64,000 nucleotides of DNA, from IMG/VR virus record IMGVR_UViG_3300037083_000054, positions 1-64,000 of that record; one strand, 5' to 3'. Under the pieces are notes generated by a model that was not told the DNA's origin, made no database searches, and was given only the letters and a program-made list of their open reading frames with translations. The DNA comes from a virus. Both the position numbers and the translations under genes were made by a program. Below, in pieces: positions 1-64,000 of the stretch (positions within the stretch are counted from its first letter, which is position 1; each line of letters opens with the position of its first letter).

Positions 1-378
1 ATTGGCCAGTTCTGGATACGGTGCCCGATTGGCCAGTTCTGGAAACGATGCCCAATTGGCCAGTTCTGGAAACGATGCCCAATTGGCCAGTTCTGGAAAC
101 GGTGCCCAATTGGCCAGTTCTGGAAACGATGCCCGATTGGCCAGTTCTGGATACGATGCCCAATTGGCCAGTTCTGGATACGATGCCCAATTGGCCAGTT
201 CTGGATACGGTGCCCGATTGGCCAGTTCTGGATACGGTGCCCGATTGGCCAGTTCTGGAAACGATGCCCAATTGGCCAGTTCTGGATACGATGCCCGATT
301 GGCCAGTTCTGGATACGGTGCCCGATTGGCCAGTTCTGGAAACGATGCCCAATTGGCCAGTTCTGGATACGATGCCCG
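1..378 (+). repeat. Tandem 27-bp coding repeat, 14 copies
   Basis: Unit attggccagttctgga[t/a]acg[g/a]tgccc[g/a] repeated head to tail with no spacers. Confidence 0.95.
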
Positions 379-583
379 ATTGGAAATGTCGGGAGAAAAT
401 AGCATTGGAGCCATCGCCGCAAAAAATGGTCGCATCAAGGTCGGCTCGAAAGGTGCATTCGCGATTTCTTTCTGGACAGACGCGGATGGATGGCGATTTT
501 TGACCGGAAAAGTTGGCGAGAATGGAATCCTTGCTGATACGTGGTATCAGGTGAAGGATGGTCAGTTGGCGAAGTGCGAATGA
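2..583 (+). CDS. Phage repeat-containing protein (9-aa ASSG[YN][GD]A[RQ]L repeats), 5' end outside window
   Basis: 14 in-frame 9-aa repeats followed by a C-terminal ...GENGILADTWYQVKDG tail typical of phage low-complexity repeat proteins. Confidence 0.75.
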   Translation: MASSGYGARLASSGNDAQLASSGNDAQLASSGNGAQLASSGNDARLASSGYDAQLASSGYDAQLASSGYGARLASSGYGARLASSGNDAQLASSGYDARLASSGYGARLASSGNDAQLASSGYDARLEMSGENSIGAIAAKNGRIKVGSKGAFAISFWTDADGWRFLTGKVGENGILADTWYQVKDGQLAKCE

Positions 584-796
584 TGAGGACGAATGAAATG
601 CCACAAGACATTGAATTGCAATCCGGCGGATTCGAAATCGCGGCTCTCCGGCTGGCGTCGGCTCTAGAAGACTTCTCTGCCAAGATGGACGTTCAGATCA
701 AGCTTCAGACGCTCCTCATTGAACGCATGGAGCGAGTGTCCGACGCCTTCGTGAGAAGTTCTCTCCGAATTGAATCCGCAATAGGAAGGGGATCGC

Positions 797-1000
797 ATGT
801 CGATTGAACTCTCGAAAATCAAGATCGGTGATCCAGTCGCATTCCAAGAAGACAATGGCGAAATCGTTCGCGGGATTGTCGAGCGAGCATTTCCTGATCG
901 AGGCTGGCGAATTCTCGTGAAGTGGGATGACGGCCATGCATCGAGTGCCGTCTCATTGGATTCGGCGAGCCTAATTTCTGTCGGGGAGCAAAAACGATGA
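797..1000 (+). CDS. Small hypothetical phage protein
   Basis: RBS-like GGAAGGGG upstream; stop overlaps next start (ATGA). Confidence 0.55.
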   Translation: MSIELSKIKIGDPVAFQEDNGEIVRGIVERAFPDRGWRILVKWDDGHASSAVSLDSASLISVGEQKR

Positions 1001-1197
1001 AACTGACACTCTGGTGTGATGCCACAACTGAAGACGGCACAATCATTCCAATGGATTCCAAAGTGGAATACCGTGGGCACGTGATTGGAGGAATGCTCTC
1101 TGTCCTGGCGGTGATTGATGGCAAGGAAATACGAGCGGTGATTCATCCGGAAAATACCGTGGAATTGAGAACGACCAAAAACAGGAAAAGGAATTGA
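997..1197 (+). CDS. Small hypothetical phage protein
   Basis: GGAG RBS; coupled to neighbours. Confidence 0.55.
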   Translation: MKLTLWCDATTEDGTIIPMDSKVEYRGHVIGGMLSVLAVIDGKEIRAVIHPENTVELRTTKNRKRN

Positions 1198-1515
1198 ATG
1201 ATGAAAGGTTATACGCCGGGTCCGTGGGAAACGAACGAAATTAAAATGCATCCCACAGGCAATCCGGATGTCGATCGACCGTGTGCGGTTTATACGAAAT
1301 CGCGTCCGCAAAAGTTCATTTGTACCACACTGGACGCGGATGTTCGCCCATTGATTGACGAACAAAGTGCGGCTGACTGCCGACTGCTTGCAGCGGCTCC
1401 TGAATTGTTCCAGTGCTTGCAAGATCTCGTAAACGCGGCTGATGAGAATGATGCTGTATTTTTCCGAATCCAAGCCCGCAAAATTCTTGCAAAGGCCAAA
1501 GGAGACTCCCCATGA
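1198..1515 (+). CDS. Conserved phage hypothetical protein (TPGPW...LAAAPEL family)
   Basis: Characteristic YTPGPW N-terminus and LLAAAPEL motif. Confidence 0.7.
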   Translation: MMKGYTPGPWETNEIKMHPTGNPDVDRPCAVYTKSRPQKFICTTLDADVRPLIDEQSAADCRLLAAAPELFQCLQDLVNAADENDAVFFRIQARKILAKAKGDSP

Positions 1516-1837
1516 TCGAATTATCAATTCCGCAGCGAGTGCAAAATGGAATCGACTGGCTCGATTCGCAGATGGAGCGATTGGTTTGGTTCCCCACCCA
1601 ATCGGGGAGATATCTCGATGAGATTGATGAACTCAGTCGGAACTCTATTTAGGAAAGGGATTGATCATGATTACCAATCACGAATTCAACATTTAATTCG
1701 CAAAAGCTCCGGCCTCCGACAAATGATTTAACGCGGCGAACAGAAAATTGTTCGCCGCGTTCATTTTTACGTGAACCATTCCGATGAATCGTTCGTTGTA
1801 CTGAATACGAAGCCAAAAACAGCCGTAGGAGAAGTCC

Positions 1838-2176
1838 ATGTCGACGCAAATGATTGAGTCCAGCACGAATGCCGATATCATCATCACGATCACGCCAGAA
1901 ACGGTGGAAACGATCCGCACGAAAGCGAAGCTGGTGATGACGACTGCCCTGAAGGGAGTTGTCTGGGAAGATGGCGATGTCGTGGTCCGCGATGCTCATG
2001 AAACGATGTCGCCGTATGATTCGATGAAGACGCCGGAGCAATGGCATTGGACTGCCGGTGCAGAGATCGTGCAATACTTTGATTCATGTGCCATAAGAGG
2101 AGTGCTCATTTCCGATGCCGATTTGATAAAAGGTGTGGCTCGACTGATCTTTACTCATGATCCGGCAATGGTGTAA
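1838..2176 (+). CDS. Hypothetical protein
   Basis: AGGAG RBS; heads an operon-like run into rimI. Confidence 0.6.
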   Translation: MSTQMIESSTNADIIITITPETVETIRTKAKLVMTTALKGVVWEDGDVVVRDAHETMSPYDSMKTPEQWHWTAGAEIVQYFDSCAIRGVLISDADLIKGVARLIFTHDPAMV

Positions 2177-2178
2177 AC

Positions 2179-2664
2179 ATGCGACTTTTCGGCCAAAAAT
2201 CCATGACGACTCCAAGGGCTCACGTTCTCGTACGATGGGCAATCAGCCGTGATTTGCCGGAGATTCTGGAGATTGAGAACGAGTCGTTCGAATTTCCATG
2301 GACGCGAGAAGATTATCTGGGCACCCTGCGACGCCGAAACGTCATTGCTCTGGTTGCGGAAAGAAACGAATCCATTCTTGGATATGCAATCTATGAGTTA
2401 TTGAAAACTCAATTGCATCTGCTGAACTTCGCGGTTGCTCCGAAACATCGGCATACCGGTATCGGTTACTCGCTGGTCGAGAGGATGAAAAAGAAAATCC
2501 TGGAACAACGTCGAACGTCAATTGTGTTAGAGGTTCGCGAGACGAATCTCGACGCTCAGTTGTTCTTTCAGTCGCAAGGATTCGCGGCGACGAATGTATT
2601 GCGGAAGTATTATGACGACACAACTGATGATGCCTATCGAATGTGTTATGGAGTGGATGAATAA
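2179..2664 (+). CDS. rimI: RimI-like ribosomal-protein N-acetyltransferase (GNAT)
   Basis: EIENESFEFPW, LLNFAVAPKHRHTGIG (AcCoA motif A), LEVRETNLDAQLFF..QGF, RKYY...DAYRM. Confidence 0.88.
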   Translation: MRLFGQKSMTTPRAHVLVRWAISRDLPEILEIENESFEFPWTREDYLGTLRRRNVIALVAERNESILGYAIYELLKTQLHLLNFAVAPKHRHTGIGYSLVERMKKKILEQRRTSIVLEVRETNLDAQLFFQSQGFAATNVLRKYYDDTTDDAYRMCYGVDE

Positions 2665-2948
2665 TGGCAAAAATGCCGATCAAAGAAGCTGTGAATCATC
2701 CAGCTCATTATAATTCTGGAAACATTGAGGTCATCGAAGCGATCGAGGATTGGGGCCTCGGTTTCTGCGACGGAAACGTGGTTAAATATGTGGCCCGATT
2801 CCGACACAAGAATGGAATCGAAGATCTGAAGAAAGCCCAGTGGTATTTAAATCGTCTCATTCAAGAAGAGGAACAAAAGACATGCCCGAACAACGTGACA
2901 TCAATATCTTCAAAATCGCCCAAACCACAGTCGACCAAGCAGCCGTGA
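2664..2948 (+). CDS. DUF3310 domain phage protein
   Basis: VNHPAHY...IEVIEAI...GNVVKYVAR..HKNGIEDLKKAQWYL. Confidence 0.9.
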   Translation: MAKMPIKEAVNHPAHYNSGNIEVIEAIEDWGLGFCDGNVVKYVARFRHKNGIEDLKKAQWYLNRLIQEEEQKTCPNNVTSISSKSPKPQSTKQP

Positions 2949-3706
2949 AACAGTGGCTCGATTCGTTGGGTGCAACCGAATTCGAAATTCCTGATTCAGA
3001 TTCTGTGAGCGATCCTGCATTGCTCGTCGCATTAGCTGGAAAGCGGTGTTACATGAGTTTCGAAGCGGGTCTTAATCCAAACGTCACGCAGATTCGCAGC
3101 GACTATGTGAAATACTTCGACAACATTCTCGCGAGCGGCCACGGGTCGGTCCTTGAACACTCAGTCTTCACGTTCGCGATTGAGAATGTATCGCGTGTCT
3201 TCACAGCGGAAATGAACAGGCATCGTGCGGGTTGGGCGATCAGCGAAGGTTCCCTGCGGTTCATTCGTTTTGATAAGACGATTCCGTTTTGGATGCCGAC
3301 ATCGCTGCAAGATCAAGAGGGAGATCCCGAAGAGATCCTCAACAAAAAATACAATAGCCGCGAATTGTTCATGCAAGCGTTTCGGCACCAAGAAATCATT
3401 TACGGAGAATTATTGAAGATCTGGGACATGGAATCGACTGACAAAAACTTCGCCTACAAAAAACTGGTGACGAGTTGTCTCCGAAGAATTGTGGGGCTTG
3501 GAGTTGCAACTGGCGGTGTGTGGACCGGGAATGTCCGTGCTCTCCGTCATGTGTTGACGATGCGTTGTTCGCCGGTCGCAGAAGAAGAAATTTTGCATGT
3601 GTTCAGTCGGATTGCTCAGATGATTGCCGTGGAACAGCCGTTAATGTTCGGCGACTTTGCGAAGAGCGATGATGGTTACTGGCGTCCGAAGTATGTCGGC
3701 GTGTGA
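2882..3706 (+). CDS. thyX: FAD-dependent thymidylate synthase
   Basis: GHGSVLEH and RHRx7SxR motif (RHRAGWAISEGSLRF), WTGNVRALRH; start re-picked at ATG 2882 after GAGG. Confidence 0.9.
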   Translation: MPEQRDINIFKIAQTTVDQAAVKQWLDSLGATEFEIPDSDSVSDPALLVALAGKRCYMSFEAGLNPNVTQIRSDYVKYFDNILASGHGSVLEHSVFTFAIENVSRVFTAEMNRHRAGWAISEGSLRFIRFDKTIPFWMPTSLQDQEGDPEEILNKKYNSRELFMQAFRHQEIIYGELLKIWDMESTDKNFAYKKLVTSCLRRIVGLGVATGGVWTGNVRALRHVLTMRCSPVAEEEILHVFSRIAQMIAVEQPLMFGDFAKSDDGYWRPKYVGV

Positions 3707-4554
3707 TTGAAAGCGAATTTAAAATGCCATACTCCGAATCATACCACGAAGAAACCGACAGTCTTAGCTGCACTCAGTTCAAGCTGTTCGTCCATTCGCC
3801 GCTTGAATATTACCATACGTTCATCACGAAAAAGCTGGCGAAGAAAGAGGCGACGCGATTTACGGAAGTCGGTAAAGTCGTTCATGCGATCACATTGGAG
3901 AAAAAGAGTCTCGACGATCTCGTGCGTGTCTATCCGTCAAGCTGCATGAACAAAAAAGATGGATTAATTGGAAGTGCAGCGGCAGAGTTCCGAGAGAAGA
4001 TTTTTCCTGTCGTCGCGATGAAGGAAGATCAGATTGAGCAGATTGAGAAAGTCGTCGCAGCCGTCTATTCCAGTGATCTCGGCCCGATCGTGAACTCGGG
4101 AGCGAAGTTCGAGGAGCGATTGGATGCAATCGTTGAAGGCGTGGCGTGTCGGTGCAAGATCGACATCCACTCAGTTTTCGAGGATATGGTGCGGATTTGG
4201 GATGTGAAAACCACCGAACGGATTGCCCCAGCGGATTGGAATCGAACTGCCAAACAGTTTGGTTATCCCATTCAGGATGCGTTCTACAGTCTGATTGCCG
4301 AGACGCATTATGGATTGCCTTCGGTCTTTCGATTCTGGGCCGTCGAAACCGTGAAGCTGTATCGCGTTGAGACGAGATGGTTTGATGAGCGGAGCCGCGA
4401 AATCGCCAAGGATTTCGTTCGCAAGAAATTGAAAGAATTCGCAGCCCGAAAAGAGTCAGGCAATTGGAATGACGGATGGGAACCGACGATGGTGGTTGGT
4501 CCATGGGACTTTAATGAAGGCAATGATGATGAAGTTGTGGAGTTCGAAGGATGA
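3703..4554 (+). CDS. PD-(D/E)XK RecE/exonuclease VIII-like (DUF3799-type) nuclease
   Basis: YH..DSLSCTQFK, GKVVHAITLE, CKIDI...WDVKTT, GYPIQDAFY. Confidence 0.8.
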   Translation: MIESEFKMPYSESYHEETDSLSCTQFKLFVHSPLEYYHTFITKKLAKKEATRFTEVGKVVHAITLEKKSLDDLVRVYPSSCMNKKDGLIGSAAAEFREKIFPVVAMKEDQIEQIEKVVAAVYSSDLGPIVNSGAKFEERLDAIVEGVACRCKIDIHSVFEDMVRIWDVKTTERIAPADWNRTAKQFGYPIQDAFYSLIAETHYGLPSVFRFWAVETVKLYRVETRWFDERSREIAKDFVRKKLKEFAARKESGNWNDGWEPTMVVGPWDFNEGNDDEVVEFEG

Positions 4555-5064
4555 AAAAACTATGGGGCGTTCACTGTGATACGGAAACATGGTTTTATGG
4601 TTCGGAACAACAGGCGATTGATCAAGCTAATCGACTGCGGTCGTTCATTCATGAAACGTCAAAAGTGGATGGCGTATGGGACGGATGGGATCGGCCTACT
4701 ATTGAATCTGTTTGCGTATTCCGGGTTATTTTTTCCATGCAAGCCGTTAATCCAGGCGCTCATTATTCGCAGGTTGATTATCAACTGACATCGTTGGAGT
4801 GAACGATGACATTTTCGTTCAACTGCGGTGATTTTGAGGGACGAGCGGATACGATCGAAGAAATGCGATGGAAAATTCAGGCCAATGACGAACGCAGGCG
4901 AAATACTGACAGGATTGTGCAGTTGCGGGCGATTCGATGGGGCCATGAGTTCGGGCTGCGACGTGTGTGTGAATGTGGTTTGCGAGATGTTGATTTTCAT
5001 CTGAGCGATGAAGCGTTGCGGCGAATTTGTCCAGTAGCGGAACGAAAGTCGTTGGAGGCGAGAT

Positions 5065-5586
5065 ATGGCAAAAGCGAGCGATAAGCCGAGCGAGGAAATG
5101 TTCTCCAAATATGATCTCGGTTCAGGATTTTTGCGGTCGTCGGATATGGTGCATAACCAATCGTTTCGATCATTTCTATTGACGATCGACAAGTTTCATC
5201 CGGCGATGTCGCTGGAAGGGGCCGATAAGAAGCCGATTAAGCATCCGTGCCTTGGTTTCAAGGAAACAACCAAGTTGCTCGTGCTGAATTCCACGTCGCA
5301 AGAAGTGCTGCATATGGTGACGGGCGAATCAGACGGATTCAAAACAATCGGCCATAAAGTGCGAATTGAGGCCCGCGAAATCGAAGCATTTGGCGAGCGA
5401 TGTTACGGTTTGCGTCTGATGCCTTCGCCGGGAACGTTGATGCGGCGGGGTGTTAAGAAATTCTTGGGGAAGCCAGCGGTATTTGTTTGTTCGTCGAAGT
5501 CGAAAGAAGAAGGTGCAACTGATGGGAATTCCCAAGCCGGAGCGACTGAGTCAGGAACAGCAGAGAAAAAAGGCGACGGAAACTGA
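5065..5586 (+). CDS. Putative recombination/ssDNA-associated phage protein
   Basis: GGAGG RBS; lies between RecE-like nuclease and SSB; charged flexible tail; function inferred from position only. Confidence 0.4.
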   Translation: MAKASDKPSEEMFSKYDLGSGFLRSSDMVHNQSFRSFLLTIDKFHPAMSLEGADKKPIKHPCLGFKETTKLLVLNSTSQEVLHMVTGESDGFKTIGHKVRIEAREIEAFGERCYGLRLMPSPGTLMRRGVKKFLGKPAVFVCSSKSKEEGATDGNSQAGATESGTAEKKGDGN

Positions 5587-5768
5587 AGAGCAACTGTGGC
5601 GAAACTATTTTCGATTGACTAAGGCGGAAGGCGATTCTGCGTGTTTGCTTCGTCGGGCGATTTTGAAGAGAATCCGCGACCGGGATTTTTCGGAAGCCTA
5701 TATTCAAACGTCTTTCGCAGCCGACCCGGATTTTGACGACGAATGACATTCAACCGTAAAGGAACTTC

Positions 5769-6212
5769 ATGGCCTCGTTTAATCAAGTGACATTGATCGG
5801 CAATCTTACCCGTGATCCGCAACAGAAATTCCTTCAGAGTGGAACGGCCGTTTGCGAATTCGGCCTCGCGGTGAATTCGAGTTATACGAACAAATCCGGC
5901 CAGAAAGTCGAGGAGTGCTCGTTTTTCGAGGTGACGTTCTTCGGAAAGATTGCGGAAGTCTGCGGTCAGTATTTGACGAAAGGCAAACAAATCCTCGTCT
6001 CGGGGAAACTTAAACAAGAGACATGGGACGATAAGGAAACGGGAGCCAAGCGATCGAAAGTGAAAGTGATCGGCGAGTCGATGGTGATGCTCGGCGGAAA
6101 GTCCGGCGAGAACGGGAATCGACGCTCGGAATCTACCGAGGAAGGTGGTTCGTCCGGCGGTTCCTCGGAACCGGCATCGGACTATTCGAACAGTGACGAC
6201 GTTCCATTTTAA
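5769..6212 (+). CDS. ssb: Single-stranded DNA-binding protein
   Basis: FNQVTLIGNLTRDP, YLTKGKQILVSGKL..ETW, acidic C-terminal DDVPF. Confidence 0.95.
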   Translation: MASFNQVTLIGNLTRDPQQKFLQSGTAVCEFGLAVNSSYTNKSGQKVEECSFFEVTFFGKIAEVCGQYLTKGKQILVSGKLKQETWDDKETGAKRSKVKVIGESMVMLGGKSGENGNRRSESTEEGGSSGGSSEPASDYSNSDDVPF

Positions 6213-6222
6213 GGGATGATGA

Positions 6223-6471
6223 ATGCTGACGTATCGCGATATGCAAACCGAAGCCGAAGCGAAGCAGCGAGGTCGCGACCATGTGAATATCCGCTTCAGC
6301 AATGGGAAGGGGGCGGCATTCCGTGGTCTTGGTAAGACTCAGATTTATTTGATTCGCTGCCCGAAAGAGGATTGTGGCAGTGAGAACTATGCGTTGAACG
6401 TTTCCTCCGGCATCTGTTCAACATGCGGTTTCGATGTGTCGAAAGATGCCGAAAAAGAGACAGAATCATGA
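6223..6471 (+). CDS. Small Zn-ribbon protein
   Basis: CPKEDC...CSTCG. Confidence 0.55.
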   Translation: MLTYRDMQTEAEAKQRGRDHVNIRFSNGKGAAFRGLGKTQIYLIRCPKEDCGSENYALNVSSGICSTCGFDVSKDAEKETES

Positions 6472-6812
6472 GCATGAAATTGAGTGTCTATGTCGGCCCC
6501 TCTCTGGTGGCAGAGGACGTGTCGCAAGAACTGATCGAGTCGTTTGAGCACGTCATTCGTGACGGCGAAGGCGAAGCTCGTGATCATGATGATACGAGGC
6601 GGTATTTGACTCCCAATATCAAAGTACCTGGAATCACTCGGACGATGAGATTTGATGACTGCGATTATCCACGCCCGACAGATATCAGTATGGATCTCGT
6701 GCGACGGGAAACGGAAGCGTTTCGCAATATGACGTCGGCATTCCGAGACGCGATGTCGATTGTCGGCGGCGAATGCACAGTCGAATGGGGCATCGTCTGC
6801 GGGATTTTCTGA
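6468..6812 (+). CDS. Hypothetical protein
   Basis: ATGA overlap with upstream gene. Confidence 0.5.
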   Translation: MSMKLSVYVGPSLVAEDVSQELIESFEHVIRDGEGEARDHDDTRRYLTPNIKVPGITRTMRFDDCDYPRPTDISMDLVRRETEAFRNMTSAFRDAMSIVGGECTVEWGIVCGIF

Positions 6813-6852
6813 GTGGGCGATTTGCCAAAAAACAACAACAAAGGAATTGGAA

Positions 6853-7884
6853 ATGGTTGAAGCGGAATTGATCGTCACGTCGACGCAGCGAAAAGCCCAC
6901 AAGGAATGCGAGTTAGCTTGGAAACAGGGACAGAAAGAGGCCACGGGCTGCATTCCGAAAATGGCCATCAATCTCTACAAAATCCGGGAGATGGGCACAT
7001 GGAGTTTGGGTGGCTATAAGTCAATGAATGAGTATTTGGAAGGCGAGGGGTTTTCCTTCAGCCAGCCGCGAGGCATTCAGTTAATGAACGCGGGCGAAGC
7101 CTTGATCAAAATGGGTCTGCTCGCCGAGGAACGGGGAATTGAGATTGTGTTGCCATTCTCAGATGCTCATGCCCAGATGCTGCGGAAGATTGGCGACGAT
7201 GAATCGCAGTGGCTCGATGTGTGGACCGAGGCTCTCAAACAATCGGGCGGCAAGACGGACTCCATTACCAAAAAGATCTTGGAAAAGATTGCCGATCAAA
7301 TCCTGCCGAGTCGAACGCAGCCCGCTCGCGGTCGTCCGCCGACGGGAGGAGGCGGAAAATCGGAACAAAAACGAGTGGCCGTCAAAAAAAACAGTGAGGA
7401 ATTGCCGGAAGATTCGGCTCCTATCGCTCCGTCGATTGCGGTGCCGACAGCGGTCCCTGAAACGGAATATACCGGCAAGCCGTCAGGCGGAACGACATTC
7501 AATCCTGGAGAATTCGATGCCTCACAATCGGTCGACACCACGAATGCTCCGGCCTGTTTGAAAGAGGTGATTCCATCCGCTCTTGTTGTTCTCGCCCTCC
7601 AAAAAGACGTTGCCGCTCTCAAGAAACGCATTTTGGAATTCTCTGAATCGCCGGGCGGTTTTTATTTCCACAAACAAGATGCCGAGCGTCTCTGCGATCA
7701 GATCCGGGAGAACTTGAAGGAAGCGGTCTATGAGCGGATTTGTGCTGGATGCAAGGGTGAGCCAGTTAAGTCGTGCAAGCACTGTCAAGGATGCGGCTTT
7801 ACTTCTCATGGACAGGGTCGGACGCTAACGAAAGAAGATAAGGCGTGGCTGGCCAAGCAACCCTTTGAAGGGGAATATCGGTGA
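6853..7884 (+). CDS. Hypothetical replication-region protein with C-terminal Zn finger
   Basis: Long ORF, AAGGA RBS, CAGCKG..CKHCQGCG; overlaps helicase start. Confidence 0.6.
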   Translation: MVEAELIVTSTQRKAHKECELAWKQGQKEATGCIPKMAINLYKIREMGTWSLGGYKSMNEYLEGEGFSFSQPRGIQLMNAGEALIKMGLLAEERGIEIVLPFSDAHAQMLRKIGDDESQWLDVWTEALKQSGGKTDSITKKILEKIADQILPSRTQPARGRPPTGGGGKSEQKRVAVKKNSEELPEDSAPIAPSIAVPTAVPETEYTGKPSGGTTFNPGEFDASQSVDTTNAPACLKEVIPSALVVLALQKDVAALKKRILEFSESPGGFYFHKQDAERLCDQIRENLKEAVYERICAGCKGEPVKSCKHCQGCGFTSHGQGRTLTKEDKAWLAKQPFEGEYR

Positions 7885-9806
7885 CCGACGATTCATGGAT
7901 TGAAGACGCCATCGGGTCGGCCATTGATTATTCGGAAGCGGATCTGAACCCCGAAGTGCCAGTTGTTCCGAAGTTGATTCCTATCGTTCCGAAACCCGGC
8001 GGCACGGGATTCTTTCAATTACGTCCCTATCAGGAAGAATGCGTCGACGCGGTTTATCGCACTTGGCAGACTTATCAGTCGTGCCTAATGATTGCCCCAA
8101 CCGGGACCGGCAAGACGTGCATGCTTGCCGAAGTCGTGTTGCGTTGGCCAGATGATATGGGTCGAGTTCTTGTTATTGCTCATACGGAAGAATTGATTGA
8201 TCAGGCTGCAGAAAAAATCGGGATTCATTTAGATGAAGCAACCGGCATTGAAATGGGAGAGAGGAAAGAGTCAATTCATCCAGGAATAATGGGGCACCGA
8301 CCCAAGGTCGTGGTGGCTTCGATTCAAACTCTCTCACGACCAAAGCGACGAGCAAAACTGGACGGTCAGGTCGGGCTAATTGTATATGACGAAGCACATC
8401 ATTCCGTTTCGAAATCGGCTCGGGCTGTGCTGACTTATTTTCTCTTGCAAAATCCGCAATTGAGAATTCTTGGGCCGACAGCAACTCCTCAACGCGGGGA
8501 TAAAAAAGCTCTCGGTGATGTGTACGAATCGGTCGCCTATGAAATGAATCTTGTCGATGCGATTGATGAAGGATGGCTCGTTCCTATTGAGCAAAAGATT
8601 GTTGTCATCGAAGGATTGGATTTCAGTAAGTGCCGTAGTTTTGGCGGTGATTTAAATCAAGACGATCTTGCGACGGTCATGATGGGCGGATCGTCTTCAG
8701 TCATCGAAGCAACGTCAGAATTGACGCCAGTCCAGATTGAGCAGATTCAGCAACAGGAAAAAATGATTCATGCGGTCGTGAAGCCAACGATCGAGGAATC
8801 TCATGGGCGTCCAACAGTCGTATTTTGCGTGACAAAAGCTCACGCGAGATTGATGTGCGAAATCTTCAATCGTTATTTGCCATTTTCAGCAGAAGTCATT
8901 ACAGACGACACGCCAAAAGAAGATCGTCATTTGATTTTGAGAAAGTTCCGATCGGGGCAATTCCAGTTTTTGCTCAATTGCTCCGTTCTCAGTGAAGGAT
9001 TTGATTCGTTAGTCGATGTGATCGTCAATGCGGCACCTACGAAGTCCATCAGTCGCTATATGCAACGTATCGGACGTGGGACTCGCCCGCTGCCGGGAAT
9101 TGTTGATAAATGGAACACGGCAGAAGAACGCAAATGGGCGATTTCTGTTTCTGCGAAACCGGCAATGTCCGTGTTAGATTTCACGGGCGATTCTGGCAAG
9201 CACAACCTCATTACAGCCGTGGACGTTTTGGGGGGGGAATACGAAGAAAATATTATCGAAGCGGCGAAGGCTCGCTTGCGAAATGGCGATACCGCCGATG
9301 TTCAAGATGTTCTCGAAGAAATTGAACAGGAGATTGAGGACGAAAAGAAAAAAGCCCAAATGGAGAAAGAGGAGCGGGAGCGACTCGCCAAGGAACGTGC
9401 AGAAGCCGAGCGAATCAAACACGCAGCCGAAGCCTCACGCCGGGCATCCGTGAAGGCGGAAGTCCAATATCGCACTCAGGCGGTTGGCTTGTCGGGAGCG
9501 GTGGTTCCGCAACAGATTGGCATCGGCATGCGTCGGGGTGGAGCGACGGATAGTCAGGTCAAGTTTCTGATCCGATTGGGGATTTCGCATGAAAAGGCGT
9601 GCGAGTTCACGAAGGGGCAGGCGGGGGCGGTGATTGACAAGTTAAGTCAGCAGACGGGATCGAAGTATATCTTTCGGTTTGGGAAATATTGCGGGAACGA
9701 AATCGGTAAGTGTCCGACCGGTTATTTGAGTTGGGCCGCAGAGAATTTGAACGACCCAGACTTTAAGCGGAATTATCAAATGATGGTCCAAGAAAAGGTG
9801 TCGTGA
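7881..9806 (+). CDS. SF2 DEAD/DEAH-box helicase
   Basis: Q motif LRPYQ, Walker A APTGTGKT, DEAHH, TAT, SEGFD, QRIGRGTR. Confidence 0.92.
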   Translation: MTDDSWIEDAIGSAIDYSEADLNPEVPVVPKLIPIVPKPGGTGFFQLRPYQEECVDAVYRTWQTYQSCLMIAPTGTGKTCMLAEVVLRWPDDMGRVLVIAHTEELIDQAAEKIGIHLDEATGIEMGERKESIHPGIMGHRPKVVVASIQTLSRPKRRAKLDGQVGLIVYDEAHHSVSKSARAVLTYFLLQNPQLRILGPTATPQRGDKKALGDVYESVAYEMNLVDAIDEGWLVPIEQKIVVIEGLDFSKCRSFGGDLNQDDLATVMMGGSSSVIEATSELTPVQIEQIQQQEKMIHAVVKPTIEESHGRPTVVFCVTKAHARLMCEIFNRYLPFSAEVITDDTPKEDRHLILRKFRSGQFQFLLNCSVLSEGFDSLVDVIVNAAPTKSISRYMQRIGRGTRPLPGIVDKWNTAEERKWAISVSAKPAMSVLDFTGDSGKHNLITAVDVLGGEYEENIIEAAKARLRNGDTADVQDVLEEIEQEIEDEKKKAQMEKEERERLAKERAEAERIKHAAEASRRASVKAEVQYRTQAVGLSGAVVPQQIGIGMRRGGATDSQVKFLIRLGISHEKACEFTKGQAGAVIDKLSQQTGSKYIFRFGKYCGNEIGKCPTGYLSWAAENLNDPDFKRNYQMMVQEKVS

Positions 9807-9807
9807 T

Positions 9808-10221
9808 ATGGACAGTCATCAGGCTCTCGGCATCATCGCAATCGTCGCGTCCAAATCGAAGGATTTGAATCCTAACGACTTTCCGGGGATGTCGGATGAA
9901 ATCACTCTCGCGATGGCGAAGCCGCAGGAAGCGTTGAAATCGGCCTTGGAGACGGCGTTTCAGATCGACTGGGATATTCAACCGCTCTGGCCGTTTCTGA
10001 TTGCGAATGCGAAAGAACATTGTCGGAAACTGAAGTTGAAATCGTCGGTTCGCCAGATGAAGCTGGATATCGAATGGGCGTTGAAAGTTATGAACAATCA
10101 GGAAATTACAGACCTGCCTCAAACGACAATTGATAAGGCGAGCTTGATCTTGCAGCGAATGTGCGAAGTGGCAATGGGAGAGTTTCCAGTGATGAAGGAC
10201 GAACAGTGCGGAAGCCCCTGA
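9808..10221 (+). CDS. Hypothetical protein
   Basis: Abuts helicase, same strand. Confidence 0.55.
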   Translation: MDSHQALGIIAIVASKSKDLNPNDFPGMSDEITLAMAKPQEALKSALETAFQIDWDIQPLWPFLIANAKEHCRKLKLKSSVRQMKLDIEWALKVMNNQEITDLPQTTIDKASLILQRMCEVAMGEFPVMKDEQCGSP

Positions 10222-10724
10222 CAAAATGCGAAGTCACGCAGGATGAGATGAAGGCGATTCTGGCGAATCCGTCGCTGCTGAACCGTGTCGGAATAGCGAA
10301 AAATAAATCAGCGACTGATGTTCTCAAACAAGAGAAAATGAACCAAAGTGCTGCCAATCTTGAAGTCAAGGCATTATCGAAATCAGAAGGCCGTTACGGA
10401 AAACGGCACGTTGACGGGGAAATGAATCGGACGGAGGAATCGTATGCCGTTCGTCTAGAAGAACGTCGGTTGAAGGGTGAGATTCTTGGTTGGTGGTTCG
10501 AGGCAGTGACGTTTAAATTCGCGGAGGATGCTCGATTCAAAGGCGACTTTCTGGTACTTCTGGCCGATCTCACAATTGAAATCGTGGACGTAAAAGGAAG
10601 CGGCCCAATCAATGAGGCATCCACCGTGCGAGCGAAAGCGTGTGCGGATAAATTCTGGTTTCTGACGTTTGTTCAGGAAAAGAAACTGCCGAAAAATGCG
10701 GGTTGGGAACGAAAGGTATTTTGA
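10161..10724 (+). CDS. PD-(D/E)XK endonuclease (DUF1064-like); start uncertain
   Basis: MNRTEESYA..LE...WWFEAVTFK...GDFLV...IVDVKG. Confidence 0.7.
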   Translation: MRSGNGRVSSDEGRTVRKPLTKCEVTQDEMKAILANPSLLNRVGIAKNKSATDVLKQEKMNQSAANLEVKALSKSEGRYGKRHVDGEMNRTEESYAVRLEERRLKGEILGWWFEAVTFKFAEDARFKGDFLVLLADLTIEIVDVKGSGPINEASTVRAKACADKFWFLTFVQEKKLPKNAGWERKVF

Positions 10725-10913
10725 TAATGGAGATCCAAGATAATCAGAATCCGCCAATCCTGAATCGAATTTTCAAACAGCTTCGTGACGGGAAAACTCG
10801 TTCATGGCATATCAAAAATGATCTATGTCCGGAATGCGGTGGCGAACTTGATACTGGTTGGGAGTGTAATGATTGCGGATTTGACGCCATGCCAGAAGTG
10901 GAGCAAATGAGGA

Positions 10914-11177
10914 ATGATCAACGATAATAAAACACTTGGGGAACTGCTCTTCGACAGTTTGTACGGAGTCGACATCCTTGACCGTTCCATTGAACGCAAT
11001 GGATGGATCGGAACCTATGAGGACGATAAAGCGACATTCGAAGCCGCAGCGAAAACGATTCAAGAGCGAGTGATGGATCGGGTCTGGAAAGCGATCGGAA
11101 TCTGTTCGGATACTTTGGATGATGACGAAAGCGGAGCATGTCTAAGACGACTTCAGGAGGCATTAAAAGATGAGTGA
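10914..11177 (+). CDS. Small phage protein ((T/S)LG(Q/E) family)
   Basis: KTLGELLF N-terminus shared with 11170, 28276, 33055, 33859 ORFs. Confidence 0.6.
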   Translation: MINDNKTLGELLFDSLYGVDILDRSIERNGWIGTYEDDKATFEAAAKTIQERVMDRVWKAIGICSDTLDDDESGACLRRLQEALKDE

Positions 11178-11430
11178 CAAGAAATCCCTGGGCCAGCTTG
11201 CTTTCGAAGCGTGGGCTGAATGGCACATTCGAGAAGATCGAGAATGGAGAGATCTTTCAAGCACTGAGGAAACGATTTGGGATTCGACAGCTGGTGCCGT
11301 CCAGGAGGCAGTAATCGAGTCAGTCATCGAGGAAATCATGTCTCTGCGACAGGAGTTTGCAGCGAACGGGTCCTTTGACGGTTGCGATGCATGCATGCGA
11401 CTGTTGCAAAAGATTCGCGATGAGAATTAA
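11170..11430 (+). CDS. Small phage protein ((T/S)LG(Q/E) family)
   Basis: KSLGQLAFEAW...WRDLS; AGGAGG upstream. Confidence 0.6.
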   Translation: MSDKKSLGQLAFEAWAEWHIREDREWRDLSSTEETIWDSTAGAVQEAVIESVIEEIMSLRQEFAANGSFDGCDACMRLLQKIRDEN

Positions 11431-11761
11431 TTATTGTGGGAACATATTGAACAAGGGGCTATCAGATGAATGAGTGTCGGCCACAGTCGGCTACGATATT
11501 GTGCGGGTGTATATGCGGCATGATATTAATTTTCCTGATTGCTTGGATTGATGCGTCAGTGAGTGGGTCTAGTATTGTGTGCGCCCAAGTCACACCGCTG
11601 AAATCCGATAGCCATACAAAATTATCTCGTTTCCGAGTGCGATCTCTCGGAAACGAATGGACGGCGGAAGATTGGAGTTTCGACAAAACCGGCGGATTTC
11701 TGGAATTCAAGTCGAGAGGGAAATGGGTCTATCTCCATGCGGATTTTGTCATTGAGGAGCA

Positions 11762-12118
11762 ATGATGAAAGATCCCACATTTGCCCCGTCCTATTGCTGT
11801 CTCTATCCGAAACTAGCGGCGATTGCTCGATCGCATGGCTATGCCTTGGCGGTTCACGGATCATTACAACGTGATTTCGATCTCGTCGCTGTTCCTTGGA
11901 CGGAAACCGCTTTAGATGCCAGAACGCTCTACGAAGCGATTGCGAATGAATGCTCGCATGACGGGCCGAGCGAATCCGCCAAATTTGTGGATGGGCAATG
12001 GGTTTCCGTCGATCTGCGAGAACCGGAATTGAAACTGCACGGCCGATTGTGTTGGACGATTATTTTGCATCATACGGCCTTCATTGATCTATCGGTAATG
12101 CCGCGAGTTAGTCAATAA
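11762..12118 (+). CDS. Conserved phage protein with nucleotidyltransferase-like GS..RDxD motif
   Basis: GYALAVHGSLQRDFDLVAVPW; GAGGAG RBS. Confidence 0.6.
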   Translation: MMKDPTFAPSYCCLYPKLAAIARSHGYALAVHGSLQRDFDLVAVPWTETALDARTLYEAIANECSHDGPSESAKFVDGQWVSVDLREPELKLHGRLCWTIILHHTAFIDLSVMPRVSQ

Positions 12119-12126
12119 TTAGCCGC

Positions 12127-12426
12127 ATGAAACTCACTGAACTAGAGCCGCGATGGATTCATCCGAACTTGTTCGTTTTCCGATGTCCTCATTGCCAAAA
12201 TGTCTGGCTGACATGCAAGAATATCCCAATGACACGGCAGGAATCGTGGGAGATCCTGAAAGCTGGATTGGGAGACGACTGGAACGAAATCGTCGTTCCG
12301 CCAAAACCGGAGTTCGCTTGGTCGATTGACCGGCCAGACTTCGAGACAATGAACGTAACACCATCGATTGATGCGAGTGCGTCAGGTCACTGGCACGGAT
12401 TCATCAGAAATGGGGAGATTTGCTGA
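12127..12426 (+). CDS. DUF6527-like protein
   Basis: FRCPHC...VTPSIDAS..GHWHGFIRNG. Confidence 0.65.
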   Translation: MKLTELEPRWIHPNLFVFRCPHCQNVWLTCKNIPMTRQESWEILKAGLGDDWNEIVVPPKPEFAWSIDRPDFETMNVTPSIDASASGHWHGFIRNGEIC

Positions 12427-12506
12427 AATCCTGAACCCCGATTGTTCATAATCCCATTTTTCAGTATGCTTTCGACACGAAACTCGGAGCGGCAATGACA
12501 GCCGCC

Positions 12507-12527
12507 ATAAATAAGCGACTTATTTAT
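12507..12527. promoter_or_regulatory. Palindromic operator copy 1
   Basis: ATAAATAAG-CGA-CTTATTTAT upstream of the membrane/peptidase/virion block. Confidence 0.75.
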
Positions 12528-12569
12528 CTCTGGATGAAGACATCCAATTTAGATGCGAGGGGATGGAGC

Positions 12570-13085
12570 ATGACGCGGAACAAGTTATTGTTGATTTCTC
12601 TGATCGGGGCTGCAATCTGTGGCTCGCTGCTATTCGTTATCTCGGACGCAACGGTCGTGCCGTTAGTGGCCAAAGGAGCCGGTCCGGGCGGCGTGCAGGT
12701 GACGACTCCGGGCTGGGCGTCATTTGTGGTGACACTGCTTGGGACGCTCGGTTTCACCAGTTCCAGTTTTATTCTGTGGATTGTGGGACACATCAAGTTT
12801 CCTGCTGGCGTCATCCCGTCGTCGGGACAGTCGGTCGCTCCAACGAGTTCTCCATTACCTGAATTGGCTCAATCGTTCGCGGCTTATATGGCGGACAAAA
12901 CGAATCGAGCGGCTCAGCGTCGATTTGTGTTCGCTCTGATTGACTCGGCCAGCCTGATTCAAGGCGTCACGACCTCGCACGAGAACGGCGTGATTGTGTT
13001 CAAATACAGCGGGTATGCCGATCCGACACCGCCTGCGGCTCCAGTTGCTCCGGCTGTTCCTGCTGCCCCAGTCGCGGGAGCATAA
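12570..13085 (+). CDS. Membrane protein
   Basis: Two hydrophobic segments and Pro/Ala tail; GGAG RBS. Confidence 0.6.
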   Translation: MTRNKLLLISLIGAAICGSLLFVISDATVVPLVAKGAGPGGVQVTTPGWASFVVTLLGTLGFTSSSFILWIVGHIKFPAGVIPSSGQSVAPTSSPLPELAQSFAAYMADKTNRAAQRRFVFALIDSASLIQGVTTSHENGVIVFKYSGYADPTPPAAPVAPAVPAAPVAGA

Positions 13086-13088
13086 CCA

Positions 13089-13445
13089 ATGATTAAAAAG
13101 ACGTTTTTCGTTGTTCTGATCGCACTGCTCTTGTGCGGTTGCGGTCCGCTCTCGGTCCCGACCGGCGATACGAATCCATCGACTCCCATCGGCAAGGAAA
13201 CCGTCTGGTCTGATATTGCGAGCTATGTCGATGGCAAGGATCTGCAAGGCAACGCATTGTCGAATATGAAGGGCATTGATCTGATCCCCGATTCCGAATC
13301 GTTAGAACTGATCGTCAAGCGACTCCGGCAAGTCGGTGAAATCGACGACAATGGCAAGGATTCGTTTTACAAAGCGTTTCCGGGGATTGATACAAAAGTC
13401 AGGCCTCTGACGCCTGATGACGCAAAAACGTTGCGAGGAATGTGA
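13089..13445 (+). CDS. Lipoprotein
   Basis: Signal peptide with lipobox-like LLLCGC. Confidence 0.7.
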   Translation: MIKKTFFVVLIALLLCGCGPLSVPTGDTNPSTPIGKETVWSDIASYVDGKDLQGNALSNMKGIDLIPDSESLELIVKRLRQVGEIDDNGKDSFYKAFPGIDTKVRPLTPDDAKTLRGM

Positions 13446-13802
13446 CGTGCTTACCTACTCGGAAGTCCTCTGGAATGCGAATGCTGTTTCGTTGTTCTGT
13501 GCGATTGTCGGCGGCGTGATTTTGATTGTGGTCGCGGAATTGATTTTCGGTGCCAATGAGTGGCGGGATAAGTAATGCTCCTACAATTGCATCGCCAAAA
13601 GCGAGCCGATCTGAACAAGACAGAAATTGTTGCTCAGTGCGATCCAAATCAGATTCCATTCGTGTCGAAGGAATGGAAGGCCAATACTCTCCATGAGTGG
13701 ATCAAGTCAGTTCAGTCTCGCCATGAAATAGCTGATGACGAAGTCTGGTTGTTGTGTGATGAGGATTCGCCGTACTTTGTTCGAGCGGCTGGAGAGTAAA
13801 CG

Positions 13803-15209
13803 ATGCCCACGAATTTTGGATGGACTTATTCTGCCACAAGAATTGACGATGCCAAAGGCCGCATTGCTGCTGCTGGTTTTCAGTTCTCTTATGCCGCTGA
13901 TCGTCCGTCGATGTTGGGCTATTGGAAGCGACGACAAGCGGCGGGGATTCACTGGATTGCGGCCCAAGATGATGAGATGAAACTGAATGGAAAATGGCGT
14001 GATCCGAACAATCAGGCACGCGGAACCTGCCATCCAGCGGGCGTTATGATTTTGATGGCGGACAAAACCGAGAAGCCCATCCAGGAAGTTGTGATCGGCG
14101 ATCGCGTTTTGAGTCATACCGACGAATCACGTCGAGTGTCTGATATTGGCGTGAGAAAATATAGCGGCGATTTACTTTCGTTTGATGCGGTTGAGTCTGG
14201 CAGATGCTGCATTGTGACTCCAGATCATTTAATCGCTCACTTTCCGGGGCTTGCCGGAGCATGGCTTCGTCCTGAATTTGCTCCGGCCTACAAAATCGAG
14301 ACCGGCAATCGAATCGGCACGTTAACAGCCAATAAATCGGAATCAAATCTGAGTCGATCGTTTGATCGAGTAAAAATGGCAAGCTTCGCGAGAGTGACGG
14401 GATGCAGTGTCCATAGTATCGAAGTGGAAGCGGATCACACTTACTATGCCAATGGAATGCTTGTTCATAATTGCGTGGGCCAAGGCTCGTCGCGTGCCAT
14501 TGAAGATGTGATTAACTCGCGAATCGTCGATGGCGAGATTATGGGCGAATCGCAATTGGTTGCGTTTGAGCCTATGTACGGTTTTGAGCGAAATACGCGA
14601 TGGCAAAAGACGCATCCATTTGGTTGTCGATGCGGCAATTGTCCAGATGGTTTGGCTGGAGCCGATGCCGCCGCATTTTATTCACAGCATGGATATCTGA
14701 AACGCGATGTCTACGGGTCTATTGATCTCAGCCAACCGCAAGAACATTTCGCCATTGACTGGAACAACTCTGGCGTTCCGGGTGATGTACTGAACGCATC
14801 GACAGGACATCAGGTTCAATGCCATTCCTCAGACTCGTGGGATGAATATGCGGATGCCATCGCCTCAAAGGATTGGGGACACATTTGCCTTCCAAAAGTC
14901 TTCGGCTATTCGCGAGTGATTGTCGGTCCCTATGGAACGGTTGAGCCGGATACCGATGCGGGCCATGATACGGAGTGCGTAGGATGCTGCACATTACCGA
15001 GCAACGAGACGGCCTTCCTGATTCAAAATTCGTGGGGACTGGGTGTCAAATATCCGCCATCAATTCAAGTGCTCAACGGCAATGGAGCGACTGTCAGCAA
15101 ACAAATGCGTCCTGGCTCCTACGCTGTTCGACAGAGCGTATTGGAAGGATTAGGCAATGCCGCTGAACGCATCAGTTGCGACATTCAAGGATCGAGTGTT
15201 TTTCGATAG
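13803..15209 (+). CDS. Papain-like (C1) cysteine peptidase precursor containing an intein
   Basis: After splicing NQARGT|CVGQG (oxyanion Q, catalytic C); GHDTECVG (His); IQNSWG (Asn). Confidence 0.8.
   Translation: MPTNFGWTYSATRIDDAKGRIAAAGFQFSYAADRPSMLGYWKRRQAAGIHWIAAQDDEMKLNGKWRDPNNQARGTCHPAGVMILMADKTEKPIQEVVIGDRVLSHTDESRRVSDIGVRKYSGDLLSFDAVESGRCCIVTPDHLIAHFPGLAGAWLRPEFAPAYKIETGNRIGTLTANKSESNLSRSFDRVKMASFARVTGCSVHSIEVEADHTYYANGMLVHNCVGQGSSRAIEDVINSRIVDGEIMGESQLVAFEPMYGFERNTRWQKTHPFGCRCGNCPDGLAGADAAAFYSQHGYLKRDVYGSIDLSQPQEHFAIDWNNSGVPGDVLNASTGHQVQCHSSDSWDEYADAIASKDWGHICLPKVFGYSRVIVGPYGTVEPDTDAGHDTECVGCCTLPSNETAFLIQNSWGLGVKYPPSIQVLNGNGATVSKQMRPGSYAVRQSVLEGLGNAAERISCDIQGSSVFR
14028..14471 (+). 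mobile_element. Mini-intein (148 aa, no homing endonuclease)
   Basis: Block A CHPAGVMILMAD..EKPIQEV, block B TPDH, block F/G SIEVEADHTYYANGMLVHN followed by +1 Cys. Confidence 0.92.
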
Positions 15210-15229
15210 TCAAATTATAAGGACGTCAA

Positions 15230-17035
15230 ATGTCTTTCAAATTCTCCGATAAAGTCTGCTGGAAATGTCAGGATGCCGTCGTGCATGTGCATGGACCCAA
15301 TTGCAGTGAATGCGGTTCGTCGGTCCCGAAGCCGATGCTGACATGGCGATTGCTCGTTTTGATATTGGCAGTTCTTGGGTTTGTCCTACTGTCTGCGATC
15401 GCGATCTTTGCGGGACCGAAAGAACATGTTGCGATTGCCGAAGCGATTGTCTATGCCGCCAAACACAAGCGGCCTGCATTGCAATCGGACACCTTCCAAT
15501 CGAAACCATCTACGGAAGTGGGCGAAGTTCCGTTGCCGATTGATGAGATCCCGAGTCCTACGCCGATTGAAATAATTCAACCGGTTCCCGCCGAAGAACC
15601 AAATCCGCAGCATCCGATTGTTGCGGTTCTGCAAGATGAATTGGAGACGGCGAAAGAGAAATTGAATGCGGCGAATTATCGAATCATGGAATTGAAGCTG
15701 GCCAATTCCGATGCCGGGAAATTCGAACTGGTGACGCTGAATTTGTGCGATGGAAAAGTCTGCGTGGTGGTCGAAGGGGACATTGTCAAAAGGACCACTA
15801 AAACGACTCTGATCGCTATTCCGGAAGGCGTTCTCAAGGAAGTGACTGGCGTTCCGGTCATCACTGTTCAGAATGCCGGAGAAGCCTATCTCGCCCATCA
15901 AATCGAGTCGATGGACGGAATGGCATTGTTTCAAGTCGACGAGCCGATCGGGACACCAAAAGACACTTCCGGGACCGTGATCGCTCAGCAAAGGTCGTCC
16001 TCCCCTTTGTTGGGTTTGCCGTCCGGTCTCGGAAGTCTTTCGGCTCCGATGCGATTAGAGATTCCGGCGATGGTTGCACAGCCGATTACTCATACGGCCA
16101 TCGAAGCGACGACCTATGTGAGTGAAGGATGTGCTCCGTGTCATTGGATGCAAAAAGCGAATGGTCCGGGAGATAGTCGCGTTCATTTCACCTATTCGAA
16201 TGCGGCCCCTCCGAAGATCTTCGTTCAGCGAGGTCGACGATATGTGCCCGAAGATATCGGCATCAACCCCGTGACATTCTGGCAAGACGGTGACGGAGGA
16301 TTGCGATATCACGTTGGCTTGGCGACGACCGATGAAATCTATGCGAAGATCTGCGATGGTCGGAATTCGCCGCCTGCCGAAGTGCATCAAGGCTATGCGG
16401 CGACGGGAGGAGCGGGAGCGATTCACGCTCGGAATGGCATTCAAAAGTTCGCAGCGATTTTGCGACAGCGAATCGGCGAAGGGAATCACATCGCGGGATT
16501 GTGGGATCGGTCCGAAGCGAAACTGAATCTGTTCGCGGCAAAAGACTTCGGATTGAAAGACTGGATCGGGCGTCAAGGGCGATTGCAGATTGACGCCCCG
16601 AATGCGATTGGACTACCGGTCAAGACAATGGCAATTAGCTATGACATCGTTGGAGATCGCATCTTTCTCGATGCGGAACGATTCGGATTGGAATTAAGCC
16701 TGTTGACTCCGAAGCAAGGCTATGGAGCGGCCCCGGCTCAATTCGTGGTTCTCGACGATGCTCTATTCATCTATTCGGTCGTGCAATTGATGGAGGCGAT
16801 TTGGGGGCTTTTGCATCCGAGTGCCGATATTATTTTGCCCGATCAGATTTCGTGGGATTGTGTGCTGAATGGCGACACGATCACAATCACATTTGATAAG
16901 TCTCCGAGTATTTGTCTCAAATGGCTCATGACGTTCAATCTGGCAGTGAAAAAGGTCGTGATTACGGATTCGAATATCCACGTCGAGTTTAGTGGTTCTC
17001 GTTGGATCAAGAGCCGCGATTTTGATGTGAAATAA
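15230..17035 (+). CDS. Membrane-anchored protein with N-terminal Zn ribbon and thioredoxin-like CxxC
   Basis: CWKC..CSEC, TM helix, GCAPCHWM. Confidence 0.6.
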   Translation: MSFKFSDKVCWKCQDAVVHVHGPNCSECGSSVPKPMLTWRLLVLILAVLGFVLLSAIAIFAGPKEHVAIAEAIVYAAKHKRPALQSDTFQSKPSTEVGEVPLPIDEIPSPTPIEIIQPVPAEEPNPQHPIVAVLQDELETAKEKLNAANYRIMELKLANSDAGKFELVTLNLCDGKVCVVVEGDIVKRTTKTTLIAIPEGVLKEVTGVPVITVQNAGEAYLAHQIESMDGMALFQVDEPIGTPKDTSGTVIAQQRSSSPLLGLPSGLGSLSAPMRLEIPAMVAQPITHTAIEATTYVSEGCAPCHWMQKANGPGDSRVHFTYSNAAPPKIFVQRGRRYVPEDIGINPVTFWQDGDGGLRYHVGLATTDEIYAKICDGRNSPPAEVHQGYAATGGAGAIHARNGIQKFAAILRQRIGEGNHIAGLWDRSEAKLNLFAAKDFGLKDWIGRQGRLQIDAPNAIGLPVKTMAISYDIVGDRIFLDAERFGLELSLLTPKQGYGAAPAQFVVLDDALFIYSVVQLMEAIWGLLHPSADIILPDQISWDCVLNGDTITITFDKSPSICLKWLMTFNLAVKKVVITDSNIHVEFSGSRWIKSRDFDVK

Positions 17036-17497
17036 TAGGACGGTGGAAATGTCTCTTTCTATTTCTGAATATTCTAAGCAGTCGATGGATTGGGTTTATC
17101 TCGGCGATAATGCGGACGGCAACGGTATCTGCTGGCGAATCACCATTCGCGACAATCGGTATTTCATCCATGATGCCGATGACAATCTGATTGTTGGTGA
17201 TGGAAAATTGCCGTCGAACGATTCGATGTCGCTGAAAATGACATGGGTTGCTTATATGGCCCGCATGGTCTTCGACGAATTTGAAATGTTCCGCACAAAC
17301 CCCGAACCACAAGGCGAGTTTCGTTTCGGGAGGATCTATGAGGGCTCGCTGGAATCTGTCGCAATGGATCATTAGTATGTCGCGGCCACATCGCCCCGGA
17401 TATCCGTTGCTCGTCGTGTTTTGGTTTGCTTGTGCATTGTTGACCGTGTCTGTGTTCTTTATTCGAATCACTTACCGAAATCACAGAGGAGAAAATC

Positions 17498-17782
17498 ATG
17501 GGAATTTTGACCAGCCTATCCACCGAGATCGAGAAATTGAACCCGGCGAATATGGTGGCGGAAATTGAATCGCTGCAAGCGGATTTGCAATCGGCCTTAA
17601 GTCGGGTGGCCACGCTGGAATCGAGTGTCGCCTCCACGGCGGCAACAGTTGGTCCGATGCTTCTCTCGATCGAATCCGCGATTCCGGGAGTGCCTGCGGA
17701 AGTGGGAACGGTCTTGACGACGGTACTGGCGGCATTGAAGGCACTGACTCCTGCGGTTCCCGCAGCAGTCGCAACGAAGTAA
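17498..17782 (+). CDS. Small Ala-rich coiled-coil protein
   Basis: GAGGAG RBS; helical composition. Confidence 0.6.
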   Translation: MGILTSLSTEIEKLNPANMVAEIESLQADLQSALSRVATLESSVASTAATVGPMLLSIESAIPGVPAEVGTVLTTVLAALKALTPAVPAAVATK

Positions 17783-17830
17783 TCATGACCGATCATTCCT
17801 CGTTTACACACAGGAAGGCGGTGATCCTAA

Positions 17831-18223
17831 GTGACGCAACAGGGCAGTCTCTCGCAATGGGCGATCGACTGGATTAATTGGTTAGTCGGCGAAGACAAGT
17901 CCTTACAAAGTCAATTGACTGCATTCGGAACTCGAATCGCCGCATTGGAGACGAAGCAAATGGCGACAGATCAGTTTGTGACCGATTTAACGACGGCTTA
18001 TGCAACCTTGTCCGCAGGCATTACGGCCTACCAAACGGCGGCGACCGCCTCGATTACGGCCCTGCAAAGCCAATTGACGGCCTTGACGGCTCAGATCGAC
18101 AATATCCCCGGCGATACGACCGCCGTGGAGTCGATCGTCAGCGAAATGAACGCCTCGGCAGCGACCTTGGCCACGGCAACTGCGGCCTTGACGCCTGCCC
18201 CGGCTCCGGTTCCCTCCGCCTAA
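17831..18223 (+). CDS. Small Ala/Thr-rich coiled-coil protein (start uncertain, possibly 17960)
   Basis: Composition and GGAG before ATG 17960. Confidence 0.5.
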   Translation: MTQQGSLSQWAIDWINWLVGEDKSLQSQLTAFGTRIAALETKQMATDQFVTDLTTAYATLSAGITAYQTAATASITALQSQLTALTAQIDNIPGDTTAVESIVSEMNASAATLATATAALTPAPAPVPSA

Positions 18224-18336
18224 CGAGACGATCCCTTGGCCAAGGGACGATCCAAGGATGGATGAACCTGATCGGCGAAGAAGAAGTCGCACGCGCTACG
18301 GTCAGGTTTTTTCGTTTTCCGAGAGAAAATAATCCA

Positions 18337-18861
18337 ATGACGACTATCGAATTGATCTTGGGAGTTATCCCCAAAAGCCGTATCATCCGACCCATTGCGA
18401 AGAAGATTCACAGGGACGTGAACGATATGGGAACTCATGGCATGGAAGCGTTGCTTATCACTCTCGTCACGCTCGCGAGCGGATCGCAGATTTTAGCATC
18501 AATTACGCCCGGTGATCCGGATTTCGTCGCATCCACAATCTGCGGCGGCGGTGGTGTCTTGGGCGTCTTGATCGGCCTCAGTTGCTCATGGCCGAAAAAC
18601 GGTCAGGCAATGGCTCAAGAGATCTTCGGGAATTTGTCGTGTGCGATTGCCTTTGGCCCTTTATCGGCGCCTTGGTTCGCGGCGAGATTCAGTGTGGAGT
18701 CGCCGACATTTCAATGGTTTGTGGCCGTGGGTGCGGCATGGGGAATTATTGGACTGGCGATTGTTCGCGGCTTGCGATCGGACGCGGTCAGTCAGGCGAA
18801 ATGTGCGATTGCGGCTCAGTTCGGACTGCAAAAAGCGAAAGATGATGTTCCGCCGTCATAA
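18337..18861 (+). CDS. Multi-pass membrane protein, holin-like
   Basis: 3-4 hydrophobic segments, located in the late-gene block; start uncertain. Confidence 0.45.
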   Translation: MTTIELILGVIPKSRIIRPIAKKIHRDVNDMGTHGMEALLITLVTLASGSQILASITPGDPDFVASTICGGGGVLGVLIGLSCSWPKNGQAMAQEIFGNLSCAIAFGPLSAPWFAARFSVESPTFQWFVAVGAAWGIIGLAIVRGLRSDAVSQAKCAIAAQFGLQKAKDDVPPS

Positions 18862-18902
18862 ATCGGCATGATGCCATCAGTAGAAAATCAGGATGATGAT
18901 CC

Positions 18903-19397
18903 ATGGACGGACCAGCACTCAAATCTCTTATTGATGCCAATGCGTCATTTTTCACGCCCGCTGGTGCTGACGACATCCAGGCGGATGGATACGTCTCCAC
19001 GCAGCATTTGATCAATCTGTTGACAGGCTCTTATGGAACGGTTCCGAATTCGGTTCCGCAAGGCACGATCCCGGCTCCTGTCACGATTCTTCAGTTGATG
19101 CAGGCGGCTCCGACAACGCTGGTCGCTCTCGATAGCACAACGCTGATTGAGATTGCCGATTGCGTGAAGAGTCAAGATATTGCGGCCTTGACGACTTGGT
19201 CTCAGATCTTGGTCGCGAAGACGATCATGTCTTCTGCCGAGCATACCGCCGTGACAACATTGTTGTCTCAGACGGTGCCTGATCCGAATTGGTCGCCGAC
19301 GATGCCTGCTCCCTCGTTTCTGGCAGCGAATGGATATGGGACGGATTATTCGGGTGTGCGAGCCTTACTGCTTTCAGCACTTGGGAGAACAGCATGA
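18903..19397 (+). CDS. Putative virion structural protein
   Basis: Coupled run of genes leading to LamG and fibre genes. Confidence 0.5.
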   Translation: MDGPALKSLIDANASFFTPAGADDIQADGYVSTQHLINLLTGSYGTVPNSVPQGTIPAPVTILQLMQAAPTTLVALDSTTLIEIADCVKSQDIAALTTWSQILVAKTIMSSAEHTAVTTLLSQTVPDPNWSPTMPAPSFLAANGYGTDYSGVRALLLSALGRTA

Positions 19398-19846
19398 CTC
19401 AACCAACAGTCTTAGTCCTCGCCGGGTCGAGCTACTCCATGCAGACGACCGAGATGAACTCGCTCGCCAATGGTAGCGGCGTGATTTCCTCTGTCGGCGG
19501 TTCGTCCGGACTCTTCAGTTCAACGCAGACTCAAAACTATCAATTCATGGACTTGTCGTTGAAGCTGCCGACCATGACAGCGATGACGGCTAATAACATA
19601 ATTTCAATTTGGTTTGTGCGAGAAGTGGACGGAACGAATGTGGAAAACGGAACTCCACCTAATCGTGCTCCCGATGCGATTTTAGTTTGTACGGCAACAA
19701 CAACCGCGTTTCTTCAGGCGATTGGCGTACCAACTCCGCCTGAATCGTTCAAAGTCTATTTGTTAAATAACAGCGGACAGTCATTTGTTTCCAGCGGATG
19801 CATTCTGACGGCCCTTCCTTGGACTTATACGATTCCAACACAATGA
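19394..19846 (+). CDS. Putative virion structural protein
   Basis: ATGA coupling on both sides; beta-rich composition. Confidence 0.55.
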   Translation: MTQPTVLVLAGSSYSMQTTEMNSLANGSGVISSVGGSSGLFSSTQTQNYQFMDLSLKLPTMTAMTANNIISIWFVREVDGTNVENGTPPNRAPDAILVCTATTTAFLQAIGVPTPPESFKVYLLNNSGQSFVSSGCILTALPWTYTIPTQ

Positions 19847-20634
19847 CAGTTACTTATTCACAAGCGTTGCAGAAATCTTGGCGATACCCCAATCTGTGGA
19901 ATGGGCGTGTATGGTCTGTATGTCCAACTTTACAAGGTGGAGGAAAAACTTTAATTGACTTTGCTGGCAATAATGCTGGCAATATGTCTTTAAATAATAT
20001 GAGTTGGAATCAATTCTATAACACAATAAATCCAACCGCTGCTACTTCTACTGCAATTGGATATGTTGGTGGTCCAGTTGGAAATTACGCCGCTCCATTT
20101 AGTATAGCATGTTGGTTTTATGTTTCAACACTTACACCTAGCGGCTATTTAATGATGTTAAATAACGCAGGAGTTACTACTGGTGCCAATTGGTTTGGCA
20201 TTTATACTAATTCTTCAAATGTTATTACGATTGGTATTGGAGTCGGCAGCGTTTACAGTGTAACTGGCGCAACGCTAACGGCAAATACATGGTATTGCGT
20301 AGTTGCAACCTTCAGTGCTACTAATGTAATGACTATGTATGTGAATGCAAATTCTGGCGGTACCGGTGGTGGCTCGCTTGTAGCTTCAACAGGAAATCTT
20401 AATCGTATATCGCTAGGCTGTTGGGGCGGGTACGGACTGCACGCTTATACAGGCGCATTATTTACAGATGCAGCAGTATGGAATCGAGTATTGTCTGCTG
20501 GCGAGGCACGTCAATTATATAGGCTTGGACCAACAGGCTCATATGCGCAACGGCCTCAACCATACAACTACGCGGCGGCAGTGGCATCTACCGGGGATTT
20601 ACTGTCCCTCAGACGCAGGAGAGTGCTCGCATGA
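19843..20634 (+). CDS. LamG/concanavalin A-like domain protein (putative receptor binding)
   Basis: FSIACWF, WYCVVATF...MYVN, DAAVWNRVLSAGEARQLY. Confidence 0.8.
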   Translation: MTVTYSQALQKSWRYPNLWNGRVWSVCPTLQGGGKTLIDFAGNNAGNMSLNNMSWNQFYNTINPTAATSTAIGYVGGPVGNYAAPFSIACWFYVSTLTPSGYLMMLNNAGVTTGANWFGIYTNSSNVITIGIGVGSVYSVTGATLTANTWYCVVATFSATNVMTMYVNANSGGTGGGSLVASTGNLNRISLGCWGGYGLHAYTGALFTDAAVWNRVLSAGEARQLYRLGPTGSYAQRPQPYNYAAAVASTGDLLSLRRRRVLA

Positions 20635-23600
20635 TCGTCGCAGCCGGATCAAATCCTTCGATTGACATTCAAATCGTGAACGATAGCGGTATTGCCGTTA
20701 CCGGACTCGTTGCGGCGACGATTACCGCAACCGTGAATTACGTCATCAACGGCCTCACAGCACAGGTCTCGATCTCACTTTCCGATCTCAGCACGATTAC
20801 GTCAGCTTATTCATCGGGCGGCATTAAAGAACGCTCCGGTGGTCATTATCGACTGGATCTTCCGGCTTTGGCTGTTGCGACGGCGGGAACGAGCGTTGAA
20901 GTCTACGGCGAAACAACCGGCCAGCATATTATTTGCCCCGCGATTGATGTCGGACCGCTTGTTGTGAATGTCTCTCAAATCAATGCAGTCTCCACGTCGA
21001 GCGTGACGACGGTGAACGCGAATATCGGCACGACGCAAGCCATCGCCTTTGATGCGAATAACTATCAAAAGGTTGATCTTGTCGATGTCTTAGGAACTGC
21101 GGCGACTGCCGCGACGGCTGGCATTTTGGATGTCAACACGAAGAATCTGAATAATGTCAGCACATCCTCGGTCACAACGATTAATGCGAATCAGGGAACA
21201 ACGCAGCCGGTGAATTACACGGGAACCGGTTCATCAGCATTGGTAAAATCGGACATGCAGGATATTGCGGGCTCGGCGGTGAATGCTGCATCCGCTCAGA
21301 TCGGAGTGAACATTGTTCAAATCAATGCTCAGACCGCCTCGGCGTCGGGGGCGGTGACATTTCCAAATGCGACTTTGGCCAGCACGGCGAATATCACGAC
21401 GGTCGGAGCCGTCTCGTCGCCGGTGCAGGTCGACAATATTGGTTCCAGTTCCGCCGCATTGAATGTCGTTGCCTCATCATTCACGCAAACAACCGGAACA
21501 GTCACGAGCGGAACTTATACGAATACGTTTACGCTCGACGGTTCGTTCCATGTGACGGCTGCTGCGGCGGGAACGCTCGACGAATACTACGTTTTCAATG
21601 TCGGAACGACAGGGCAGATTGCAACGGGATTCCAATTCAACGGCTATTTGGCTGGAGCAGCGAATACGCTGAACGTCTTCGCTTATAACTGGACTTCTTC
21701 CGCGTGGGATCAGATCGGAACACTGGTGGGCGTGGCAGGAACGCCAACACTGCCGAACGAAACACAGCAAGAATACGACCTCATCAATAATCACACGAAT
21801 ACGAGCACGGGCAATGTCCAGATCCGATTCCAAGCGACGGGATTGACGCTGGCGAGTCTCTATGCCGATCGTTTGTTGACGGGCTATACCACGATCTTCA
21901 GCTTTCCTACCAACTTTGCCTCACAGTCCATTGACTCGTCGGGCCGCGTTCTCCTTCAGCCATCGCAGCCGAGCGTTGTGATTCCGACGGTGACGACGGT
22001 GACGAATCAACTCACTGCGGCTCAAATCGCAACAGGAGTTTTCCAAGATACGACTTCGGGCGACTTTACAGTGTCTGGTTCCATCGGAAAATCGCTCTTT
22101 ACATCGGGTAATGCTCCAGGGGCATCGAGTGGCCTCGCATTGGTCGGGTCCAACATGGGGACGGTCACGGGCGGCACGATTACGACAGTGACGAATCTGA
22201 CAAACGCCCCAACGAGCGGCGATCTGACGGCCACAATGAAAGCGAGTGTCACAACCGCCGCGACAGCGTCAACGCCGACAGTGACCGTCAGTATGGGGAC
22301 GGGAACGGGCCAAATCAATTTGAATGCGGGAAATGTCCCGATTGATATGACTGTCGCTCTGCCCACGGCTCCGGTGGCGAACACCATTGGGGAGGCCCTG
22401 TTCATCGCGGATATTCTCGGCGGTCGAATCAATACGGCCCAAGCGGGAGCCTCGACAACCATCACTCTGGACTCGGGAGCTTCATCCGACGCAACGGCCT
22501 ATGTCGGCGATGACATCTATCTCTATGGCGGCATGGGGGGCGGTGTCCGCGGGACAGGGCAACGTCGAACGATTGTCGCTTATAATACGAGTACAAAAGT
22601 CGCGACGGTCAATCGAGCTTGGGATACGAATCCGGACAACACGACGAAGTTTATTACACTGCCAACCGCCCAATCGAACCTTGGCATGATTCAAGGGGTC
22701 CAAATCACGACTCCCGCGACAGCAGGGGTTCTCGACGTCAATGCGAAGAACGTGAACAACGTTTCAACCGGATCAGTCACCACGATTGATGCGGTCATTG
22801 GAACGCCGACTGTCGGCTCGACGGCAGCGGCTCTCAGTACCGCTCAAACAAGTCTCAATACTTTGGTGACAGGCGTCGTCGTCACGACCAACAATGACAA
22901 AACGGGTTATTCGCTCACCGTCACTCCTCCCACGGCTTCGACAATTGCTTCCACGGTCTGGCAGGATGCGACCGGCGGGGATTTCACTGTCTCGGGTTCC
23001 ATTGGAAAGAGTCTCTTTACGGTGGGGGACGCTCCCGGAACGGCGGGCGGTCTAGCGATTGTCGGATCGAATATGGGAAATGTGGTCAATGTCACAGGGT
23101 CCGTGAATGGCCAGTTGACTGGTCCGCAAACGGCCACAGCGATTTGGCAGGATGCGACCGGGACAGACTTCACGACTGCGGGTTCCATTGGCAAGAGCTT
23201 GTTCACAACGGGCAACTTCCCTGGTACAGCGGGAGGGATGGCCCTTGCTGTCGATTCGTCAGGCCGTGTCAATTCGTTCATGGTTGGAATTTTGACAACG
23301 CTTTTGACGGAAACGACGGTCGGATGGCTTGCCGCCGCCTTTAAGAAGTTCTTCAATCTTGGCTCACCGACCTCGACGATGAACGAAATCACCTTGGTCG
23401 ATACCACCACAAATCTGACGAACGCAGCGTCAAATGGCGACTTCACAGCGACCATGAAAACCAGCATCACGGAGGTGGTTCCTTCGGTGGTTTCGATTCA
23501 ATCGGGTCTGGCGACTGCGAGTCAGATTCCGGCCCATTTCACAAATGGGACGTTTGCGTCCGATGGCGTGTTTTCTGTGGCGGCTTTGGCGAATGCTCCG

Positions 23601-24425
23601 ACGGGCAGCGATGCGACTCCTTCGCAAATTGCGACTGCCGTCTGGCAGGATAATACAAGCGGTGATTTCACTGTCGCTGGCTCCATCGGGAAAAGCCTGT
23701 TCACAAATGGGGATGTTCCTGGTGCAGCGGGCGGAATCGCGATCGTCGGTTCCAACATGGGCACCGTATCCAGTGTCACGGGCAGTGTGAATTCTGTTTC
23801 TAGCCCGGTGACTGTGACGGGGACGCCATCCGTGAATGTCACAGAAATCAGCGGAAGTGCCGTCAATCCATCGGCGGCTCAAATTGGCGTCAATGTTGTC
23901 GATATCGGAGGAAGTGCCAGCCAAGGGGCAGCGGGCTATGTCGGTGTCGATTGGGCGAAAGTGGACAATCCGACTGCGACCGTGGGATTGACGAATACGA
24001 CGATCAGCACGAGTCAAGTCGTTTCCGTCGATACGGATGCGATTGCTGCTGCTGTCGCTGCCGCATTGGGAGCGGCGGATATCAGCGTGGTCAGCCCGCT
24101 ATCACAAGACGGAACCGTCTTGATTCTGGTGAACGGCGATTCCTACTCGGTTGCCAATGGACGATCGTTGATTTTCAATATCACGGATCAACCCGGCTTG
24201 GTCGGATCGACTCCGCATTTGCGAGTGACGGGTCTGACGCCTGATTTGGCCGTCGCTCCGGCAATTCTCAGTGCGACACAGACAATCACCTTTAACGACG
24301 TTCTGACGGCCGTGACGCAGCAATTGCCGATCGGCCAGTCGATTCCCTATCAAATCCACTTTATTGATGGCATTGATGTGGCCACTCCACTTCAAGGTTT
24401 GGCTTCAATTTCTCGATACGTTTGA
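20631..24425 (+). CDS. Large Thr/Ser/Ala/Gly-rich virion fibre/adhesin-like protein
   Basis: 1264 aa; four WQDxTxGDFTVxGSIGKSLFTxGxxPG repeats; tail-associated TAQAGASTTITL...GQRRTIVAYN motif. Confidence 0.7.
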   Translation: MIVAAGSNPSIDIQIVNDSGIAVTGLVAATITATVNYVINGLTAQVSISLSDLSTITSAYSSGGIKERSGGHYRLDLPALAVATAGTSVEVYGETTGQHIICPAIDVGPLVVNVSQINAVSTSSVTTVNANIGTTQAIAFDANNYQKVDLVDVLGTAATAATAGILDVNTKNLNNVSTSSVTTINANQGTTQPVNYTGTGSSALVKSDMQDIAGSAVNAASAQIGVNIVQINAQTASASGAVTFPNATLASTANITTVGAVSSPVQVDNIGSSSAALNVVASSFTQTTGTVTSGTYTNTFTLDGSFHVTAAAAGTLDEYYVFNVGTTGQIATGFQFNGYLAGAANTLNVFAYNWTSSAWDQIGTLVGVAGTPTLPNETQQEYDLINNHTNTSTGNVQIRFQATGLTLASLYADRLLTGYTTIFSFPTNFASQSIDSSGRVLLQPSQPSVVIPTVTTVTNQLTAAQIATGVFQDTTSGDFTVSGSIGKSLFTSGNAPGASSGLALVGSNMGTVTGGTITTVTNLTNAPTSGDLTATMKASVTTAATASTPTVTVSMGTGTGQINLNAGNVPIDMTVALPTAPVANTIGEALFIADILGGRINTAQAGASTTITLDSGASSDATAYVGDDIYLYGGMGGGVRGTGQRRTIVAYNTSTKVATVNRAWDTNPDNTTKFITLPTAQSNLGMIQGVQITTPATAGVLDVNAKNVNNVSTGSVTTIDAVIGTPTVGSTAAALSTAQTSLNTLVTGVVVTTNNDKTGYSLTVTPPTASTIASTVWQDATGGDFTVSGSIGKSLFTVGDAPGTAGGLAIVGSNMGNVVNVTGSVNGQLTGPQTATAIWQDATGTDFTTAGSIGKSLFTTGNFPGTAGGMALAVDSSGRVNSFMVGILTTLLTETTVGWLAAAFKKFFNLGSPTSTMNEITLVDTTTNLTNAASNGDFTATMKTSITEVVPSVVSIQSGLATASQIPAHFTNGTFASDGVFSVAALANAPTGSDATPSQIATAVWQDNTSGDFTVAGSIGKSLFTNGDVPGAAGGIAIVGSNMGTVSSVTGSVNSVSSPVTVTGTPSVNVTEISGSAVNPSAAQIGVNVVDIGGSASQGAAGYVGVDWAKVDNPTATVGLTNTTISTSQVVSVDTDAIAAAVAAALGAADISVVSPLSQDGTVLILVNGDSYSVANGRSLIFNITDQPGLVGSTPHLRVTGLTPDLAVAPAILSATQTITFNDVLTAVTQQLPIGQSIPYQIHFIDGIDVATPLQGLASISRYV

Positions 24426-24436
24426 AAGGACAAAAT

Positions 24437-24604
24437 ATGGCGGAATCTAAGTTTGACAAAGTGGCAAAGTCGATCGAACGTAAGGAAGGCTATTCGCCTG
24501 CCGCCGCCAAGGCGACAGCCGCGAAGATTGGCCGGGAGTCGATGGGCAAGACGGCGTTTCAAGCGAAAGCGGCGGCGGGTCGTCGAGCGGCCAACAAAAA
24601 GTAA
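24437..24604 (+). CDS. Small basic Ala/Lys-rich protein
   Basis: AAGGA RBS; strongly basic composition. Confidence 0.6.
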   Translation: MAESKFDKVAKSIERKEGYSPAAAKATAAKIGRESMGKTAFQAKAAAGRRAANKK

Positions 24605-24916
24605 TTCTCACTTTTTTGTCAACTCATGGGCGGATTGCGGCGGCTTTTCTTGTCGCACAATCCGCTCCACTTCTTTATAGCCGAGCAGTCGGATGAAGTA
24701 TCGAATTCCTAGTAGGGCAATTTCTCGGGCCGTCATCGTTGTATCTCCTCTTGCCTCTAACGCGAATTTCATTGGATTGGCTCAAATCGCAGTCATACAA
24801 TTCCTATTTCTGAGAAACATACTACAATTGTGATATTTATCATAGCGGAATGCCGATTCTTCCATTAGATTCTGCGAGCCTCGCATGTCACTATTCCTCT
24901 GGAGGGAGAATCAATC

Positions 24917-25531
24917 ATGGATGACGAGTTGATGCTGTCGATTGCTGCCGGGGACGCATCCGCGTTCGATGCTCTGCATCAGCGATGGAATCGGCGATTG
25001 ATGACTCGCTTGTGCGTCGGATCGAGTCGCCGCGACCTTCAGACTCGCGAGGATATCGTTCAGGAAACCTGGATTCGCGTGTGGAAATTCGCATCCCAAT
25101 ACCGACCCAACGGTCATTTTGATTCGTGGCTCTTTCGCATTGCCGATTCGTGCCGAATTGACATGCATCGTCGAGGGAAGGTCAGTCGGCTTGCGTTGCC
25201 GATCCCCGAAGATCAATGTCTCGAAACACTTCTCGAAGACAAATGGTCCGCACTCATTGGGAGCGTTGATCGCATGATTTCGGACGAGGAACAATCGCAG
25301 ATTCTCGATGCGATGGAAACGATTCCTTCTGAGCAAGCGGACGTCTTATCGCTCGTGATTTTCTGCGGGATGACTCATCCGGAAATTGCCGAGAGACTGA
25401 ATATTCTCGTGGCCACATCCAAATCTCGCTACCGTCTGGCAAAAGAAAAGATCTGTGAAGCGTTGGGTTTGACGACCGTCGCCGCATCGAATGCAGCGGC
25501 AGTGTTGGAACGATCTCTGGTTGTGGCGTAA
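24917..25531 (+). CDS. ECF-type sigma-70 factor
   Basis: Region 2 EDIVQETWIRVW...FDSWLFRIA; region 4 GMTHPEIAERLNI.VATSKSR. Confidence 0.88.
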   Translation: MDDELMLSIAAGDASAFDALHQRWNRRLMTRLCVGSSRRDLQTREDIVQETWIRVWKFASQYRPNGHFDSWLFRIADSCRIDMHRRGKVSRLALPIPEDQCLETLLEDKWSALIGSVDRMISDEEQSQILDAMETIPSEQADVLSLVIFCGMTHPEIAERLNILVATSKSRYRLAKEKICEALGLTTVAASNAAAVLERSLVVA

Positions 25532-26034
25532 TGATGCCAAAAGTCTCGGCCTATTATGCGAAAAAGCAACGAGACGGCTATCGCAAGTCCGTTTCGACCG
25601 TGGACGAGGTTTGGTCGGTTCTTTCGCAGTATCCCCATGCCAACACATGGCTGGGTCCGCGTTCTCCGTTCGGGTCGACGAGCGTTCATCACATCATGGG
25701 TCGAGGTCCGAATCCGCGATTCCACTGGTTCTGCAATCTGGTTGTCTGCTCCGATCTCTGTCATGCCTATGGGCACGACCAGCGACCGTACGTGCTGGAA
25801 TTGTGTTGCTTGCATGCGAAGATGCGGCAAGAAAAGATCTTGCTCGCAGAAGATGGACTGAGATCGTCAGAGTGTTCAGAATGGATTTGGCATCCGACCG
25901 CAATGGCCGAGAATATCCATCGTCCGACCCTCTCGCATCGAATTGAAGAATTGCTCATCAAAACCGCCTATTTACCGGATAGCGGCATTTTACAGACGTT
26001 CGGATGCGAGATTCTCGACTTTCTGAACGAATGA
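25531..26034 (+). CDS. HNH-like nuclease-fold protein
   Basis: VHHIMGR...NLVVCSDLCHAYGH. Confidence 0.5.
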   Translation: MMPKVSAYYAKKQRDGYRKSVSTVDEVWSVLSQYPHANTWLGPRSPFGSTSVHHIMGRGPNPRFHWFCNLVVCSDLCHAYGHDQRPYVLELCCLHAKMRQEKILLAEDGLRSSECSEWIWHPTAMAENIHRPTLSHRIEELLIKTAYLPDSGILQTFGCEILDFLNE

Positions 26035-26069
26035 TTTCCTGTTAGGATTGTCACCAATACGAACCATCC

Positions 26070-26372
26070 TTGCAGGACGACTCTCCGATGCAAATCTGCG
26101 GCCCCCTCATCTCCGGCAGTAATTCCACGATCAATGCGACGACTCCGACGGCGTTGACGTCCACGTTCACTCCGGTGGTAGGTGGAATTATCATTCAGGC
26201 CCCCGCAGGCAACAGCCAGATCATCTATCTTGGCGGCTCGAACGTCACGTCCGCAAATGGCTTTGCTCTCGCTGCCGGAGGCAGTTCGCCGCTTCTCCAT
26301 ATCAACGATGTCAGTAAACTCTATGCGATTTCCGCGACCGGGACGCAGGCCGTCAACTGGATCGGTGGTTAG
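26070..26372 (+). CDS. Small putative structural protein
   Basis: IQAPAGNSQIIYLG.SNVT..NGF.LAAG beta-rich phage protein pattern. Confidence 0.5.
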   Translation: MQDDSPMQICGPLISGSNSTINATTPTALTSTFTPVVGGIIIQAPAGNSQIIYLGGSNVTSANGFALAAGGSSPLLHINDVSKLYAISATGTQAVNWIGG

Positions 26373-26417
26373 TAAGTCGTTGCATTCGAATCCGAATTCG
26401 TTAATCTATTCTCAGTC

Positions 26418-26684
26418 ATGGATTTACTGACTCCGAATGGATTCGATATGTCAACACGCGATGGCCGCAAGGATTGCCGCCCCGGACCGCCCGCTCTCGA
26501 CACCAATCAATCTGCCGAAAATCTCAAAAAGGCGATTGGTGATTTCTACGAGCGAGTGCAAGAACGTCTCAACTCCCCTGGATATCAGGGCGAGATTTCT
26601 CTTTCAGTAATGCTATTCGATGGCATTCCCCAACAACACACTGTCACTGAATCTCAGCGGCACAAGCACAAGGATGTGAAATGA
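26418..26684 (+). CDS. Hypothetical protein
   Basis: ATGA coupling to next gene. Confidence 0.5.
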   Translation: MDLLTPNGFDMSTRDGRKDCRPGPPALDTNQSAENLKKAIGDFYERVQERLNSPGYQGEISLSVMLFDGIPQQHTVTESQRHKHKDVK

Positions 26685-27748
26685 GTTACGTCGATCGCCA
26701 GTCAGAAATTGTGAATGCTGTCAACGAATCCGTCCGTTTGACGGCCAATTGGATTCGGGAATTGCGGAAGAATGACACGCTGAAACCCACCGAATTCATC
26801 ATGCTCGCATGGCGGAATATGATCCTCGCCTGTTCCGGAGATATTCCGGAAGCCTCGCGGTCGATCTGCGTGGCTGTCTCGGTCTTTCAGGAAGAGTTCC
26901 GACAGTATAGCCAAAGCTACGACGGGAAAGTGAACCCGAACGGTTCGCCGGTGGGTTCGTTCTGGGCCGCATTGGCCAAAGTGCAAGAACGCGTGATGAA
27001 ATCGGACACCGTCTACGTGGAAGAACTCGAATCTATTAAGGAACTGCGATCGCAACGAGTTTCGGATGATCAGATTGCCTTTCATATCTATGGCAACCGA
27101 GGAAAAGAGGGGCCGTTTATCACGAAGCATGGGACCGTGAATAAGCGATTGCTGGATCTCGCCGCAGAATCGCGGGATGCTCAAGACAAGATTCTGCGAG
27201 ATGCGGGATGGCCCGAACAAGACGGCATCTTTTACCCGCCGTGGAAAGCCCAATCGAGCACGAGCAAGAACAAGGAAGATCAGGAACGATTCGAGGCGTT
27301 CAAAGCCTTGCAGGAAGGCCCGAAAGCCTACGAAGACCCGTCCTCGATCGAAGATATGTTGTACGATGGCTGTTATGTGCAGCAGATTCAACGCGGCAAA
27401 CATTGTACTCGCGAAGAAGTACTGAACGCGGCGATTGCCTTGGGAATCGACGTGAAGGATGAGCCTGGTTTCAATCCGCGTCTGAATCAAGCGATCACGC
27501 GGAAGGTCGAGCCCGTCGTGCCGGAGCATATGAAGCAGCATCTCGCGGGTGAAGCGGCAGAAGGCGATATTGACCCCGCTGGGACGCTCAGGCCGCATGT
27601 GGAAGTCATTGCGAATGGAAATCCGACATTTGGAGCGGCGGAGATTGTCGAAGACCTGCGAGTGAGCGGCATTTCGGCCACAGCGAGACAGGTGAGCGGT
27701 ATTCTGCGAAGCCTGAAGTCTGCGGCGAAACGTCAGACGGTCCAATAA
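26681..27748 (+). CDS. Hypothetical protein
   Basis: 355 aa ORF, AAGGA RBS, followed by terminator. Confidence 0.7.
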   Translation: MSYVDRQSEIVNAVNESVRLTANWIRELRKNDTLKPTEFIMLAWRNMILACSGDIPEASRSICVAVSVFQEEFRQYSQSYDGKVNPNGSPVGSFWAALAKVQERVMKSDTVYVEELESIKELRSQRVSDDQIAFHIYGNRGKEGPFITKHGTVNKRLLDLAAESRDAQDKILRDAGWPEQDGIFYPPWKAQSSTSKNKEDQERFEAFKALQEGPKAYEDPSSIEDMLYDGCYVQQIQRGKHCTREEVLNAAIALGIDVKDEPGFNPRLNQAITRKVEPVVPEHMKQHLAGEAAEGDIDPAGTLRPHVEVIANGNPTFGAAEIVEDLRVSGISATARQVSGILRSLKSAAKRQTVQ

Positions 27749-27761
27749 ATTCAATTGATTC

Positions 27762-27796
27762 AACAGCCCAGCGGGAAATTCCTTCTGGGCTGTTTT
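27762..27796 (+). terminator. Intrinsic terminator
   Basis: AACAGCCCAG...CTGGGCTGTTTT hairpin with T tail after the 26681 gene. Confidence 0.75.
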
Positions 27797-27824
27797 CCAA
27801 AATCTGCCATAGCATTCGAAAAAA

Positions 27825-27845
27825 ATAAATAAGCCGCTTATTTAT
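27825..27845. promoter_or_regulatory. Palindromic operator copy 2
   Basis: ATAAATAAG-CCG-CTTATTTAT at the start of a new + strand unit. Confidence 0.8.
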
Positions 27846-27883
27846 CGGACAGTGGATATACAGTGCCGTGAGACGACAATGCA

Positions 27884-28276
27884 ATGACGCAAGAATTGAG
27901 AGTCACGATTCACGCGATGGAGCGATTCGTCCAGCGGACTCGCAAGCAATTTCGGCATATCGACGACTGCCTCGCTCGCGGATGCCAGAAATGCGATCGA
28001 CTGAAAGAGATCATTCGCCAAGAAGTCTTTCAGCACTCTGCCGAGATTTCGAAAGAATTGTTGATTCGCTTCGGGCGAGCGAAAGAATATACCCCCGTTC
28101 GCCATACGTCTCTCAAAGGAAAAACCTCCCGCTATTTCTTGCTGGGAGAATTCGAATTCATTGTCGATGATTCGGTCGAACCGGCGGTTTTGATTACCTT
28201 CGCGAAACGGCATCAAGAAACCGTCTGGCGAAAGATCGCAAAAAACTCCCGCACAGGGAATCGGAAAGAACACTAA
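27884..28276 (+). CDS. Hypothetical protein (TxHAxERF motif)
   Basis: VTIHAMERFVQR N-terminus; directly after operator. Confidence 0.6.
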   Translation: MTQELRVTIHAMERFVQRTRKQFRHIDDCLARGCQKCDRLKEIIRQEVFQHSAEISKELLIRFGRAKEYTPVRHTSLKGKTSRYFLLGEFEFIVDDSVEPAVLITFAKRHQETVWRKIAKNSRTGNRKEH

Positions 28277-28374
28277 TGGACGGTGAAAGAACGCTCGGGC
28301 GGCTTTGCAACGCAATTGGCCAAAACGACTTAAATGCGTTTCAGGATGAATAAATACGTTTCAAGGAACTGAAA

Positions 28375-28602
28375 ATGAGCGATTTGAACGAAAAAAGACC
28401 GGAACTGAAGATCTATGTTGTTGGCGAGACTTCCGGGAATCCAGAAGACTGGTCGGAGTTTGGGAGCCGAAAAATCGTGATTGCGGAGTCGCCAGAGCAG
28501 GCATTGGATCTCTCTGATGCAACTCGTCGGGGCTGCGTGTGCCTATTGAATGCAAGTTTTCCAATGGTGGTGATGAGCGAGGAATTTACAGGGACCACCT
28601 AA
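28375..28602 (+). CDS. Tn-A cargo, hypothetical protein
   Basis: AAGGA RBS; inside TIRs. Confidence 0.5.
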   Translation: MSDLNEKRPELKIYVVGETSGNPEDWSEFGSRKIVIAESPEQALDLSDATRRGCVCLLNASFPMVVMSEEFTGTT

Positions 28603-29171
28603 TCCCATTGATCCTTCAGGCGGTTCACTTTTTTTACGTCCCACGATTTGAGGATCAAGTCAGTGCCGACTGTGGCAACGATCATTGAAAATCGACCGCG
28701 ATTCGTTGATGAGTCAAGGTGTTGATTCACGAAGTCGATCATATCGTCCATGTCGCGGATGTCCGATTCTCGCGGAAGATTGAGATGAAGCTTCGACGGC
28801 ATTGTGAGTTTCTTACAATCTGACGCAACTGATTCGTGATCGAATGACAGCACATCCAGCTTGTGAGCAAAGCGATTCCTTATCTCGGCCAGTAATGCAA
28901 GATTGTTGAAGCAGCCTTTTGATATAATCCCAAGGCAATATGCACACTTCGCCTTATTCAAAAACGACCCGATAGGGCCGGACGAATCAAGCATCGCATT
29001 CGCGGTTTCTCCCTCAATAAAATGCAGTCCTAGGAGCGATCCAAGGCAATGGTCCACATAAGCGATTCCGACGATCGCACAAACTGAATCTGTTTGATGA
29101 GTGAGTGCATCGAATAAACCTTGCCATTTTGCTCGCAGATCTTCTGGACTCAGTTGTTTTGGTTTCGCCAT
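28599..29171 (-). CDS. Tn-A cargo, MtlR-like / HEPN-fold protein
   Basis: TDSVCAIVGIAYVD..L, GPIGSF..K, EIRNRFAH (Rx4H). Confidence 0.7.
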   Translation of the reverse strand: MAKPKQLSPEDLRAKWQGLFDALTHQTDSVCAIVGIAYVDHCLGSLLGLHFIEGETANAMLDSSGPIGSFLNKAKCAYCLGIISKGCFNNLALLAEIRNRFAHKLDVLSFDHESVASDCKKLTMPSKLHLNLPRESDIRDMDDMIDFVNQHLDSSTNRGRFSMIVATVGTDLILKSWDVKKVNRLKDQWD

Positions 29172-29204
29172 TTCACTCCTGATAATGTTTGATTTGATTA
29201 AAAT

Positions 29205-29262
29205 AAAAAACCCGCATCTGACACCAAAAGGCTACCGATGTGGGTTTCTCTCATTCAAGCGA
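29205..29262 (-). terminator. Transposase terminator overlapping a putative cargo promoter
   Basis: Hairpin AAACCCGCATC/GATGTGGGTTT with U tail on - strand; TTGAAT-N18-TAGCCT; homologous to 49159-49215. Confidence 0.6.
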
Positions 29263-29269
29263 ATCGCAT

Positions 29270-30577
29270 TTACTGTGATGCCAATTCTTTTTCCATTTCC
29301 TCAATTTCAAGATCTGCGACCCAAGCGTCGCGAGCGTAAGACACCGGTTTTGTTGGTTCGATCGTTTTGTTGTCGCCCCAGAAAATTGGCTCGATCCCAA
29401 GTTCGCATTGTTCTTGAATCAGGCAACAGAGATTGTGAGCGATCAGCTTGCACAAAACCTCATTGGTCATGGCGACCAAGTTTTTGCTGCGAACAGCGTC
29501 GCCGAACTTTCTTTTGACCATGCTGAACGTACTTTCGACGTTTGATCGACGATGATAGTGAGCGAGGTATTCATCCTTTTTGAATTCGAAATAGTGCAGC
29601 ATCTTCTTGAATAGACCACCGACTGATCCAGTCGCATTGTCCTTGAACGCGATGAATGCTATCCCACCGAGATTAGCGACAGTTTCGAAGTTCTCCAGGC
29701 TACTGTATGCCTTGTCCGCCGAGACTTCTTCAATCATGAACGTCTTGCCAGTCTCTTTCACGAGTGGTTCAAACTGCGGGCAATCTGCCGAGTTCTGATC
29801 CATGATCCGAACTGCTGTCACGCAATTCGTTTTGATTCCGCAGGCGATGTGACATTTGATCCAGACGTGCTTCAGTTTCGTCACCCCATACTTCGCGTCA
29901 TACCAGCGTTCGAACTTATTTGTCGAGAATCCGCTGCTGTCGATCGCAAATCGAGTCTCGACCACTTTCAATGGTGCGGCACTCTTGCCGACCAGGGCCG
30001 TGAGAAATGGCGTCAACGCGGGGTTCTCCATGAATGCTGTCGTTTTCACGCCAGGAATCGGTCGCGAGATAAATCCTCGTGCTTGTGCTTCTCGCAAGTC
30101 GGACGAAAACCGTCGACTGCTGAGCGTGGTATAGACCTTGAAGACACAGGCGAAAATCGAATCACGAACTGTGTGCGGTTTCGGCCCTTTTCTCCAGAGT
30201 TCGCGTTCTGGTTCTTTTAATCCCCTGCACAGATCGTGCAGCAATTCCTGTACTCGGTCCTTTTCCATGCTCTGAGCCTTATTGTAAGCCGCCCAGTTTT
30301 GCTTGTAGGTTGTTTTCTTGGTCAGCGTGATGCTCTCGGTCTCTGTCACGCTCCCATCGGGATTAAACTCGCGTTTGGCAGTAATTTCGACGGCATATTG
30401 ATGCTTGCACTTGAAACCGTTCTCCGAATGGTCCGGACATGTGCAGGTCTTTTTGACAGGATCGACGCGGTAAATCGTATTGGCATTTGATTGTGAAGGA
30501 ACCAGCCAAACATTCGACATTCGGTTCAATTTGCACACGGCAGCGATGATCAATCCGCGTTGTTCTCTGGCATCCAT
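29270..30577 (-). CDS. DDE transposase (IS4/IS5 superfamily) with N-terminal SWIM Zn finger
   Basis: CTCPD...CKH (SWIM); AIDSSG, SADKAY, YHRRSNVESTFSMVK (YREK signature). Confidence 0.9.
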   Translation of the reverse strand: MDAREQRGLIIAAVCKLNRMSNVWLVPSQSNANTIYRVDPVKKTCTCPDHSENGFKCKHQYAVEITAKREFNPDGSVTETESITLTKKTTYKQNWAAYNKAQSMEKDRVQELLHDLCRGLKEPERELWRKGPKPHTVRDSIFACVFKVYTTLSSRRFSSDLREAQARGFISRPIPGVKTTAFMENPALTPFLTALVGKSAAPLKVVETRFAIDSSGFSTNKFERWYDAKYGVTKLKHVWIKCHIACGIKTNCVTAVRIMDQNSADCPQFEPLVKETGKTFMIEEVSADKAYSSLENFETVANLGGIAFIAFKDNATGSVGGLFKKMLHYFEFKKDEYLAHYHRRSNVESTFSMVKRKFGDAVRSKNLVAMTNEVLCKLIAHNLCCLIQEQCELGIEPIFWGDNKTIEPTKPVSYARDAWVADLEIEEMEKELASQ

Positions 30578-30582
30578 CTGAT

Positions 30583-30701
30583 AACCCCTTTTAATCAGGG
30601 GCGTTCCCGATAGAATGTTCGATGGTTGGTCGCATTCTGGTGGAAACGCCGGTTTGTGATTCCGTCCCTGATTCGATTCACAGTCGAGTCAGGGATTTTT
30701 T
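30583..30701 (+). ncRNA. Structured transposase leader / putative antisense RNA (copy 1)
   Basis: CCCCT/AGGGG RBS hairpin, GGCGTTCCC..GATAGAAT..GGAAACGCC helix, + strand terminator hairpin 30665-30701 with two G-U pairs. Confidence 0.65.
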
Positions 30702-30719
30702 ATTGGCCAGTGCCAACAC

Positions 30720-30764
30720 GAGCTAGCATACAAAAATAAAAACGATTGTCAAGTATGCTTGCTC
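30720..30764 (-). promoter_or_regulatory. Sigma70-type promoter of the transposase flanked by operator inverted repeat
   Basis: TTGACA-N16-TATGCT on - strand; GAGCTAGCATAC / GTATGCTTGCTC. Confidence 0.7.
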
Positions 30765-30897
30765 GGAATTGAATGTTGTGTTACGATTCTTCTGCTACGC
30801 ATGCTTGCCACGTCAATAGTGCAGGCGCAATGGTTTTCGGCAGGTGTCACGAAAACACGCAGATCGTACGGAAAACAGCAGGTGAAGGAGTCGAATC

Positions 30898-31962
30898 ATG
30901 AAGAAGAAAGAAGCGAGCGAGCACGCAAGGGCCTTGTCGTCTCTTGGAGCGTCCAAAGGTGGAAAGGCAAGGATGGCGAGTCTGACAGAGGAGCAGCGCA
31001 AAGAAATCGCCTCGAATGCCGCTAAGGCTCGGTGGGGAGAAAAGCTGCCGGAAGTGACGCATGGCGATCCAGGGCATCCATTGAAGATCGGTGATATCGA
31101 AATTCCCTGTTACGTCCTGAATGATGGAACCCGTGTTTTGCATCAAAGAGGGATGGTTGATGCACTCGGAATGGCTCGCGGAAGCAGTGGAGGAATTGGC
31201 GGTGACCGACTGGCTAAATTTGTGGCTGGAGAACGATTGAAACCCTACGTTTCAGCCGATTTGCTAGCGGTGACCGAATCACCAATTAAATTCAAGGCTC
31301 CAAATGGCCATGTAGCCTATGGGTATGATGCGAATGTCCTTGCAGAACTGTGCGATGCCGTCATTGCCGCAAGGAATGCCGGAAAGCTGCAAAAGCAGCA
31401 AGCCCACATTGCAGAGCAGTGCGAAACTCTGAAGTCTGGGTTTGCCAGAGTCGGTATCATTGCGTTGGTCGATGAAGCGACCGGATATCAATATGACCGT
31501 GCCCGTACCGCATTGGCAGATATCCTAGAAGCGTTTCTGAAGGGAGCACTGGGTGCGTGGGCCAAGCGATTCGATGATGACTTCTACAAGGAATTGTGCC
31601 GCCTTCGAGATATCCCGTGGCCACCAATCAAAAATCTTCCATCGTATTTTGGCCATCTTGTTAACGATGTAGTCTATGACAGACTGGCTCCAGGATTGAA
31701 GTCTGAGCTTCAGGCGAGGAGCCCGAAGACTCCACGCGGCAATCGTAAGAACAAAATGCATCAGTGGCTGACGGACGATATCGGTCATCCAAAACTGAAA
31801 GAACATATCATCGCGGTAAAGGCATTAATGCGTTCTTGTGACGATTGGGAAGATTTTCATCGTCGGCTAGATAGGGCCTTTCCAAAATTCGATTTGTCAT
31901 CATTGGATTTACCGGAAAATGTCATCATGATTGAAGCCGAAAATAAGCCTGAAGACTCGTGA
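30898..31962 (+). CDS. P63C domain protein with N-terminal KGGKAR basic motif
   Basis: IPCYVLNDGTRVL, ARVGIIALVDEATGYQ, WAKRFDDDFY, VYDRLAPG, HQWLT.DIGHPKL. Confidence 0.88.
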   Translation: MKKKEASEHARALSSLGASKGGKARMASLTEEQRKEIASNAAKARWGEKLPEVTHGDPGHPLKIGDIEIPCYVLNDGTRVLHQRGMVDALGMARGSSGGIGGDRLAKFVAGERLKPYVSADLLAVTESPIKFKAPNGHVAYGYDANVLAELCDAVIAARNAGKLQKQQAHIAEQCETLKSGFARVGIIALVDEATGYQYDRARTALADILEAFLKGALGAWAKRFDDDFYKELCRLRDIPWPPIKNLPSYFGHLVNDVVYDRLAPGLKSELQARSPKTPRGNRKNKMHQWLTDDIGHPKLKEHIIAVKALMRSCDDWEDFHRRLDRAFPKFDLSSLDLPENVIMIEAENKPEDS

Positions 31963-31987
31963 TCGTTGCATTTCGGGAGAAAACTGA

Positions 31988-32632
31988 ATGGCATCAGTGC
32001 CTATTGTCTGTCCGCATTGCTCACGGTCATACAGAGTAGGCGACACGGCCATCGGAAGAAAAGTGTCCTGCATGAATAAGCAGTGCGGGAAGGCATTTGT
32101 CGCCACGACCTCAATCCGATCCGCTCAGTTTGATTTTGAAACGGCAAAAACAGAAACGCCAGTTGAGATCACGTTTAAGTCGATTGACGAGGAAAAAACC
32201 GAGAAGCAAGCACAAGAATTTGGATTGCCAAAATTTGTGCCTTCCGCTGCGGCACCGCCGCTATCTCCCCCGCCAGTGACACCAGCCTTTTCTTTTGTGG
32301 ATGATGATCGAGAGCCATCTCCGTCGCGTAGTACGAACTCTCGATATCCCAACTTGATGCTCAATCTCGAATGGCTGGAAAACGCCGCAAAACGTCAATT
32401 AATGATCGCAAGGATAATTGCTCTTTTACTAGCAGTTCTTTCAGTGATCGGCGCAATCGGCGTGATGGTTCAGGTAGGGGATTTCACTACCGGAATCGTT
32501 GGAATCGGTCTTTTCCCACCGCTCATCTTGTTTCTGATCATTTCTCCAGCATGGATTCTCTATGTTCTTATGATGGCGACAGTTGAATTCATTCGCGTCA
32601 TTATGGACATCGAAAGAAATACCAGAAAATAA
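31988..32632 (+). CDS. Tn-A cargo, Zn-ribbon membrane protein
   Basis: CPHC...CMNKQC N-terminus; two C-terminal TM helices ending DIERNT. Confidence 0.7.
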   Translation: MASVPIVCPHCSRSYRVGDTAIGRKVSCMNKQCGKAFVATTSIRSAQFDFETAKTETPVEITFKSIDEEKTEKQAQEFGLPKFVPSAAAPPLSPPPVTPAFSFVDDDREPSPSRSTNSRYPNLMLNLEWLENAAKRQLMIARIIALLLAVLSVIGAIGVMVQVGDFTTGIVGIGLFPPLILFLIISPAWILYVLMMATVEFIRVIMDIERNTRK

Positions 32633-33054
32633 TCAGACAATTCCGAAACGTCTTAATGCGTTTCAACTTGCGGAAATGCGTTGCGCCTGCCAATTGCGTT
32701 GCAAAGCCCGCTCGGGCAACAGTTTCATGATGCCTATTGGCAGCCCGATTCTCTCGGCAATCTTCCTCGTGGAATGTGTTGGTTCCGACCGTGGAGCGAG
32801 CAATCCAGCGGCACAAAATCGGCCTGCGAACGAGCGGCCCAAGATCTGATTCGCCCCTATCTGCGGAAGATTGCGGAACTGGAAAAACAGATTTCTTGTC
32901 AGAATCTGGCAGAAAATTTCGCGGAATAGTGAACTGAAACCGCATTTCGTGCGTTCTGTGAAGAAGAATGCGGGGAGTGGCTCGTCAGTAAAGAAGAGAA
33001 GTGTTCATGGAGAGTGTGTTGTTGCAATGAATGTGCTGATGAGGAAGGAGAATC

Positions 33055-33342
33055 ATGAGCGACAGTATTCCTGCGGCTGTTCCAAATCCGACGCTGGGCG
33101 AAGTTGCCTTCGTCGCAATAAAAACTCGTGATTATTCCGACTACGGCGACGCCAGCTACTGGTCTGAAAAATATCGAAACCACACTCACGCCAGAGCAAA
33201 ACTCGATTATGAGTTTCAGGCCCAAGCCGTCCGTTCTGCCGTGCTGAAGGAAGTGAGAGAGAAGCTGATTGCGTTCGAACACAATCGCTGTAACAAAGAA
33301 CTGAAAATGAGCGAACTTTTGCAGGAGCTTGGCGATGAGTGA
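33055..33342 (+). CDS. Small phage protein ((T/S)LG(Q/E) family)
   Basis: AAGGAG RBS; PTLGEVAF. Confidence 0.6.
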   Translation: MSDSIPAAVPNPTLGEVAFVAIKTRDYSDYGDASYWSEKYRNHTHARAKLDYEFQAQAVRSAVLKEVREKLIAFEHNRCNKELKMSELLQELGDE

Positions 33343-33862
33343 AAAAGACTTGATCGTCGATCGCAAAGAGGACATGTCGCCAGAAGGGAAGCTTCGCATT
33401 TTAATGCAGGACGACGGCGACATGATCGTCGAATGCCTTGAGTGGAACGATAGAACAAAGCTGATCGAGAGAACTGCGGCGGTTGAGTTTTGTACACATG
33501 CTGGCGGTGGTCGCAGTCCAAAAACACGCATGGCATTGTTGCAATTGGCTCATGCGATGGCTGAGGAGAATAAGGCTGATCCCGATAGTGCTGGTGACTG
33601 GCTTGGTGAAGCGTTTCTTGATTGGATATATGACGATGCAACAGCCCCACTTCACGCCAGAATCGCGGAGTTGGAGAAACGAAATTCAGAGATTGAAAAT
33701 CGGCTTGATGTTATTGGCTGTCGGATTGAAAAAGTTCGTGACCTAGCGGCGGAACAGCAAGGCTGGCGATGGGAAGCCGTGGCTAAGACGGTTAATGAGA
33801 TTGAACGAATTTACTGCGGCGAGTTGATTGATCCAGTTCTCGACGGAAAGGACGGTGGGTGA
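33335..33862 (+). CDS. Hypothetical phage protein
   Basis: VEFCT..GGGRSPKT motif; LHARIAELE tail shared with next gene. Confidence 0.6.
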   Translation: MSEKDLIVDRKEDMSPEGKLRILMQDDGDMIVECLEWNDRTKLIERTAAVEFCTHAGGGRSPKTRMALLQLAHAMAEENKADPDSAGDWLGEAFLDWIYDDATAPLHARIAELEKRNSEIENRLDVIGCRIEKVRDLAAEQQGWRWEAVAKTVNEIERIYCGELIDPVLDGKDGG

Positions 33863-34236
33863 TGAGTGAGAAATCCGACGGACAGGTAGCGTATGAAACA
33901 ATGTCAGCCGAATACCCGGAAGCACAGTTTGTTCCGTGGTTTCGATTGAGCATTGGGCAGCAGTCAGCATGGAACAAGGTCGTCATTGCGACAAATACAC
34001 ATCTTCACGCCAGAATCGCGGAACTCAACACGGACGTTTCCAATCTTGAAATGGCGGTTGATCATGCGGAAGCGATTGCCAAACAGGAGAAGAAAGAAGT
34101 GTTGTCGCTTCATGCCAGAATCGAGGAGTTGGGGACAGTTCTATGTTCCATCAAAACAGATTTGCACGGGAGTTGTACACCAGCGATGCGAGGAATAATC
34201 GACCGAGTTCTCGACGGAAAGGGTGGTGAAGTGTGA
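33859..34236 (+). CDS. Hypothetical phage protein
   Basis: Two LHARI(A/E)EL repeats; VLDGK.G C-terminus shared with previous gene. Confidence 0.6.
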   Translation: MMSEKSDGQVAYETMSAEYPEAQFVPWFRLSIGQQSAWNKVVIATNTHLHARIAELNTDVSNLEMAVDHAEAIAKQEKKEVLSLHARIEELGTVLCSIKTDLHGSCTPAMRGIIDRVLDGKGGEV

Positions 34237-34490
34237 GAGATCTTACCTACGACGATATCGAGGATGTGATTGAGTTGGTACGAGATAATGCTCCAGCCAG
34301 TCGTCAGCTTAATACGATCATCATTTTGGCATATCAGCGAGATGATCAAATTGCTGAGATCGTCCGACTTCGTGTCGCGTTGGAGAATATTCTATCTGTT
34401 ACCAAAAATAATCGACTATCTCTTGGTGAAGCGTTCAGTGAAATGTCAATTATTGCCAGCGAAGCTCTGTCGGGAAAGGGGGAGATGTAA
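34233..34490 (+). CDS. Hypothetical protein
   Basis: GTGA overlap coupling. Confidence 0.5.
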   Translation: MRDLTYDDIEDVIELVRDNAPASRQLNTIIILAYQRDDQIAEIVRLRVALENILSVTKNNRLSLGEAFSEMSIIASEALSGKGEM

Positions 34491-34668
34491 TGATGATAAA
34501 AATTCTGTTGAGTGAGGGTGAGGCAAATTTGATTTTAGAGGTTGCTAAATCTTGTAGTGTTCCTGACTTGTCAGTCCCAAAGTGTCGGATCGGCAATAGC
34601 GTAACGGCAGACTATTGGAGGGGGATTGCCGAGAAAATTGAGCATCTACTGAAGCGGGAGGGGAAGTA

Positions 34669-34980
34669 GTGAACGGAATTGATTTAATCAAGCAAGAACG
34701 TGGACGGCAGATATCAATCGAAGGTTACCGAGACGTACACGATGATATGCACGTCAGTGGTGAACTTGTACGAGCCGCAGAAGCATATTGTCATGCGATT
34801 GAATGGGTTGATGATCAGATAGTTGCGCGAACACTAAGGCCATCATTTCCATGGCCGTGGGAGAAGAAATGGTGGAAACCGTCAACCGACAATATTAAAA
34901 ACCTCACGAAAGCCGGGGCATTGATCGCGGCTGAAATCGACAGGCTTTTACGTCTTCAGGAAAGGAAGTCAGCGAAGTGA
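34669..34980 (+). CDS. Conserved phage protein (ERxRQ..EG...HDD family)
   Basis: ERGRQISIEGY..HDD.H..GEL..AA, WPW..KWWKP, KAGALIAAEIDRL. Confidence 0.75.
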   Translation: MNGIDLIKQERGRQISIEGYRDVHDDMHVSGELVRAAEAYCHAIEWVDDQIVARTLRPSFPWPWEKKWWKPSTDNIKNLTKAGALIAAEIDRLLRLQERKSAK

Positions 34981-35365
34981 AAACCATCGACGAAATGATC
35001 GCAGTGATGCAGGCCGCAAAATTAGAAAACGGCAAAAACATTCAAATCAGCGATAAGAGCGTTGAACGCTGGTCTGACTGCTACGGAATGCCCGGTTGGA
35101 ACTGGGGGGAATTCGACTACCGCATCGTCCCTCCCCCCCCCCAGTAGAGAAGTGGGTGCATTGGACGATTGAGGAGTGGGAACAAAAAATTCCAATCGCC
35201 GTTCGCCAAAAGAGCACGGGAATCCTTGCGACAGCTTGCGTTTCGGAGAGAGGCAAGATTTGCGTTATTGGTTTGGAGGGGCCGAATTGGAGGACTCTTG
35301 AGCAAGCCTTGAAAGAGTTGACGCTATTTGATGGCAGTCCTTGTGGGAAGTTGGTGACGGAATGA
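34977..35365 (+). pseudogene. Phage gene (WNW..FDYRI family) frameshifted at a C10 tract
   Basis: GTG 34977 frame reads ...PGWNWGEFDYRIVPPPP then stops; the -1 frame continues PVEKWVHWT... to 35365. Confidence 0.55.
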
Positions 35366-36314
35366 TTAGTATTAAGCCTGCGACAGTTAATATGCCTCCA
35401 CGAATTGCTTTGTGCAGACGGTGCGGAAAGCCTTTATGTCGTAGTTCATGTCGTGGAGAAGTCTGTCCAAAGTGCCTGAAGATAAAGTGAAAGACAAATG
35501 ACTCTATCCCCATCCCAACTAGAAGCAGCGGCAAGAGAGTTGTGTAGGCTGAGAGGGAACGAGACGGACGATGAACAGCAGATGTTCCTGAATATCAGGT
35601 GGGCCATTCGAGAAATCAATTTAGCGTTATCAATTGACCCAGACATCCTCGCAGCCATCGAACACGGAAGGAAATCAAAACGACAACGTCAACAGTGATC
35701 ATGGTGAAATGTGACGGTCCTGATTGTCTGCGAAAACACACGGTGGAGACTGGCAGCACGAATCGCTCGGCTGTCGTTGGAAATCGAACTTGGGCGGACA
35801 CAGATGAATGTTCGAAGATAGTCCCGCATTTGCAGGCATTCGTTAATAGAGGGGAGTTGGGGGAATGAATTTTAAGGTAACGCGAACTACTGGGGACATT
35901 GGCAATATCGGAGAAGTTCTCATTGAGGACTGGAAGAACGATCTGCAATGGCAAGGAAAGATCGTGGAGAGTCGGAGCACTCCATGACGATTCTTCGCGG
36001 CTCAGAACGAATATGTCTGCATTAACGCAGGCGTCGTACCGGACTGGGGACTTCAGGGCGATCTGAACGAGGCCGTTCAGGATTTTATTTCCAAGGAAGT
36101 CTGCGTCGAATGTAAAGGGCCAACCAATTTGTCTGGCGATGACTGCCCCTTGAACGACGACAGTAAGGCACTCTGCATTGAATGCTTCAATAAGATGTCG
36201 ACATAACCGGCGGAGACCGGTCGTACAATCAGATTGTTTTCTCGAAATCAATCTGTGATAATAATTTGCACAAATTGACTCCCAACGAACCGCAAGATCA
36301 AGGATGGTTTTGAA

Positions 36315-36941
36315 ATGGCAGGAAAGCCAAGGCGGGCAAAGCCTTACAACGCGAAGCCCAAGAGTCAACAGAAGCCGTGGGAGCCGACCGCGACCCAGCA
36401 AGAGTGGTATCGCAAGTGGGTCATCGAGGGGTGGGGTCCATTGCAGATTGCCCAGAACGAGAACCCGCCGGTGCATGCTCAGAACGTCTGCACGATGCTG
36501 TGGAAGATCGACAAATGGATGCGAGCGATGACACAGGATCAATTGGCGTCCTATCGGCATCGGCAGGTCCAGCAGTGCGAGATGGTGATGGCGGAAGCAT
36601 TGGCGTCATGGCGGAAGTCCCATGGGAAGATCATTAAAATCACAACGATGGACAATGATAACGGAATATCGACAAAAGAGACAGTCGAGATGAGCCATGG
36701 GAATCCAGCCTATCTCATGGTTTACCTTGCGGCCCAGAAAGCGATTGCGAATATCCTCGGCCTCGAAGCGGCCAAGCAGTCGGAAATGAAGATCCTGCAT
36801 GCGGAAGAAATCGAGGGATTGCCAGGAATGCAAGGATATGCGAATCGGTCAGAAGCATTGCTGGCTCAAGCGGATGCCATTCGGACACTCGCTTTGACAT
36901 ATCAGCCGACCGAGGACGAGGCCATTCGGACGCTCGATTAA
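36315..36941 (+). CDS. Terminase small subunit-like / HTH DNA-packaging protein
   Basis: N-terminal HTH-like GWGPLQIAQ, GNPAYL...IANILGLEA. Confidence 0.55.
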   Translation: MAGKPRRAKPYNAKPKSQQKPWEPTATQQEWYRKWVIEGWGPLQIAQNENPPVHAQNVCTMLWKIDKWMRAMTQDQLASYRHRQVQQCEMVMAEALASWRKSHGKIIKITTMDNDNGISTKETVEMSHGNPAYLMVYLAAQKAIANILGLEAAKQSEMKILHAEEIEGLPGMQGYANRSEALLAQADAIRTLALTYQPTEDEAIRTLD

Positions 36942-36958
36942 ATAAGCGGCTTATTTAT
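36938..36958. promoter_or_regulatory. Palindromic operator copy 3
   Basis: TTAAATAAG-CGG-CTTATTTAT. Confidence 0.75.
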
Positions 36959-37015
36959 TTCAGTCTATTTTTCTCGATGTTTTTGAAAAGTGAGGAAGAA
37001 ATCTGGAGATTTGCC

Positions 37016-37043
37016 TTGACGCTGTCGATATCATTATTATGAT
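37016..37043 (+). promoter_or_regulatory. Sigma70-type promoter
   Basis: TTGACG-N16-TATGAT upstream of the 37098 gene. Confidence 0.55.
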
Positions 37044-37097
37044 ATAGTGAGTATTGGCCATCCATTCGAGAACAATTCAGACGCGGAGTGAAAACCC

Positions 37098-37490
37098 ATG
37101 CAAACTGAAACAATGACTCTTCCTGAAACTGTGAGCATTCCAGAACAGAATTTATTCCGCTTGCAGGAAGCGATTGCGAAGCTTCAGCGGCGTGCGGAGA
37201 CTCGGAAAGTTCTCGTCTATCGATTTCATGCCGAGAATGTGAGACCGGTAGCTTTGGAAGCGTCAGTGCGGATTGTCTTATCTCATATTCATAGGTATGG
37301 CGGCAAAGTGATTGCTGCTCAACTCGTCATCGAGATTGATCGAATCCGGAACCGATTTGAAGTGACAGCCTATTACGAAGGCGATATTCCTCCCATCAAT
37401 CGGCAGCGGGTCGAATCTTACATGAATCCAAAATCATGGGGCCAGTCGTGGTCGACTGAGGAGTTGAGAAATCAACGGCGACCTGTTTGA
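37098..37490 (+). CDS. Hypothetical protein
   Basis: GGAG RBS, own promoter. Confidence 0.6.
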   Translation: MQTETMTLPETVSIPEQNLFRLQEAIAKLQRRAETRKVLVYRFHAENVRPVALEASVRIVLSHIHRYGGKVIAAQLVIEIDRIRNRFEVTAYYEGDIPPINRQRVESYMNPKSWGQSWSTEELRNQRRPV

Positions 37491-38344
37491 CGCAGTTTCA
37501 GGTTACTCCGGTTCTCCCATCCGGGAATATTCGATCGTCCGCCCGATCTGACTTTTCGTTCTGGAAGCGATGATCTCTGGCCGTTGAGCGTGCGGGGAAT
37601 GAAGAACTCGCCCTGGAGACCGCGTTTCAAACCGGCGAGTCTTGGAACTGCTGGCAAATCACCGATATCAATGATTGCGACATTTGTTTGATGGCCCGAA
37701 ACAGTATGGCGAATCCGGAAATTATCCCAAACGAATTTTCCGGCAGACGCTGCATGTTTGAATTCCGTGAAGAGGGAATACGAAACTGGCCAATATTTGT
37801 AAGAAGCGCCCGGACCTGCTCGATGCTTCGAATCTCCCGCAAGAAATCGAACGACGATTGCCCCGGTTCCGCTTGTGTCGCCATTCGTCGGGAACAGAAA
37901 CGCAATTGAAAATACATTAGATGAGCCATTCACCAGAATCGGCCCTTCCATGACCGGTTCTGTGTTGCGATGCCCCAATCGGTAATCGTCATCGTCTGGC
38001 GGCTGATTCGTTCTGACTTGATAATGCGGTCGTGCGGAAGGGATGTTCAATCCGCTATTTCCCGCAGCTTGCGGCAGTTCCAATTCATTCATCAATTGTT
38101 GAGCAGCTTCAATCTCCGCTCGCGAGAGTGAAGAGGACTGCTTACTGAACGGTTTGAAGAGTGCCGCAAGCAATTGGCCAGTCGCTCCGAGGCTTTTCTC
38201 GCCAGCGGTCGAAATTTGCTTGCTAAGCCATTGGCGAAGGCCCCCGGTCGTTTTCCCCGCCGATCCCGCTTTGGCTTGAATCTCGGCGGCAATTTGGTCC
38301 TGCTTGCGTTTGTTATTGAATGAGGGGAATAGGGGACTAGCCAC
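37472..38344 (-). CDS. KTSC-like domain protein
   Basis: SSNVFSIAF...VRFL...YKYWPV...F.EFKHAASAGKFVW. Confidence 0.65.
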   Translation of the reverse strand: MASPLFPSFNNKRKQDQIAAEIQAKAGSAGKTTGGLRQWLSKQISTAGEKSLGATGQLLAALFKPFSKQSSSLSRAEIEAAQQLMNELELPQAAGNSGLNIPSARPHYQVRTNQPPDDDDYRLGHRNTEPVMEGPILVNGSSNVFSIAFLFPTNGDTSGTGAIVVRFLAGDSKHRAGPGASYKYWPVSYSLFTEFKHAASAGKFVWDNFRIRHTVSGHQTNVAIIDIGDLPAVPRLAGLKRGLQGEFFIPRTLNGQRSSLPERKVRSGGRSNIPGWENRSNLKLRQTGRR

Positions 38345-38588
38345 TGAGAGACTCCTTCCGAGGCGTTTCGGCTTTCCAAATTAGAGTCTTTTTGCCATCT
38401 TCGACAACGGCGATGAATCCGCCGGTCGATTGTGGTGTCAAAAGCTCATAGATCCGCGTGAGTAGCAATTCATCGGAGAACGAATCGGCACGCAACAGGA
38501 TTCTCTGGACCCGCTTTGTTTGCTTCGCTGTTTCGCCGGTCAATCGCATGATGCCGCATTGTCATGTTTTTGCGGCATCCGGTCCAGA

Positions 38589-39269
38589 TCAAAGGCTCTG
38601 CGGGAACTCCGCAATCCGACTTTCCCACTGCTTATAGAACTCGCTTCGGAGCCGACCGTTTTTGTCGCAGAAGTCCCAGAGTTCTCGCGAGAAATAGATG
38701 CCTGTCGGGATTGTTTCGCCTTGATGATATTCGCCGCTCTGTGGGAATTCAGAGCGACGACTGGACCAGAGCCGATAAAACACAATCCCGCATCGGCTAT
38801 TGTCCCGATCGCGGCAAAAGTCCTCCAGGTCGCTCGACCAATAAACGCCGTGTGGAATCGGATCTTTCTCGCTTTTAATAAAATCAGTCGCCGATTTCTC
38901 TGGTGGATTCGCGAGCGTCATTCCGGGCGGCAGAAGGATCGCTTTCAGTCCCGCAGATTCGAATTCTTTCCTGATGAATGCATCCTTGTGCTGATTGCCC
39001 CATGCAGTTTGGTCGCATTGGATAATGATGAACTGTTGATTGTTCGTCGTTTGAGGAAGCAGAATGGGATTGCCCATTGAACCGCTGTTCTTGGCGATCA
39101 CTTCCCGCAGAAGTTCAATGGCCTCTGATGTTGGCTTGGCAAACAAGCATTTCTTCTCCGCTGCTGCCTGATGGTAAGCATTGTGAATGTCGACTTGTGA
39201 TTGTGCTTGTCGAAAAAGACGATCTATGGTTGCATCGTCGAATTCATCGGGCAACAGATTGTCTGTCAT
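38589..39269 (-). CDS. Hypothetical protein
   Basis: Part of a coupled - strand run. Confidence 0.55.
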   Translation of the reverse strand: MTDNLLPDEFDDATIDRLFRQAQSQVDIHNAYHQAAAEKKCLFAKPTSEAIELLREVIAKNSGSMGNPILLPQTTNNQQFIIIQCDQTAWGNQHKDAFIRKEFESAGLKAILLPPGMTLANPPEKSATDFIKSEKDPIPHGVYWSSDLEDFCRDRDNSRCGIVFYRLWSSRRSEFPQSGEYHQGETIPTGIYFSRELWDFCDKNGRLRSEFYKQWESRIAEFPQSL

Positions 39270-39577
39270 AGTTCATCGAATTCCTTTCTCAATGCGGCAA
39301 TCTCGGCATCGCAAATGGCCAGCAACTTCAATTTGATCTCACTCATCAATTCTGAGACGACGATTGCTGAGGCGGAAAATTGATAGCCTATTGGAGTGTA
39401 TGGGCCATCCTCGGAATACTGAATTCTGCCGCCAATGTCATTGAATCCATGCGTGATTTGAAAGACACGACTTTTCTCGACCGATTGTCGAACAACAATC
39501 GCTCGACCAATTTGATGCTGAAGTGCATGGCCTCGATCAATCCGAGCGGCTTGACTGATCAGTTCTTCCGATTTCAT
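39266..39577 (-). CDS. Hypothetical protein
   Basis: Coupled - strand run; GAGG RBS. Confidence 0.5.
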   Translation of the reverse strand: MKSEELISQAARIDRGHALQHQIGRAIVVRQSVEKSRVFQITHGFNDIGGRIQYSEDGPYTPIGYQFSASAIVVSELMSEIKLKLLAICDAEIAALRKEFDEL

Positions 39578-39927
39578 GATTGCTTCCTCGCCCATTCAAG
39601 ACATTGGATCATTCGGTCAATATAACGCAAATGTGACACCAGTTTCGGAGAGGCTTTGCCGAATTCAGTCTCGTACTTCCGAGCGGCCTCGGCAATCTGT
39701 TCAGGTTCCAAGCAGGATGATTTCCAGTAGGCAATCTGATATTCATGCAAGCATTTCGTGATACCAGCAAACTGGTTGAAGAACTCGACTTCATAAGCAC
39801 CAGTCTGGTAGCAGTGGACGATCACTCCTGCCGTTCCCGCCGGGATCGTTCGATATTCGGTGCCGATTCCATTTCCGACAGTGAAGTCTCTGGTTGTGAC
39901 GATGCAATCGTGTTCTTCGAATCTCAT
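39574..39927 (-). CDS. DUF4926-like protein
   Basis: FEEHDCIV...IPAGTAGVIVHCY..GAYEVEF; start re-picked at 39927. Confidence 0.65.
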   Translation of the reverse strand: MRFEEHDCIVTTRDFTVGNGIGTEYRTIPAGTAGVIVHCYQTGAYEVEFFNQFAGITKCLHEYQIAYWKSSCLEPEQIAEAARKYETEFGKASPKLVSHLRYIDRMIQCLEWARKQS

Positions 39928-40181
39928 CTGACAATCCTCGCCATCGACTTCAATCGTTTCTTCCAGTATTCCGGATCGTCTTCCATATGCTCCAAAAGAC
40001 GATTCAGGCATCCTCGCCGCACTTCTCCATCTATCCCTGCGTCTTCGACATCCTCGATGGTTTCGAGTTTCACCCCGAGCATTGCTGCAAACAATGGTTG
40101 CGACCATCCAAGCTTCTCTCGGACTTGCTTGACTCCGAGTCCATTATAAATCGGAGGTTCGTCGATGATGGGATCAGTCAT
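39924..40181 (-). CDS. XRE-family HTH protein
   Basis: VKQVREKLGWSQPLFAAMLGVKLETIEDVE. Confidence 0.75.
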   Translation of the reverse strand: MTDPIIDEPPIYNGLGVKQVREKLGWSQPLFAAMLGVKLETIEDVEDAGIDGEVRRGCLNRLLEHMEDDPEYWKKRLKSMARIVR

Positions 40182-40734
40182 GATTTTGAGCCATTGTATG
40201 ATGGTCCACGGCCTCAAATGTCTTCGTCGCCATCTTCGCGGCCACTTCGTCATAGCTCACGGGATAGAAGTCCCATGGATCGACACCGACATCAAATGAG
40301 CGATGATTCAGTTCGGGAAGCGATCCATGCGAATGAGCATGGAGGCTCCAAGACCCATAATGCATGCAATTCCAAGTTCTCAGAGCATAATGAAACAAGT
40401 AAATCTTCTGCGTGCCGACTTTCAATCCAAAATAATCCTTGATCCAAACAAACCGATCGACGCACAGCTTATGCTCTGCAACGCTCTCATGGTTCCCTCG
40501 GATCAAATAAATCTGGCCGTTGAGTCGATTCAGAATCTTCCGGGCTTCAGAAGGCGTTCCGAGTGCGACGTCGCCGAGATGGTAAACCCGGTCGGATTTG
40601 CTGATTCGTTCGTTCCATCTCTCGATGATCGTCTCGTTCATTTCTTCCAATGACGAGAAGTGATTATTGCGGAAGAGTTCTTGGCACTTCCGATGATTGA
40701 AATGCGTGTCGGCGGTGAAGAAGACGTTGTTCAT
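40174..40734 (-). CDS. Calcineurin-like metallophosphoesterase
   Basis: FTADTHFNH, YHLGDV, IRGNH, LHAHSHG, DVGVD. Confidence 0.9.
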   Translation of the reverse strand: MNNVFFTADTHFNHRKCQELFRNNHFSSLEEMNETIIERWNERISKSDRVYHLGDVALGTPSEARKILNRLNGQIYLIRGNHESVAEHKLCVDRFVWIKDYFGLKVGTQKIYLFHYALRTWNCMHYGSWSLHAHSHGSLPELNHRSFDVGVDPWDFYPVSYDEVAAKMATKTFEAVDHHTMAQNHD

Positions 40735-41171
40735 GATTCCCAGTGAAGGAAGAGCCTAACGATTTCACGAAAGACATAGACAAGCGACCAGACACCAATA
40801 GCGAACAGAACGAGGTCAGCGAGCAATTTCACGGGCTTTTTCATCATTCCTCCGCAATCATCAAAGCACGTCTCAAATCCACCAAATTAAAGAATTCGAT
40901 CGGCAACGATTCCGAATTGTGCGACGGAAACCATCGGATCTGAAATGCATCCCACATCACGCCAAACCGATCAATCCGTCTATCTCGACTGGCCAGATAT
41001 CGCATTAATGGAACGTCGTCTTGAGCCAGTAATCCTACTCGCAAATTCTTCACAGAAAACTTCCTTGTTTGATTTCGATGGTTTGTGCCCAGGGGATAAA
41101 CATTGCAATGCCGACTGCGGTCGCCATGAACATCACGGCGACGAGGAACGAAAAGAGATCCCGATGCCGTT

Positions 41172-41522
41172 TCATGCTTCCGACTCCGCTTCCAATATTG
41201 GCACGAAATCGTCGTCATCAACCATGTGTTCAAGCATGCTTGGTTTGCGACGGAAACTTTGAAACAGCAGCGGCGAATCTGGCGAACATGGAATCGGATG
41301 TCCGGGGATTACAAGATCGAACGACGGATGCCAGATCGTCGCCGTCAGCGTGCGATTCCATTGGCAGACATCCAAGGAAACGATATCGCATCCTTCTGGG
41401 ATCTCCTCCGTCACTGGCAATCCGTAGAACTCGTTCGGCTTATTGAACGAATTCAAAAGATTAATGAGGACGGAATAGCTGATGGCAATCTGTTTATAGC
41501 GTGGCTCACGTTCATACGACAT
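41172..41522 (-). CDS. Hypothetical protein
   Basis: AAGGA RBS; WHPSFDLV.PG..IP motif. Confidence 0.55.
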   Translation of the reverse strand: MSYEREPRYKQIAISYSVLINLLNSFNKPNEFYGLPVTEEIPEGCDIVSLDVCQWNRTLTATIWHPSFDLVIPGHPIPCSPDSPLLFQSFRRKPSMLEHMVDDDDFVPILEAESEA

Positions 41523-41537
41523 TGAGGCATTCCTTTG

Positions 41538-41789
41538 CTATTTTCGAGTGATGATCAATCGACCTGATGCGTCATATAACCTGACCACATTACCGGATTG
41601 ATTGGCATGACCAGTTTGGATGCCGCGTGCATTGTAGAATCGCGTGACGTTGCCGGATGTTGTCGAGCGACCGATAGGGATTCCAGATTGGGAATAGTAT
41701 CGGACCGTCTGCGATGGCTTGTCGGCAGCATCCACCGAATCCGCCGACAAAATGCACAATGAAATGATAGCCGCGAGCTGATAAATCAT
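41538..41789 (-). CDS. Small secreted beta-repeat protein
   Basis: Signal peptide then three RxYxxxG..xG repeats. Confidence 0.6.
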   Translation of the reverse strand: MIYQLAAIISLCILSADSVDAADKPSQTVRYYSQSGIPIGRSTTSGNVTRFYNARGIQTGHANQSGNVVRLYDASGRLIITRK

Positions 41790-42340
41790 GGTGCGGGCGT
41801 CCAGATTGGTGGAGTTGTGTCATCGGGCCAAAACGGAAGAATAAATGTCCCGACCGTCTTCCCTTTGACTTCCAAGTCCCGGATATCGGTCGATGGATTG
41901 GCGAGGGATGGATAACGGCAAATCAACTGAACGCGATTTTTGCGGCCCCATTCAGCGAAGTCACCCGCGAACGATGGTTGCTCCTGAATGAAGGAATAGA
42001 CCGTCTGTTCGACGAACTGCGAGATGGCTTGTCGGCGTTCCCGCATCTCATTCACGACCTCATCGCGAATCGCCGTCTCCCGTGCTTTCTCTGGAGCGAC
42101 TTTCTCCACGGCTTGCGAGAACACTTCGTCATACAGCGGCTCGGTATCGCGACAACGGTCCATCCAGCCGGATTCGACGTCGTATTGAACTTGCTCGCCG
42201 TGGCATTCGTAGGTCAGGAGGAATCCGGATTTTCCATCCCGAGTGACCGGAACAGTAAACGCTTTCGCAACCTTTACGCCGCACTTCCCGCAGCGAGGGA
42301 GAGCTTTGCAGTGTTGGACTTTCAGGACTTCGGGCATCAT
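41786..42340 (-). CDS. Hypothetical Zn-binding protein
   Basis: PRCGKC...YECHG; coupled. Confidence 0.55.
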   Translation of the reverse strand: MMPEVLKVQHCKALPRCGKCGVKVAKAFTVPVTRDGKSGFLLTYECHGEQVQYDVESGWMDRCRDTEPLYDEVFSQAVEKVAPEKARETAIRDEVVNEMRERRQAISQFVEQTVYSFIQEQPSFAGDFAEWGRKNRVQLICRYPSLANPSTDIRDLEVKGKTVGTFILPFWPDDTTPPIWTPAP

Positions 42341-42606
42341 TGTTCCTTGCTATCGAGGAGTTCTTGCAGTTTCCGAATCTCAGTGTTTTTCTCGCTGATC
42401 GTATCTTCGAGTTCAGCAACTTTGTCTTCCAGATGACATTTGTCCGAATCGAGAACCTCTTCCCGAGCTTCCGATTCTTCAAGCTTTGTCTCAAGAGTCT
42501 CGATTTCGTCTTCGAGATCCACGACATCTGATTGCAAACCGGAAATTCTCGCATTCTCAGCGGAGTCGTCTTCATAGTCCGCGATCAATCGCCGGACGAC
42601 TTCCAC
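42337..42606 (-). CDS. Acidic coiled-coil protein
   Basis: Heptad E/D/L-rich sequence. Confidence 0.55.
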   Translation of the reverse strand: MEVVRRLIADYEDDSAENARISGLQSDVVDLEDEIETLETKLEESEAREEVLDSDKCHLEDKVAELEDTISEKNTEIRKLQELLDSKEQ

Positions 42607-42709
42607 CGAATCGGTCGATCATGATTCAGATCGTCGTCGATTCCCATTCTCTCGAATTCGGAGAGCTGGCGAGATCGGACGGAATAGTCAACGCTCATCG
42701 GAGATTCCT

Positions 42710-43030
42710 TCAGTTAAGAGTCGCACGTCGTTTCATGAGTCCATCCGCAATATGTAACGCGATGAACTCGTGGGTCAATTTAATGAGCGGCTGAGAGAAA
42801 TCCGCCTTGCAATATTGGATTTTCTCGGCATCCGTCATGCCTGCACATTCTCGGATCAATGTCGCGAGATAGAACTCGACGAAGACGGTTGCGAGGACTC
42901 CCGCCATGATCGGTTCGACATTGGCATGGAAATTCGCGACTGTGACGGAAATCGACGATTTGAGCTTGTCGACTTGATCCGTGGCTTGTTCGACCAATTG
43001 CGGGTTGGTTTCGTTCAGATAGTGAATGAA
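42710..43030 (-). CDS. Hypothetical protein (start uncertain)
   Basis: Coupled - strand run. Confidence 0.45.
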   Translation of the reverse strand, partial: FIHYLNETNPQLVEQATDQVDKLKSSISVTVANFHANVEPIMAGVLATVFVEFYLATLIRECAGMTDAEKIQYCKADFSQPLIKLTHEFIALHIADGLMKRRATLN

Positions 43031-43849
43031 TGACACGATTATTCCTGTTTCTGAATCTCTTCAGTATGCCACCACTCTCGAATCAATTGATCGCCGCTTC
43101 GACGGACAACATAGAATCCTTTTGTCGAATTGTAGGGTCCGACAATCAAACCTTTGATTCCGGTCAGATGCGTGACTTCGCCTTCGATTCGATGATAGGA
43201 CGATTCATTCCAAGTTTCCGGAGAAGGATCAATCAATCGAATTTCTTGAACCACAGGTGAAGTCAACTGAATCTCTCCCGAGAAGAGATACCAGATGCCT
43301 AAACCGATGATGGCAAGCGAAAAACCGATTTCAGCATTGCTGGGCGAAGTTCTCATCTCGGATTCCAATCAGTTTGAAGCCGCTCGCCGTTTGTCAATAA
43401 ACGCATCAATCGCAGCCGTTGCTGCATCCCAAATGCGACCGACGATTTCCACTCGCTGTTTGCTCATCGCCCAACCACTGAAGTTCCTCGGGCGTGATTT
43501 CCAGCCGCATCATTAAGATCTCTTGGAGAGCGAGATCACTCAAGACGATCGCCGTGCAGTGATTGCAGAGGTCGTGTACTTCGACGAGTTCTCGAATATC
43601 TTCTGCCAACGCCTCCATGTTGATGGCGTTTTCTTCGCTGTTTTCGTGGTTGTGACTTTCCATTCATCCTCACCCATTATCGCCGGAGATTCGTTGACTA
43701 TTCGGATAACGCGAGAACATCATCGTCAGATCATGATTTTTATCGGAATTCTGGCAAAAAACAGGAAATCGCATCCATTCAGATCACGACCATCTCTCGC
43801 GGGCGACGGATGCCGTTTTTCGCGAAAATCATCTATGCCCCTCGAAAAA

Positions 43850-43870
43850 ATAAATAAGCCGCTTATTTAG
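43850..43870. promoter_or_regulatory. Palindromic operator copy 4
   Basis: ATAAATAAG-CCG-CTTATTTAG between terL and the downstream - strand run. Confidence 0.8.
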
Positions 43871-43890
43871 TTGTCCAGTTGTTTGTCCAC

Positions 43891-45852
43891 CTATCGTCGG
43901 CTTCCTGGAATATTGTCGCGACCGCCTCGAACCCGACGTTTTGGCTGATTGAACTTATTGCTCTCGATTTGAACGCTGCCTTTTGAGTGCTGATGGGCCA
44001 TGGTTGACGGCGTCAGACCTCGCGTGCTGGCTTCGGAGAAAAGCCCGTATCGCATGCAATCGACCGCGTCATCGTCAATTTTGACGGGATCAGCACGGAC
44101 GGCTGGCGAGTTCACGTTGGTTGTCAGTTGTTTGTGTCGATGGTAATTCACAAAGTTCCGGCAGAGATTCGGACACTTCTCGCGGACGACTTTCAGGCGA
44201 GATTCGACCGGGAGATCGGGAGCCAGTTGAAATGTCGGCTTCAGTAGATAGCGAACATATTCGATCCCCTCCTCGACATTGTCCTTTTTCGCAAGCTGGA
44301 GACTTGGAGCGTCGTATTCGCCATCAGGGAATTCTTCGCTGACCGTGTACTCGTTGACTTTGCCGAGCGTTCGAACCGCATCCAAATCATGGTCGCACCA
44401 TGTCACGCCGTAGTTTGGATTCCCTTCCGGCCACCAATGCATATCCGCGATTTCCTTCCAATGGTCAATCACGGTCTTCGAGGCATCGTTCGAATAGTAT
44501 TCGTCGTAGATCCACACGCGACCTCGTTGATCGAAGCAGAAGAATAAGCAGACGAAAGCGTGATCAATCGAGAATCCGAAGTCGATCGCTCGCACATGGA
44601 ATAGACCTGATGGCGGCTCCCATCCTTCCGGTGTGCAGTGAATGTTCGGGTTCCATTCGGGATAGACCGCTCCTTCGAAGTTGCCCCATAAGCCTTGTTC
44701 GCGGACAGGCTTCATTGAGTCGGGGACCATGCCGAAAAACTGGTGATACCATTGTTCTGAGATATGGCCCGCTTCCATTGCACAGCGGGTATTGCAGCGG
44801 AAGATGGCCGAGTCGGCGGGGATGTCGCCTTTTTCTTCCATTTCTCGCAATGGCATTGAAAGCGATGGGTCGACCGGCGTGAACTCGACAAGCTTGTTGC
44901 CGGTGAATGAATACTCGCGACAACCTCGCATGACTTCTTCGAGAATGCCCCACGGGAACTGTTCAACGAACAGGAAGCCGCCGATTGATTCGGCCTGCAT
45001 ACTCGCTCGGCCTTGCTCGTAAGACTTGAAGCAAAGCAGCCAGTTCTTGCCGGGTCGATTTGGCCATGACTTCAATGGAACGCTGTAGGGCCAATCCATG
45101 TTTGGCTTGTACCACTGGATACGTGGCCAGTCGATGTCGTTCGGATGGATGTGCCCTTTCTGATGAAGCTTTTCTTTCCAACATGCATTCATCACCATTG
45201 AATAGCTTTGGCTGATGAGCCAAAACGGCGTGTCTCGGCGTGGTGGTGGAGTCTTGTTGATAAACCGCATCATTTTCGCCAGACCGAGCGTCGTCGTCCC
45301 TGAATTGTGGTGATAGATGCCTTCCATCCAGTAGTTTTCATAGATCGGGACGTGAAAGTCCCAATAAACATCCCTACGAACAAAGCAATGAGCTTCGACG
45401 TAAGCGACTTTACCATCGGCCTGAATTAGTCTCACATCGCCATCCGCAACCACATCCCGCATCGTCATCCAGCCATATTCGGTGAAGACTCGATGATCGA
45501 GAGTGACGCAAAAAACATTTCCGTCTGAATCGCCAGAAAGCAGAAACTCGCAGAGATCTTCCGTTCCACAGGCATGCGGCTGTTCGGCTAATGCGATGAC
45601 GCGATTGCCAGTGAATTCGTCGATCGACCAGACGTGGAATGGGCCGGGGATCGAGTCTATGCGGCGAGAGACGTCCAGAATCGGATCATAGATTTCTTGC
45701 TCGGCAGCCGCGCATCCGTTGCCGCCAAGGCAGTACTGGATACCAGATAATTCAGACTCATAGAACGCCGTCTGCATATCATTTCGTTCAGGCTGATCAG
45801 GCCGAGGCTTGAAATGAAAGCATTCGAGTTCTTGAATTCTGGAGAGCGACAT
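43891..45852 (-). CDS. terL: Terminase large subunit containing an intein
   Basis: P-loop GGNG|SGTT, FKSYEQGR..MQ, FTP, nuclease RAIDFG...IYDEYY...DDAVDCMRY. Confidence 0.85.
   Translation of the reverse strand: MSLSRIQELECFHFKPRPDQPERNDMQTAFYESELSGIQYCLGGNGCAAAEQEIYDPILDVSRRIDSIPGPFHVWSIDEFTGNRVIALAEQPHACGTEDLCEFLLSGDSDGNVFCVTLDHRVFTEYGWMTMRDVVADGDVRLIQADGKVAYVEAHCFVRRDVYWDFHVPIYENYWMEGIYHHNSGTTTLGLAKMMRFINKTPPPRRDTPFWLISQSYSMVMNACWKEKLHQKGHIHPNDIDWPRIQWYKPNMDWPYSVPLKSWPNRPGKNWLLCFKSYEQGRASMQAESIGGFLFVEQFPWGILEEVMRGCREYSFTGNKLVEFTPVDPSLSMPLREMEEKGDIPADSAIFRCNTRCAMEAGHISEQWYHQFFGMVPDSMKPVREQGLWGNFEGAVYPEWNPNIHCTPEGWEPPSGLFHVRAIDFGFSIDHAFVCLFFCFDQRGRVWIYDEYYSNDASKTVIDHWKEIADMHWWPEGNPNYGVTWCDHDLDAVRTLGKVNEYTVSEEFPDGEYDAPSLQLAKKDNVEEGIEYVRYLLKPTFQLAPDLPVESRLKVVREKCPNLCRNFVNYHRHKQLTTNVNSPAVRADPVKIDDDAVDCMRYGLFSEASTRGLTPSTMAHQHSKGSVQIESNKFNQPKRRVRGGRDNIPGSRR
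45304..45714 (-). mobile_element. Mini-intein (137 aa) in terminase P-loop
   Basis: CAAAEQEIYD..., TLDHRVFT..GW, YWDFHVP.YENYWMEGIYHHN followed by +1 Ser. Confidence 0.9.
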
Positions 45853-45990
45853 CCGTGTCCATTCGGTGAGTTGGCGTCATTGCCACTATTTACTTTAACG
45901 ACGGCACTTCTGTTTAGCCATCACTATCAAAGCAAAAGCGACAGTAGAGGGGAATCTCTGTCGCTTTCACGGAACGGCTCAACGCCGATT

Positions 45991-46869
45991 TTATGCCTGC
46001 GGGATGTCTTCGATGATCACTCCGCTCCATCCGCATGCGACTTCCACTTCGAACTGATCGAAGACGGCGATGTTCTCGCCATCAATCTCGACACGAAGAT
46101 CATTCGCTTTGTTGATGCGAAGTGCAATCGTTGACCGCGTTGACTTATCAGTTTCTGACGGAGTTTGTCGGCAGAGAACCGCAACTGCATTCGTCGGGAA
46201 TGTAAACTCGGCCTTCATTCCAGTCAGAGGAGACTGGCTCACAGTGATCGAGTCTTCAATCACCACGGGCGAATCGTCAATCATTGTGGGGCAGTCGTAT
46301 TGCTCATCGCGTGGATAGATACCGACAGTCCACGGGCATTCGCCAATCCGCTTGGCCATTCCCGGACTCACGATCACCGTCAGGTCTGGCAATTCGATTC
46401 CAACCTTCTTTGCAACACTCTTTCGATCATGCTGCTTTGAAATCCGCGAAATCTGGCGGCGAATCTGTTCGAACAAAGTATTCGCGGGGACTTCCTCCCA
46501 TGCCGCCAATGACAGTCGAGAAATCGCGGGATCGCTTTTCAGTTTCTCAATCACGGCTGATGTTCGGACTGACATCGCGAGTTGAGCCAATGCTCGCACA
46601 CGCCTCTCGATCTCGTCGGGATCTTTCGATTTGCAGATATCGGTATGCTTCCGCAGAATTCCGCCGCTCTCGATCGGGACAATTTCCACATAACGATTCA
46701 GGGGGAAGTCTTCCGTGTTTCGACTGAAGTCTTTCAGCAGATGCTGCGTTAGTGCATCGTCTCGGAACGACACATTCGAAAGCGTGTTTGCCGTGGCATT
46801 CCGCTGGACAATCCAGCCAAGTCCAAGCCATCCAAAAACAGTCGTCAAAATTGCAGTGCGTCGGTTCAT
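45991..46869 (-). CDS. Hypothetical protein with twin-arginine-like N-terminus; possibly capsid-related
   Basis: MNRRTAIL...FGWLGLG; body recalls major-capsid-type sequences only weakly. Confidence 0.45.
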   Translation of the reverse strand: MNRRTAILTTVFGWLGLGWIVQRNATANTLSNVSFRDDALTQHLLKDFSRNTEDFPLNRYVEIVPIESGGILRKHTDICKSKDPDEIERRVRALAQLAMSVRTSAVIEKLKSDPAISRLSLAAWEEVPANTLFEQIRRQISRISKQHDRKSVAKKVGIELPDLTVIVSPGMAKRIGECPWTVGIYPRDEQYDCPTMIDDSPVVIEDSITVSQSPLTGMKAEFTFPTNAVAVLCRQTPSETDKSTRSTIALRINKANDLRVEIDGENIAVFDQFEVEVACGWSGVIIEDIPQA

Positions 46870-47074
46870 GTTCGATTCGCTCCATTTCGTTCAGATTCGG
46901 AAATCGCATCAATCCACTTCATATCATAATCCCATTCCTCGCACAAATAATCAACGGAATTCAAGAGAACCGGATCGAGGGTGCCGCGAGGAAGGCGGAT
47001 GATTCCGCCATGATAATCCACATGATTCTTGATCAGGATCTCAATTGCTTCGGCATCGGATTCAAAAGGCTGGC

Positions 47075-47341
47075 TCATGACTTCTCCCTGAATTCCACAA
47101 TCAAATCCTTTCCCAATCCAAACGCGATTTTCTTCAGCGTCAGCAATGTTTGCGTGTTCGACTTTGCGTCTTCCAGCGAGGAAATTGTTTGTTGACGCAC
47201 GCCACCAAGTTCCGCGAATTGCGTTTGATTCAAGCCACTGGCATCTCTCAGAGCCATGACTTGACGTGCGATATTGGCGTCGATGGCAGCGAAGAAAGCT
47301 TCGCGAGCAGTCGCTTCGGGATCTTCCATGATCACTTTCAT
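47075..47341 (-). CDS. XRE-family HTH regulator
   Basis: LRDASGLNQTQFAELGGVRQQTISSLE...TLLTLKKIA. Confidence 0.85.
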   Translation of the reverse strand: MKVIMEDPEATAREAFFAAIDANIARQVMALRDASGLNQTQFAELGGVRQQTISSLEDAKSNTQTLLTLKKIAFGLGKDLIVEFREKS

Positions 47342-47431
47342 TCAAAAACAGGACTGCCGATCGGGATTCCACCGATCACCAACAATTTTTGTAGCTGGCA
47401 GTCCATTTACGGCCCGGCAGTCCCGTATATG

Positions 47432-47713
47432 TCACACAATCACAATCTCTCTTGTCGGCGTCGGAAGCCCGCGAGGATCTCCATCGTCAGCCGCAAACCA
47501 TCTCAAATACCATATATTTCCGCGTCTCGATTTCCACATCTTTCCGGGATAGACGCCAGATGGTGTCGATGTGGAATACTCAGCGAGGTTTTTGAATAGT
47601 TGTTCGGTCATCATTGCACAGTTATCGTCGATAAGAACCTGTCTTGAATCCGGTTGACGCCATCCGCGTCCAAGAGGATCTGTAATGGGCGGAATAATAT
47701 TTTCGTGATTCAT
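47432..47713 (-). CDS. Conserved phage hypothetical protein
   Basis: ITDPLGRGWRQP...L.EYSTSTPSGVYPGKMWK. Confidence 0.65.
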   Translation of the reverse strand: MNHENIIPPITDPLGRGWRQPDSRQVLIDDNCAMMTEQLFKNLAEYSTSTPSGVYPGKMWKSRRGNIWYLRWFAADDGDPRGLPTPTREIVIV

Positions 47714-47792
47714 GACAACAACGCTTCCGCCAGAGGATCATTCGTCTCGTCAATCTCATTCATCACAGCCCAAGCCGATACGCCGAATGGCA

Positions 47793-47877
47793 CTAGGATA
47801 AGGGAACTGCTCCCGAAGCAAGCTTTCGATGGTACGTATTTCGTGGCCGCGACATCATATCTTTCCAGCCTTCGCGT
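47793..47877 (-). pseudogene. C-terminal fragment of IS4 transposase
   Basis: ...DMMSRPRNTYHRKLASGAVPLS* with the stop inside the TIR, as is usual for IS4 members. Confidence 0.65.
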
Positions 47878-48062
47878 GGCTTTGCACGTTTAATCCCGAA
47901 TAAAAGTGCAGACGGACCCGAACGGCGAATTAAACGTGCATGCCAAAGGATCTGACAATTGGCGATTATCCGGATTATTTCATTGAAGTTTCTGAATTTG
48001 CAACAGACGTTTTCGCTGCGGCCTTCGCGGCTTTCATGGCTTTAATCTTTTCTCGATACCAG

Positions 48063-48467
48063 TCAGGTATCTTGTGCGTCGTCACAGGCGGAAAGGGAAT
48101 CGTTTCTTTTGAGCAGATGCTTTCTGAGACTGGAAATTCTTCGAAAACGAGCTCCAAACTCCCATTCACCAGTTTTAATGTCCAGTGCGACATAATTCAT
48201 CTCTTCGGTTTCGCAGTGATCAAAATATCGGAGCAGTTCGTCTAAGTCCTTGATGGCAGCAGGTTCATATGTGCCGACAGTTGTCCATTCGTCACGCTCG
48301 GCGATGAATTGCTTTGCTGCCATCTCGCTGGAAAACAATGGAGCGGCATTTTGGATCTCTTCTGGCGAGAGAACAGCCAATATCCCCCTCCATCCCGCGA
48401 CAATATCGACAGGAATCCAAATAGGATACGTAATGTCGATATCATCGTTTTCATGGATTGATTCCAT
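48063..48467 (-). CDS. Tn-B cargo, hypothetical protein
   Basis: Start preceded by GGGAG inside conserved hairpin. Confidence 0.6.
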   Translation of the reverse strand: MESIHENDDIDITYPIWIPVDIVAGWRGILAVLSPEEIQNAAPLFSSEMAAKQFIAERDEWTTVGTYEPAAIKDLDELLRYFDHCETEEMNYVALDIKTGEWEFGARFRRISSLRKHLLKRNDSLSACDDAQDT

Positions 48468-48579
48468 TATGCGAACTCCCGATTGACTACGTACCGGGAG
48501 TTGCTACCATGCCATCGCCATAACCGCATGGTTCTCCCAGAGAACAAAAGAACGCCAGCAATCCCCATTGCTGGCGTTT
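48468..48579 (-). ncRNA. Conserved four-hairpin inter-cargo element (copy 1)
   Basis: Colinear homology with 56008-56121. Confidence 0.6.
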
Positions 48580-48618
48580 ATCATTTTCCAAGATTCATTC
48601 TGAACTGCAATGGCAGAT

Positions 48619-49125
48619 TCAGATTGATCTCTCGGTCTCAATTTTGACTGTCGACATCGTTGCCCAGACCATCAACAAGATCCATACGATGCCGGTCCAC
48701 GCCAAACAGAAGTTCAGAATCAGGATCGGAACCAGATTCCGATGTGCTCGTAAATAGGCGATTATGGACGGCAAGAAATGCAACAAGATTAAAGCAACAA
48801 TGGCAACTGATCCAAATGCCGCGAAAAACACGGCGCGAATTTTGTCGTCGGCCAATGTCTTATTGTTCGCAAAAATCCCCACGCACATTACGACAAACAA
48901 GAGTGCAGTAAGAATCGCAGAGCCAATGACGATAATTTTCCCTTGTCCGTTCTTCGTCCAATAAACTGAAGAATGATCCGATTTCTGGATGATAATTGGT
49001 TCTTCTTTGTCGGCATCACACCTTGGACACACGGTCATTTTCGATGTGTTTGCCGTTGCCGGTATTGCGTAAACTTTACCGCACGACGGACAGGTCCATT
49101 TTTGACGTGACGCACCTGAAGACAT
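48619..49125 (-). CDS. Tn-B cargo, Zn-ribbon membrane protein with superinfection immunity (T4 Imm-like) domain
   Basis: WTCPSC..CPRC; HFLPSIIAYLRAHRN..PILILNFCLAWTGIVWIL.MVWA. Confidence 0.8.
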   Translation of the reverse strand: MSSGASRQKWTCPSCGKVYAIPATANTSKMTVCPRCDADKEEPIIIQKSDHSSVYWTKNGQGKIIVIGSAILTALLFVVMCVGIFANNKTLADDKIRAVFFAAFGSVAIVALILLHFLPSIIAYLRAHRNLVPILILNFCLAWTGIVWILLMVWATMSTVKIETERSI

Positions 49126-49158
49126 GATCTCTCTTTCGTCGTGTTGAGTGTTGAGCAG

Positions 49159-49215
49159 AAAAGACGCATCGGATGCTTGTAAGACTACCGATGCGTCTTG
49201 CTGAGATTCAAGCGA
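49159..49215 (-). terminator. Transposase terminator overlapping a putative cargo promoter
   Basis: AAGACGCATCGG/CCGATGCGTCTT hairpin with U tail on - strand; TTGAAT-N18-TAGTCT. Confidence 0.6.
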
Positions 49216-49220
49216 TGCGT

Positions 49221-50438
49221 TTACTTCGCGAATGCAGGTTCGATACCTAGTTCGTAAAACTCACTGATTAGGCAGCAGATGTTATGTGCCAAAACCTTAC
49301 ACAGAACTTCGTTTTTCATGGCGATTTCGGTCTTGCTGCGAACTGAATCTCCGAACTTGCGTTTTACCATTGAGAATGTGGATTCAATGTTACTCCGCTT
49401 GTGATACGACTGAAGAAACTCCTCACGGTACAAGCTGAAGAAATGAAATGCCTTGCCAAACAATCCACCGATGCCGCCTGTAGTTCCCGAACGAAACGTG
49501 ATGTATGGCTCGGCCCCGAGAGCATTGATGGCTCGGAAGTTCGATTCGCTCGCATACTGAGTGTCGGCACTCACTTCCTTAACGTCGAAATTCTTTGCGG
49601 TTGTCTGCATGAGTGCTGGCAGAAGTGGTGAATCATTCGCGTTGCGGTCAAGGATTTCCACAGCCGTGATGACATTCGTTTTCACCCCGCACACGGCATG
49701 CAGCTTGACCCAAGTATGCTCAGTCCTGACTTTTCCATATTTATGATCGAACCATCTAATGAACTTCGACGATGTGAAACCTGATGAATCAACCGCAAAA
49801 TCGGTTTCAACGCTTTTGAGCGGCAAACTGGATGTCTGGATCAATTGAACAAGATGTTCCGTCATTTCTTCATCTTCTAGCGCAGTGCTGATCGCATTGA
49901 AATGCGGTGTTCGTTCGATATACCCCTTGTACTTCGCATCGTCCAGATCGCACATAAATCTTCTCTGGCTGACAGTGCTGTAAACCTTGAAACAGGCCAT
50001 GAATATGCAGTCAGACATGGGAATTCGTGGGCGACCGCGTCCAGGCGTCGCTAAGGGTGCCTTGACGTTGTCGCACAGCGATCGCAATAGCGACTGAAAG
50101 TGATCTTTCTCGCTCGTCTGCGCCTGATTGTATTCCGCCCACATTTGAGGATATGTCGGACGTTTGACGGTCGTAGAAATAGTCACTTCCTCAGTCGTTG
50201 TCTCAGTGCCGTCCGCGTTCTGCTCGCGTTTGATGACATATCGGACGGCGTAAATGTGCTTGCACTCTTGACCACGTTTTTCGAAGTCCGGGCAATTGCA
50301 ATAGGGCGTTTGCTCATCTGCCACGACGGTGTATTTGCCTTCGCCTGTCTGACTGGGGACGATCCACACTTGTCCTTTTTGCACAATTCGACTTCCGGCA
50401 GCGATCGTAGCACCACGTTGTTCTCTTGCTTCGCACAT
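49221..50438 (-). CDS. DDE transposase with SWIM Zn finger (homolog of 29270 gene)
   Basis: MCEAREQRG start aligns with MDAREQRG; CNCPD..CKH; AVDSSG, SADTQY, YHKRSNIESTFSMVK. Confidence 0.9.
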   Translation of the reverse strand: MCEAREQRGATIAAGSRIVQKGQVWIVPSQTGEGKYTVVADEQTPYCNCPDFEKRGQECKHIYAVRYVIKREQNADGTETTTEEVTISTTVKRPTYPQMWAEYNQAQTSEKDHFQSLLRSLCDNVKAPLATPGRGRPRIPMSDCIFMACFKVYSTVSQRRFMCDLDDAKYKGYIERTPHFNAISTALEDEEMTEHLVQLIQTSSLPLKSVETDFAVDSSGFTSSKFIRWFDHKYGKVRTEHTWVKLHAVCGVKTNVITAVEILDRNANDSPLLPALMQTTAKNFDVKEVSADTQYASESNFRAINALGAEPYITFRSGTTGGIGGLFGKAFHFFSLYREEFLQSYHKRSNIESTFSMVKRKFGDSVRSKTEIAMKNEVLCKVLAHNICCLISEFYELGIEPAFAK

Positions 50439-50442
50439 GACT

Positions 50443-50558
50443 TGCCTCTTTTTCTGTTGAGGCATTCCCGATAGAATCGCAATTGCTATGTCGCGGATTG
50501 GCGGGAACGCCAGTTTGTGATTCGCCCCGGTTTCGATTCGCAGTCGATTCCGGGTTTT
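50443..50558 (+). ncRNA. Structured transposase leader / putative antisense RNA (copy 2)
   Basis: TGCCTC/GAGGCA RBS hairpin, GGCATTCCCGATAGAAT..GCGGGAACGCC, terminator hairpin 50526-50558. Confidence 0.65.
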
Positions 50559-50571
50559 CCTTACGCATAGT

Positions 50572-50638
50572 ATTGTACGGACATAATTATCGGAAGTCAA
50601 TAAGAAACCATTGACAAAAATAATTTTGTCCGTACACT
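50572..50638. promoter_or_regulatory. Divergent sigma70 promoters with operator inverted repeat
   Basis: - strand TTGACT-N17-TACAAT; + strand TTGACA-N16-TACACT; TGTACGGACA / TGTCCGTACA overlap both -10 boxes. Confidence 0.8.
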
Positions 50639-50644
50639 TCCAGC

Positions 50645-50902
50645 ATGCACGAAAAACGACCAGGAAGACCGCCAAAGTCAGGCGTCGCATTCGGAGTTCG
50701 CATCGAGATTCGAGCGACGGACGAAGAGCGAGACCGCATCGACAAGGCGGCGAGCATTGCCGGTAAAGAGCGATCCGAGTGGATTCGTAGCACGCTGCAA
50801 TTAGCGGCGAATCAGACAATTGAAGAACATGATTCACAACCAGTGTTGAAAATGACGAAGAGATCTGTAAAATCAAAGAAGACCGGCCATGCTGGAACAT
50901 GA
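50645..50902 (+). CDS. Ribbon-helix-helix-like regulator (DUF1778/MobA-like), probably leaderless
   Basis: RPGRPPK..IEIRATDEERDRIDKAA....RSEWIR; ATG 6 nt after -10. Confidence 0.8.
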   Translation: MHEKRPGRPPKSGVAFGVRIEIRATDEERDRIDKAASIAGKERSEWIRSTLQLAANQTIEEHDSQPVLKMTKRSVKSKKTGHAGT

Positions 50903-51183
50903 CCGGCTTCGAGAGAAAAACGCCAATCTTCGGGATTGGCACCGATGGCATCCTGCCATCACCTGCTATCCGTCGAGGAACAGCCTGTCATTGCGGCAAA
51001 TTGCCGTCTTGTCAGATCGAACCAAAACGGAAGCAGGCCATGAAGCCATATGGCTTGCATGGCAGTCCTCCTGAAAACCGAGCGATTGGATTATCTTGGG
51101 TTCTAAGTCAAAGTACCCAATCCTCGGTCACTGAGGCACCACTATCCACAGTGGCCCGGATGTCGCCTCGTTTGGCATCCGGG

Positions 51184-51533
51184 TTATTTCTTCGCTTCCT
51201 CTCCACTCCATTTCCCGTCCGGGAGCTTTCTGAAGTTTTTGTCGTTCAGCGTGGTATTGACAGTTCCCTGCGGAATTCCTGATTTGGCGATAACGTCACG
51301 ACGCAACATCGGCCCCTCTTTAATCAAAAACTCTCTCAATTCTTGAACCCTAGTCTTTCCCGCAGTAGTGGCATTGCCTGCTGGCGTTTTATTGCCTCCG
51401 CCTGCCGGAGTTTTCTGATTCGACCGGGGCGGTTTTGAAGTAATTCGCTCAATTGCTTCTGCACCGAGCATTAATTCCTCCACTGTCGTTCCGATTGCAA
51501 TCCAGCCATTTTCTGTTTTTTGAATTGATGCCA
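51184..51533 (-). CDS. Tn-B cargo, small protein with C-terminal winged-HTH-like region (start uncertain)
   Basis: LREFLIKEGPMLRRDVIAKSGIPQGTV...F..LPDGKW. Confidence 0.55.
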
Positions 51534-51783
51534 TACAAGTCCCCGCGATTCTGTTCCAGACGTCGATAATGACAATACTTATGAATGGTATCGACCATAA
51601 CGTAAAAAGCAATAGCGCAGGGAACGACCATAATTTGGTCATGCGTCCATATTGCCTGAAAACGAAAAAGGCCCGGAGATCCGCAGATCACCGAGCCTTG
51701 ATAAGTTTGAGAAAGCCCCCGTCAGTTGATTAAAAGTGCAGAACTGCGATTATTCGTGCAAGTGCCATTAAACGTGCAAAGCC

Positions 51784-52316
51784 ACCGCACCAGTGGCAAA
51801 AGAAATCAGAGCGACTGCCCGCATGATGGGGAATCCGAGGCCCGCGACGGTGGTTTTGACTCGTGGGAATTCCAATTGGTTCTCAGCAGTATCCGGCATT
51901 GAGAGTGTCGTACCGTCAGCCAGGAACAGTTCACGGCCTCGCCAGTGCCAAGCATTGTCGGCAGTACCGTGAACGCTGCATCCGATTTCCTTCGCAAGTC
52001 GCGACATCACTTGAAGAGGGAAGCGACTGCGGGCGTCGGCATAGCTAGCGGATGACGCTGAACAGGCAGGAAGTCCATTCGCCACGCGATGAGCCAGAAT
52101 CCGGCTCACAGCTTCATTGAGCGATTTATCTTGACTGAGACACTGAGACAGCCACGCCCATAGAGTGACCAGCGGGCAAAACACTCGTTGACGATATTCG
52201 TGCCCTTCATCTTCGAGAACACCGACAACATGGTCGCGTTTGAGAAGTCGTCCAAATGGAAGCCCGTCATCATTTGCAAATGTGTCACGAACTAAGCGGA
52301 AGTCTTTTCTGCTCAT
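51784..52316 (-). pseudogene. N-terminal fragment of IS4-family transposase, cut by Tn-B
   Basis: RQRVFCPLVTLWAWLSQ, SYADARSRFP, WRGR.LFLADGTTLSMPDT, GFP; homology ends at the Tn-B TIR. Confidence 0.88.
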
Positions 52317-52320
52317 CTGA

Positions 52321-52440
52321 TTCGCCTTTTCTTCAGGGCGAACCGTGATAGAATGCTGTTGTGATACGGGGCATTCTGGCGGATTCGCTGGTTTGAACTG
52401 GACCCGGTTTCGACGCCAATTGAAGCCGGGTTTTTCTTTT
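52321..52440 (+). ncRNA. Structured transposase leader / putative antisense RNA (copy 3)
   Basis: TTCGCC/GGCGAA hairpin over the RBS region, GATAGAATGC..GCATTCT helix, terminator CCCGGTTTCGA/TTGAAGCCGGG + T run. Confidence 0.62.
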
Positions 52441-52491
52441 GTCAGGTCGCCAAACCCAACGCATGAAATAATATCAATCCTCTGATTTATT

Positions 52492-52542
52492 GTCCAGACA
52501 AAAAAACATTCGAATTGACAAATTTTTGTCTGGACGTAATAT
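52492..52542. promoter_or_regulatory. Promoter and operator inverted repeat of the IS4 element
   Basis: GTCCAGACAAAAA / TTTTTGTCTGGAC; TTGACA-N16-TAATAT. Confidence 0.7.
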
Positions 52543-52551
52543 GTCGGAATC

Positions 52552-52749
52552 ATGAAGCACAAAACTGATCCACTGAAGCGGGGTCGATCGTCGACCGGGC
52601 AAATGCCGATGAAGTATTTCAGGATTGCGGACGAAGACTGGCAACAGATCGAATCTGCGGCCAGTGCGTCCGATGAAACGACTTCTGAATACATTCGCCG
52701 AGTCCTGTTGAAAGACTCGGCCCGCATTCTCAAGAAAAAAGATGCCTAG
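52552..52749 (+). CDS. Ribbon-helix-helix-like regulator
   Basis: KRGRSS..KYFRIADEDWQQIESAA....TSEYIRRVL. Confidence 0.75.
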   Translation: MKHKTDPLKRGRSSTGQMPMKYFRIADEDWQQIESAASASDETTSEYIRRVLLKDSARILKKKDA

Positions 52750-53203
52750 ACTTCACCGCCCTGGAGATTTAATCTATGCAACCGATCAGGATGCCTGTTA
52801 TTGCTCGGTATTGCAGACGTGACAGATATTCCCAGAACCAGTAAACATACCGCGATCCTTGCAGAGCAGACATTTCTGTCCCTTCCTTGTTTTGCTTGTT
52901 TGTGGAGTGTCAGTAGAGCGTCAAACCACATCCGAGCGAGTTGCTGGGGATAAAACGTAAGAGACAGTCATCAGGCCCCAACCTGATGACTTCTTTTTTT
53001 GGAGGACTCCAAAAACTCAATGGACGATTTCATATACAGGACCGTTTTCAAAAGCGAAAAAGATTCTTTCAATCTCACTTATCCGCCCATTCAACCTACG
53101 CAAATCCAAAAGCAGAAAAGAGACAAGGCCCCGCCAAGTTATCGATACTTGACGGGGCTCATTGTTTCAGAGTTATTCAGATGAGCAATCGCAGTTGCCA
53201 TGT

Positions 53204-53258
53204 GTGTTCGCGCGAACACTTTCTTGCGCGCGAACACTTTGTTCGCGTTTTGTTCGCG
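53204..53258. repeat. Cluster of direct and inverted GTTCGCG / CGCGAAC repeats
   Basis: GTGTTCGCGCGAACAC palindrome, then CGCGAACAC, GTTCGCG x2. Confidence 0.7.
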
Positions 53259-53957
53259 CTATGGGTTGTATCGACCGCGTGCTTTGAGCATGCGAAGGCT
53301 CGCCAGTAGTCGCTTGGCTTTAGTGTCGCTTCCTAATGTTTCTCCCGTAAATTCACGAGCGGTTTGATTTTGGCTTTTGCCGCTTCCCTTGTCAGAGTTC
53401 AATCGAATGGCGAGATCGCGAATATCAGGATTATCAGGAATTCCTTTCGGGAACATTTTGTGAGTGTTCGCGTCGATGGCGATCTTTTGTGCAGCCAACT
53501 CAATGCCAGCATTCAGAATGTCATCAATTGCTGAGGACGGAATTGGATGAAATGTATATCCATACCGATGAATGCGATGAGATTCGTAACATGCGACTGA
53601 TGACCGCACGACATGGCTGACCCAAGGTAATTTCAGAAGTTTGCGGAACAAATGCGCGAGACGTGACGTAGGATAGGAAACTATGATTTGCGAATGGATT
53701 GATCGCAGCAGACTCGCCATTGTCTGCAATGCGGGTATGTTCGCAATTGCTTCGGCAAGACTCGGCTCAGGATTTGTATTCAGAAGCCCTGAAAACAGAG
53801 ACGATTCCCCGGCAGTAGAATCCGCATCCAATTCTCGTTCGTCGTCCACGGTAAACAACCATTCTGCCATTTCTGGTGGATTGCCTTGTGGATGAAAATA
53901 CTGCCTTAGGTGAACGGCCAATTGATGCAACTCTCCGACCAGAATATCTGCCGTCAT
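53259..53957 (-). CDS. IS4-element cargo with C-terminal HTH-like region
   Basis: GKSQNQTAREFTGE...AKRLLASLR. Confidence 0.6.
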   Translation of the reverse strand: MTADILVGELHQLAVHLRQYFHPQGNPPEMAEWLFTVDDERELDADSTAGESSLFSGLLNTNPEPSLAEAIANIPALQTMASLLRSIHSQIIVSYPTSRLAHLFRKLLKLPWVSHVVRSSVACYESHRIHRYGYTFHPIPSSAIDDILNAGIELAAQKIAIDANTHKMFPKGIPDNPDIRDLAIRLNSDKGSGKSQNQTAREFTGETLGSDTKAKRLLASLRMLKARGRYNP

Positions 53958-54431
53958 TGCGCTGCCCGATCATGCCTCAACCTTGATAATAAGCCATATG
54001 GAAAATCTTCATTATCAATATTGTGATTTGAATTAGACTGCGAAAGCAAACGATCGTCTCTCTGTCGAAAGCATTGTTTCCCAAGATTGAGAATATCACA
54101 TTGTGATTTATCTCGGTCTCGTCGTCATCGCCTTGAATCCTGCTCCGCCGAAGCGGTAGTCTGCTGTCGATTGAGAGAGTTCGTTTAGTGATTAGGAGTT
54201 TTGACGTGTGGCCGATTTGGTCACTAATGACATTGTGAATTGACGCGTGTGCGTCTCTGCTTCGCCGAAAATCCGCCAACTTGGACCGCCTATGGTTCTT
54301 GAAATGGAAGCAGTGCTTCGACCGCGCTCCCGCAAGGGAGCGTCGGCGTGGTGCTGTTCCGTTTCATCCCTTGGCGGGGATTCGGCGAGCGGTCCTGTCG
54401 ACGCTCTTTTTCGTTTTCGGGGGCCAGATCA

Positions 54432-55952
54432 ATGCAACGATTTGAATGGACCTGTCCAGGATGCCAGAAGAAATTCAGTGTTCCCACACTTGAAGGGTTG
54501 ACCCTGTGTCCTGCCTGTCAGCCGTTCAAGCTTGATACGTCTCAGTCGCCACCGAGCATTAAGCGTGTTCAGAAAAAACAAACCACTTCCCTGCTTGCTT
54601 TGACTTCCTGTGTGATTTTAATCCCTGTCATTATTTGGCAATGGCATCACCTGATTTCATCAGGGAAACTCGCTGAGATTGCTGCGATTTTCCCCGCAGA
54701 AGACATCGGGAAATCTCCGGTTCGAAAATGGCTGAAAGACAATCTCGATGATGGGTCTTGGGAAGAAGTGAAATGGTGGCCAACGATTCCCACTCAAACA
54801 CTCTATAACGCCAATGCTCTGCGACTGCTGGAACATATCGAGGAACAAAAGAGTCGATTCGAGAGAGGTCTTCCAACAAAGCATGACGCTCTTGCCCATT
54901 GCAAAGCTCAATTAGACGCATTTCAAGTAGCTGGAGTTCGTCATTTTTGTGCCATCAAATTTCGAACAAAAAGCCCCTTTGGAGGAATGGTTCTTCAGAC
55001 GCGAACATTTGAAATTCGTGAAAGAGAGGCCATCCCACTGAAAGCCGATCGGATTGTGGAGCAGGATATTCGCGATGCGGAAGTCATCACTCATGATGTT
55101 TGGGATTTTCTCAATAACTCTGAATACGACCCTTCGCCGCAGCCGTTCCCCTTGAAAATCACTGAACGGATTCGCACGGCCCTTGTCTGGAAGAAGCCGA
55201 AAAAGAAAGAAGCAAAAGAGGAAAATCCGGAGCCAATCGTTCAGCAGGAGCGAAACATTCGCCCGCGCCCGATGCAAGTCCAAATGCCAGTTGAACAAAT
55301 TGAAATTCCTGAACGGAAGCCACATCAAATCGTCAAAAACGACCCGCCAATGGAGAAGCCACCGGAACTACAAAGTGGTGTTCCGAAGAAGGTTCGCGAA
55401 TATTTCGAACGAAGCAATGAATTGAAAAACAAACAAAAAGAATTGGAGTCTCAGAGCGACAAACTGGAGTCCGCAATCAAAGGGGCAGCACCCGCGAGCA
55501 AAAATATTTTGCGTGACAAGCTGACGACAGTCAATAAATCATTAGTGGAACTCAAAAAGTTGAAGTTCATACCATTCATGCCGTCGTCGCCGGAATTCGG
55601 CGATATTGGTTCGTTCAGGGCAATTGAAGTGCGGGCAATCTTTAACGATGAAACCGCCATTATCGCATGGTCCCCGAACGGATATTCACCAAATGGCGAA
55701 TTATTGAATCCGATCTATCACTTGGTTGTCACACCAATTGACGCGAAGCAGGCGAAAGTTGGTAAATCGGCTGTGAATACCGATCTCTTCCGAATCACGG
55801 CAAGTCGCGAAGTTCCTCTGCCTATTATGAATGATGACATGGTTAAAGCCGTCTATGATGCGCCTCTCATGTTCGTGGCCGAACCGGTCAAGAAATACGA
55901 GATCGAACAATATCGCGAACAGTACCAAAAAGAAAACACTAAAAAGAAATAG
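54432..55952 (+). CDS. IS4-element cargo, Zn-ribbon membrane-anchored protein
   Basis: WTCPGC..CPAC, TM helix, large C-terminal domain; start re-picked at 54432. Confidence 0.7.
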   Translation: MQRFEWTCPGCQKKFSVPTLEGLTLCPACQPFKLDTSQSPPSIKRVQKKQTTSLLALTSCVILIPVIIWQWHHLISSGKLAEIAAIFPAEDIGKSPVRKWLKDNLDDGSWEEVKWWPTIPTQTLYNANALRLLEHIEEQKSRFERGLPTKHDALAHCKAQLDAFQVAGVRHFCAIKFRTKSPFGGMVLQTRTFEIREREAIPLKADRIVEQDIRDAEVITHDVWDFLNNSEYDPSPQPFPLKITERIRTALVWKKPKKKEAKEENPEPIVQQERNIRPRPMQVQMPVEQIEIPERKPHQIVKNDPPMEKPPELQSGVPKKVREYFERSNELKNKQKELESQSDKLESAIKGAAPASKNILRDKLTTVNKSLVELKKLKFIPFMPSSPEFGDIGSFRAIEVRAIFNDETAIIAWSPNGYSPNGELLNPIYHLVVTPIDAKQAKVGKSAVNTDLFRITASREVPLPIMNDDMVKAVYDAPLMFVAEPVKKYEIEQYREQYQKENTKKK

Positions 55953-56007
55953 CACGTTTGTGATATTGGCAAGAGATTGCAAGTTTTCCGAAATGATTCA
56001 CAATGCA

Positions 56008-56121
56008 AAACGCCAGCAACGGAAATTGCTGGCGTTGTTTGTTCTCGTTGGGAGAACCGTGCCGAAATGGTGTCAGCATGGTAACGACTCCCGATTTGTT
56101 TTCAAGATGGGAGTCGCATCA
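56008..56121 (+). ncRNA. Conserved four-hairpin inter-cargo element (copy 2)
   Basis: Colinear homology with 48468-48579. Confidence 0.6.
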
Positions 56122-56475
56122 ATGTTTCTGGTCATCGACAAAAACGATCACTTCATATTCCTTCAAGCCGACCCGAGCATGGAGGAGAATTTTCATCTGA
56201 CTGTCGTGAAAGATGTAGAAATTAGGTGGGATATGAAACCATACGGAAATGGATTGTGGCCAGACTCTACCGAACGATCAGTTCGAATGGGAGAAACCGG
56301 ACAGAATCCCAACAATCGAAAGCAATATCGTTATTTCAAGTGTCGCGATGATTTAATTGCGGCTGGATATGAAATGGTTGATAAAACTCACGCGATCAAG
56401 GAACCTCCACGTGAAGCGGCTTCGTGGTCGGAATATCTGAAACAATGCGAACAGCGGGGTGAGTCCACCACATAA
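56122..56475 (+). CDS. IS4-element cargo, hypothetical protein
   Basis: ATG preceded by GGGAG in conserved hairpin. Confidence 0.6.
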   Translation: MFLVIDKNDHFIFLQADPSMEENFHLTVVKDVEIRWDMKPYGNGLWPDSTERSVRMGETGQNPNNRKQYRYFKCRDDLIAAGYEMVDKTHAIKEPPREAASWSEYLKQCEQRGESTT

Positions 56476-56730
56476 TTGTGACTTCAGTTCCGTCTCGCTC
56501 AAAAACGAACCCCCAATCGGCAATTTTTTTTGGTGACCCGTGAGCATTAATAGCGGTAAGTTGCACGCGGTCGTCTGCGAACAGGTCGACGAGACTCTGA
56601 ATCAGTTCCATAACTTTCGGCTTATTCCGATTGACGCCTGTTTCACCCATGACATTTCATTCCTTTTTCAAATCGTATATATCATAAAATCGCCATTTTT
56701 CAGGCCCAATTCCTTATCCTAGTGCCATTC

Positions 56731-56806
56731 TAGATTCGAACTACCATGAATCTTTCGATCCGCAGAATTTTAAGTTCTGTGCGTTTGCCAGTTTCGCCAC
56801 GCATTC
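56731..56806 (-). pseudogene. tRNA-Leu(TAA) with 3' end removed by the IS4 element
   Basis: D arm GCGAAACTGGCAAACGC, anticodon arm CAGAA-CTTAAAA-TTCTG, long variable arm, GTTCGAAT; sequence switches to the TIR after ...TTCGAATCTA. Confidence 0.82.
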
Positions 56807-56810
56807 AAAA

Positions 56811-56879
56811 TGGATGATGTAGGATTCGAACCCACGCCGCAGGATTTACATCCCCGTTCTACCGCTGAACTAATCATCC
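56811..56879 (-). tRNA. tRNA-like gene with shortened anticodon arm (GTA/Tyr or TGT/Thr, ambiguous)
   Basis: Acceptor GGATGAT/ATCATCC, D arm GTTC/GAAC, T arm GTGGG-TTCGAAT-CCTAC; anticodon region GGGGATGTAAATCCT is non-canonical. Confidence 0.65.
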
Positions 56880-56975
56880 GTCGGCAGTTCTCTCAATCAT
56901 CATCTCGAAGGCAAATGACAACGCCAGATACACACTGCCAATCTCTCTGGCTCTCTCACGGTTTGTTCAATTCAG

Positions 56976-57129
56976 TTGTCACGGCAGGATTCGAACCTGC
57001 ATCACGCTTAGTCCACGGTCCGCATACGCGGTTACGCTGCTGCTCTCGCTGTGATTTAGGCAGGTCCGCCTTGGATTGAGCATCACCAAAGTTATCCCGC
57101 CGCGTCTCTACCAGTTCCGCCACATGACA
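56976..57129 (-). ncRNA. Expanded tRNA-like RNA (~154 nt) with ~100 nt in place of the anticodon arm
   Basis: Acceptor TGTCATG/CGTGACA, D arm GCG-GAACTGGTAGAGA-CGC, T arm GCAGG-TTCGAAT-CCTGC. Confidence 0.7.
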
Positions 57130-57430
57130 ACGGATGCCGTTTTCCATCGACTCATTTTCCGGCTGTCACAACAGTTGACGATTGCCCACTTCAATGACTT
57201 GTTCAGCGATCGCCTTACCGCCGCCAAATACGAAGCCCCCAAGTTCTCTGCCAGCATCGGGCCGACTATTGAAGACACGACTGAGAATGATTCCGCACAA
57301 TTCGAGTAATTCATGACAAGCCCGCAATTCCGTGGCACTGAGCGGGACATGATCGTCTTGAGCGATGAGATGTTCAATGACGTCATCGCATTCGCGAAGC
57401 TTACTAAGCGTTCCGCGAAATCGCCAGTTG

Positions 57431-57757
57431 TCATGATGCATTCTGAGTCTCCTTTGGGGCAGGCGATCCCGGCTTCTCTCGCGGCGAAATGCCGAGTCTC
57501 CGCAGCCGATCATTCAATGTTCTCGGAGCAATCGCCAATTGACGACACATTTCCATTCGATTCCCGCCGCACCGATGATATGCCGATCGAATCGCGGCAT
57601 CTTCGAGTTCCTGCAATGTTGCGGTCGGATTTCCGAGCATCGCTTGATCCTGAAGGAACTCAATCTCTCGCAGTAAATCCAAGATAGTCAACGACTTCGT
57701 ATCACTTGAAGCACTATGCGTGAATCGAATATGCTCGATTATTTCCTTTGTCATCAT
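57431..57757 (-). CDS. Fis-type HTH protein
   Basis: TLQELEDAAIRSAYHRCGGNRMEMCRQLAIAPRTLNDRLRRLGI; start after GGAGG. Confidence 0.75.
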   Translation of the reverse strand: MMTKEIIEHIRFTHSASSDTKSLTILDLLREIEFLQDQAMLGNPTATLQELEDAAIRSAYHRCGGNRMEMCRQLAIAPRTLNDRLRRLGISPREKPGSPAPKETQNAS

Positions 57758-58215
57758 CGCGTTGTTCCTCCCTGAAACGTGAAAGTTGAATAATATCCGG
57801 GTTCTCGCCGTTAATGGGGGCAAAGTCCTCCACGACCGGCAGGTTCACCACCGCTATCATCAGCCAAAGACACCCGAACATTGCAATGAACACAACGACG
57901 GAAAGCAGGATTTCGGCAGTCATTATGCCAAACATTTTGGACTCCTTTGCGAGTGAGAATAAATCAATGGTTGATTTATCGGCGATTCAGTCATTCCGCA
58001 TCAGGCATTTCCTTCTGACGGGCAACCCAACTGGGAATCTCGCCCAAACTGGGCATGCATTAATTTAAACGACCGAAACCGCTTAGCGGATCATGAAAAT
58101 CTCTCATCTTTCGCAAAGTTTTTGTTTCTTGTATGCTTCATAGTTCTTATCGGCCCAGTGAAAACGAGTCGCGAATATGCCTTCTGGTGTGCTTGCGACT
58201 TTCGCCTTTTAATGG

Positions 58216-59904
58216 ATGCATGAAATGGATCTGGCCTCGAACCCGTATCTGTCTGGAATCAAAGTGCTCCAACGGAATTCCGATGGCGGAAACGATTGGG
58301 TCGCACCAAATTCGGGTCGATATCCGGTTTCGCACGTCACTACGTTTATGAATCAATACACCTCTCTCGCCCATGTTTACAGGGATTATGATGAAAGTTT
58401 GATCGATAGTCGTGAAAATGCCCGCTTCATGATGTTAAATTTGGGCATAAGGGAATGCCTCGACTCGAGGCGTCGTAGTGTCGCCCTTCTCAATTACCAC
58501 ATTGCTCCTGAAGACGACAAATCACCGCATCAAATCGAGTTTTGCCAACTCCTCGAAAAAGTCGTGAACAGGATCAAGAATTTTCAACAATATCGCGAGA
58601 GCATGCAGTTCGGAATTTGGTTCGGAAAACAAGGTTGCTGGCATCGCTTTTTGCCGCAAGTGTTTAATGGGAAAAGCATTTATGTGCCAAAAGGCCTCCA
58701 TCCAGACGACAATGGTTGGCGACCGCTTCATGGCGACAAGATTGTGTTTCGTCAATCGCGTCCTCTTATGGTCCCCGGTGCGTATGAAGGACAAATGGGG
58801 GTCCGTGTTGGATGGCTAGGCCATCAGCCTGGACAGGTTGTTAACCAACGATGGCGACTCGAAGCGACCGATTACGGTCTTGCCTATTTCCTTAATCCTG
58901 CCGAACGTCGATTGATGCTCATACATAAGCATCACCCATATGATGCCTCATTCGAAGACGGCTTACGAGCCGGGTCAATTCATGGCCTCGGAATTCGTTC
59001 GATTGTTTATTGGGAGTGGAAGCAAGCGACAGAAATTCAAGCGTTTCTTGTGGAATATCTTGAACGAATGGCGGGCGGCATTCAGATTTGGAAGTATCCA
59101 ATGGGGAATCGCCAAGCCGAAGCGAAAGCTCGGGAGGCGGCTGAGAACTATAACAGCGGACACGAACACATCATGCTTGTCCCAGTGCCCATCGGTGAAG
59201 CGGGCAATCAGTATGGTGTCGATGTCGTCGAGCCTGGATTCCAAGGCATTGAGACGATCCAGCACTTGATCAAGGATTACTTCAACGATCGCGTCAAGCG
59301 GTACATCTTGGGCCAGAAACTGAGTTCCGAAGCCGAAGCAACGGGCATGGGTTCCGGCGTCGCCGAGCTGCATATGGACACGCTGTTGCAGATCATCAAG
59401 AGCGATGCGACGGCCCATGAAGAAACGCTGACCGACGAATTGCTCGGGGCGATTATCAAGGTCAATGTCGACAAAAAGGTCTGGCATGATCCGGGATTCC
59501 GACCGCGATTCGTGTGCGAGACGGAAGAATCGGACATTGACAAGAAGTCGGAAGTCGTCTTGGCGTTCATGGGGCAGGGGATTAAGTTCCGCCTGCCTGA
59601 TATTTACGATTTGGTAGGGATGGCTCAGCCAGGACCGGACGACGAAGTCAATCCTGATGCTCCGCAGGGAGCGAAACCGGGTGAAGCGGGCTTGCCAAAA
59701 CCCGATGCGAAAACGAAAGAATCGGGTGATCCAAAGTCGCCTTCCGAGCGTTCTGAAAGCATAAAGGACGGCGAGGACTCGACCGCTCGTGACGATAATG
59801 CGGCGAATAACGGACATGCCGCGTCGCATATCCAAAGGTATAGTCGTCGGTTGCCGTTCTCCGTTCCGTCTGGTTGGAAACGACGACCGAAAACAGGGAA
59901 ATAA
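58216..59904 (+). CDS. Portal protein (DUF935/Mu gp29-like)
   Basis: GLGIRSIVYW.W...FLVEYLER, YILGQKLSSEAE..G.GSGVAELH..T. Confidence 0.8.
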   Translation: MHEMDLASNPYLSGIKVLQRNSDGGNDWVAPNSGRYPVSHVTTFMNQYTSLAHVYRDYDESLIDSRENARFMMLNLGIRECLDSRRRSVALLNYHIAPEDDKSPHQIEFCQLLEKVVNRIKNFQQYRESMQFGIWFGKQGCWHRFLPQVFNGKSIYVPKGLHPDDNGWRPLHGDKIVFRQSRPLMVPGAYEGQMGVRVGWLGHQPGQVVNQRWRLEATDYGLAYFLNPAERRLMLIHKHHPYDASFEDGLRAGSIHGLGIRSIVYWEWKQATEIQAFLVEYLERMAGGIQIWKYPMGNRQAEAKAREAAENYNSGHEHIMLVPVPIGEAGNQYGVDVVEPGFQGIETIQHLIKDYFNDRVKRYILGQKLSSEAEATGMGSGVAELHMDTLLQIIKSDATAHEETLTDELLGAIIKVNVDKKVWHDPGFRPRFVCETEESDIDKKSEVVLAFMGQGIKFRLPDIYDLVGMAQPGPDDEVNPDAPQGAKPGEAGLPKPDAKTKESGDPKSPSERSESIKDGEDSTARDDNAANNGHAASHIQRYSRRLPFSVPSGWKRRPKTGK

Positions 59905-59906
59905 TC

Positions 59907-60377
59907 ATGGATTTGATCGACCGCATTAGCCGAGCTAAATCAAACGACGATGTCGATCGCTATTCATTTGAGGAATCGAAACATCCTCGCGGCGACGGCG
60001 GAAAGTGGTCTGGAGTCGATCATGCCGCAAAAGCGGTCGAACACTCCAAGTCGGCAATGGATCGTCCGGCGAACTCAAAAGGCGACCCGAAGATTGTTGC
60101 GGGCTGGGCACACGAAGCGTCTGAGGATGCTCACGAGGCCACAAAATCGGCCACAGATGCCAAGTCCCATGAGAAAGCGGCAGCGGCTCACAAGTCAGCC
60201 GCGAGACTCCATGCTTCGAACGCCAAGTTTCATTATTACCATACAAATCCGATGTTGCATGAGGCTGCCGAAGATCACGAGAAGGCGGCTGACATCCATA
60301 GGACACTTCAGCAAAAGCACTCGGAAATGGCTGGCGGTCCGAAGATGGACAAGTTCGCAAACCGGACACTTTCATAG
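59907..60377 (+). CDS. His/Ala-rich head-associated protein with DRYS and KHPR..GKW motifs
   Basis: MDLIDRI..DVDRYSFEESKHPRGDGGKW; follows portal. Confidence 0.65.
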   Translation: MDLIDRISRAKSNDDVDRYSFEESKHPRGDGGKWSGVDHAAKAVEHSKSAMDRPANSKGDPKIVAGWAHEASEDAHEATKSATDAKSHEKAAAAHKSAARLHASNAKFHYYHTNPMLHEAAEDHEKAADIHRTLQQKHSEMAGGPKMDKFANRTLS

Positions 60378-60396
60378 TCGATAAGGAATGTGAATC

Positions 60397-60918
60397 ATGG
60401 AACTGACAGACCGCATCAATCAAGCTCGATCGCAGTACGAAGTCGATCGCTATTCCTTCAACCCTGATCAGAAGCGGGACGAATCCGGGAAATGGTCAAA
60501 ATCCGAAGATGAATCGAACAGCGATTATCACAAAGCTCGCGACGAGGCAACTGAAGCCACTCGTGTATCTCATGTGCAGACGAAGGACGCCGTTACCTAT
60601 GCTCCGTGGCGATTCACAACCAAAGTTCTGTCGCCATCTATGCAAGAGGCTCTCGAAAAGCAGCGGTCAAACAAACCTGCCTATGAGTTTTCCTCGAACG
60701 CAATTGAAATGGCAAAGCGTGGTTATCACGGAATCGCGAGCGAGTTTCATCAAGCCGCCGCAGAAGACCATCAAAAAGCGATTGATGAACATCCTTGGGG
60801 CCGCGAGAAAGAACGCCATCATCTTGCGAAAAATGGCCATCTCGAAGCGTCCGAACTTCATCTCAAAGCACACGCCTTGCAGAAAAAGCGTGCGGCGGAC
60901 GATCGGCCTTCCGAGTAA
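60397..60918 (+). CDS. His/Ala-rich head-associated protein, paralog of 59907
   Basis: MELTDRI..EVDRYSFNPDQKRDESGKW; AAGGA RBS. Confidence 0.65.
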   Translation: MELTDRINQARSQYEVDRYSFNPDQKRDESGKWSKSEDESNSDYHKARDEATEATRVSHVQTKDAVTYAPWRFTTKVLSPSMQEALEKQRSNKPAYEFSSNAIEMAKRGYHGIASEFHQAAAEDHQKAIDEHPWGREKERHHLAKNGHLEASELHLKAHALQKKRAADDRPSE

Positions 60919-60944
60919 TAAATTTCGCCTGATTGGTATGTCTG

Positions 60945-60965
60945 GAAAATAACACGCTTATTTAT
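60945..60965. promoter_or_regulatory. Degenerate palindromic operator copy 5
   Basis: GAAAATAAC-ACG-CTTATTTAT. Confidence 0.55.
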
Positions 60966-60987
60966 TTCGTTCAGGAATTTACGGCAA

Positions 60988-62773
60988 ATGAGCACAATCC
61001 GAGAGCGAATTCGTGGTGCGGTTGACTTGTATTCTTTTAATACAAACGAGAAGCGTGATGCTGATGGAAGATGGGCTTCCAGCGGCGATGCTCATTCGGA
61101 AGCCGAGCGAGCGAATTCCGTGTTCAGGAAGCATGAGCAACCGACCGCTTCTGCGTCCGTTGACGAGGATGGTTCGTACAAGGTCGAGCATCCCACGCAT
61201 GGGGAATTGACTTCGAACGAGATTGATAACCTGCATTCCGCCGCATCGGATGTCGATCGAGCCAACAAAGTGCTCTCGAAGCACGGCCATGAACCTCTGG
61301 CGACAATCGGCGACGACATGCAGACAACGCACGATCCTGACAACCTCGAAGATGCGAGCGATGAGGTCAAGCGAGCCAATAAGGTCTTCGAAAAGCACGG
61401 ACTGCCGGATCGAGCGAATCTGGAAAATGTGAGTGGTATGTTCGGCGATTACAACTCGTCAGTGGACGCCGACGAACTTGAGCAAGCCGACGCGGATCAC
61501 GAGAAGGTCAAGAGGATCTTCGAAAAGCACGGGATTGACCCAAAGCATTCCAGCATCACAAACGCGAACGGTTCGTGGGAGTCAAAACACAATCTCGACG
61601 ATATTGAGTCCCTGCATCAGGACATTTCGCGGGCCAACAAACGATTGGAAGCGATTGGGTTGAAACCGAATCTGAAGATGGCGATTCAGTTGGGGGAAGC
61701 TTACTCGCCGCATGATCTGGATGAAATCAATGACGCGATCGACGTTCTGAAGAAGTTCCGAGACAAGGAACGATATTCACGCCGCGAGGATCTATCGTCG
61801 ATTGTGCGGGCCAAATACGTTCTGCGGGATTTCGCGATTGACCGCTATGCCGAAGGTCACTGGATTACAGTTGAGCCATCTGGGACGCATATTGAGCTTG
61901 ATGGCAAAGGAAACGTTCTCAAAGGTCCGAACATCAATAAAAGTCCACACGGAACGCTTCCGCCTCCTGCTAAACCAAAAGTTAAGACTCCTATTCAAGA
62001 TCCAATGTTGCGAGGAACAACGCCGCTTCCGCCTCCTGCTAATAAGAAATTGCCGCCAGTTCCCGGACAAGAACCGCCATCCGCTCCATCATGGTTCAAA
62101 GGCGGCAAGAAAAGCGAAGTTTCCGCTCCCGGAAGCATGACTCATCGTTTGCGATCGGCAATGGAAAATCATGTTCACTCAGTTGTCCAGCCGAAGAAGG
62201 ATGAACACTTTGCGGAACATGCCCCCGAAGAAAAGGCAGCCTCCCAAATGACTCCCGATGAGCATCTCCGCAAAACCGTGGAAGACATCAAAAAGCGACT
62301 TGCCGCAAGCGTGAAGCAAGCGGTTGCCTCGCCATCAGCCGAGAAGCCCAAGCCGAAAAAGCTGACGGCCCAGATTGATCCGGAAACGACGAAAGCGGCC
62401 TTTGCTCCGAAAGCCAAACCGGAAAAGAAACCGGAGATGCCGAAACCGCAGTCGGTCGCTCCTGCCGCTCCAACTCCGCATACCGATTTCTCGCAAGATC
62501 GACTCGCTGTCAATCGAGCGAAATCAACAGGCGATACAGAACAAGCGAAACAACTTCAGTCCGTCTTGACGAACAAAATCGCAGCGGCAATGGGAATCGT
62601 TCAGACGTCAGCGAGTGCCATCAATGACTTTGAAGCACGGCTGCGGAATGGGGTCGCGAACTACGCGAAACGCAAGTCAGCGGTTGGCCAATTGGATCTG
62701 TTTTCCGGCGAGACTCGATCATCATCCAAAACACAATCGCACTTGGATTGGGACGAGAGTAAGCATCATCGGG
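60988..62773 (+). pseudogene. Large multidomain head-associated protein, interrupted by Tn-C
   Basis: VDLYSFN..KRDADGRW, internal repeats, ERYS, DRYA-EGHWITV, cut at WDESKHHRG where the TIR starts. Confidence 0.7.
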
Positions 62774-62847
62774 GGCTTTGCCCATTTAATGGCACTTGCC
62801 CGAATAATGAAAGGTCTGCCCGTTTAATCGGTGCATGAAAAATTATC

Positions 62848-63183
62848 ATGGCCATGAAGCCTGAAGAACTATTCAATTTAGCCGTCACAGACAAGTTTCC
62901 CGACTATTTCCATCCAGGGCAAGGCGATTTGGTGCCAGACGATCTTCTGTCGGCCATGATTGTCCGCTGTGGCGCTCCAGATCTGGGCGGAAAAACGAAC
63001 AGTGCGCTTGAGGGTGGTGGGCTGGTGATCGATTACATTCCAAAAGGAATGCTTGGCGTCAAGCGGCTTGTGCTGAGTTTAAATGATTTGGGAATCAATG
63101 TTGTTATGTGTGATCACCTTCCAGAAGATAATGAGACCATTGTGGATTCAGTTCCACTAAATACCGCCGAACAGCATTCTTGA
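62848..63183 (+). CDS. Tn-C cargo, hypothetical protein
   Basis: ORF directly inside TIR. Confidence 0.5.
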   Translation: MAMKPEELFNLAVTDKFPDYFHPGQGDLVPDDLLSAMIVRCGAPDLGGKTNSALEGGGLVIDYIPKGMLGVKRLVLSLNDLGINVVMCDHLPEDNETIVDSVPLNTAEQHS

Positions 63184-63721
63184 CGTGCGTCAGTTCATGA
63201 ATGTGGAAAGCCTGCTCGATTGGCGTTCCTTCGTGGTGATATCTCCATTTGGAGAATACTTCTGAGCAGTCGTTCAAAATCTGATCAATTGTCGCTTTCT
63301 GTTTTGGTTGTGTTGTATCTGAACAAAACTGAATGCGAACAAGATCTTTTGAACTATTCTCTTCATATAAAGCAGCAATCTTCTTCTGGCTGTTGGCTGT
63401 CATTTTCTGAAACAATTCGTTCAGTGGGTGTATTCGCTTGATAGATGTGTTTTCGCATTTGAGAACGGACTTGAAATACAACTCAACACAGAAAGCTGTT
63501 GCGACAACGAATGCTTTTAGAGTGGGAAGCCGTGTTTCAACTGTTGATCTTGGGTTTTTCTGATGTTCAACCCTCGCTGCTTCGAGACGATTCAGCGAGT
63601 CAGCGGCGAGAACCTCAGACGAATAGTCCCAATTGACCGCATTGGCAAATAACCCAATTCCAGTGTCGTATGGTTCTGTGTCGAGGGCCACATGGTAAAT
63701 CGTCATATTCGTTGAATCCAT
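63104..63721 (-). CDS. Tn-C cargo, HEPN-like protein
   Basis: AFCVELYFKSVL, HPLNELF, FSKWRYHHE. Confidence 0.65.
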   Translation of the reverse strand: MDSTNMTIYHVALDTEPYDTGIGLFANAVNWDYSSEVLAADSLNRLEAARVEHQKNPRSTVETRLPTLKAFVVATAFCVELYFKSVLKCENTSIKRIHPLNELFQKMTANSQKKIAALYEENSSKDLVRIQFCSDTTQPKQKATIDQILNDCSEVFSKWRYHHEGTPIEQAFHIHELTHVKNAVRRYLVELNPQWSHYLLEGDHT

Positions 63722-63805
63722 AATTCGCGCGAACCATGTCCGATGTCATGACGTCTTAAGAATATCATGATTCAACATTTGACTCTCTTCGCCCCCACGC
63801 TCTAA

Positions 63806-63997
63806 TCACGACTTCTTTCGTGATTGCTCACGCCGAGCTTCTTCCAGCAGAATTTCCCTGGCCCAGGTAGATGTGTGACCATCTGCCGCCGCGTCGAGAA
63901 CTGTTCGCTCCTCTTTCGTGAGGCGAATACGCAGTTCTGCACTCTTGCGTGCCGCATCGGATTTGAAGGGCCGTCCCCGTTCTCGTTTGGTTTCCAT
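63806..63997 (-). CDS. Ribbon-helix-helix-like regulator
   Basis: RGRPFK..LRIRLTKEERTVLDAAA...STWAREILL; homolog of 50645 and 52552. Confidence 0.8.
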   Translation of the reverse strand: METKRERGRPFKSDAARKSAELRIRLTKEERTVLDAAADGHTSTWAREILLEEARREQSRKKS

Positions 63998-64000
63998 ATT

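Follow-up and report, generated by a model that had tools for sequence, protein, structure and literature searches.

What kind of element occupies positions 28301-32708 of a large, uncultured phage genome from peat, and does it belong to a system that is already known? The segment, here called Tn-A, lies within a 64,000-nucleotide stretch of one viral record (the window), and its single transposase gene is surrounded by unrelated genes. IS elements are generally regarded as uncommon among phages and as having the transposase for their only gene. The transporter IS, or unit transposon, is nevertheless a known concept, and the reading favored here, with a probability of about 0.85, is that Tn-A is a complete single-transposase cargo transposon of this kind inserted in the phage.

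Ends and insertion footprint of Tn-A

Tn-A is a complete copy of 4408 bp, the termini of which open with GGCTTTGCAACGC. As the preliminary description had stated, the ends are exact: both arms of the terminal inverted repeat (TIR), GGCTTTGCAACGCAATTGGC, are perfect over 20 bp, and the reported 9-bp target-site duplication (TSD) is present on both flanks (Table 1). The 13-nt terminus forms the sole exact pair within the window, and the tip motif common to the family, GGCTTTGC, occurs nine times against 2.3 expected, a count attained by none of 100 shuffles.

A simple IS is characterized by a length of ~1 kb, a single transposase of ~307 aa and no passengers, as exemplified by IS903, which is about 1.05 kb and has one gene; Tn-A is more than four times as long and contains four other ORFs. 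Composite (compound) transposons are bracketed by a pair of IS, and Tn-A has no such pair, only one transposase gene inside, and its ends share no sequence beyond the 20-bp TIR and some short subterminal repeats. One transposase with unrelated passengers, one TIR pair and one TSD constitute the layout of a transporter IS or unit transposon, and Tn-A has all of these.

Table 1. Features of Tn-A, its insertion site and the related elements Tn-B and Tn-C (window positions unless marked as genome positions)
Feature	Position	Strand	Remarks
5' stub of probable target gene	28276-28300	+	8 codons, MDGERTLG; scripted reconstruction, putative gene
TSD, left copy	28292-28300	.	9 bp, CGCTCGGGC; = 32709-32717
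Left TIR of Tn-A	28301-28320	+	3' side of transposase gene; 20/20 complementary to 32689-32708
Passenger ORF, 75 aa	28375-28602	+	From ORF list; codon score weakly positive, 0.021
Passenger gene, 190 aa, weakly MtlR-like	28599-29171	-	PF05068, NF008234, phrog_22031
tnpA, SWIM zinc-finger and DDE (YREK) transposase	29270-30577	-	Intact, 435 aa; PF01609, PF04434
Divergent intergenic region, tnpA/P63C gene	30578-30897	.	Consensus scan only
Passenger gene, 354 aa, P63C-domain phage protein	30898-31962	+	PF10546 (1.3e-27); phrog_2384 (8e-112)
Passenger ORF, 214 aa	31988-32632	+	N-terminal zinc-ribbon-like CxxC pairs and hydrophobic C-terminal part, read from sequence
3' part of probable target gene	32681-32929	+	Now 82-aa ORF; TTG start inside right TIR; codon score +0.042
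Right TIR of Tn-A	32689-32708 (part 32657-32708 including subterminal repeats)	-	5' side of transposase gene
TSD, right copy	32709-32717	.	9 bp, CGCTCGGGC; = 28292-28300
Tn-B	47878-51783	-	3906 bp; 17-bp identical termini; no TSD, CCTTCGCGT vs ACCGCACCA
Superinfection-immunity-domain gene	48619-49125	-	In Tn-B
tnpB	about 49221-50438	-	In Tn-B
152-aa ORF	51184-51642	-	In Tn-B
Tn-C, left part	62774-64000	+	Continues past window end; left end with three GCCC-type repeats
tnpC	genome 64138-65463		In Tn-C

Insertion into the phage genome

The phage record, classed as linear with 83% completeness, was assembled from a metagenome, and repeated elements often cause chimeric joins in assemblies. It might thus be supposed that Tn-A is an assembly artefact, a chimera or bacterial DNA joined to phage rather than an insertion into the phage genome, and the lack of TSDs at Tn-B and Tn-C fits this supposition. 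However, contigs of a run from a second sample in another study (X2), covering 27887-28771 and 31732-33007, cross both Tn-A junctions with no differences. Moreover, a perfect 9-bp TSD flanking a perfect 20-bp TIR marks a single insertion, and phage hallmark genes stand on both sides of Tn-A in the same contig, terminase, portal and helicase genes being present in the window. An artefact is therefore highly improbable.

It had also been claimed that Tn-A interrupts a gene restored in frame on excision. When Tn-A and one TSD copy were removed in silico, ORFs spanned the site on both the plus and minus strands, which agrees with the claim as far as rejoined reading frames are concerned; the gene itself is at best a 78-aa ORFan. 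The plausible target is this plus-strand ORF without homologs, probably formed, judging from its sequence, by the 5' stub and the 3' part listed in Table 1. The 3' part corresponds to the public gene call P0285, and a search with its 70-aa plus-strand piece matched only this call, with no paralog in the phage. The ATG of the stub overlaps the TAA stop of an upstream 130-aa gene (27884-28276). A 241-codon minus-strand ORF was rejected as the target: its codon scores (-0.049, -0.044) are non-coding and similar to that of a known antisense ORF at 26702-27763 (-0.047), and it matched nothing in the databases, where it is not even called as a gene.

The empty site that the preliminary description proposed to look for in reads or related phages was not encountered in the contigs of four runs or in viral contigs. 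No joint skipping Tn-A was present between 24000 and 37000 in the contigs of four public peat runs, two of which (X3 and X4) contain almost nothing of the phage; contigs drop rare variants, and this result therefore says nothing about the absence of an empty site. A single exact match to the 17-nt empty-site motif in a viral contig was dismissed as chance, its flanks being unrelated. A pattern method detected no relatives of the flanking proteins (26681-27748 and 33329-33862) among viral contigs. With neither an empty site nor such relatives, transposition into this site is argued from the TIR and TSD only. A general palindromic target preference was absent (mean symmetry 4.9 vs 4.2 in controls).

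The transposase

The single central transposase with a SWIM finger and a YREK-type DDE core, as first described, is substantiated by profile matches to PF01609 (1.3e-21) and to the SWIM profile PF04434 (1.9e-6) and by invariant residues. The finger of TnpA is of the SWIM form CxCx9CxH, with C45, C47, C57 and H59 invariant among 23 aligned relatives; D213, D288 and E348, together with Y341-R344-E348-K355, are invariant in TnpA and these relatives. The catalytic domain is PF01609, with no Mutator/IS256-type domain among the Pfam matches of TnpA. In addition, no Pfam or NCBIfam match to a Tn3-type transposase, a resolvase or TnsA/B/C was found in the five Tn-A ORFs.

Within the PF01609 domain, TnpA has the Y-(2)-R-(3)-E-(6)-K signature of the IS5/IS903 group. 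Its best NCBIfam model is NF033579 (2e-29), with a match confined to residues 207-383; because the score is 103 bits vs a cut-off of 140, compared with 386 for the ISVa2 transposase, TnpA is placed in the IS5 family by remote homology only. The remote homology itself is evident from an hhalign comparison, in which TnpA 93-376 is colinear with ISVa2 transposase 9-286 (probability 96.3%), and D213 and D288 align with D121 and D193. The AlphaFold2 model from the 23-row alignment has a mean pLDDT of 60.5, falling below 50 over most of the catalytic core, and for this reason lends no structural support to the reading. Judging from sequence, TnpA is a DDE transposase of IS4/IS5 type, and the closest annotated relatives found belong to the IS903 group of the IS5 family.

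A large family of cargo-carrying elements

The transposase family outside the phage is very large. A word-indexed search gave 5547 matches at E<=0.001 among 8000 scored candidates, and 914 clusters (50% identity) reached E<=1e-30 when the search was exhaustive. A single-protein scan of genome contigs found 2 loci, and a sample of 301 genomes from the phylum of genome G001 contained a match in 3; since MAGs lose repeats, these low counts are not evidence of rarity.

The expectation that homologs would have the same tip, 9-bp TSDs and variable cargo is borne out in 31 elements besides Tn-A. All have a 9/9 TSD, start with GGCTTTGC, measure 2015-6688 bp and contain non-transposase DNA with varied cargo. 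In the motif scan of 106 loci, they are accompanied by 5 left-right pairs at contig edges and 17 with a TSD below 8/9, giving 53 pairs; of the 25 loci flanked by 4 kb or more in each direction, 24 contain a pair and 18 a perfect TSD. Another scan looked for an inverted repeat plus TSD at 110 transposase places with no tip motif assumed, and it yielded 24 TSD-flanked elements, every one starting with GGCTTTGC, and one 8/9 chance pair. Candidate causes for the missing TSD at the 17 pairs, and at Tn-B and Tn-C, are rearrangement, adjacent deletion or assembly chimeras. Tn-A does not 'define' this family, contrary to the initial proposal, and is a member of an IS903-related clade. In the cargo of the related elements, which occur in bacteria and other phages, DNA methylases, restriction enzymes and toxin-antitoxin genes are prominent; it also includes HTH regulators, Gp49, PIN, dCTP-deaminase-like and P63C types.

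Relation to known systems

PMC8477213 and PMC10569121 give ends beginning with GGCTTTGTTGAATA and a 9-bp DR for IS903 and IS903B. ISVa2, whose best NCBIfam model is the same as that of TnpA, has ends beginning with GGCTTTGTTGCTTAA, i.e. GGCTTTGTTGCTT, with a measured ~1.05 kb between them. IS903/IS903B and ISVa2 resemble Tn-A in the PF01609-type DDE transposase with its Y-2-R-3-E-6-K motif and in termini beginning with GGCTTTG, and IS903B in the 9-bp target duplication as well. In contrast, TnpA has 435 aa, including an N-terminal SWIM extension of ~90 aa that is extra relative to IS903-type enzymes, whereas the ISVa2 transposase has 306 aa, and TnpA is only about 23-27% identical to the IS903 and ISVa2 enzymes. 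Furthermore, elements of the Tn-A family are 2.0-6.7 kb long with passenger genes, not ~1.05 kb with one gene, and their ends are asymmetric, with extra subterminal repeats at fixed offsets.

Transporter IS and unit transposons in the sense of ISfinder and TnCentral (for TnCentral, see 10.1101/2021.05.26.445724) likewise have one transposase, short TIRs, a TSD and unrelated passengers; the Tn-A clade is set apart from them by the SWIM finger, the invariant GGCTTTGC tip and near-obligatory cargo. Tn7-like transposons, known as carriers of defense genes (PMC8649781), nearly always have variable, defense-rich cargo, as do members of the Tn-A family, but Tn-A is far smaller, uses one IS5-type DDE enzyme and has no TnsABC or TnsD homologs, and members of its family occur inside phage genomes. 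Mutator/MULE and IS256-type transposases also combine a SWIM CxCxnCxH finger with a DDE transposase; in TnpA, the finger is N-terminal and the catalytic domain is PF01609, of IS4/IS5 type.

Because Tn-A has the tip of the IS903 group, a TSD of the same length and a colinear transposase, it could belong to an ordinary IS5/IS903 subgroup of passenger-carrying IS that is already in ISfinder or TnCentral and offers nothing new. ISfinder lists IS with passenger genes, and curators may have met a family this abundant. Nevertheless, public records among the 120 matches listed are named 'transposase' or 'hypothetical protein', never by an IS family; NCBIfam IS5 models remain below their cut-offs for TnpA; and no record in the phage and plasmid collections is more than 26.2% identical to it. 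A full-text literature search, with ISfinder and TnCentral outside its scope, found no published description of a SWIM-finger, GGCTTTGC-tipped clade. An already catalogued group is thus considered unlikely.

End plan and proposed mechanism

The two ends of a family member differ from each other. Element-specific repeats stand at set distances from the tip, with offsets of 6/24/44 on one side and, on the other, an offset of 6 followed by inverted copies at 34/54. At the left end of Tn-A, the repeat GCAACGCA lies at 28307-28314 (offset 6) and an inverted copy with one mismatch at 28335-28342 (offset 34); the right end has three direct copies of this type, with offsets of 6, 24 and 44. When a strict threshold is applied, 15 of the 32 elements show the full pattern; three direct copies occurred in 4 of 640 control windows. 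The repeat type follows transposase similarity across the family.

Unpaired family ends do exist in the phage, at genome positions 65475 and 115557, which would allow that the flanking ORFs are not passengers; resident phage genes and a simple IS would then happen to lie between two solo ends or miniature elements of independent origin. Against this, the Tn-A ends are identical over 20 bp, with the same repeat type and the usual family asymmetry; the 9-bp duplication lies outside exactly these two ends; and this layout recurs, with unrelated cargo, in 31 further elements. This arrangement is scarcely credible, and Tn-A is treated below as one cargo transposon.

In the proposed mechanism, TnpA would bind the element-specific 8-11-bp repeats, as three direct copies at the tnpA 5'-side end and as one terminal and one inverted copy at the other, a step in which the N-terminal SWIM finger is probably involved. 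The catalytic core (D213, D288, E348, Y-R-E-K) would cleave at the family-invariant tip, and the ends would be joined to target DNA cut with a 9-bp stagger, the repair of which would generate the 9-bp duplication. All DNA between the ends would travel along: the P63C gene, the zinc-ribbon/membrane-like ORF, the MtlR-like gene and the 75-aa ORF. We infer which residues bind which repeats, the cut-and-paste chemistry and any present-day activity of Tn-A; this copy may be fixed and inactive.

On a wider scale, it is tentatively suggested, at somewhat less than even odds, that SWIM-finger, GGCTTTGC-tipped elements are a very large unnamed sister clade of the IS903 group in which cargo is the rule and multi-site asymmetric ends follow a fixed plan, and which is a main small vehicle by which genes of restriction-modification and toxin-antitoxin systems, as well as phage 'moron' genes, pass between Planctomycetota and their phages. 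If truly undescribed, the family would represent a widespread and very compact route for defense and counter-defense genes between hosts and viruses. With an invariant cleavage tip and element-specific repeats at set offsets, the fixed end plan is a tractable model, and the family could show how an IS903-type enzyme gained specificity modules and the capacity for cargo. In annotation, the GGCTTTGC tip, a 9-bp TSD and a SWIM-DDE gene jointly provide a simple rule for delimiting elements.

Passenger genes of Tn-A

Passengers lie on both sides of the transposase gene, two ORFs each, in accordance with the preliminary description. The 75-aa ORF has no Pfam, NCBIfam, PADLOC or PHROG match. The MtlR-like gene matches PF05068 at 1.3e-5 (25.6 bits vs a cut-off of 25.2), NF008234 at 3.3e-7 (under cut-off) and phrog_22031 at 8.9e-8. 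The P63C domain was found in 1 of 140 cargo ORFs of the 31 related elements. For the 214-aa ORF, TIGR02098 matches at 0.0024 (under cut-off), and the codon score is 0.022. None of the seven cargo ORFs in Tn-A, Tn-B and Tn-C had a PADLOC match. The divergent intergenic region has a promoter-like site at 30752-30725 (minus strand) and, at 30664-30696, a hairpin with a T run behind it; promoter-like sites are at chance level in the consensus scan (4 vs 4.4 expected).

Other family members in the phage

A single phage thus contains three members of this family that have diverged and differ in their passenger genes, which include those for a superinfection-immunity protein, the P63C phage protein and a C-type-lectin protein. 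Together with the unpaired ends, they make up ~11% of the phage record and are located in the head and packaging module. The common tip GGCTTTGC of Tn-A is also present in Tn-B and Tn-C, which differ in TIR interiors and cargo, as had been noticed, and the view that these are diverse family members, not recent copies of one IS, is supported by transposase identities of 48-50% for A vs B and C and 71% for B vs C.

Tn-C has two candidate right ends, at genome positions 65475 (GCAC-type) and 68132 (GCCC-type, 17/17 vs the left tip), and no TSD with either. Inspection by eye found no TSD in any pairing of the phage's eight family ends, including post-inversion flank pairings, and excision of Tn-B or Tn-C with 0-9 bases dropped restored no convincing ORF. 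A conserved ~155-nt leader and a conserved end flank different genes at Tn-B, Tn-C and genome 114532-115557; this arrangement suggests that cargo may be swapped as cassettes through recombination between the conserved brackets.

Boundaries and gene content of Tn-A

Tn-A resides in a viral record (IMG/VR) of 122,834 bp, linear class and 83% complete, in which the phage hallmark genes for large terminase, portal and helicase all fall within the window. The arms of the element are complementary at 20 of 20 positions, and the 9-bp sequence CGCTCGGGC abuts both of them externally, in agreement with the perfect terminal inverted repeats (TIRs) and 9-bp target-site duplication (TSD) of the preliminary description. 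Exact copies of the 13-nt terminus occur window-wide at the two arms only, and the 8-nt tip GGCTTTGC is present nine times in the window against 2.3 expected, a count of at least nine being obtained in 0 of 100 shuffles. In addition, contigs from a second peat sample, belonging to another study, span both Tn-A junctions with no differences.

There are five ORFs within Tn-A, and its transposase gene, tnpA, is indeed central with passengers on both sides. Downstream are an MtlR-like gene of 190 aa (borderline Pfam match; phrog_22031) and a 75-aa ORF, and upstream, in divergent orientation, are a P63C-domain gene (PF10546, 1.3e-27; phrog_2384, 8e-112) and a 214-aa ORF having zinc-ribbon-like cysteines and a hydrophobic tail. 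None of these passenger ORFs matched a PADLOC defence model. When the transposase TnpA was aligned with 22 relatives, including TnpB and TnpC from the related elements Tn-B and Tn-C of the same phage, the CxCx9CxH finger residues C45, C47, C57 and H59 were invariant, as were D213, D288 and E348 and the Y341-R344-E348-K355 spacing.

Coordinates of Tn-A, related ends and other features of the phage record (genome, position in the whole record)
Feature	Position	Strand	Remarks
Helicase	7881-9806		phage hallmark
Palindrome TAAATAAGC(G/C)GCTTATTTA	12508-12529, 27823-27844, 36939-36960, 43848-43869; genome 86890, 100010, 119226		intergenic
355-aa gene	26681-27748	+	codon score +0.165
353-aa antisense ORF	26702-27763	-	codon score -0.047
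Tn-A	28301-32708		element under study
Tn-A TIR arms	28301-28320, 32689-32708		
Tn-A TSD copies	28292-28300, 32709-32717		
tnpA	29270-30577	-	435 aa; PF01609 (DDE_Tnp_1) 1.3e-21, PF04434 (SWIM) 1.9e-6
Promoter-like site	32604-32633		TGGACA-18-AATAAT
82-aa ORF	32681-32929		opens at TTG within right TIR
Large terminase	43891-45852		phage hallmark
19-nt inverted repeat GAATGGCACTAGGATAAGG	47785-47803, 56712-56730		perfect
Tn-B	47878-51783		17 identical terminal bases; GCAC-type repeats, family plan
321-aa ORF	51768-52733	-	weak IS4 N-terminal-domain match
Portal	58216-59904		phage hallmark
Tn-C left end	62774		three GCCC-type repeats
GCAC-type end	genome 65468-65475		12 nt past tnpC stop
248-aa protein	genome 66676-67422 (L129:2676-3422)		C-type lectin domain, PF00059 3.1e-8
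GCCC-type end	genome 68125-68132		17/17 identical to Tn-C left tip
Unpaired GCCC-type end	genome 115550-115557		no partner, no TSD

The target site of Tn-A

The element had been described as interrupting a gene that is restored in frame on excision. Literally this is true, because in-silico removal of Tn-A with one TSD copy reopens frames on both strands, a plus-strand frame of 78 aa across the insertion site included; the target is a putative ORFan gene. The minus-strand frame, restored to 241 codons, was rejected as the interrupted gene, since it has no database match and its parts score like non-coding antisense DNA (-0.049 and -0.044, compared with -0.047 for the nearby 353-aa antisense ORF) under a codon model whose training set was 31 long phage ORFs (score +0.107). 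The neighbouring genes are all on the plus strand, and there the 78-aa frame would begin with an ATG at 28276, overlapping the TAA stop codon of the 130-aa gene before it. The 3' part of the 78-aa frame scores +0.042 and is a gene call in a public collection, with no homologs found. In the present, inserted state, an 82-aa ORF opens within the right TIR.

The antisense ORF used for comparison mirrors a 355-aa gene on the plus strand. Long shadow ORFs of this kind are common in this phage, and therefore ORF length by itself is unreliable.

The TTG of the 82-aa fusion ORF is preceded, at a distance of about 50 nt, by a promoter-like site. Transcription of the truncated target gene may still be supported by the inserted element; in the Tn-A region, such sites are as frequent as expected by chance.

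The empty site anticipated for the unoccupied target was not encountered in the run contigs or viral contigs. Contigs from four peat runs contain no joint skipping Tn-A, the proteins flanking the element have no detectable relatives in viral contigs, and the single viral contig matching the 17-mer empty-site motif is unrelated and was dismissed as a chance match.

A family of cargo-carrying elements

Relatives of TnpA are numerous. Of 8000 candidates scored in a word-indexed search, 5547 proteins passed E<=0.001, and when 1.84 billion cluster representatives were searched exhaustively, the hits numbered 5684 at E<=0.001, falling to 3041 at 1e-10 and to 914 at 1e-30. Among the matches listed (n=119), the relatives have identities of 63-78%, the named sources are labelled only 'transposase' or 'hypothetical protein', and the organism names are Planctomycetes/Planctomycetota bacterium and Gemmataceae bacterium. 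For comparison of the family, 23 viral loci, 80 metagenome loci (from 581 confirmed) and a few loci from metagenome-assembled genomes (MAGs; one Planctomycetota and one Pirellulales genome) were collected.

The ends of these elements were sought in two ways. In a motif-free scan, which required only an inverted repeat of 10 nt bracketing the transposase gene and TSD identity of at least 8/9, 24 elements were recovered among 110 transposase places, and GGCTTTGC begins all 24; one 8/9 pair lacked the motif, about the chance expectation. In a scan for the tip over 106 loci, the gene is full-length in 90, at least one end lies near the transposase gene in 85, and a left-right pair is present in 53. 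The 9-bp TSD is perfect for 31 of these pairs, 5 pairs have ends that fall at the edge of a contig, and for the other 17 TSD identity is less than 8/9. Where at least 4 kb was available on both sides (n=25), a pair was found in 24 loci and a perfect TSD in 18. By source, TSD-flanked elements are present in 13/23 viral and 17/80 metagenome loci. The 31 elements with a TSD range in length from 2015 to 6688 bp, with no bare 1.4-kb insertion sequence among them; L107 (2101 bp, TSD 7/9) and L074 (2481 bp, TSD 1/9) are the shortest of the candidate pairs. The homologs bear out the predicted combination of common tips, 9-bp TSDs and variable cargo, with diverse passengers in 31 perfect-TSD elements.

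Several individual loci deserve description. In L025 and L085, a further GGCTTTGC end lies 1 nt past the TSD in the right flank, and these are therefore adjacent or nested insertions. Three metagenome contigs, L051, L070 and L076, start or stop no more than a few bases from an element end, a pattern that a multi-copy element in the host would produce. The element of L024, a 73-kb complete viral contig (G003), spans 7656-11507 (3852 bp, TSD 9/9); this copy is decayed, because its transposase match begins only at residue 67 and its N6 methylase ORF is prematurely terminated and extends into the transposase region.

All-against-all comparison of the relatives' ORFs revealed recurrent cargo, namely large N6-adenine methylases with an HSDR_N-like N-terminus (6 elements), N6_N4 methylases (3 elements) and a small protein of ~80 aa divergent from the transposase gene (5 elements). 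Pfam families were also tallied in 140 ORFs (112 aa or longer) of the 31 elements; spurious antisense frames are among these ORFs, so that the counts are not gene fractions. The tally gave N6_Mtase 7, HTH_31 5, HTH_3 4, and N6_N4_Mtase, HSDR_N_2 and Eco57I 3 each, with single matches to RE_BstXI, BglII endonuclease, D12 methylase, Gp49, PIN, Peptidase_M78, dCTP-deaminase-like, DUF3800, TM2 and P63C.

Organization of the element ends

The interiors of the ends vary in sequence from element to element and are common in layout. At the 5' side of the transposase gene, the end usually has direct, element-specific 8-mers at offsets 6, 24 and 44, and the opposite end combines a terminal copy with inverted ones at offsets 34 and/or 54. 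Under a strict threshold (8-mer, at most one mismatch), at least three direct copies are found at the 5'-side end in 14/32 elements and at the other end in 2/32, an inverted copy at the 3'-side end in 20/32, and the full asymmetric pair in 15/32; control interior windows contain three direct copies in 4/640 and an inverted copy in 31/640 cases. Tn-A matches this plan (right end 6/24/44, left end 6/34), and in L018, L083 and L085 the transposase gene has the reverse orientation with respect to the ends. Repeat type tracks transposase similarity, AACGCA repeats accompanying proteins 54-71% identical to TnpA, and GCCCAA and GCACAA repeats proteins ~50% identical to it.

Four elements with GCACAA-type ends, from metagenome and MAG loci (L018, L108, L117 and L121), are each centred in a GC-rich palindrome, CCCTC(T)CCC...GGGAG(A)GGG, and share no further similarity in their outer flanks. 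REP-like or terminator hairpins may be the targets of this sub-lineage; across the whole family, no palindrome preference was seen.

Relationship to the IS903 group and proposed mechanism

In public phage and plasmid collections, the best matches to TnpA share 22.8-26.2% identity and are annotated as IS5-family transposases, such as ISVa2. The top NCBIfam model, NF033579 (IS5 family), reaches 103 bits on TnpA against a cut-off of 140 and covers the catalytic half only; on the ISVa2 transposase (306 aa) it scores 386 bits. Profile comparison aligned TnpA 93-376 with ISVa2 9-286 at a probability of 96.3%, with both aspartates and the YxxRxxxE stretch in register. The ends of ISVa2 are GGCTTTGTTGCTTAA, and in published work the IS903 end is given as GGCTTTGTTGAATA and the direct repeat of IS903B as 9 bp (PMC8477213, PMC10569121). 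Tn-A thus resembles the IS903 group in its tip, in the length of its duplication and in the colinearity of its enzyme, and TnpA has in addition ~90 N-terminal residues with the SWIM finger. The enzymology of Tn-A is IS903-group-like, and what it adds is the extra domain, the complexity of the ends and the habitual carriage of cargo. Full-text literature searches yielded no account of IS5/IS903-like cargo transposons that bear a SWIM finger.

A transposon mechanism is backed by the intact enzyme with its conserved catalytic and zinc-binding residues, as well as by the exact ends, the 9-bp duplication, the family-wide end plan and the variable cargo. By analogy with the IS903 group and DDE transposases in general, the transposase would bind the subterminal repeats and cut at the invariant tip, integration would proceed into a target cut with a 9-bp stagger, and all DNA between the ends would travel along.

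Divergent family members within a single phage

The contribution of this window lies in three diverged family members occurring together in one phage genome, and in evidence of end-level rearrangement. Tn-A (4408 bp), Tn-B (3906 bp) and Tn-C (up to 5359 bp) make up ~11% of the record, and their cargo is of phage type, not restriction-modification. As had been supposed, the three are diverse: TnpB shares 71% identity with TnpC, and TnpA shares 48-50% with either of them.

Tn-B carries a superinfection-immunity-domain protein (PF14373, 4.1e-14; phrog_1039). It has no TSD, its flanks CCTTCGCGT and ACCGCACCA being unrelated, and its right end intrudes into the 3' end of the 321-aa ORF. The whole region, with this ORF and three more, is enclosed by the 19-nt inverted repeat, which is itself devoid of a TSD and may represent a second kind of transposon that was entered by Tn-B and later suffered a deletion. 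Likewise, Tn-C has no TSD with its right end placed at either genome 65475 or 68132. The 68 nt of the unpaired end at 115557 are 81-82% identical to the matching part of Tn-C, as is a ~155-nt segment upstream of the adjacent 272-aa ORF; the latter segment resembles part of Tn-B as well (75% identity). The genes bracketed by the conserved end and this segment are different in each copy. Tn-B, Tn-C and the end at 115557 are read as rearranged or partly deleted copies, possibly with cassette exchange between the conserved segments, and assembly chimerism is another possible source of their irregularities.

The distal segment of Tn-C encodes a C-type lectin domain protein, which is an unusual passenger for a transposon. 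Elsewhere in the phage, the intergenic palindrome listed in the table recurs in about seven to nine copies and probably serves as a terminator or regulatory hairpin throughout the phage.

Follow-up and report, generated by a model that had tools for sequence, protein, structure and literature searches.

The leader element and the genes around it

The window, the whole stretch of 64,000 nucleotides analysed here (positions 1 to 64,000 of IMG/VR virus record IMGVR_UViG_3300037083_000054), carries three copies of an element of about 130 bp located 5' of transposase genes. Copy 1 is the 5' UTR of a SWIM-DDE transposase mRNA and ends on its ATG, copy 2 is found before a second SWIM-DDE transposase and copy 3 before a truncated IS4-family transposase. 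Three such leaders had been described in the original prediction and were recovered, with the correction that all three genes lie on the minus strand.

30575..30707, minus strand: leader element copy 1 (model R1, 128.6 bits over the full model; R2, 103.7 bits)
50436..50567, minus strand: leader element copy 2 (R1, 105.5 bits; R2, 80.2 bits)
52314..52443, minus strand: leader element copy 3 (R1, 114.3 bits; R2, 88.2 bits)
29270..30577, minus strand: SWIM zinc finger and DDE_Tnp_1 transposase of transposon Tn-A, 435 aa (Pfam)
49221..50438, minus strand: second SWIM-DDE transposase, 405 aa (Pfam)
51774..52316, minus strand: IS4-family transposase, N-terminal 181 codons, cut off where a TIR-like transposon end (51783) abuts
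30725..30752, minus strand: candidate sigma-70-like promoter of the copy 1 transposase mRNA, TTGACA-16-TATGCT (consensus match only)
50572..50600, minus strand: predicted promoter of the copy 2 transposase mRNA, TTGACT-17-TACAAT (promoter scan)
52468..52496, minus strand: predicted promoter of the copy 3 transposase mRNA, TGGACA-17-TATTAT (promoter scan)
30898..31962, plus strand: divergent P63C-domain protein in the regulator's slot of copy 1 (Pfam)
50645..50902, plus strand: divergent ribbon-helix-helix (RHH) regulator of copy 2, TacA1/NikA-like (Pfam, above cut-off)
52552..52749, plus strand: divergent RHH-like small regulator of copy 3 (ORF; Pfam NikA-like/TacA1 below cut-off)
28301..32708, unstranded: transposon Tn-A, carrier of copy 1 (terminal repeats and target duplication)

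Just beyond the window's end a fourth copy, found on the opposite strand at record positions 64070-64197, precedes a third SWIM-DDE gene. The covariance model R1, made from the record's own copies, scored these four at 105-129 bits, while the next-best match in the 122,834-base record reached 8.9 bits; the common layout claimed for the three window copies (105.5-128.6 bits) is thus real and above chance. The 8-mer GATAGAAT, reported as invariant on the plus strand, is indeed present at 30609, 50470 and 52347 in copies 1-3, and the fourth copy carries AGTAGAAT in its place. As the 8-mer has four further occurrences in the record, on the other strand, its aligned position is informative and the word itself is not.

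Perfect terminal inverted repeats of 20 bp (GGCTTTGCAACGCAATTGGC) and a target duplication of 9 bp (CGCTCGGGC) bound Tn-A, and the nearest NCBIfam model to its SWIM-DDE transposase is an IS5-family one, below cut-off. The third gene had been taken for an IS4 transposase: the family assignment stands, with 80% identity over 178 residues to a full-length IS4-family protein of 461 aa (L065) and a weak Nterm_IS4 Pfam match (E 0.0025, below cut-off), but the gene is not intact, being a 181-codon fragment that ends at the transposon end. An inverted repeat (50574-50590 / 50620-50636) contains the predicted copy 2 transposase promoter, and the regulator's promoter faces away from the latter at 50611-50638 (plus strand); the copy 3 promoter is likewise back to back with a plus-strand promoter at 52515-52542.

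Occurrence among Planctomycete transposases

A search of Planctomycete genomes with a tally of the downstream genes, as proposed with the original prediction, yielded 74 distinct copies, which were aligned; they are related mobile elements, and their counts do not represent independent events. The element stands directly 5' of a transposase gene or remnant in 72 of them, and 70 end on ATG or GTG. The downstream genes are IS1-like in 59 copies, IS4 in eight, SWIM-DDE in five and neither in the remaining two. Copies are also present in two other viral records. Among the genomes chosen for carrying SWIM-DDE relatives, four out of five contain the element, compared to 17 of 33 in the family of genome G004, 43 of 151 in its order, 12 of 151 in its class and one of 151 in a sample of the phylum, that one being G004 itself.

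Concerning the genes behind the element, the IS4 assignment is based on NF033592 (196.5 bits, cut-off 115; L065) and the IS1 assignment on NF033558 (101.7, cut-off 100; L068), with the other IS1-like proteins falling below cut-off. The SWIM-DDE proteins match the Pfam SWIM and DDE_Tnp_1 models above cut-off and the NCBIfam IS5 model below it (99-103, cut-off 140). In the one pair compared, an IS4-linked and an IS1-linked copy, homology ends at the start codon; together with the presence of the same element before IS1-like, IS4 and SWIM-DDE genes, this agrees with the claim that it is portable across transposase families.

No Rfam match, which by the original prediction would have removed the novelty, was found. 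Searching the whole window against Rfam 15 at gathering score gave no match to the element, the only hit being a tRNA at 56811-56879, and no match on the element was found at E ≤ 1 in six loci of the element family.

Folding of the two strands

The helices assigned to the leaders are listed below; arm letters are those of the plus strand.

Copy 1 P3, minus strand: CCCCT 30585-30589 / AGGGG 30597-30601 (fold; purine tract AGGGG in the 3' arm)
Copy 1 P2, minus strand: 30600-30608 / 30642-30650 (fold, family covariation)
Copy 1 P2a, nested in P2, minus strand: 30612-30617 / 30633-30638 (fold, family covariation)
Copy 2 P3, minus strand: GCCTC 50444-50448 / GAGGC 50459-50463 (fold, alignment, family covariation)
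Copy 2 P2, minus strand: 50461-50470 / 50502-50511 (fold, alignment; a G-U pair on the mRNA strand only)
Copy 3 P3, minus strand: TTCGCC 52321-52326 / GGCGAA 52337-52342 (fold, alignment, family covariation)
Copy 3 P2, minus strand: 52338-52345 / 52380-52388 (fold, alignment, family covariation)

Four helices covary on the mRNA strand. In alignments that had been fitted to the model, 92.3% of 1630 cells pair, compared to 74.5% in shuffles. Both sides vary in 22 of 24 pairs, and sliding the partners lowers the covariation score from 0.420 to at most 0.061. Covariation among homologues, on which the original prediction depended, is seen in these alignments. G-U pairs are more numerous on the mRNA strand than on the opposite one in both P2 (37 versus 12) and P2a (16 versus 5), and the five basal pairs of the 5' hairpin P1 contain 12 on the sense strand versus one on the antisense strand. 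The A run and P1 may also function within the mRNA. A further 5' hairpin is carried by many copies.

The hairpin predicted over the ribosome-binding site (RBS) region was confirmed as P3, with its arms in place in copies 1-3. Its 3' arm holds AGGGG, GAGGC or GGCGAA, 6-8 nt before the ATG; the window copies thus have a structured 5' UTR of the IS200/ISPpu9 type, in which a helix includes the ribosome-binding site. Across the element family P3 covaries (80-83% of cells paired). The alignment suggests that many IS1-linked copies have the purine tract in the P3 loop and not in the arm. The longer helix in which the anti-RBS arm was said to pair instead is present as P2 in copies 1-3, but it competes with P3 only in part, since the two share just 2, 3 and 5 bases, respectively, as read from alignment A4. 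In the minimum-energy fold of copy 1, P2 and P3 form side by side.

On the opposite strand, three RNAs were predicted:

30623..30702, plus strand: predicted antisense RNA 1, starting about 7 nt after TAGAAT (30611-30616); H1 core 30637-30652 (GAAA loop), terminator hairpin 30664-30696 followed by a T run (folds, terminator-like site)
50484..50558, plus strand: predicted antisense RNA 2, with a -10-like TAGAAT at 50472-50477; H1 core 50498-50513, terminator arms 50526-50530 / 50550-50554, TTTT 50555-50558 (folds)
52361..52436, plus strand: predicted antisense RNA 3, with a -10-like TAGAAT at 52349-52354 preceded by TG; H1 core 52376-52391, terminator 52400-52433 followed by a T run (folds, terminator-like site)

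The predicted 5' ends (30623, 50484 and 52361) lie 46, 46 and 45 nt from the first base of the respective start codons (30577, 50438 and 52316). According to the original prediction, TAGAAT is the -10 box of an antisense RNA ending at the terminator. Among the 74 copies the hexamer reads TAGAAT in 45, TACAAT in 14, AAGAAT in seven, TAGACT in six and TATGAT and AAGAAC in one each, with A at position 2 in all copies and T at position 6 in 73. Judged from these letters, it appears to vary only as a -10 box would (TAGAAT, TACAAT, TAGACT). This -10 shape, the fold confined to the antisense strand and the conserved hairpin with its U run speak for the claim; against it, the promoter scan of the window copies found no -35 box for the hexamer, so that this consensus-based scan called no promoter there. 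The only metatranscriptome contigs touching the region cover 50913-51148, inside another gene, and do not reach the element; the three antisense RNAs are predicted from the features above.

In 47 of 47 copies the 40-nt stretch between hexamer and terminator folds better as antisense than as sense RNA (-16.9 versus -7.5 kcal/mol), with mean z-scores against shuffles of -2.9 and -0.35, respectively, and G-U pairs make up 204 of 651 pairs on the antisense strand versus 26 of 383 on the sense strand. RNAalifold, run on a MAFFT alignment fitted to no structure, found the H1 core and the terminator with a compensatory change in 15 of 15 pairs. The antisense structure, which came from this same alignment, has 90.1% of its cells paired against 69.5% in shuffles and a covariation score of 0.568 against at most 0.161 when slid.

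Opposite the transposase strand, the element has the features of an intrinsic terminator, in which a G+C-rich stem of 10-13 pairs with a short loop leads directly into a U run. In 35 of 47 copies the antisense strand gives the more stable hairpin. At least six U are present among the nine bases after it in 66 of 74 copies; on the sense strand, 54 of 74 copies have no T after the hairpin. Of the plus-strand hairpins with a T run reported earlier, those at 30664-30696 and 52400-52433 were called as terminators, but the one of copy 2, with just TTTT, was not. The two G-U pairs noted on the plus strand only in copies 1 and 3 were borne out; copy 2 has one, and the other strand none.

Proposed control and its alternatives

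We consider it likely that the element is a two-strand RNA control cassette, consisting of a structured transposase leader together with a most likely repressive cis-antisense RNA of about 76 nt. The transposase mRNA would start at the sigma-70-like promoter a few bases upstream of the element, which would overlap an inverted-repeat operator adjoined by the divergent small RHH-type (or P63C) regulator gene. Its 5' UTR would fold into P1, the long helix P2 enclosing P2a, and P3 just before the start codon, the P3 3' arm holding Shine-Dalgarno-like purines in the window copies. A TAGAAT -10 box inside P2a would drive the RNA from the opposite strand, predicted as one long G-U-rich hairpin (H1) followed by an intrinsic terminator (the complement of P1, then a U run). 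This RNA would be a perfect complement of the first 75-80 nt of the leader, ending 35-45 nt short of the start codon, and its pairing would open P2 and P2a. Transposase output would most likely be lowered by one or more of three routes: P3 and the initiation region may close further, RNase III may attack the long duplex, or the two facing promoters may cause transcription to collide.

The first route is the switch of the original prediction, in which antisense binding removes the long helix and lets the RBS hairpin form. With the antisense target blocked in a folding model of 72 copies, accessibility of the tract from -14 to -4 fell in 43, rose in three and did not change in 26. The direction agrees with the switch; the modelled effect is small (from 0.47 to just 0.39) and P2 and P3 overlap by 2-5 bases, so that the model points only weakly to such a switch. 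The same parts could also work with the opposite sign, the antisense RNA unfolding the leader and activating translation, as Asr9 of ISPpu9 is reported to do (PMC8450116). The geometry would suit this, the RNA being complementary to the 5' UTR and not covering the ribosome-binding site, so that it must act through refolding, and 29 of the 72 modelled copies lose no accessibility. We regard activation as unlikely, given that blocking lowers accessibility far more often than it raises it, and that the P2 3' arm freed by pairing overlaps the P3 5' arm and would lengthen P3.

Alternatively, there may be no antisense RNA, with P1, the A run, P2, P2a and P3 acting in the mRNA (in stability, Hfq or ribosome loading, or masking of the initiation region) and the hexamer kept for its place in P2a or because a protein binds it. 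The strong covariation on the sense strand, the sense-only G-U pairs at the base of P1 and the missing -35 box are consistent with this explanation, and with the hexamer doubling as the 3' arm of P2a, pairing could account for some of its conservation. It would, however, leave unexplained a 40-nt stretch that folds well on the other strand alone, a G+C-rich hairpin with a U run on the antisense strand only, and hexamer variants that all keep A2 and nearly all T6; in addition, the T partner of the first base of P2a is kept in the 21 copies that have a gap in the partner column (pair 102-134). A leader acting alone is thus quite improbable. Conservation at the DNA level, as a binding site for transposase or regulator or as a recombination site for module swapping, would fit the exact break of homology at the start codon in one pair and the constant proximity of the operator region, but is very improbable, as five helices show compensatory changes and strand-specific G-U pairs, a sign of selection on RNA, one binding site would not be common to three unrelated transposase families, and the inverted-repeat operators vary from copy to copy and are located outside the element.

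The proposed repressive two-strand cassette can be compared to several known systems. In IS10/Tn10, facing promoters are located near one element end, and transposase synthesis is kept in check by RNA-OUT, an antisense RNA of about 70 nt that forms a stable stem-loop, works across copies and overlaps the start of RNA-IN including its ribosome-binding site. The predicted antisense RNA of the present element overlaps the upstream leader only, leaving the RBS and start codon outside, and the element has no sequence or Rfam relation to IS10.

IS200 has a transposase of the Y1 type. Opposite the 5' UTR of its tnpA, the cis-encoded sRNA art200 is complementary over about 90 nt and pairs with the translation initiation region, where it blocks 30S binding; secondary structure of the 5' UTR also represses translation, both layers jointly keeping transposition low, as reported by Ellis et al. 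(2015, PMC4513863). A structured 5' UTR with an sRNA encoded opposite, here a predicted one, is common to both systems. The predicted RNA ends 35-45 nt away from the start codon, unlike art200 as described there; moreover, the present element is common to three transposase families, is accompanied by a divergent regulator gene, and matches no Rfam family, that of art200 included if Rfam holds one.

ISPpu9 of Pseudomonas putida is reported to have a long 5' UTR folding over the ribosome-binding site, a fold altered by the antisense sRNA Asr9, which raises translation and is counteracted by a second sRNA, Ssr9 (PMC8450116). The likeness again lies in a structured 5' UTR with a complementary (here predicted) antisense sRNA. 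The systems differ in that our folding model leans towards repression, and in that ISPpu9 is, as described, one IS of one species, whereas the element spans a bacterial order and phages.

Antisense control itself being known from IS10, IS200 and ISPpu9, the novel aspect is the exchange of the cassette between transposase families. The same control cassette appears to serve three unrelated kinds of transposase in Planctomycete bacteria and phages. We tentatively suggest, as a reading that may well prove wrong, that the evolving and moving unit is not the transposon but the control cassette, comprising repressor gene, operator of back-to-back promoters, leader and cis-antisense RNA. It would be swapped among IS1, IS4 and IS5-like SWIM-DDE genes by recombination with a junction at the start codon, have been joined at least once to a non-transposase gene, and be carried into phages on cargo transposons. 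If so, Planctomycetales would have in it a general, self-contained means of limiting the expression of hazardous genes, with an antisense RNA that could act between copies too. A small RHH (Arc) protein encoded within the transposon has likewise been proposed to repress transposon genes in IS605-family transposons (bioRxiv 10.64898/2026.09.24.754181), the available text mentioning neither a leader nor an antisense RNA; that is another transposon family, and in the present element the RHH gene is divergent from the transposase, with the RNA element following.

Four copies of the leader and their surroundings

Sequence comparison within the 64-kb window, with which an IMG/VR virus record of 122,834 bases begins, identified three homologous copies, of ~130 bases each, of an element that ends on a transposase start codon, and a fourth copy is located past the window's end.
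30575-30707: element copy 1, before a minus-strand gene
50436-50567: element copy 2, before a minus-strand gene
52314-52443: element copy 3, before a minus-strand gene
record 64070-64197 (L025:2070-2197): element copy 4, in the orientation opposite to copies 1-3, beyond the window's end

All sequence features listed for these leaders in the original prediction were found in place, and the copies score 105-129 bits with a covariance model derived from them, versus 8.9 bits for the next match in the record. The TAGAAT hexamer, a candidate -10 box of an antisense RNA, is kept in copy 4, where the hexamer region reads AGTAGAAT. The original prediction had also proposed a comparison with Rfam, in which no family was found to match the element.

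Two of the genes behind the window copies encode transposases with a SWIM zinc finger and a DDE_Tnp_1 domain (435 and 405 aa), and a third SWIM-DDE transposase follows copy 4 (record 64195-65463). The gene behind copy 3 is a 181-codon N-terminal fragment, the Pfam match of which is weak (Nterm_IS4, E 0.0025, below cut-off); this fragment shares 80% identity over 178 residues with a 461-aa protein from another genome, which is an IS4-family transposase above the NCBIfam cut-off.

Copy 1 is carried within a 4.4-kb transposon (28301-32708) that is bounded by perfect terminal inverted repeats of 20 bp and flanked by a target duplication of 9 bp. No terminal inverted repeats were found immediately flanking each window transposase gene, the real ends being further out. 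Three GGCTTTGCAC-type ends, related to those of the 28301-32708 transposon, were located.
47878 (+): transposon end
51783 (-): transposon end
record 65475 (-): transposon end

Over 23 bases the end at 47878 hardly differs from that at 65475, whereas the one at 51783 diverges after 17, and no matching target duplications were found for pairs among the three, which suggests recombination or deletion between related transposons within the phage. The IS4 gene is truncated by the end at 51783, and its remainder is absent from the record.

Beside each element there is a back-to-back pair of sigma-70-like promoters, placed over an inverted repeat in copy 2, from which the mRNA is predicted to start a few bases upstream of the element. 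Beyond each promoter pair lies a small divergent gene.
Copy 1: P63C-domain protein
Copy 2: ribbon-helix-helix (RHH) protein, TacA1 / NikA-like, above cut-off
Copy 3: RHH-like ORF
Copy 4: 63-aa RHH-like ORF, record 63806-63997

A motif count placed divergent RHH genes beside 40 of 74 copies collected, with a motif judged too strict because it missed window copies 2 and 3; in our reading of the ORFs listed for 47 copies, 32 had an RHH-like ORF and two a P63C-type ORF. The ORF at 50899-51282 (+), located 3' of the TacA-like RHH gene and without a Pfam match, may be a widespread toxin-like partner gene.

Distribution and exchange between transposase families

The leader was not found before the SWIM-DDE gene at any of 39 bacterial and archaeal genome loci holding relatives of these transposases, and the single IMG/VR relative (L024) is a 5'-truncated gene without a leader; the leader is therefore not inherent to SWIM-DDE transposons. 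The only model match among the 39 loci (L026) lies 1.4 kb off and ends on the ATG of an IS1-like transposase, and it was this match that revealed a wider family. Full-length matches, 21 in total, were found in four of the five Planctomycete genomes picked for their SWIM-DDE loci, three of the four being labelled Planctomycetaceae and the fourth Planctomycetia. Within one family, 17 of the 33 genomes searched had the element; the corresponding figures were 43 of 151 for a sample of one order (searched with a model rebuilt from 47 copies) and 12 of 151 for the class. In the phylum-wide sample of 151 genomes the centre genome alone matched, as it did in the phylum search with the first covariance model, a result that stands for the genomes searched and under the stricter filters that apply above 40 genomes.

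In IMG/VR, the pattern GATAGAATN{26,36}CGCYRGTTTG returned 21 loci, none of them like the element and all chance matches, while a later pattern scan returned seven loci, two of which are true members. The element thus occurs in three viral records (the present one, L144 and L142), so that phage carriage is not unique to the present record; the 87.6-kb contig L144 holds a full copy, which is accompanied by a transposase of the IS1 type as well as by a divergent RHH gene (L144:3962-5295).

Seventy-four distinct copies were aligned, and the gene behind each was assigned by tblastn to representatives, with transposase family names based on Pfam and NCBIfam. Since the copies belong to related mobile elements, they represent fewer independent events than the counts suggest. 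IS1-like transposases follow 59 copies, IS4 transposases eight and SWIM-DDE transposases five, leaving two copies followed by neither. The copy ends on ATG or GTG in 70 of 74 cases, and an intact frame of at least 250 aa follows it in 42 of the 59 IS1-like, six of the eight IS4 and all five SWIM-DDE cases. One of the two remaining copies (L134:1501-1638, minus strand) is a full-length element behind which lies the gene of a large secreted repeat protein that carries a signal peptide, and may represent a leader cassette captured by an ordinary gene or left before one; the other is a truncated element beside another insertion.

The leaders are not grouped by transposase family: for 58 of 74 copies the nearest neighbour is linked to the same transposase family, and for several IS4-linked leaders it is an IS1-linked one. 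Between one IS4-linked and one IS1-linked locus there is 76% identity over 553 bases, spanning the RHH gene through the leader and ending at the start codon. The idea of a portable module shared across transposase families, put forward for two families in the original prediction, therefore holds, and it extends to a third, the IS1-like transposases. One RNA element absent from Rfam is thus found before three unrelated transposase families; if this reading is correct, mobile elements could swap their regulatory RNA modules without swapping the enzymes under their control, and the element would also serve as an annotation marker for a cargo-carrying transposon family that is present in phage genomes as well.

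Four paralogous IS1-type units in one genome (L067, L069, L072 and L075) have near-identical leaders, with RHH genes and intergenic regions that are visibly more diverged and unrelated sequence past the stop codons; no other part of the unit is as well conserved as the leader. A sub-threshold match to a tmRNA / tRNA-like Rfam family was noted at L067:1900-1967 (-), ~300 bases away from a family copy, with 31.9 bits against a gathering score of 47.

Structure of the mRNA strand and the predicted antisense RNA

The mRNA strand has four helices: a 5' hairpin (P1), a long-range helix (P2), a helix nested within it (P2a) and a helix just before the start codon (P3). Across the 74 copies, pairing was found in 92.3% of cells versus 74.5% in shuffles, with changes on both sides in 22 of 24 pairs and a covariation score of 0.420 versus at most 0.061 with slid partners, values obtained on alignments fitted to the model, which favours the structure; the 47-copy result was similar. 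G-U pairs were more numerous on the mRNA strand than on the opposite one, both in P2 (37 vs 12) and in P2a (16 vs 5). Many copies (e.g., L105, L078 and L113; ~30706-30719 in the window) show an extra small hairpin between the -10 box of the mRNA promoter and the A run, the arms of which covary (GTTGGG..CCCAAC, GTTGGC..GCCAAC, GTTGC..GCAAC); this hairpin, upstream of the A run, would be the first at the 5' end of the mRNA.

The ~40 bases between the hexamer and P1 fold better on the opposite strand in all 47 copies (-16.9 kcal/mol vs -7.5 on the mRNA strand), with mean z-scores against shuffles of -2.9 and -0.35, respectively, and 204 G-U among 651 pairs in the opposite-strand fold. A plain MAFFT alignment of the predicted antisense RNAs of all 74 copies was folded with RNAalifold, which recovers the core of this antisense hairpin (H1), often closed by a GAAA loop, together with the terminator. 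In this alignment a compensatory change was found in 15 of 15 pairs, pairing reached 90.1% versus 69.5% in shuffles, and the covariation score was 0.568 versus at most 0.161 with slid partners. P1 folds on both strands, in 35 of 47 copies with greater stability on the antisense one; on that strand, 66 of 74 copies have U at six or more of the nine bases after it, and no T follows it on the mRNA strand in 54 of 74. P1 and the A run may function in the mRNA as well.

The hexamer reads TAGAAT in 45 of the 74 copies, TACAAT in 14, AAGAAT in seven, TAGACT in six, and TATGAT and AAGAAC in one each. All copies have A2 and 73 of 74 have T6, while changes at positions 3-5 are matched by changes in the P2a partner, the pattern expected of a putative -10 box that is also required to pair in the mRNA. 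The hexamer has no conserved -35 box, and a consensus promoter scan makes no call at it. With the start set 7 nt after the hexamer, the predicted RNA is 69-91 nt long (mean 76). As the element is compact and both strands are constrained, it offers a clean system for one stretch of DNA encoding two interacting RNAs. To our knowledge, almost no small RNAs have been characterised in Planctomycetes, and the element would, if the reading holds, provide them with a candidate sRNA family that is directly testable.

Three metatranscriptome runs each contain 5-6% of the words of 49200-53000, and a fourth run gave no coverage; the former come from three studies, and two of these runs may be duplicate filings of a single data set. 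The run contigs (222-256 nt, at least 99% match) cover only 50913-51148, inside the ORF at 50899-51282, and, having no coverage of the elements, speak neither for nor against the predicted antisense RNA.

Predicted control and relation to known systems

The predicted antisense RNA would bind the leader over its first 75-80 nt, its target ending 35-45 nt before the start codon, and therefore could not mask the ribosome-binding site directly. Control of transposases by antisense RNAs and leaders has been described for a few individual insertion sequences of proteobacteria, among which RNA-OUT of IS10 masks the ribosome-binding site directly. IS200 is reported to combine an antisense sRNA opposite the 5' UTR with a repressive UTR structure (PMC4513863), and ISPpu9 to have an antisense sRNA that refolds a UTR covering the ribosome-binding site and acts as an activator (PMC8450116). 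These three are the closest described systems and have their control logic in common with the element, but they have no sequence or Rfam relation to it. Unlike in these systems, the target in the element lies upstream of the ribosome-binding site and a divergent repressor gene accompanies it; the main difference is that the element is common to three transposase families. Full-text searches of the literature found no description of the element. Neither of two motifs reported by Weinberg in 2010, "Rhodopirellula-1" and "Transposase-resistance", has an Rfam number in the available text (PMC2864571), and, as far as that text goes, one of them may overlap the element.

In our reading of the alignment, the 3' arm of P2 and the 5' arm of P3 have 2, 3, 5 and 3 bases in common in copies 1-4, respectively, so that opening P2 could lengthen P3. 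No less plausible as candidate contributors are cleavage of the long RNA duplex and collision between the two promoters that face each other. When the target was blocked in a partition-function model, the probability that positions -14 to -4 are unpaired fell from 0.47 to 0.39; among 72 copies it was lower in 43, higher in three and unchanged in 26. The switch originally envisaged, in which antisense binding removes the long helix and lets the hairpin over the ribosome-binding site form, thus agrees with the model in its direction, a probably repressive one, but the modelled effect is weak in size.

Follow-up and report, generated by a model that had tools for sequence, protein, structure and literature searches.

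In IS10 (RNA-IN/RNA-OUT) and in the sar/ant region of phage P22, two promoters stand face to face and a short antisense RNA is directed against the 5′ end of the mRNA. attC cassettes lack promoters, and phage morons bring accessory genes into a phage as autonomous transcription units, each with a promoter and a terminator of its own. To our knowledge, post-transcriptional control is almost uncharted in Planctomycetota. In the type I toxin–antitoxin loci tisB/istR-1, dinQ/agrB and zorO/orzO, an inhibitory 5′ UTR is combined with an antisense RNA acting upstream of the SD sequence, and in dinQ/agrB RNA binding is said to favour the SD-sequestering fold (PMC5668327). According to another source, Proteobacteria, Firmicutes and Tenericutes are the only groups in which type I systems are known (PMC12390103). 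PeSL of T4-like phages consists of a terminator followed by an early promoter and flanks variable ORFs (PMC4122927, PMC2839356).

The element described here occurs twice in the window, a 64,000-nucleotide stretch of a phage record. Similar to IS10 and sar/ant, it is carried by a mobile element or phage, its putative promoters face each other with approximately 100 bp between them, and its several copies could cross-regulate one another. Unlike in IS10, the controlled gene would be a cargo ORF and not the transposase, and, unlike in both systems, the predicted antisense RNA does not cover the SD. The type I leaders share with the element a two-layer design, with the ribosome site concealed in a long, structured 5′ UTR and with a small antisense RNA, here a predicted one, that would pair with the mRNA upstream of the SD; as opposed to those loci, the RNA here would be a true cis-antisense transcript from inside the leader, and the ORFs are varied in size and kind, the commonest being immunity-like in model-based comparisons. 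As with PeSL, a phage genome carries several copies of a short conserved unit that combines a stem-loop with a promoter, next to variable ORFs, and the element is a likely exchange point between unrelated sequences. Membership of PeSL was nevertheless rejected, since the order here is promoter, stem-loop and long leader, not terminator then promoter: the promoter precedes the hairpin, and an SD-sequestering leader of approximately 80 nt with an antisense promoter comes after it. The element is also common to phage and host transposons and has no sequence relation to PeSL. Like morons, it is an accessory unit in a phage, and its neighbours include a protein with a superinfection-immunity domain; by contrast, neither a conserved leader held in common nor an antisense partner is part of what defines a moron. 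On balance, and with some reserve, we favour reading the element as a portable control cassette of approximately 150 nt, made up of promoter, leader and antisense unit, for mobile-element cargo genes of Schlesneria-type planctomycetes and phage.

A repeated element in a planctomycete phage and Schlesneria genomes

The two colinear stretches singled out in the original prediction, at 48579–48468 (−) and 56008–56121 (+), are present as described, each with four hairpins (H1–H4) in the same order. The conserved block extends further than was claimed: it begins approximately 45 nt upstream, at 48613 and 55974, and runs from a sigma-70-like promoter at the 5′ edge, through the hairpins, to a start codon at the 3′ edge (Table 1). 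The likeness of the two copies (48k and 56k) is far beyond chance, with approximately 75–82% pairwise identity between unrelated flanks and with the H1 pattern found twice in the window as opposed to 0 times in 100 shuffles. Both are members of one family of repeated elements, approximately 150 nt long, in planctomycete phage and Schlesneria genomes. The 122.8-kb phage record holds four copies, not two, the others lying outside the window at 67438–67598 (+) and 114537–114696 (+) (67k and 114k); a covariance model scores the four at 144–169 bits, versus 19 bits for the next best match.

Beyond the phage record, there are at least 17 further copies in Schlesneria-type planctomycete genomes. The element is present in 11 of 33 genomes of Schlesneria (the genus of genome G001), in 6 of 101 genomes of that genome's family and in 2 of 151 genomes of a phylum sample, one of the two being G001 itself. 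It is sparse, and it adjoins transposases, a prophage or defence genes, which does not fit the common host intergenic repeat without link to mobile cargo that had been raised as the contrary case. The shared element, together with transposons that are 70% identical, points to Schlesneria as the likely host of this uncultured peat phage.

For comparison, 21 copies from 17 loci were aligned. Partial copies exist, one type with the promoter and H1 only, one without H1 and one without H4; therefore the whole unit is not always required. In a scan of the whole window against Rfam 15, only tRNA passes the gathering threshold and the element matches no family; at permissive E-values its best match is Esr41, driven by H1, at 25.6 bits versus a cut-off of 102.

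Table 1 Features of the two window copies and their surroundings
Feature	Positions	Strand	Basis or detail
Copy 1 (48k), whole module, promoter to start codon	48462–48613	−	Covariance model 169 bits, alignment
Copy 1 sense sigma-70-like promoter	48583–48610	−	−35 TTGCAG (48610–48605), 16-nt spacer, −10 GAAAAT (48588–48583)
Copy 1 H1, 11–13 bp GC-rich hairpin	48551–48578	both	Terminator-like on both strands, scan tool
Copy 1 H2, GTTCTC/GAGAAC	48531–48545	−	3′ half with loop contains SD-like GGGAG
Copy 1 H3, ACCATGC/GCATGGT	48506–48532	−	97% of cells paired in 21 copies
Copy 1 H4, anti-SD ACTCCCG with CGGGAGT	48475–48501	−	SD GGGAG at 48480–48476
Copy 1 start codon ATG	48467–48465	−	
Copy 1 antisense sigma-70-like promoter, TTGACT-16-TACCAT with TG extension	48483–48510	+	Scan tool
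Copy 1 predicted 71-nt cis-antisense RNA	48517–48587	+	Fold −26.4 kcal/mol, z −5.4; ends predicted
Copy 1 upstream cargo gene, zinc ribbon and superinfection-immunity domain PF14373	48619–49125	−	E 4e-14
Copy 1 downstream ORF, 134 aa, LFT family (SseB_N/DUF2750-like)	48063–48467	−	
Transposon A right-type end	47878–47944	−	Three TGCMCGTTTAAT-like sites, terminates in GCAAAGCC
Transposon A transposase, SWIM zinc finger and DDE_Tnp_1	49221–50438	−	
Transposon A left-type end	51728–51783	+	
Copy 2 (56k), whole module	55974–56126	+	Covariance model 144 bits
Copy 2 sense promoter, TTGCAA-16-CACAAT (putative)	55977–56004	+	Sequence, homologue comparison
Copy 2 H1	56009–56036	both	Scan tool
Copy 2 H2 (56041–57), H3 (56056–82), H4 (56087–114)	56041–56114	+	SD 56109–56113
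Copy 2 start codon ATG	from 56122	+	
Copy 2 antisense promoter, TTGAAA-16-TACCAT (putative)	56078–56105	−	Scan tool
Copy 2 predicted 72-nt antisense RNA	56000–56071	−	z −4.4; ends predicted
Copy 2 upstream gene, 534 aa, zinc ribbon and TM segment	54348–55952	+	No Pfam match
Copy 2 downstream ORF, 117 aa	56122–56475	+	No relatives among other copies

Four covarying hairpins and the ribosome site

Compensatory changes occur in all four hairpins. Of the cells in a 9-copy alignment, 92.8% pair, versus 83.6% in shuffles and 26–38% in slid controls, and in the 21-copy alignment 93.4% pair versus 32–40% in slides; these paired percentages are inflated by fitting, as the alignments (A7 and A9) were fitted to the model. 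Double changes affect 11 of 28 pairs in the smaller alignment, a number reached by 0 of 500 shuffles, and 13 of 28 pairs (57 cells) in the larger, where the covariation score is 0.320 versus 0.130 in shuffles (0/500 reach it). H1, which in copy 1 is formed by AACGCCAGCAA/TTGCTGGCGTT at 48578–48551 and followed by CTTTTGTT, has compensatory double changes at 8 of its 11 pairs in 21 copies, and H2 appears in homologues as GTTCGC/GCGAAC, GTTTCC/GGAAAC and GTTCCC/GGGAAC. A lack of covariation, named at the outset as the result that would count against the structure, is not what the alignments contain.

The cells that depart from Watson–Crick pairing distinguish the strands. There are 16 G–U versus 2 A–C cells in H4, a ratio that fits the sense strand only, so H4 is a sense-strand structure; H1 has 0 G–U versus 3 A–C. 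The sense leaders of the four phage copies fold with z-scores of −2.4 to −6.1, and in the predicted minimum-energy fold of all four H4 pairs the SD, the inhibitory hiding of the ribosome site that is characteristic of type I leaders. With stems that covary, an SD buried by H4 and an end at a fixed start codon, the cis-regulatory RNA of the original prediction holds.

Such a leader could also be a signal-responsive riboregulator, in which the closed fold (H2, H3 and H4) alternates with an open one, pairing the GGGAG of H2 with the anti-SD around H3, upon a trigger such as a ligand, a protein or temperature. In folds computed with the SD kept unpaired, 12 of 17 full copies indeed pair the anti-SD with the H2 region, at a cost of +1.4 to +12.7 kcal/mol; the SD-like motif of H2 and the anti-SD change together in two loci (L182 and L175, GAGAG with CUCUC), and the H2–H3 junction GAGAACCAUGC is highly conserved. 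The open fold is, however, less stable than the closed one in every copy, no conserved internal loop or bulge is evident as a pocket, and the downstream genes have no common pathway. These points, together with the Rfam result above, make a switch of this kind quite unlikely. Truncating the leader from its 5′ end left H4 closed in all 7 copies tried, which, like the cost of the open fold, also weighs against the favoured control cassette.

Sigma-70-like hexamers on both strands

The upstream block missing from the original prediction is found in all copies compared. Its putative sense promoter (TTGCrG, 16 nt, nAnAAT) has 7–8 of 12 matches in 9/9 homologues, and the −10 nAnAAT is kept in 21/21 aligned copies; in the phage copies it falls below the threshold of the scan tool. 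The 114k copy would need a promoter of its own, because the gene upstream of it is divergent.

The opposite strand bears a better sigma-70-like promoter than the sense strand, aimed at H1. This conserved candidate promoter, also absent from the original prediction, has 8–9 of 12 matches and a 16–17-nt spacer in 9/9 copies examined, and the scan tool finds it at the same site in 4/4 phage copies. The most conserved unpaired letters of the element, CAA at the 3′ end of the H4 loop and the UA linker, are the TTG of the antisense −35 and the TA of the antisense −10, and the RNA fold alone does not explain their conservation. It is by position and conservation that these hexamers suggest promoters: promoter-like matches per region are at chance level (1–3 found versus 1.7–2.5 expected from shuffles), and the shared hexamers are not independent observations, because the copies are homologous.

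A 71–80-nt antisense RNA is predicted, because the antisense promoter points at H1, which is terminator-like on both strands. Such RNAs fold with z-scores of −3.9 to −5.4; in copy 1 the order would be a 5′ single strand, H2′, a linker and the H1′ terminator with a U-rich tail. H1 has the GC-rich stem and T-rich tail of an intrinsic terminator, which the scan tool lists on the sense strand in 3/4 phage copies and on the antisense strand in 3/4. In the 48k, 67k and 114k copies the tool gives H1 13 antisense pairs, versus 12 and 11 sense pairs where the sense strand is listed, and by reading of the sequences the stem is longer on the antisense strand in 3/4 phage copies. Tails with at least 5 T of 8 follow H1 in 11/20 copies on each strand; therefore the tails do not favour an antisense terminator. 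The existence and ends of this RNA, and both transcription starts, we infer from these predictions.

It is doubtful, though worth serious weight, that no antisense RNA is made and that the element is a purely cis-acting leader, which brings its own promoter and lowers translation through the four hairpins of the 5′ UTR. TTGACT and TACCAT would then be kept for RNA reasons, such as binding of the loop or linker by a protein or by a different segment of the RNA. The structural evidence as a whole is equally compatible with this, H3 pairing forces part of the −10-like TACCAT, and the total count of promoter-like matches is no higher than chance. Against it stand the exact coincidence of the conserved unpaired letters with the two hexamers, the longer antisense stem of H1 and the constancy of the spacer, which in one locus (L175) remains 16 nt despite H4 indels.

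Cargo genes, mobile DNA and a proposed mechanism

Both upstream genes start with a WTCPxC zinc ribbon, as originally noted. Downstream, unrelated ORFs are joined at one position, which is the cassette behaviour that had been anticipated: the start codon lies at a fixed place, 4–5 nt before the end of the covariance model, in 15/21 copies, and the ORFs (63–263 aa) belong to at least nine unrelated families. LFT-family ORFs follow 7 of the 21 copies, two further families account for 2 each, 7 ORFs are singletons and 3 copies have none. The genes grafted onto the cassette include immunity-like, membrane and zinc-ribbon proteins. DUF2750 appears in a published list under the name Imm16, as a predicted immunity protein (PMC3482391). 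The LFT family appears to resemble SseB/DUF2750 (Imm16) immunity proteins rather than toxins, a likeness that has two bases, language-model features (0.93) and predicted fold (TM 0.63–0.79). At the Pfam DUF2750/Imm16 gathering threshold there were 0 matches for the two record ORFs, and among 10 relatives from the family one reached 26.2 bits versus a cut-off of 27.

The nature of these ORFs bears on an addiction module of the type I toxin–antitoxin kind, in which an ORF harmful if over-made is restrained by the leader and antisense RNA and released when the mobile element is lost. We consider this unlikely: the commonest family is predicted to be immunity-like, the ORFs differ in length and diversity from the small hydrophobic toxins usual in this class, and against PADLOC and Pfam the downstream ORFs match no toxin or defence profile. 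The same results leave the toxic downstream gene of the original prediction unsupported. What agrees with an addiction module is the two-layer design of tisB/istR-1, dinQ/agrB and zorO/orzO (PMC5668327), the membrane proteins downstream of some copies (114k, L199, L202 and L183) and the position on transposons and phage.

The 48k copy lies within transposon A (47878–51783). Transposon ends around the 56k copy were looked for and not found, so that the claim that the two copies sit in cargo of two different transposons stands for the first copy and not for the second. The 48k, 67k and G001:C71 copies are inside SWIM–DDE transposons, one ORF from the right end, and many copies directly follow a transposase gene, with three transposase families represented; in L179, 9 nt separate the stop of an IS4-like transposase from the element, and in L180 the distance from an IS1-like transposase is 4 nt. 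IS10-type antisense control of the transposase was considered and rejected: the element is positioned 3′ of transposase genes, and duplex energies of the predicted antisense RNA with transposase start regions were no better than background (random-window fractions 0.64 and 0.83).

Similar to attC, the element is a structured repeat that lies between cassettes and has neighbours of many kinds, and a DNA-level site, either attC-like for cassette assembly or a preferred transposon insertion target, would account for flanks that differ at fixed boundaries, for the transposon-end-like motif that abuts the 5′ edge in L181 and for the five copies within 8 kb in G127:C88. As opposed to attC, the unit has its own promoter-like block, attC core pairs (RYYYAAC...GTTRRRY) occur in 0/21 copies on either strand, and the G–U asymmetry and the SD and ATG within the conserved unit point to mRNA. 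Its boundaries coincide with the −35 hexamer and the start codon, and in transposons A and B, G001:C71 and L179 it lies within the terminal repeats, not at the junction. A recombination or insertion site is therefore very improbable, and the attC-like junction role originally suggested is not borne out.

In the portable control cassette that we favour, a weak sigma-70-type sense promoter would open the unit on the strand of the gene. Transcription from it would start at the foot of H1 and thus place a stable hairpin at the very 5′ end of the mRNA, with H2 and H3 next in the leader; H4 would pair the anti-SD ACUCCCG with GGGAG, 8 nt before the start codon, keeping translation low by default. 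A stronger opposite-strand promoter (TTGACT, 16 nt, TACCAT), made of the H4 loop and the 3′ side of H3, would drive transcription back to H1, and the resulting RNA would be a perfect complement of the mRNA over its first ~75 nt (H1, H2 and half of H3). This RNA, and head-on transcription itself, may further damp the gene, and by covering the SD-like GGGAG of H2 the RNA would block the sole alternative fold that frees the ribosome site. Every regulatory effect in this scheme we infer.

A more speculative extension, which we hold only tentatively, is that the sense/antisense cassette moves as a unit among three transposon families and phage, is the first antisense-RNA control module described in Planctomycetota and, through cross-pairing copies, senses cargo copy number. 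The H2–H3 core GAGAACCAUGC hardly varies, so each antisense RNA would pair with the leaders of every copy. If so, the cell or phage would gauge how many copies of its mobile cargo are present and hold down the entire set together, in a network resembling multicopy inhibition, and the same homology would let recombination exchange cargo genes at the start codon.

The element is a compact, covariation-supported RNA structure that combines a putative promoter, a predicted SD trap and a candidate antisense promoter and is common to a phage and its probable host genus. It suggests that mobile elements can bring along a finished expression unit and that small, mutually unrelated genes are joined to it at the start codon; this grafting bears on how accessory and immunity genes may spread and stay cheap to carry.

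Copies, boundaries and predicted sense promoter of the element

The 122,834-bp phage record, whose first 64 kb are the window, contains exactly four full copies of the element, hereafter labelled 48k, 56k, 67k and 114k by record position, found by both BLAST and the covariance model R1 with scores of 144–169 bits. The two stretches named in the original prediction, 48k and 56k, are indeed colinear and ~75–82% identical, between unrelated flanks. The ~112-nt block delimited there is real but too short, with conservation beginning ~45 nt upstream of hairpin H1: the 5′ edge lies within a few bases of the preceding gene's stop codon, and the 3′ edge coincides with the start codon of the ORF that follows. 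Read along the gene's strand, the order of parts is promoter block, 3–4 nt, H1, H2 (GTTCTC/GAGAAC), H3 (ACCATGC/GCATGGT) and H4, in which an anti-Shine–Dalgarno (anti-SD) sequence, ACUCCCG, pairs with CGGGAGU, the GGGAG being 8 nt ahead of the ATG. The next best R1 score, 19 bits for a weak fifth candidate at 53028–53191 (−), belongs to an unrelated terminator-like hairpin. No Rfam family matches the element.

The predicted sense promoter reads TTGCAG, 16 nt, GAAAAT in the 48k copy and TTGCAA, 16 nt, CACAAT in the 56k copy. It matches only 7–8 of 12 positions, below listing by the promoter scan; the −10 pattern nAnAAT is retained in 21 of 21 copies. No other reason for conservation of the promoter block is evident, which counts toward this predicted promoter, and the 114k copy would need its own, since the gene upstream of it is divergent. 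That gene, 114103–114432 (−), shares an N-terminal signal and transmembrane part with the C-type-lectin gene that precedes the 67k copy, with 80% nucleotide identity to 66739–66860 (+) in inverted orientation.

Positions of element copies, transposon ends and transposase genes; positions beyond 64,000 are those of the record outside the window. Transposon ends are built of 2–3 TGCMCGTTTAAT-like sites and terminate in GCAAAGCC.
Feature	Position	Strand	Basis
Element copy 48k	48462–48613	−	BLAST and R1
Element copy 56k	55974–56126	+	BLAST and R1
Element copy 67k	67438–67598	+	BLAST and R1
Element copy 114k	114537–114696	+	BLAST and R1
Transposon end	47878–47944
Transposon end	51728–51783
Transposon end	62770–62830
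Transposon end	65413–65478
Transposon end	68070–68135
Transposon end	115495–115560
SWIM-DDE transposase	29270–30577	−
SWIM-DDE transposase	49221–50438	−
SWIM-DDE transposase	64195–65463	+

Covariation and folding strand of the hairpins

Folding the leaders as single sequences recovers the hairpins, with z from −2.4 to −6.1, and leaves the SD paired in all four phage copies. Stem covariation, which the original prediction had asked for, is present in both alignments A7 (9 copies) and A9 (21 copies from 17 loci), each fitted to the model and made of sequences related to one another. In A7, 92.8% of cells are paired against 83.6% in column shuffles, with double changes in 11 of 28 pairs; the observed values were reached by 0 of 500 shuffles, and sliding the partner lowers pairing to 26–38%. 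In A9, pairing is 93.4%, double changes occur in 13 of 28 pairs (57 cells), and the covariation score is 0.320 against 0.130 (0 of 500 shuffles; slid controls, 32–40%). H1 carries double changes in 8 of its 11 pairs. H2, left out of the model, is still found in the copies having that region, in variants such as GTTCGC/GCGAAC, GTTTCC/GGAAAC and GTTCCC/GGGAAC. An outer TGC/GCA helix and a small hairpin in the promoter block, both proposed by RNAalifold, were dropped, since the inferred transcription start comes after them.

The strand on which each hairpin folds can be read from its imperfect pairs. On the gene's strand, H4 has 16 G–U against 2 A–C cells, an excess that marks it as a sense-strand structure, that is, part of an mRNA leader. 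H1 has no G–U and 3 A–C cells, so it folds at least equally well on the opposite strand, and H3, with 3 and 2, is by this count neutral. With the SD barred from pairing, 12 of the 17 full copies adopt as their next most stable fold one in which the anti-SD binds the SD-like GGGAG in H2, with H3 enclosed, at a cost of 1.4–12.7 kcal/mol. Truncation at the 5′ end was considered as an ‘on’ switch and rejected, with H4 remaining closed on folding in all 7 copies tried.

A predicted antisense promoter and RNA

On the opposite strand, the promoter scan places TTGAC(T/G) or TTGAAA, 16 nt and TACCAT at the same position in all four phage copies. The −35 hexamer is complementary to GTCAA, a conserved stretch of the H4 loop, and the −10 to AUGGUA, comprising the 3′ side of H3 and the unpaired UA linker; the TTG of the −35 and the TA of the −10 fall exactly on the unpaired RNA letters that are conserved. 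The motif matches 8–9 of 12 positions with a spacer of 16–17 nt in 9 of 9 homologues, and at one genome locus (L175) the 16-nt spacing is unchanged despite indels in H4. The promoter faces H1, which in that direction forms a stem of 13 bp with UUU(A/G)UCAUUUU behind it. The predicted antisense RNA, 71–80 nt long, begins single-stranded at its 5′ end, continues through H2′ and a linker and closes with a terminator (fold z from −3.9 to −5.4). Such an RNA would be the complement of the mRNA's first ~75 nt and, lying over H2, would block the alternative fold that opens the SD.

Two counts speak against the antisense reading: promoter-like hits per region are no more frequent than in shuffles, and U-rich tails follow H1 equally often in either direction (11 of 20 copies on each strand). 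No RNA runs are listed for the stretch and two metatranscriptome runs gave nothing; a second DNA run matches the stretch without a difference and shows no excision joints. The transposase start was tried as a target, and its complementarity to the antisense RNA is no better than background. The cis-regulatory half of the element is well supported; the antisense half is so far a prediction, though a conserved one.

Mobile setting, relatives and cargo

The 48k copy lies inside the 3.9-kb transposon A (47878–51783), in the order left end, SWIM-DDE transposase, zinc-ribbon and superinfection-immunity gene, element, ORF and right end, the last made of three TGCMCGTTTAAT-like sites. The 67k copy is placed likewise in a second, diverged transposon B (62770–68135), and the 114k copy precedes a lone right end. 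An intergenic block of 72% identity (window 54006–54112; record 66488–66593) lies upstream of the genes preceding the 56k and 67k copies, so the 56k unit has the same layout as the cargo section of transposon B; this block may be the first element implied by the title of the original prediction.

Inside transposon B, immediately behind the transposase gene, lies a second right end. The three SWIM zinc finger and DDE_Tnp_1 transposases of the phage are diverged paralogues (49–73% amino-acid identity). A truncated IS4-like element at 51784–52999, with 72% nucleotide identity to positions 6686–7348 of genome locus L179, is truncated exactly at the start of the transposon A left end, which suggests nested insertions. 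Elsewhere, 27-bp tandem repeat arrays, 92–98% alike, occupy both record ends (window 1–394; record 122596–122834), and such an array may be the site at which a circular or concatemeric molecule was opened to give the record. A tRNA gene at 56811–56879 (−) (Rfam, 50.7 bits) lies ~340 nt beyond the ORF of the 56k cassette, and a ~56-nt repeat (window 43817–43872; inverted at record 119226–119281), centred on the hairpin AAATAAGCCGCTTATTT, lies beside the terminase gene.

An exact H2–H4 core pattern had no match in viral contigs and one in metagenome contigs, which the covariance model turned down; a looser 14-base pattern gave >113 viral stretches, and the 80 scanned with the covariance model R2 held no match. 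Relatives were reached via the SWIM-DDE transposase adjoining two of the phage copies. Its closest relatives (75–76% amino-acid identity) are on contigs titled uncultured Schlesneria sp., one of which has the element in the same transposon architecture. The runs holding the window's DNA are labelled peat metagenome. A search with the phage terminase found no close viral relatives, known phages reaching ≤24% identity (P22-like terminases). The element occurs in 11 of 33 genomes of the genus (R2, whole-genome search), 6 of 101 of the family (R1, stricter filters) and 2 of 151 in a phylum-wide sample (the starting genome and a marginal 30-bit match), a narrow and patchy spread that argues against a host-wide repeat and links the phage to Schlesneria as its probable host.

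The element also keeps company with other transposases. An IS4-like transposase stops 9 nt ahead of it at L179, where ~42-bp inverted repeats enclose element and ORF, and likewise, by eye, on contig G127:C88; an IS1-like transposase stops 0–4 nt ahead at L180 and, by eye, at L200. Locus L198 (G127:C88:9000–28000) packs five copies into 8 kb (5565–13314). Two are full and three partial, and between them lie transposases of IS4-like and IS1-like type together with small ORFs. At L199 (G125:C220), two large genes upstream of the copy, 7149–11805 (−), resemble BREX components by eye (BrxL-like and PglZ-like N-termini), and one copy in the genomes lies in a stretch that by eye is prophage-like. The element was rejected as a built-in feature of the SWIM-DDE family: among loci holding transposase relatives, it turned up in just 1 of 39 from genomes and 0 of 5 from viruses, and is thus cargo.

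In 15 of 21 copies, the start codon lies 4–5 nt ahead of the point where the model ends. The downstream ORFs form at least nine groups, with one family of seven, two membrane proteins, two zinc-ribbon proteins and seven singletons; three copies are without an ORF. The family of seven, LFT (48063–48467 after the 48k copy), has 256 relatives at E ≤0.001 in a 1.84-billion-protein library, no Pfam match and a profile match to the uncharacterised PDB entry 2z0r (E 1.5e-5). Its nearest clusters, by features (0.93) and by predicted fold taken from an Atlas model (TM 0.63–0.79), carry the names SseB N-terminal or DUF2750. DUF2750 is described, in an excerpt of PMC3482391, as the predicted immunity protein Imm16, planctomycetes included. 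This likeness argues against a toxin, and the proposal that the leader silences a possibly toxic gene loses ground with it, the commonest ORF family resembling an Imm16-type immunity protein. The attC-like role also put forward finds no counterpart, with core sites in 0 of 21 copies.

IS10 RNA-OUT and P22 sar work by a similar design, but the predicted antisense target here is not the transposase. Some type I toxin–antitoxin leaders are also designed alike, as an excerpt of PMC5668327 describes them, whereas the commonest ORF here looks like an immunity protein and toxicity is putative. The PeSLs of T4-like phages are likewise repeated composites of promoter and stem-loop beside variable ORFs (PMC4122927, in excerpt), but with the parts in a different order. 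Taken as a whole, this is a genuine, structured regulatory element that had not been filed before. Its best interpretation is a portable cassette, made up of promoter, leader and predicted antisense RNA, for the cargo genes that mobile elements of planctomycetes carry.
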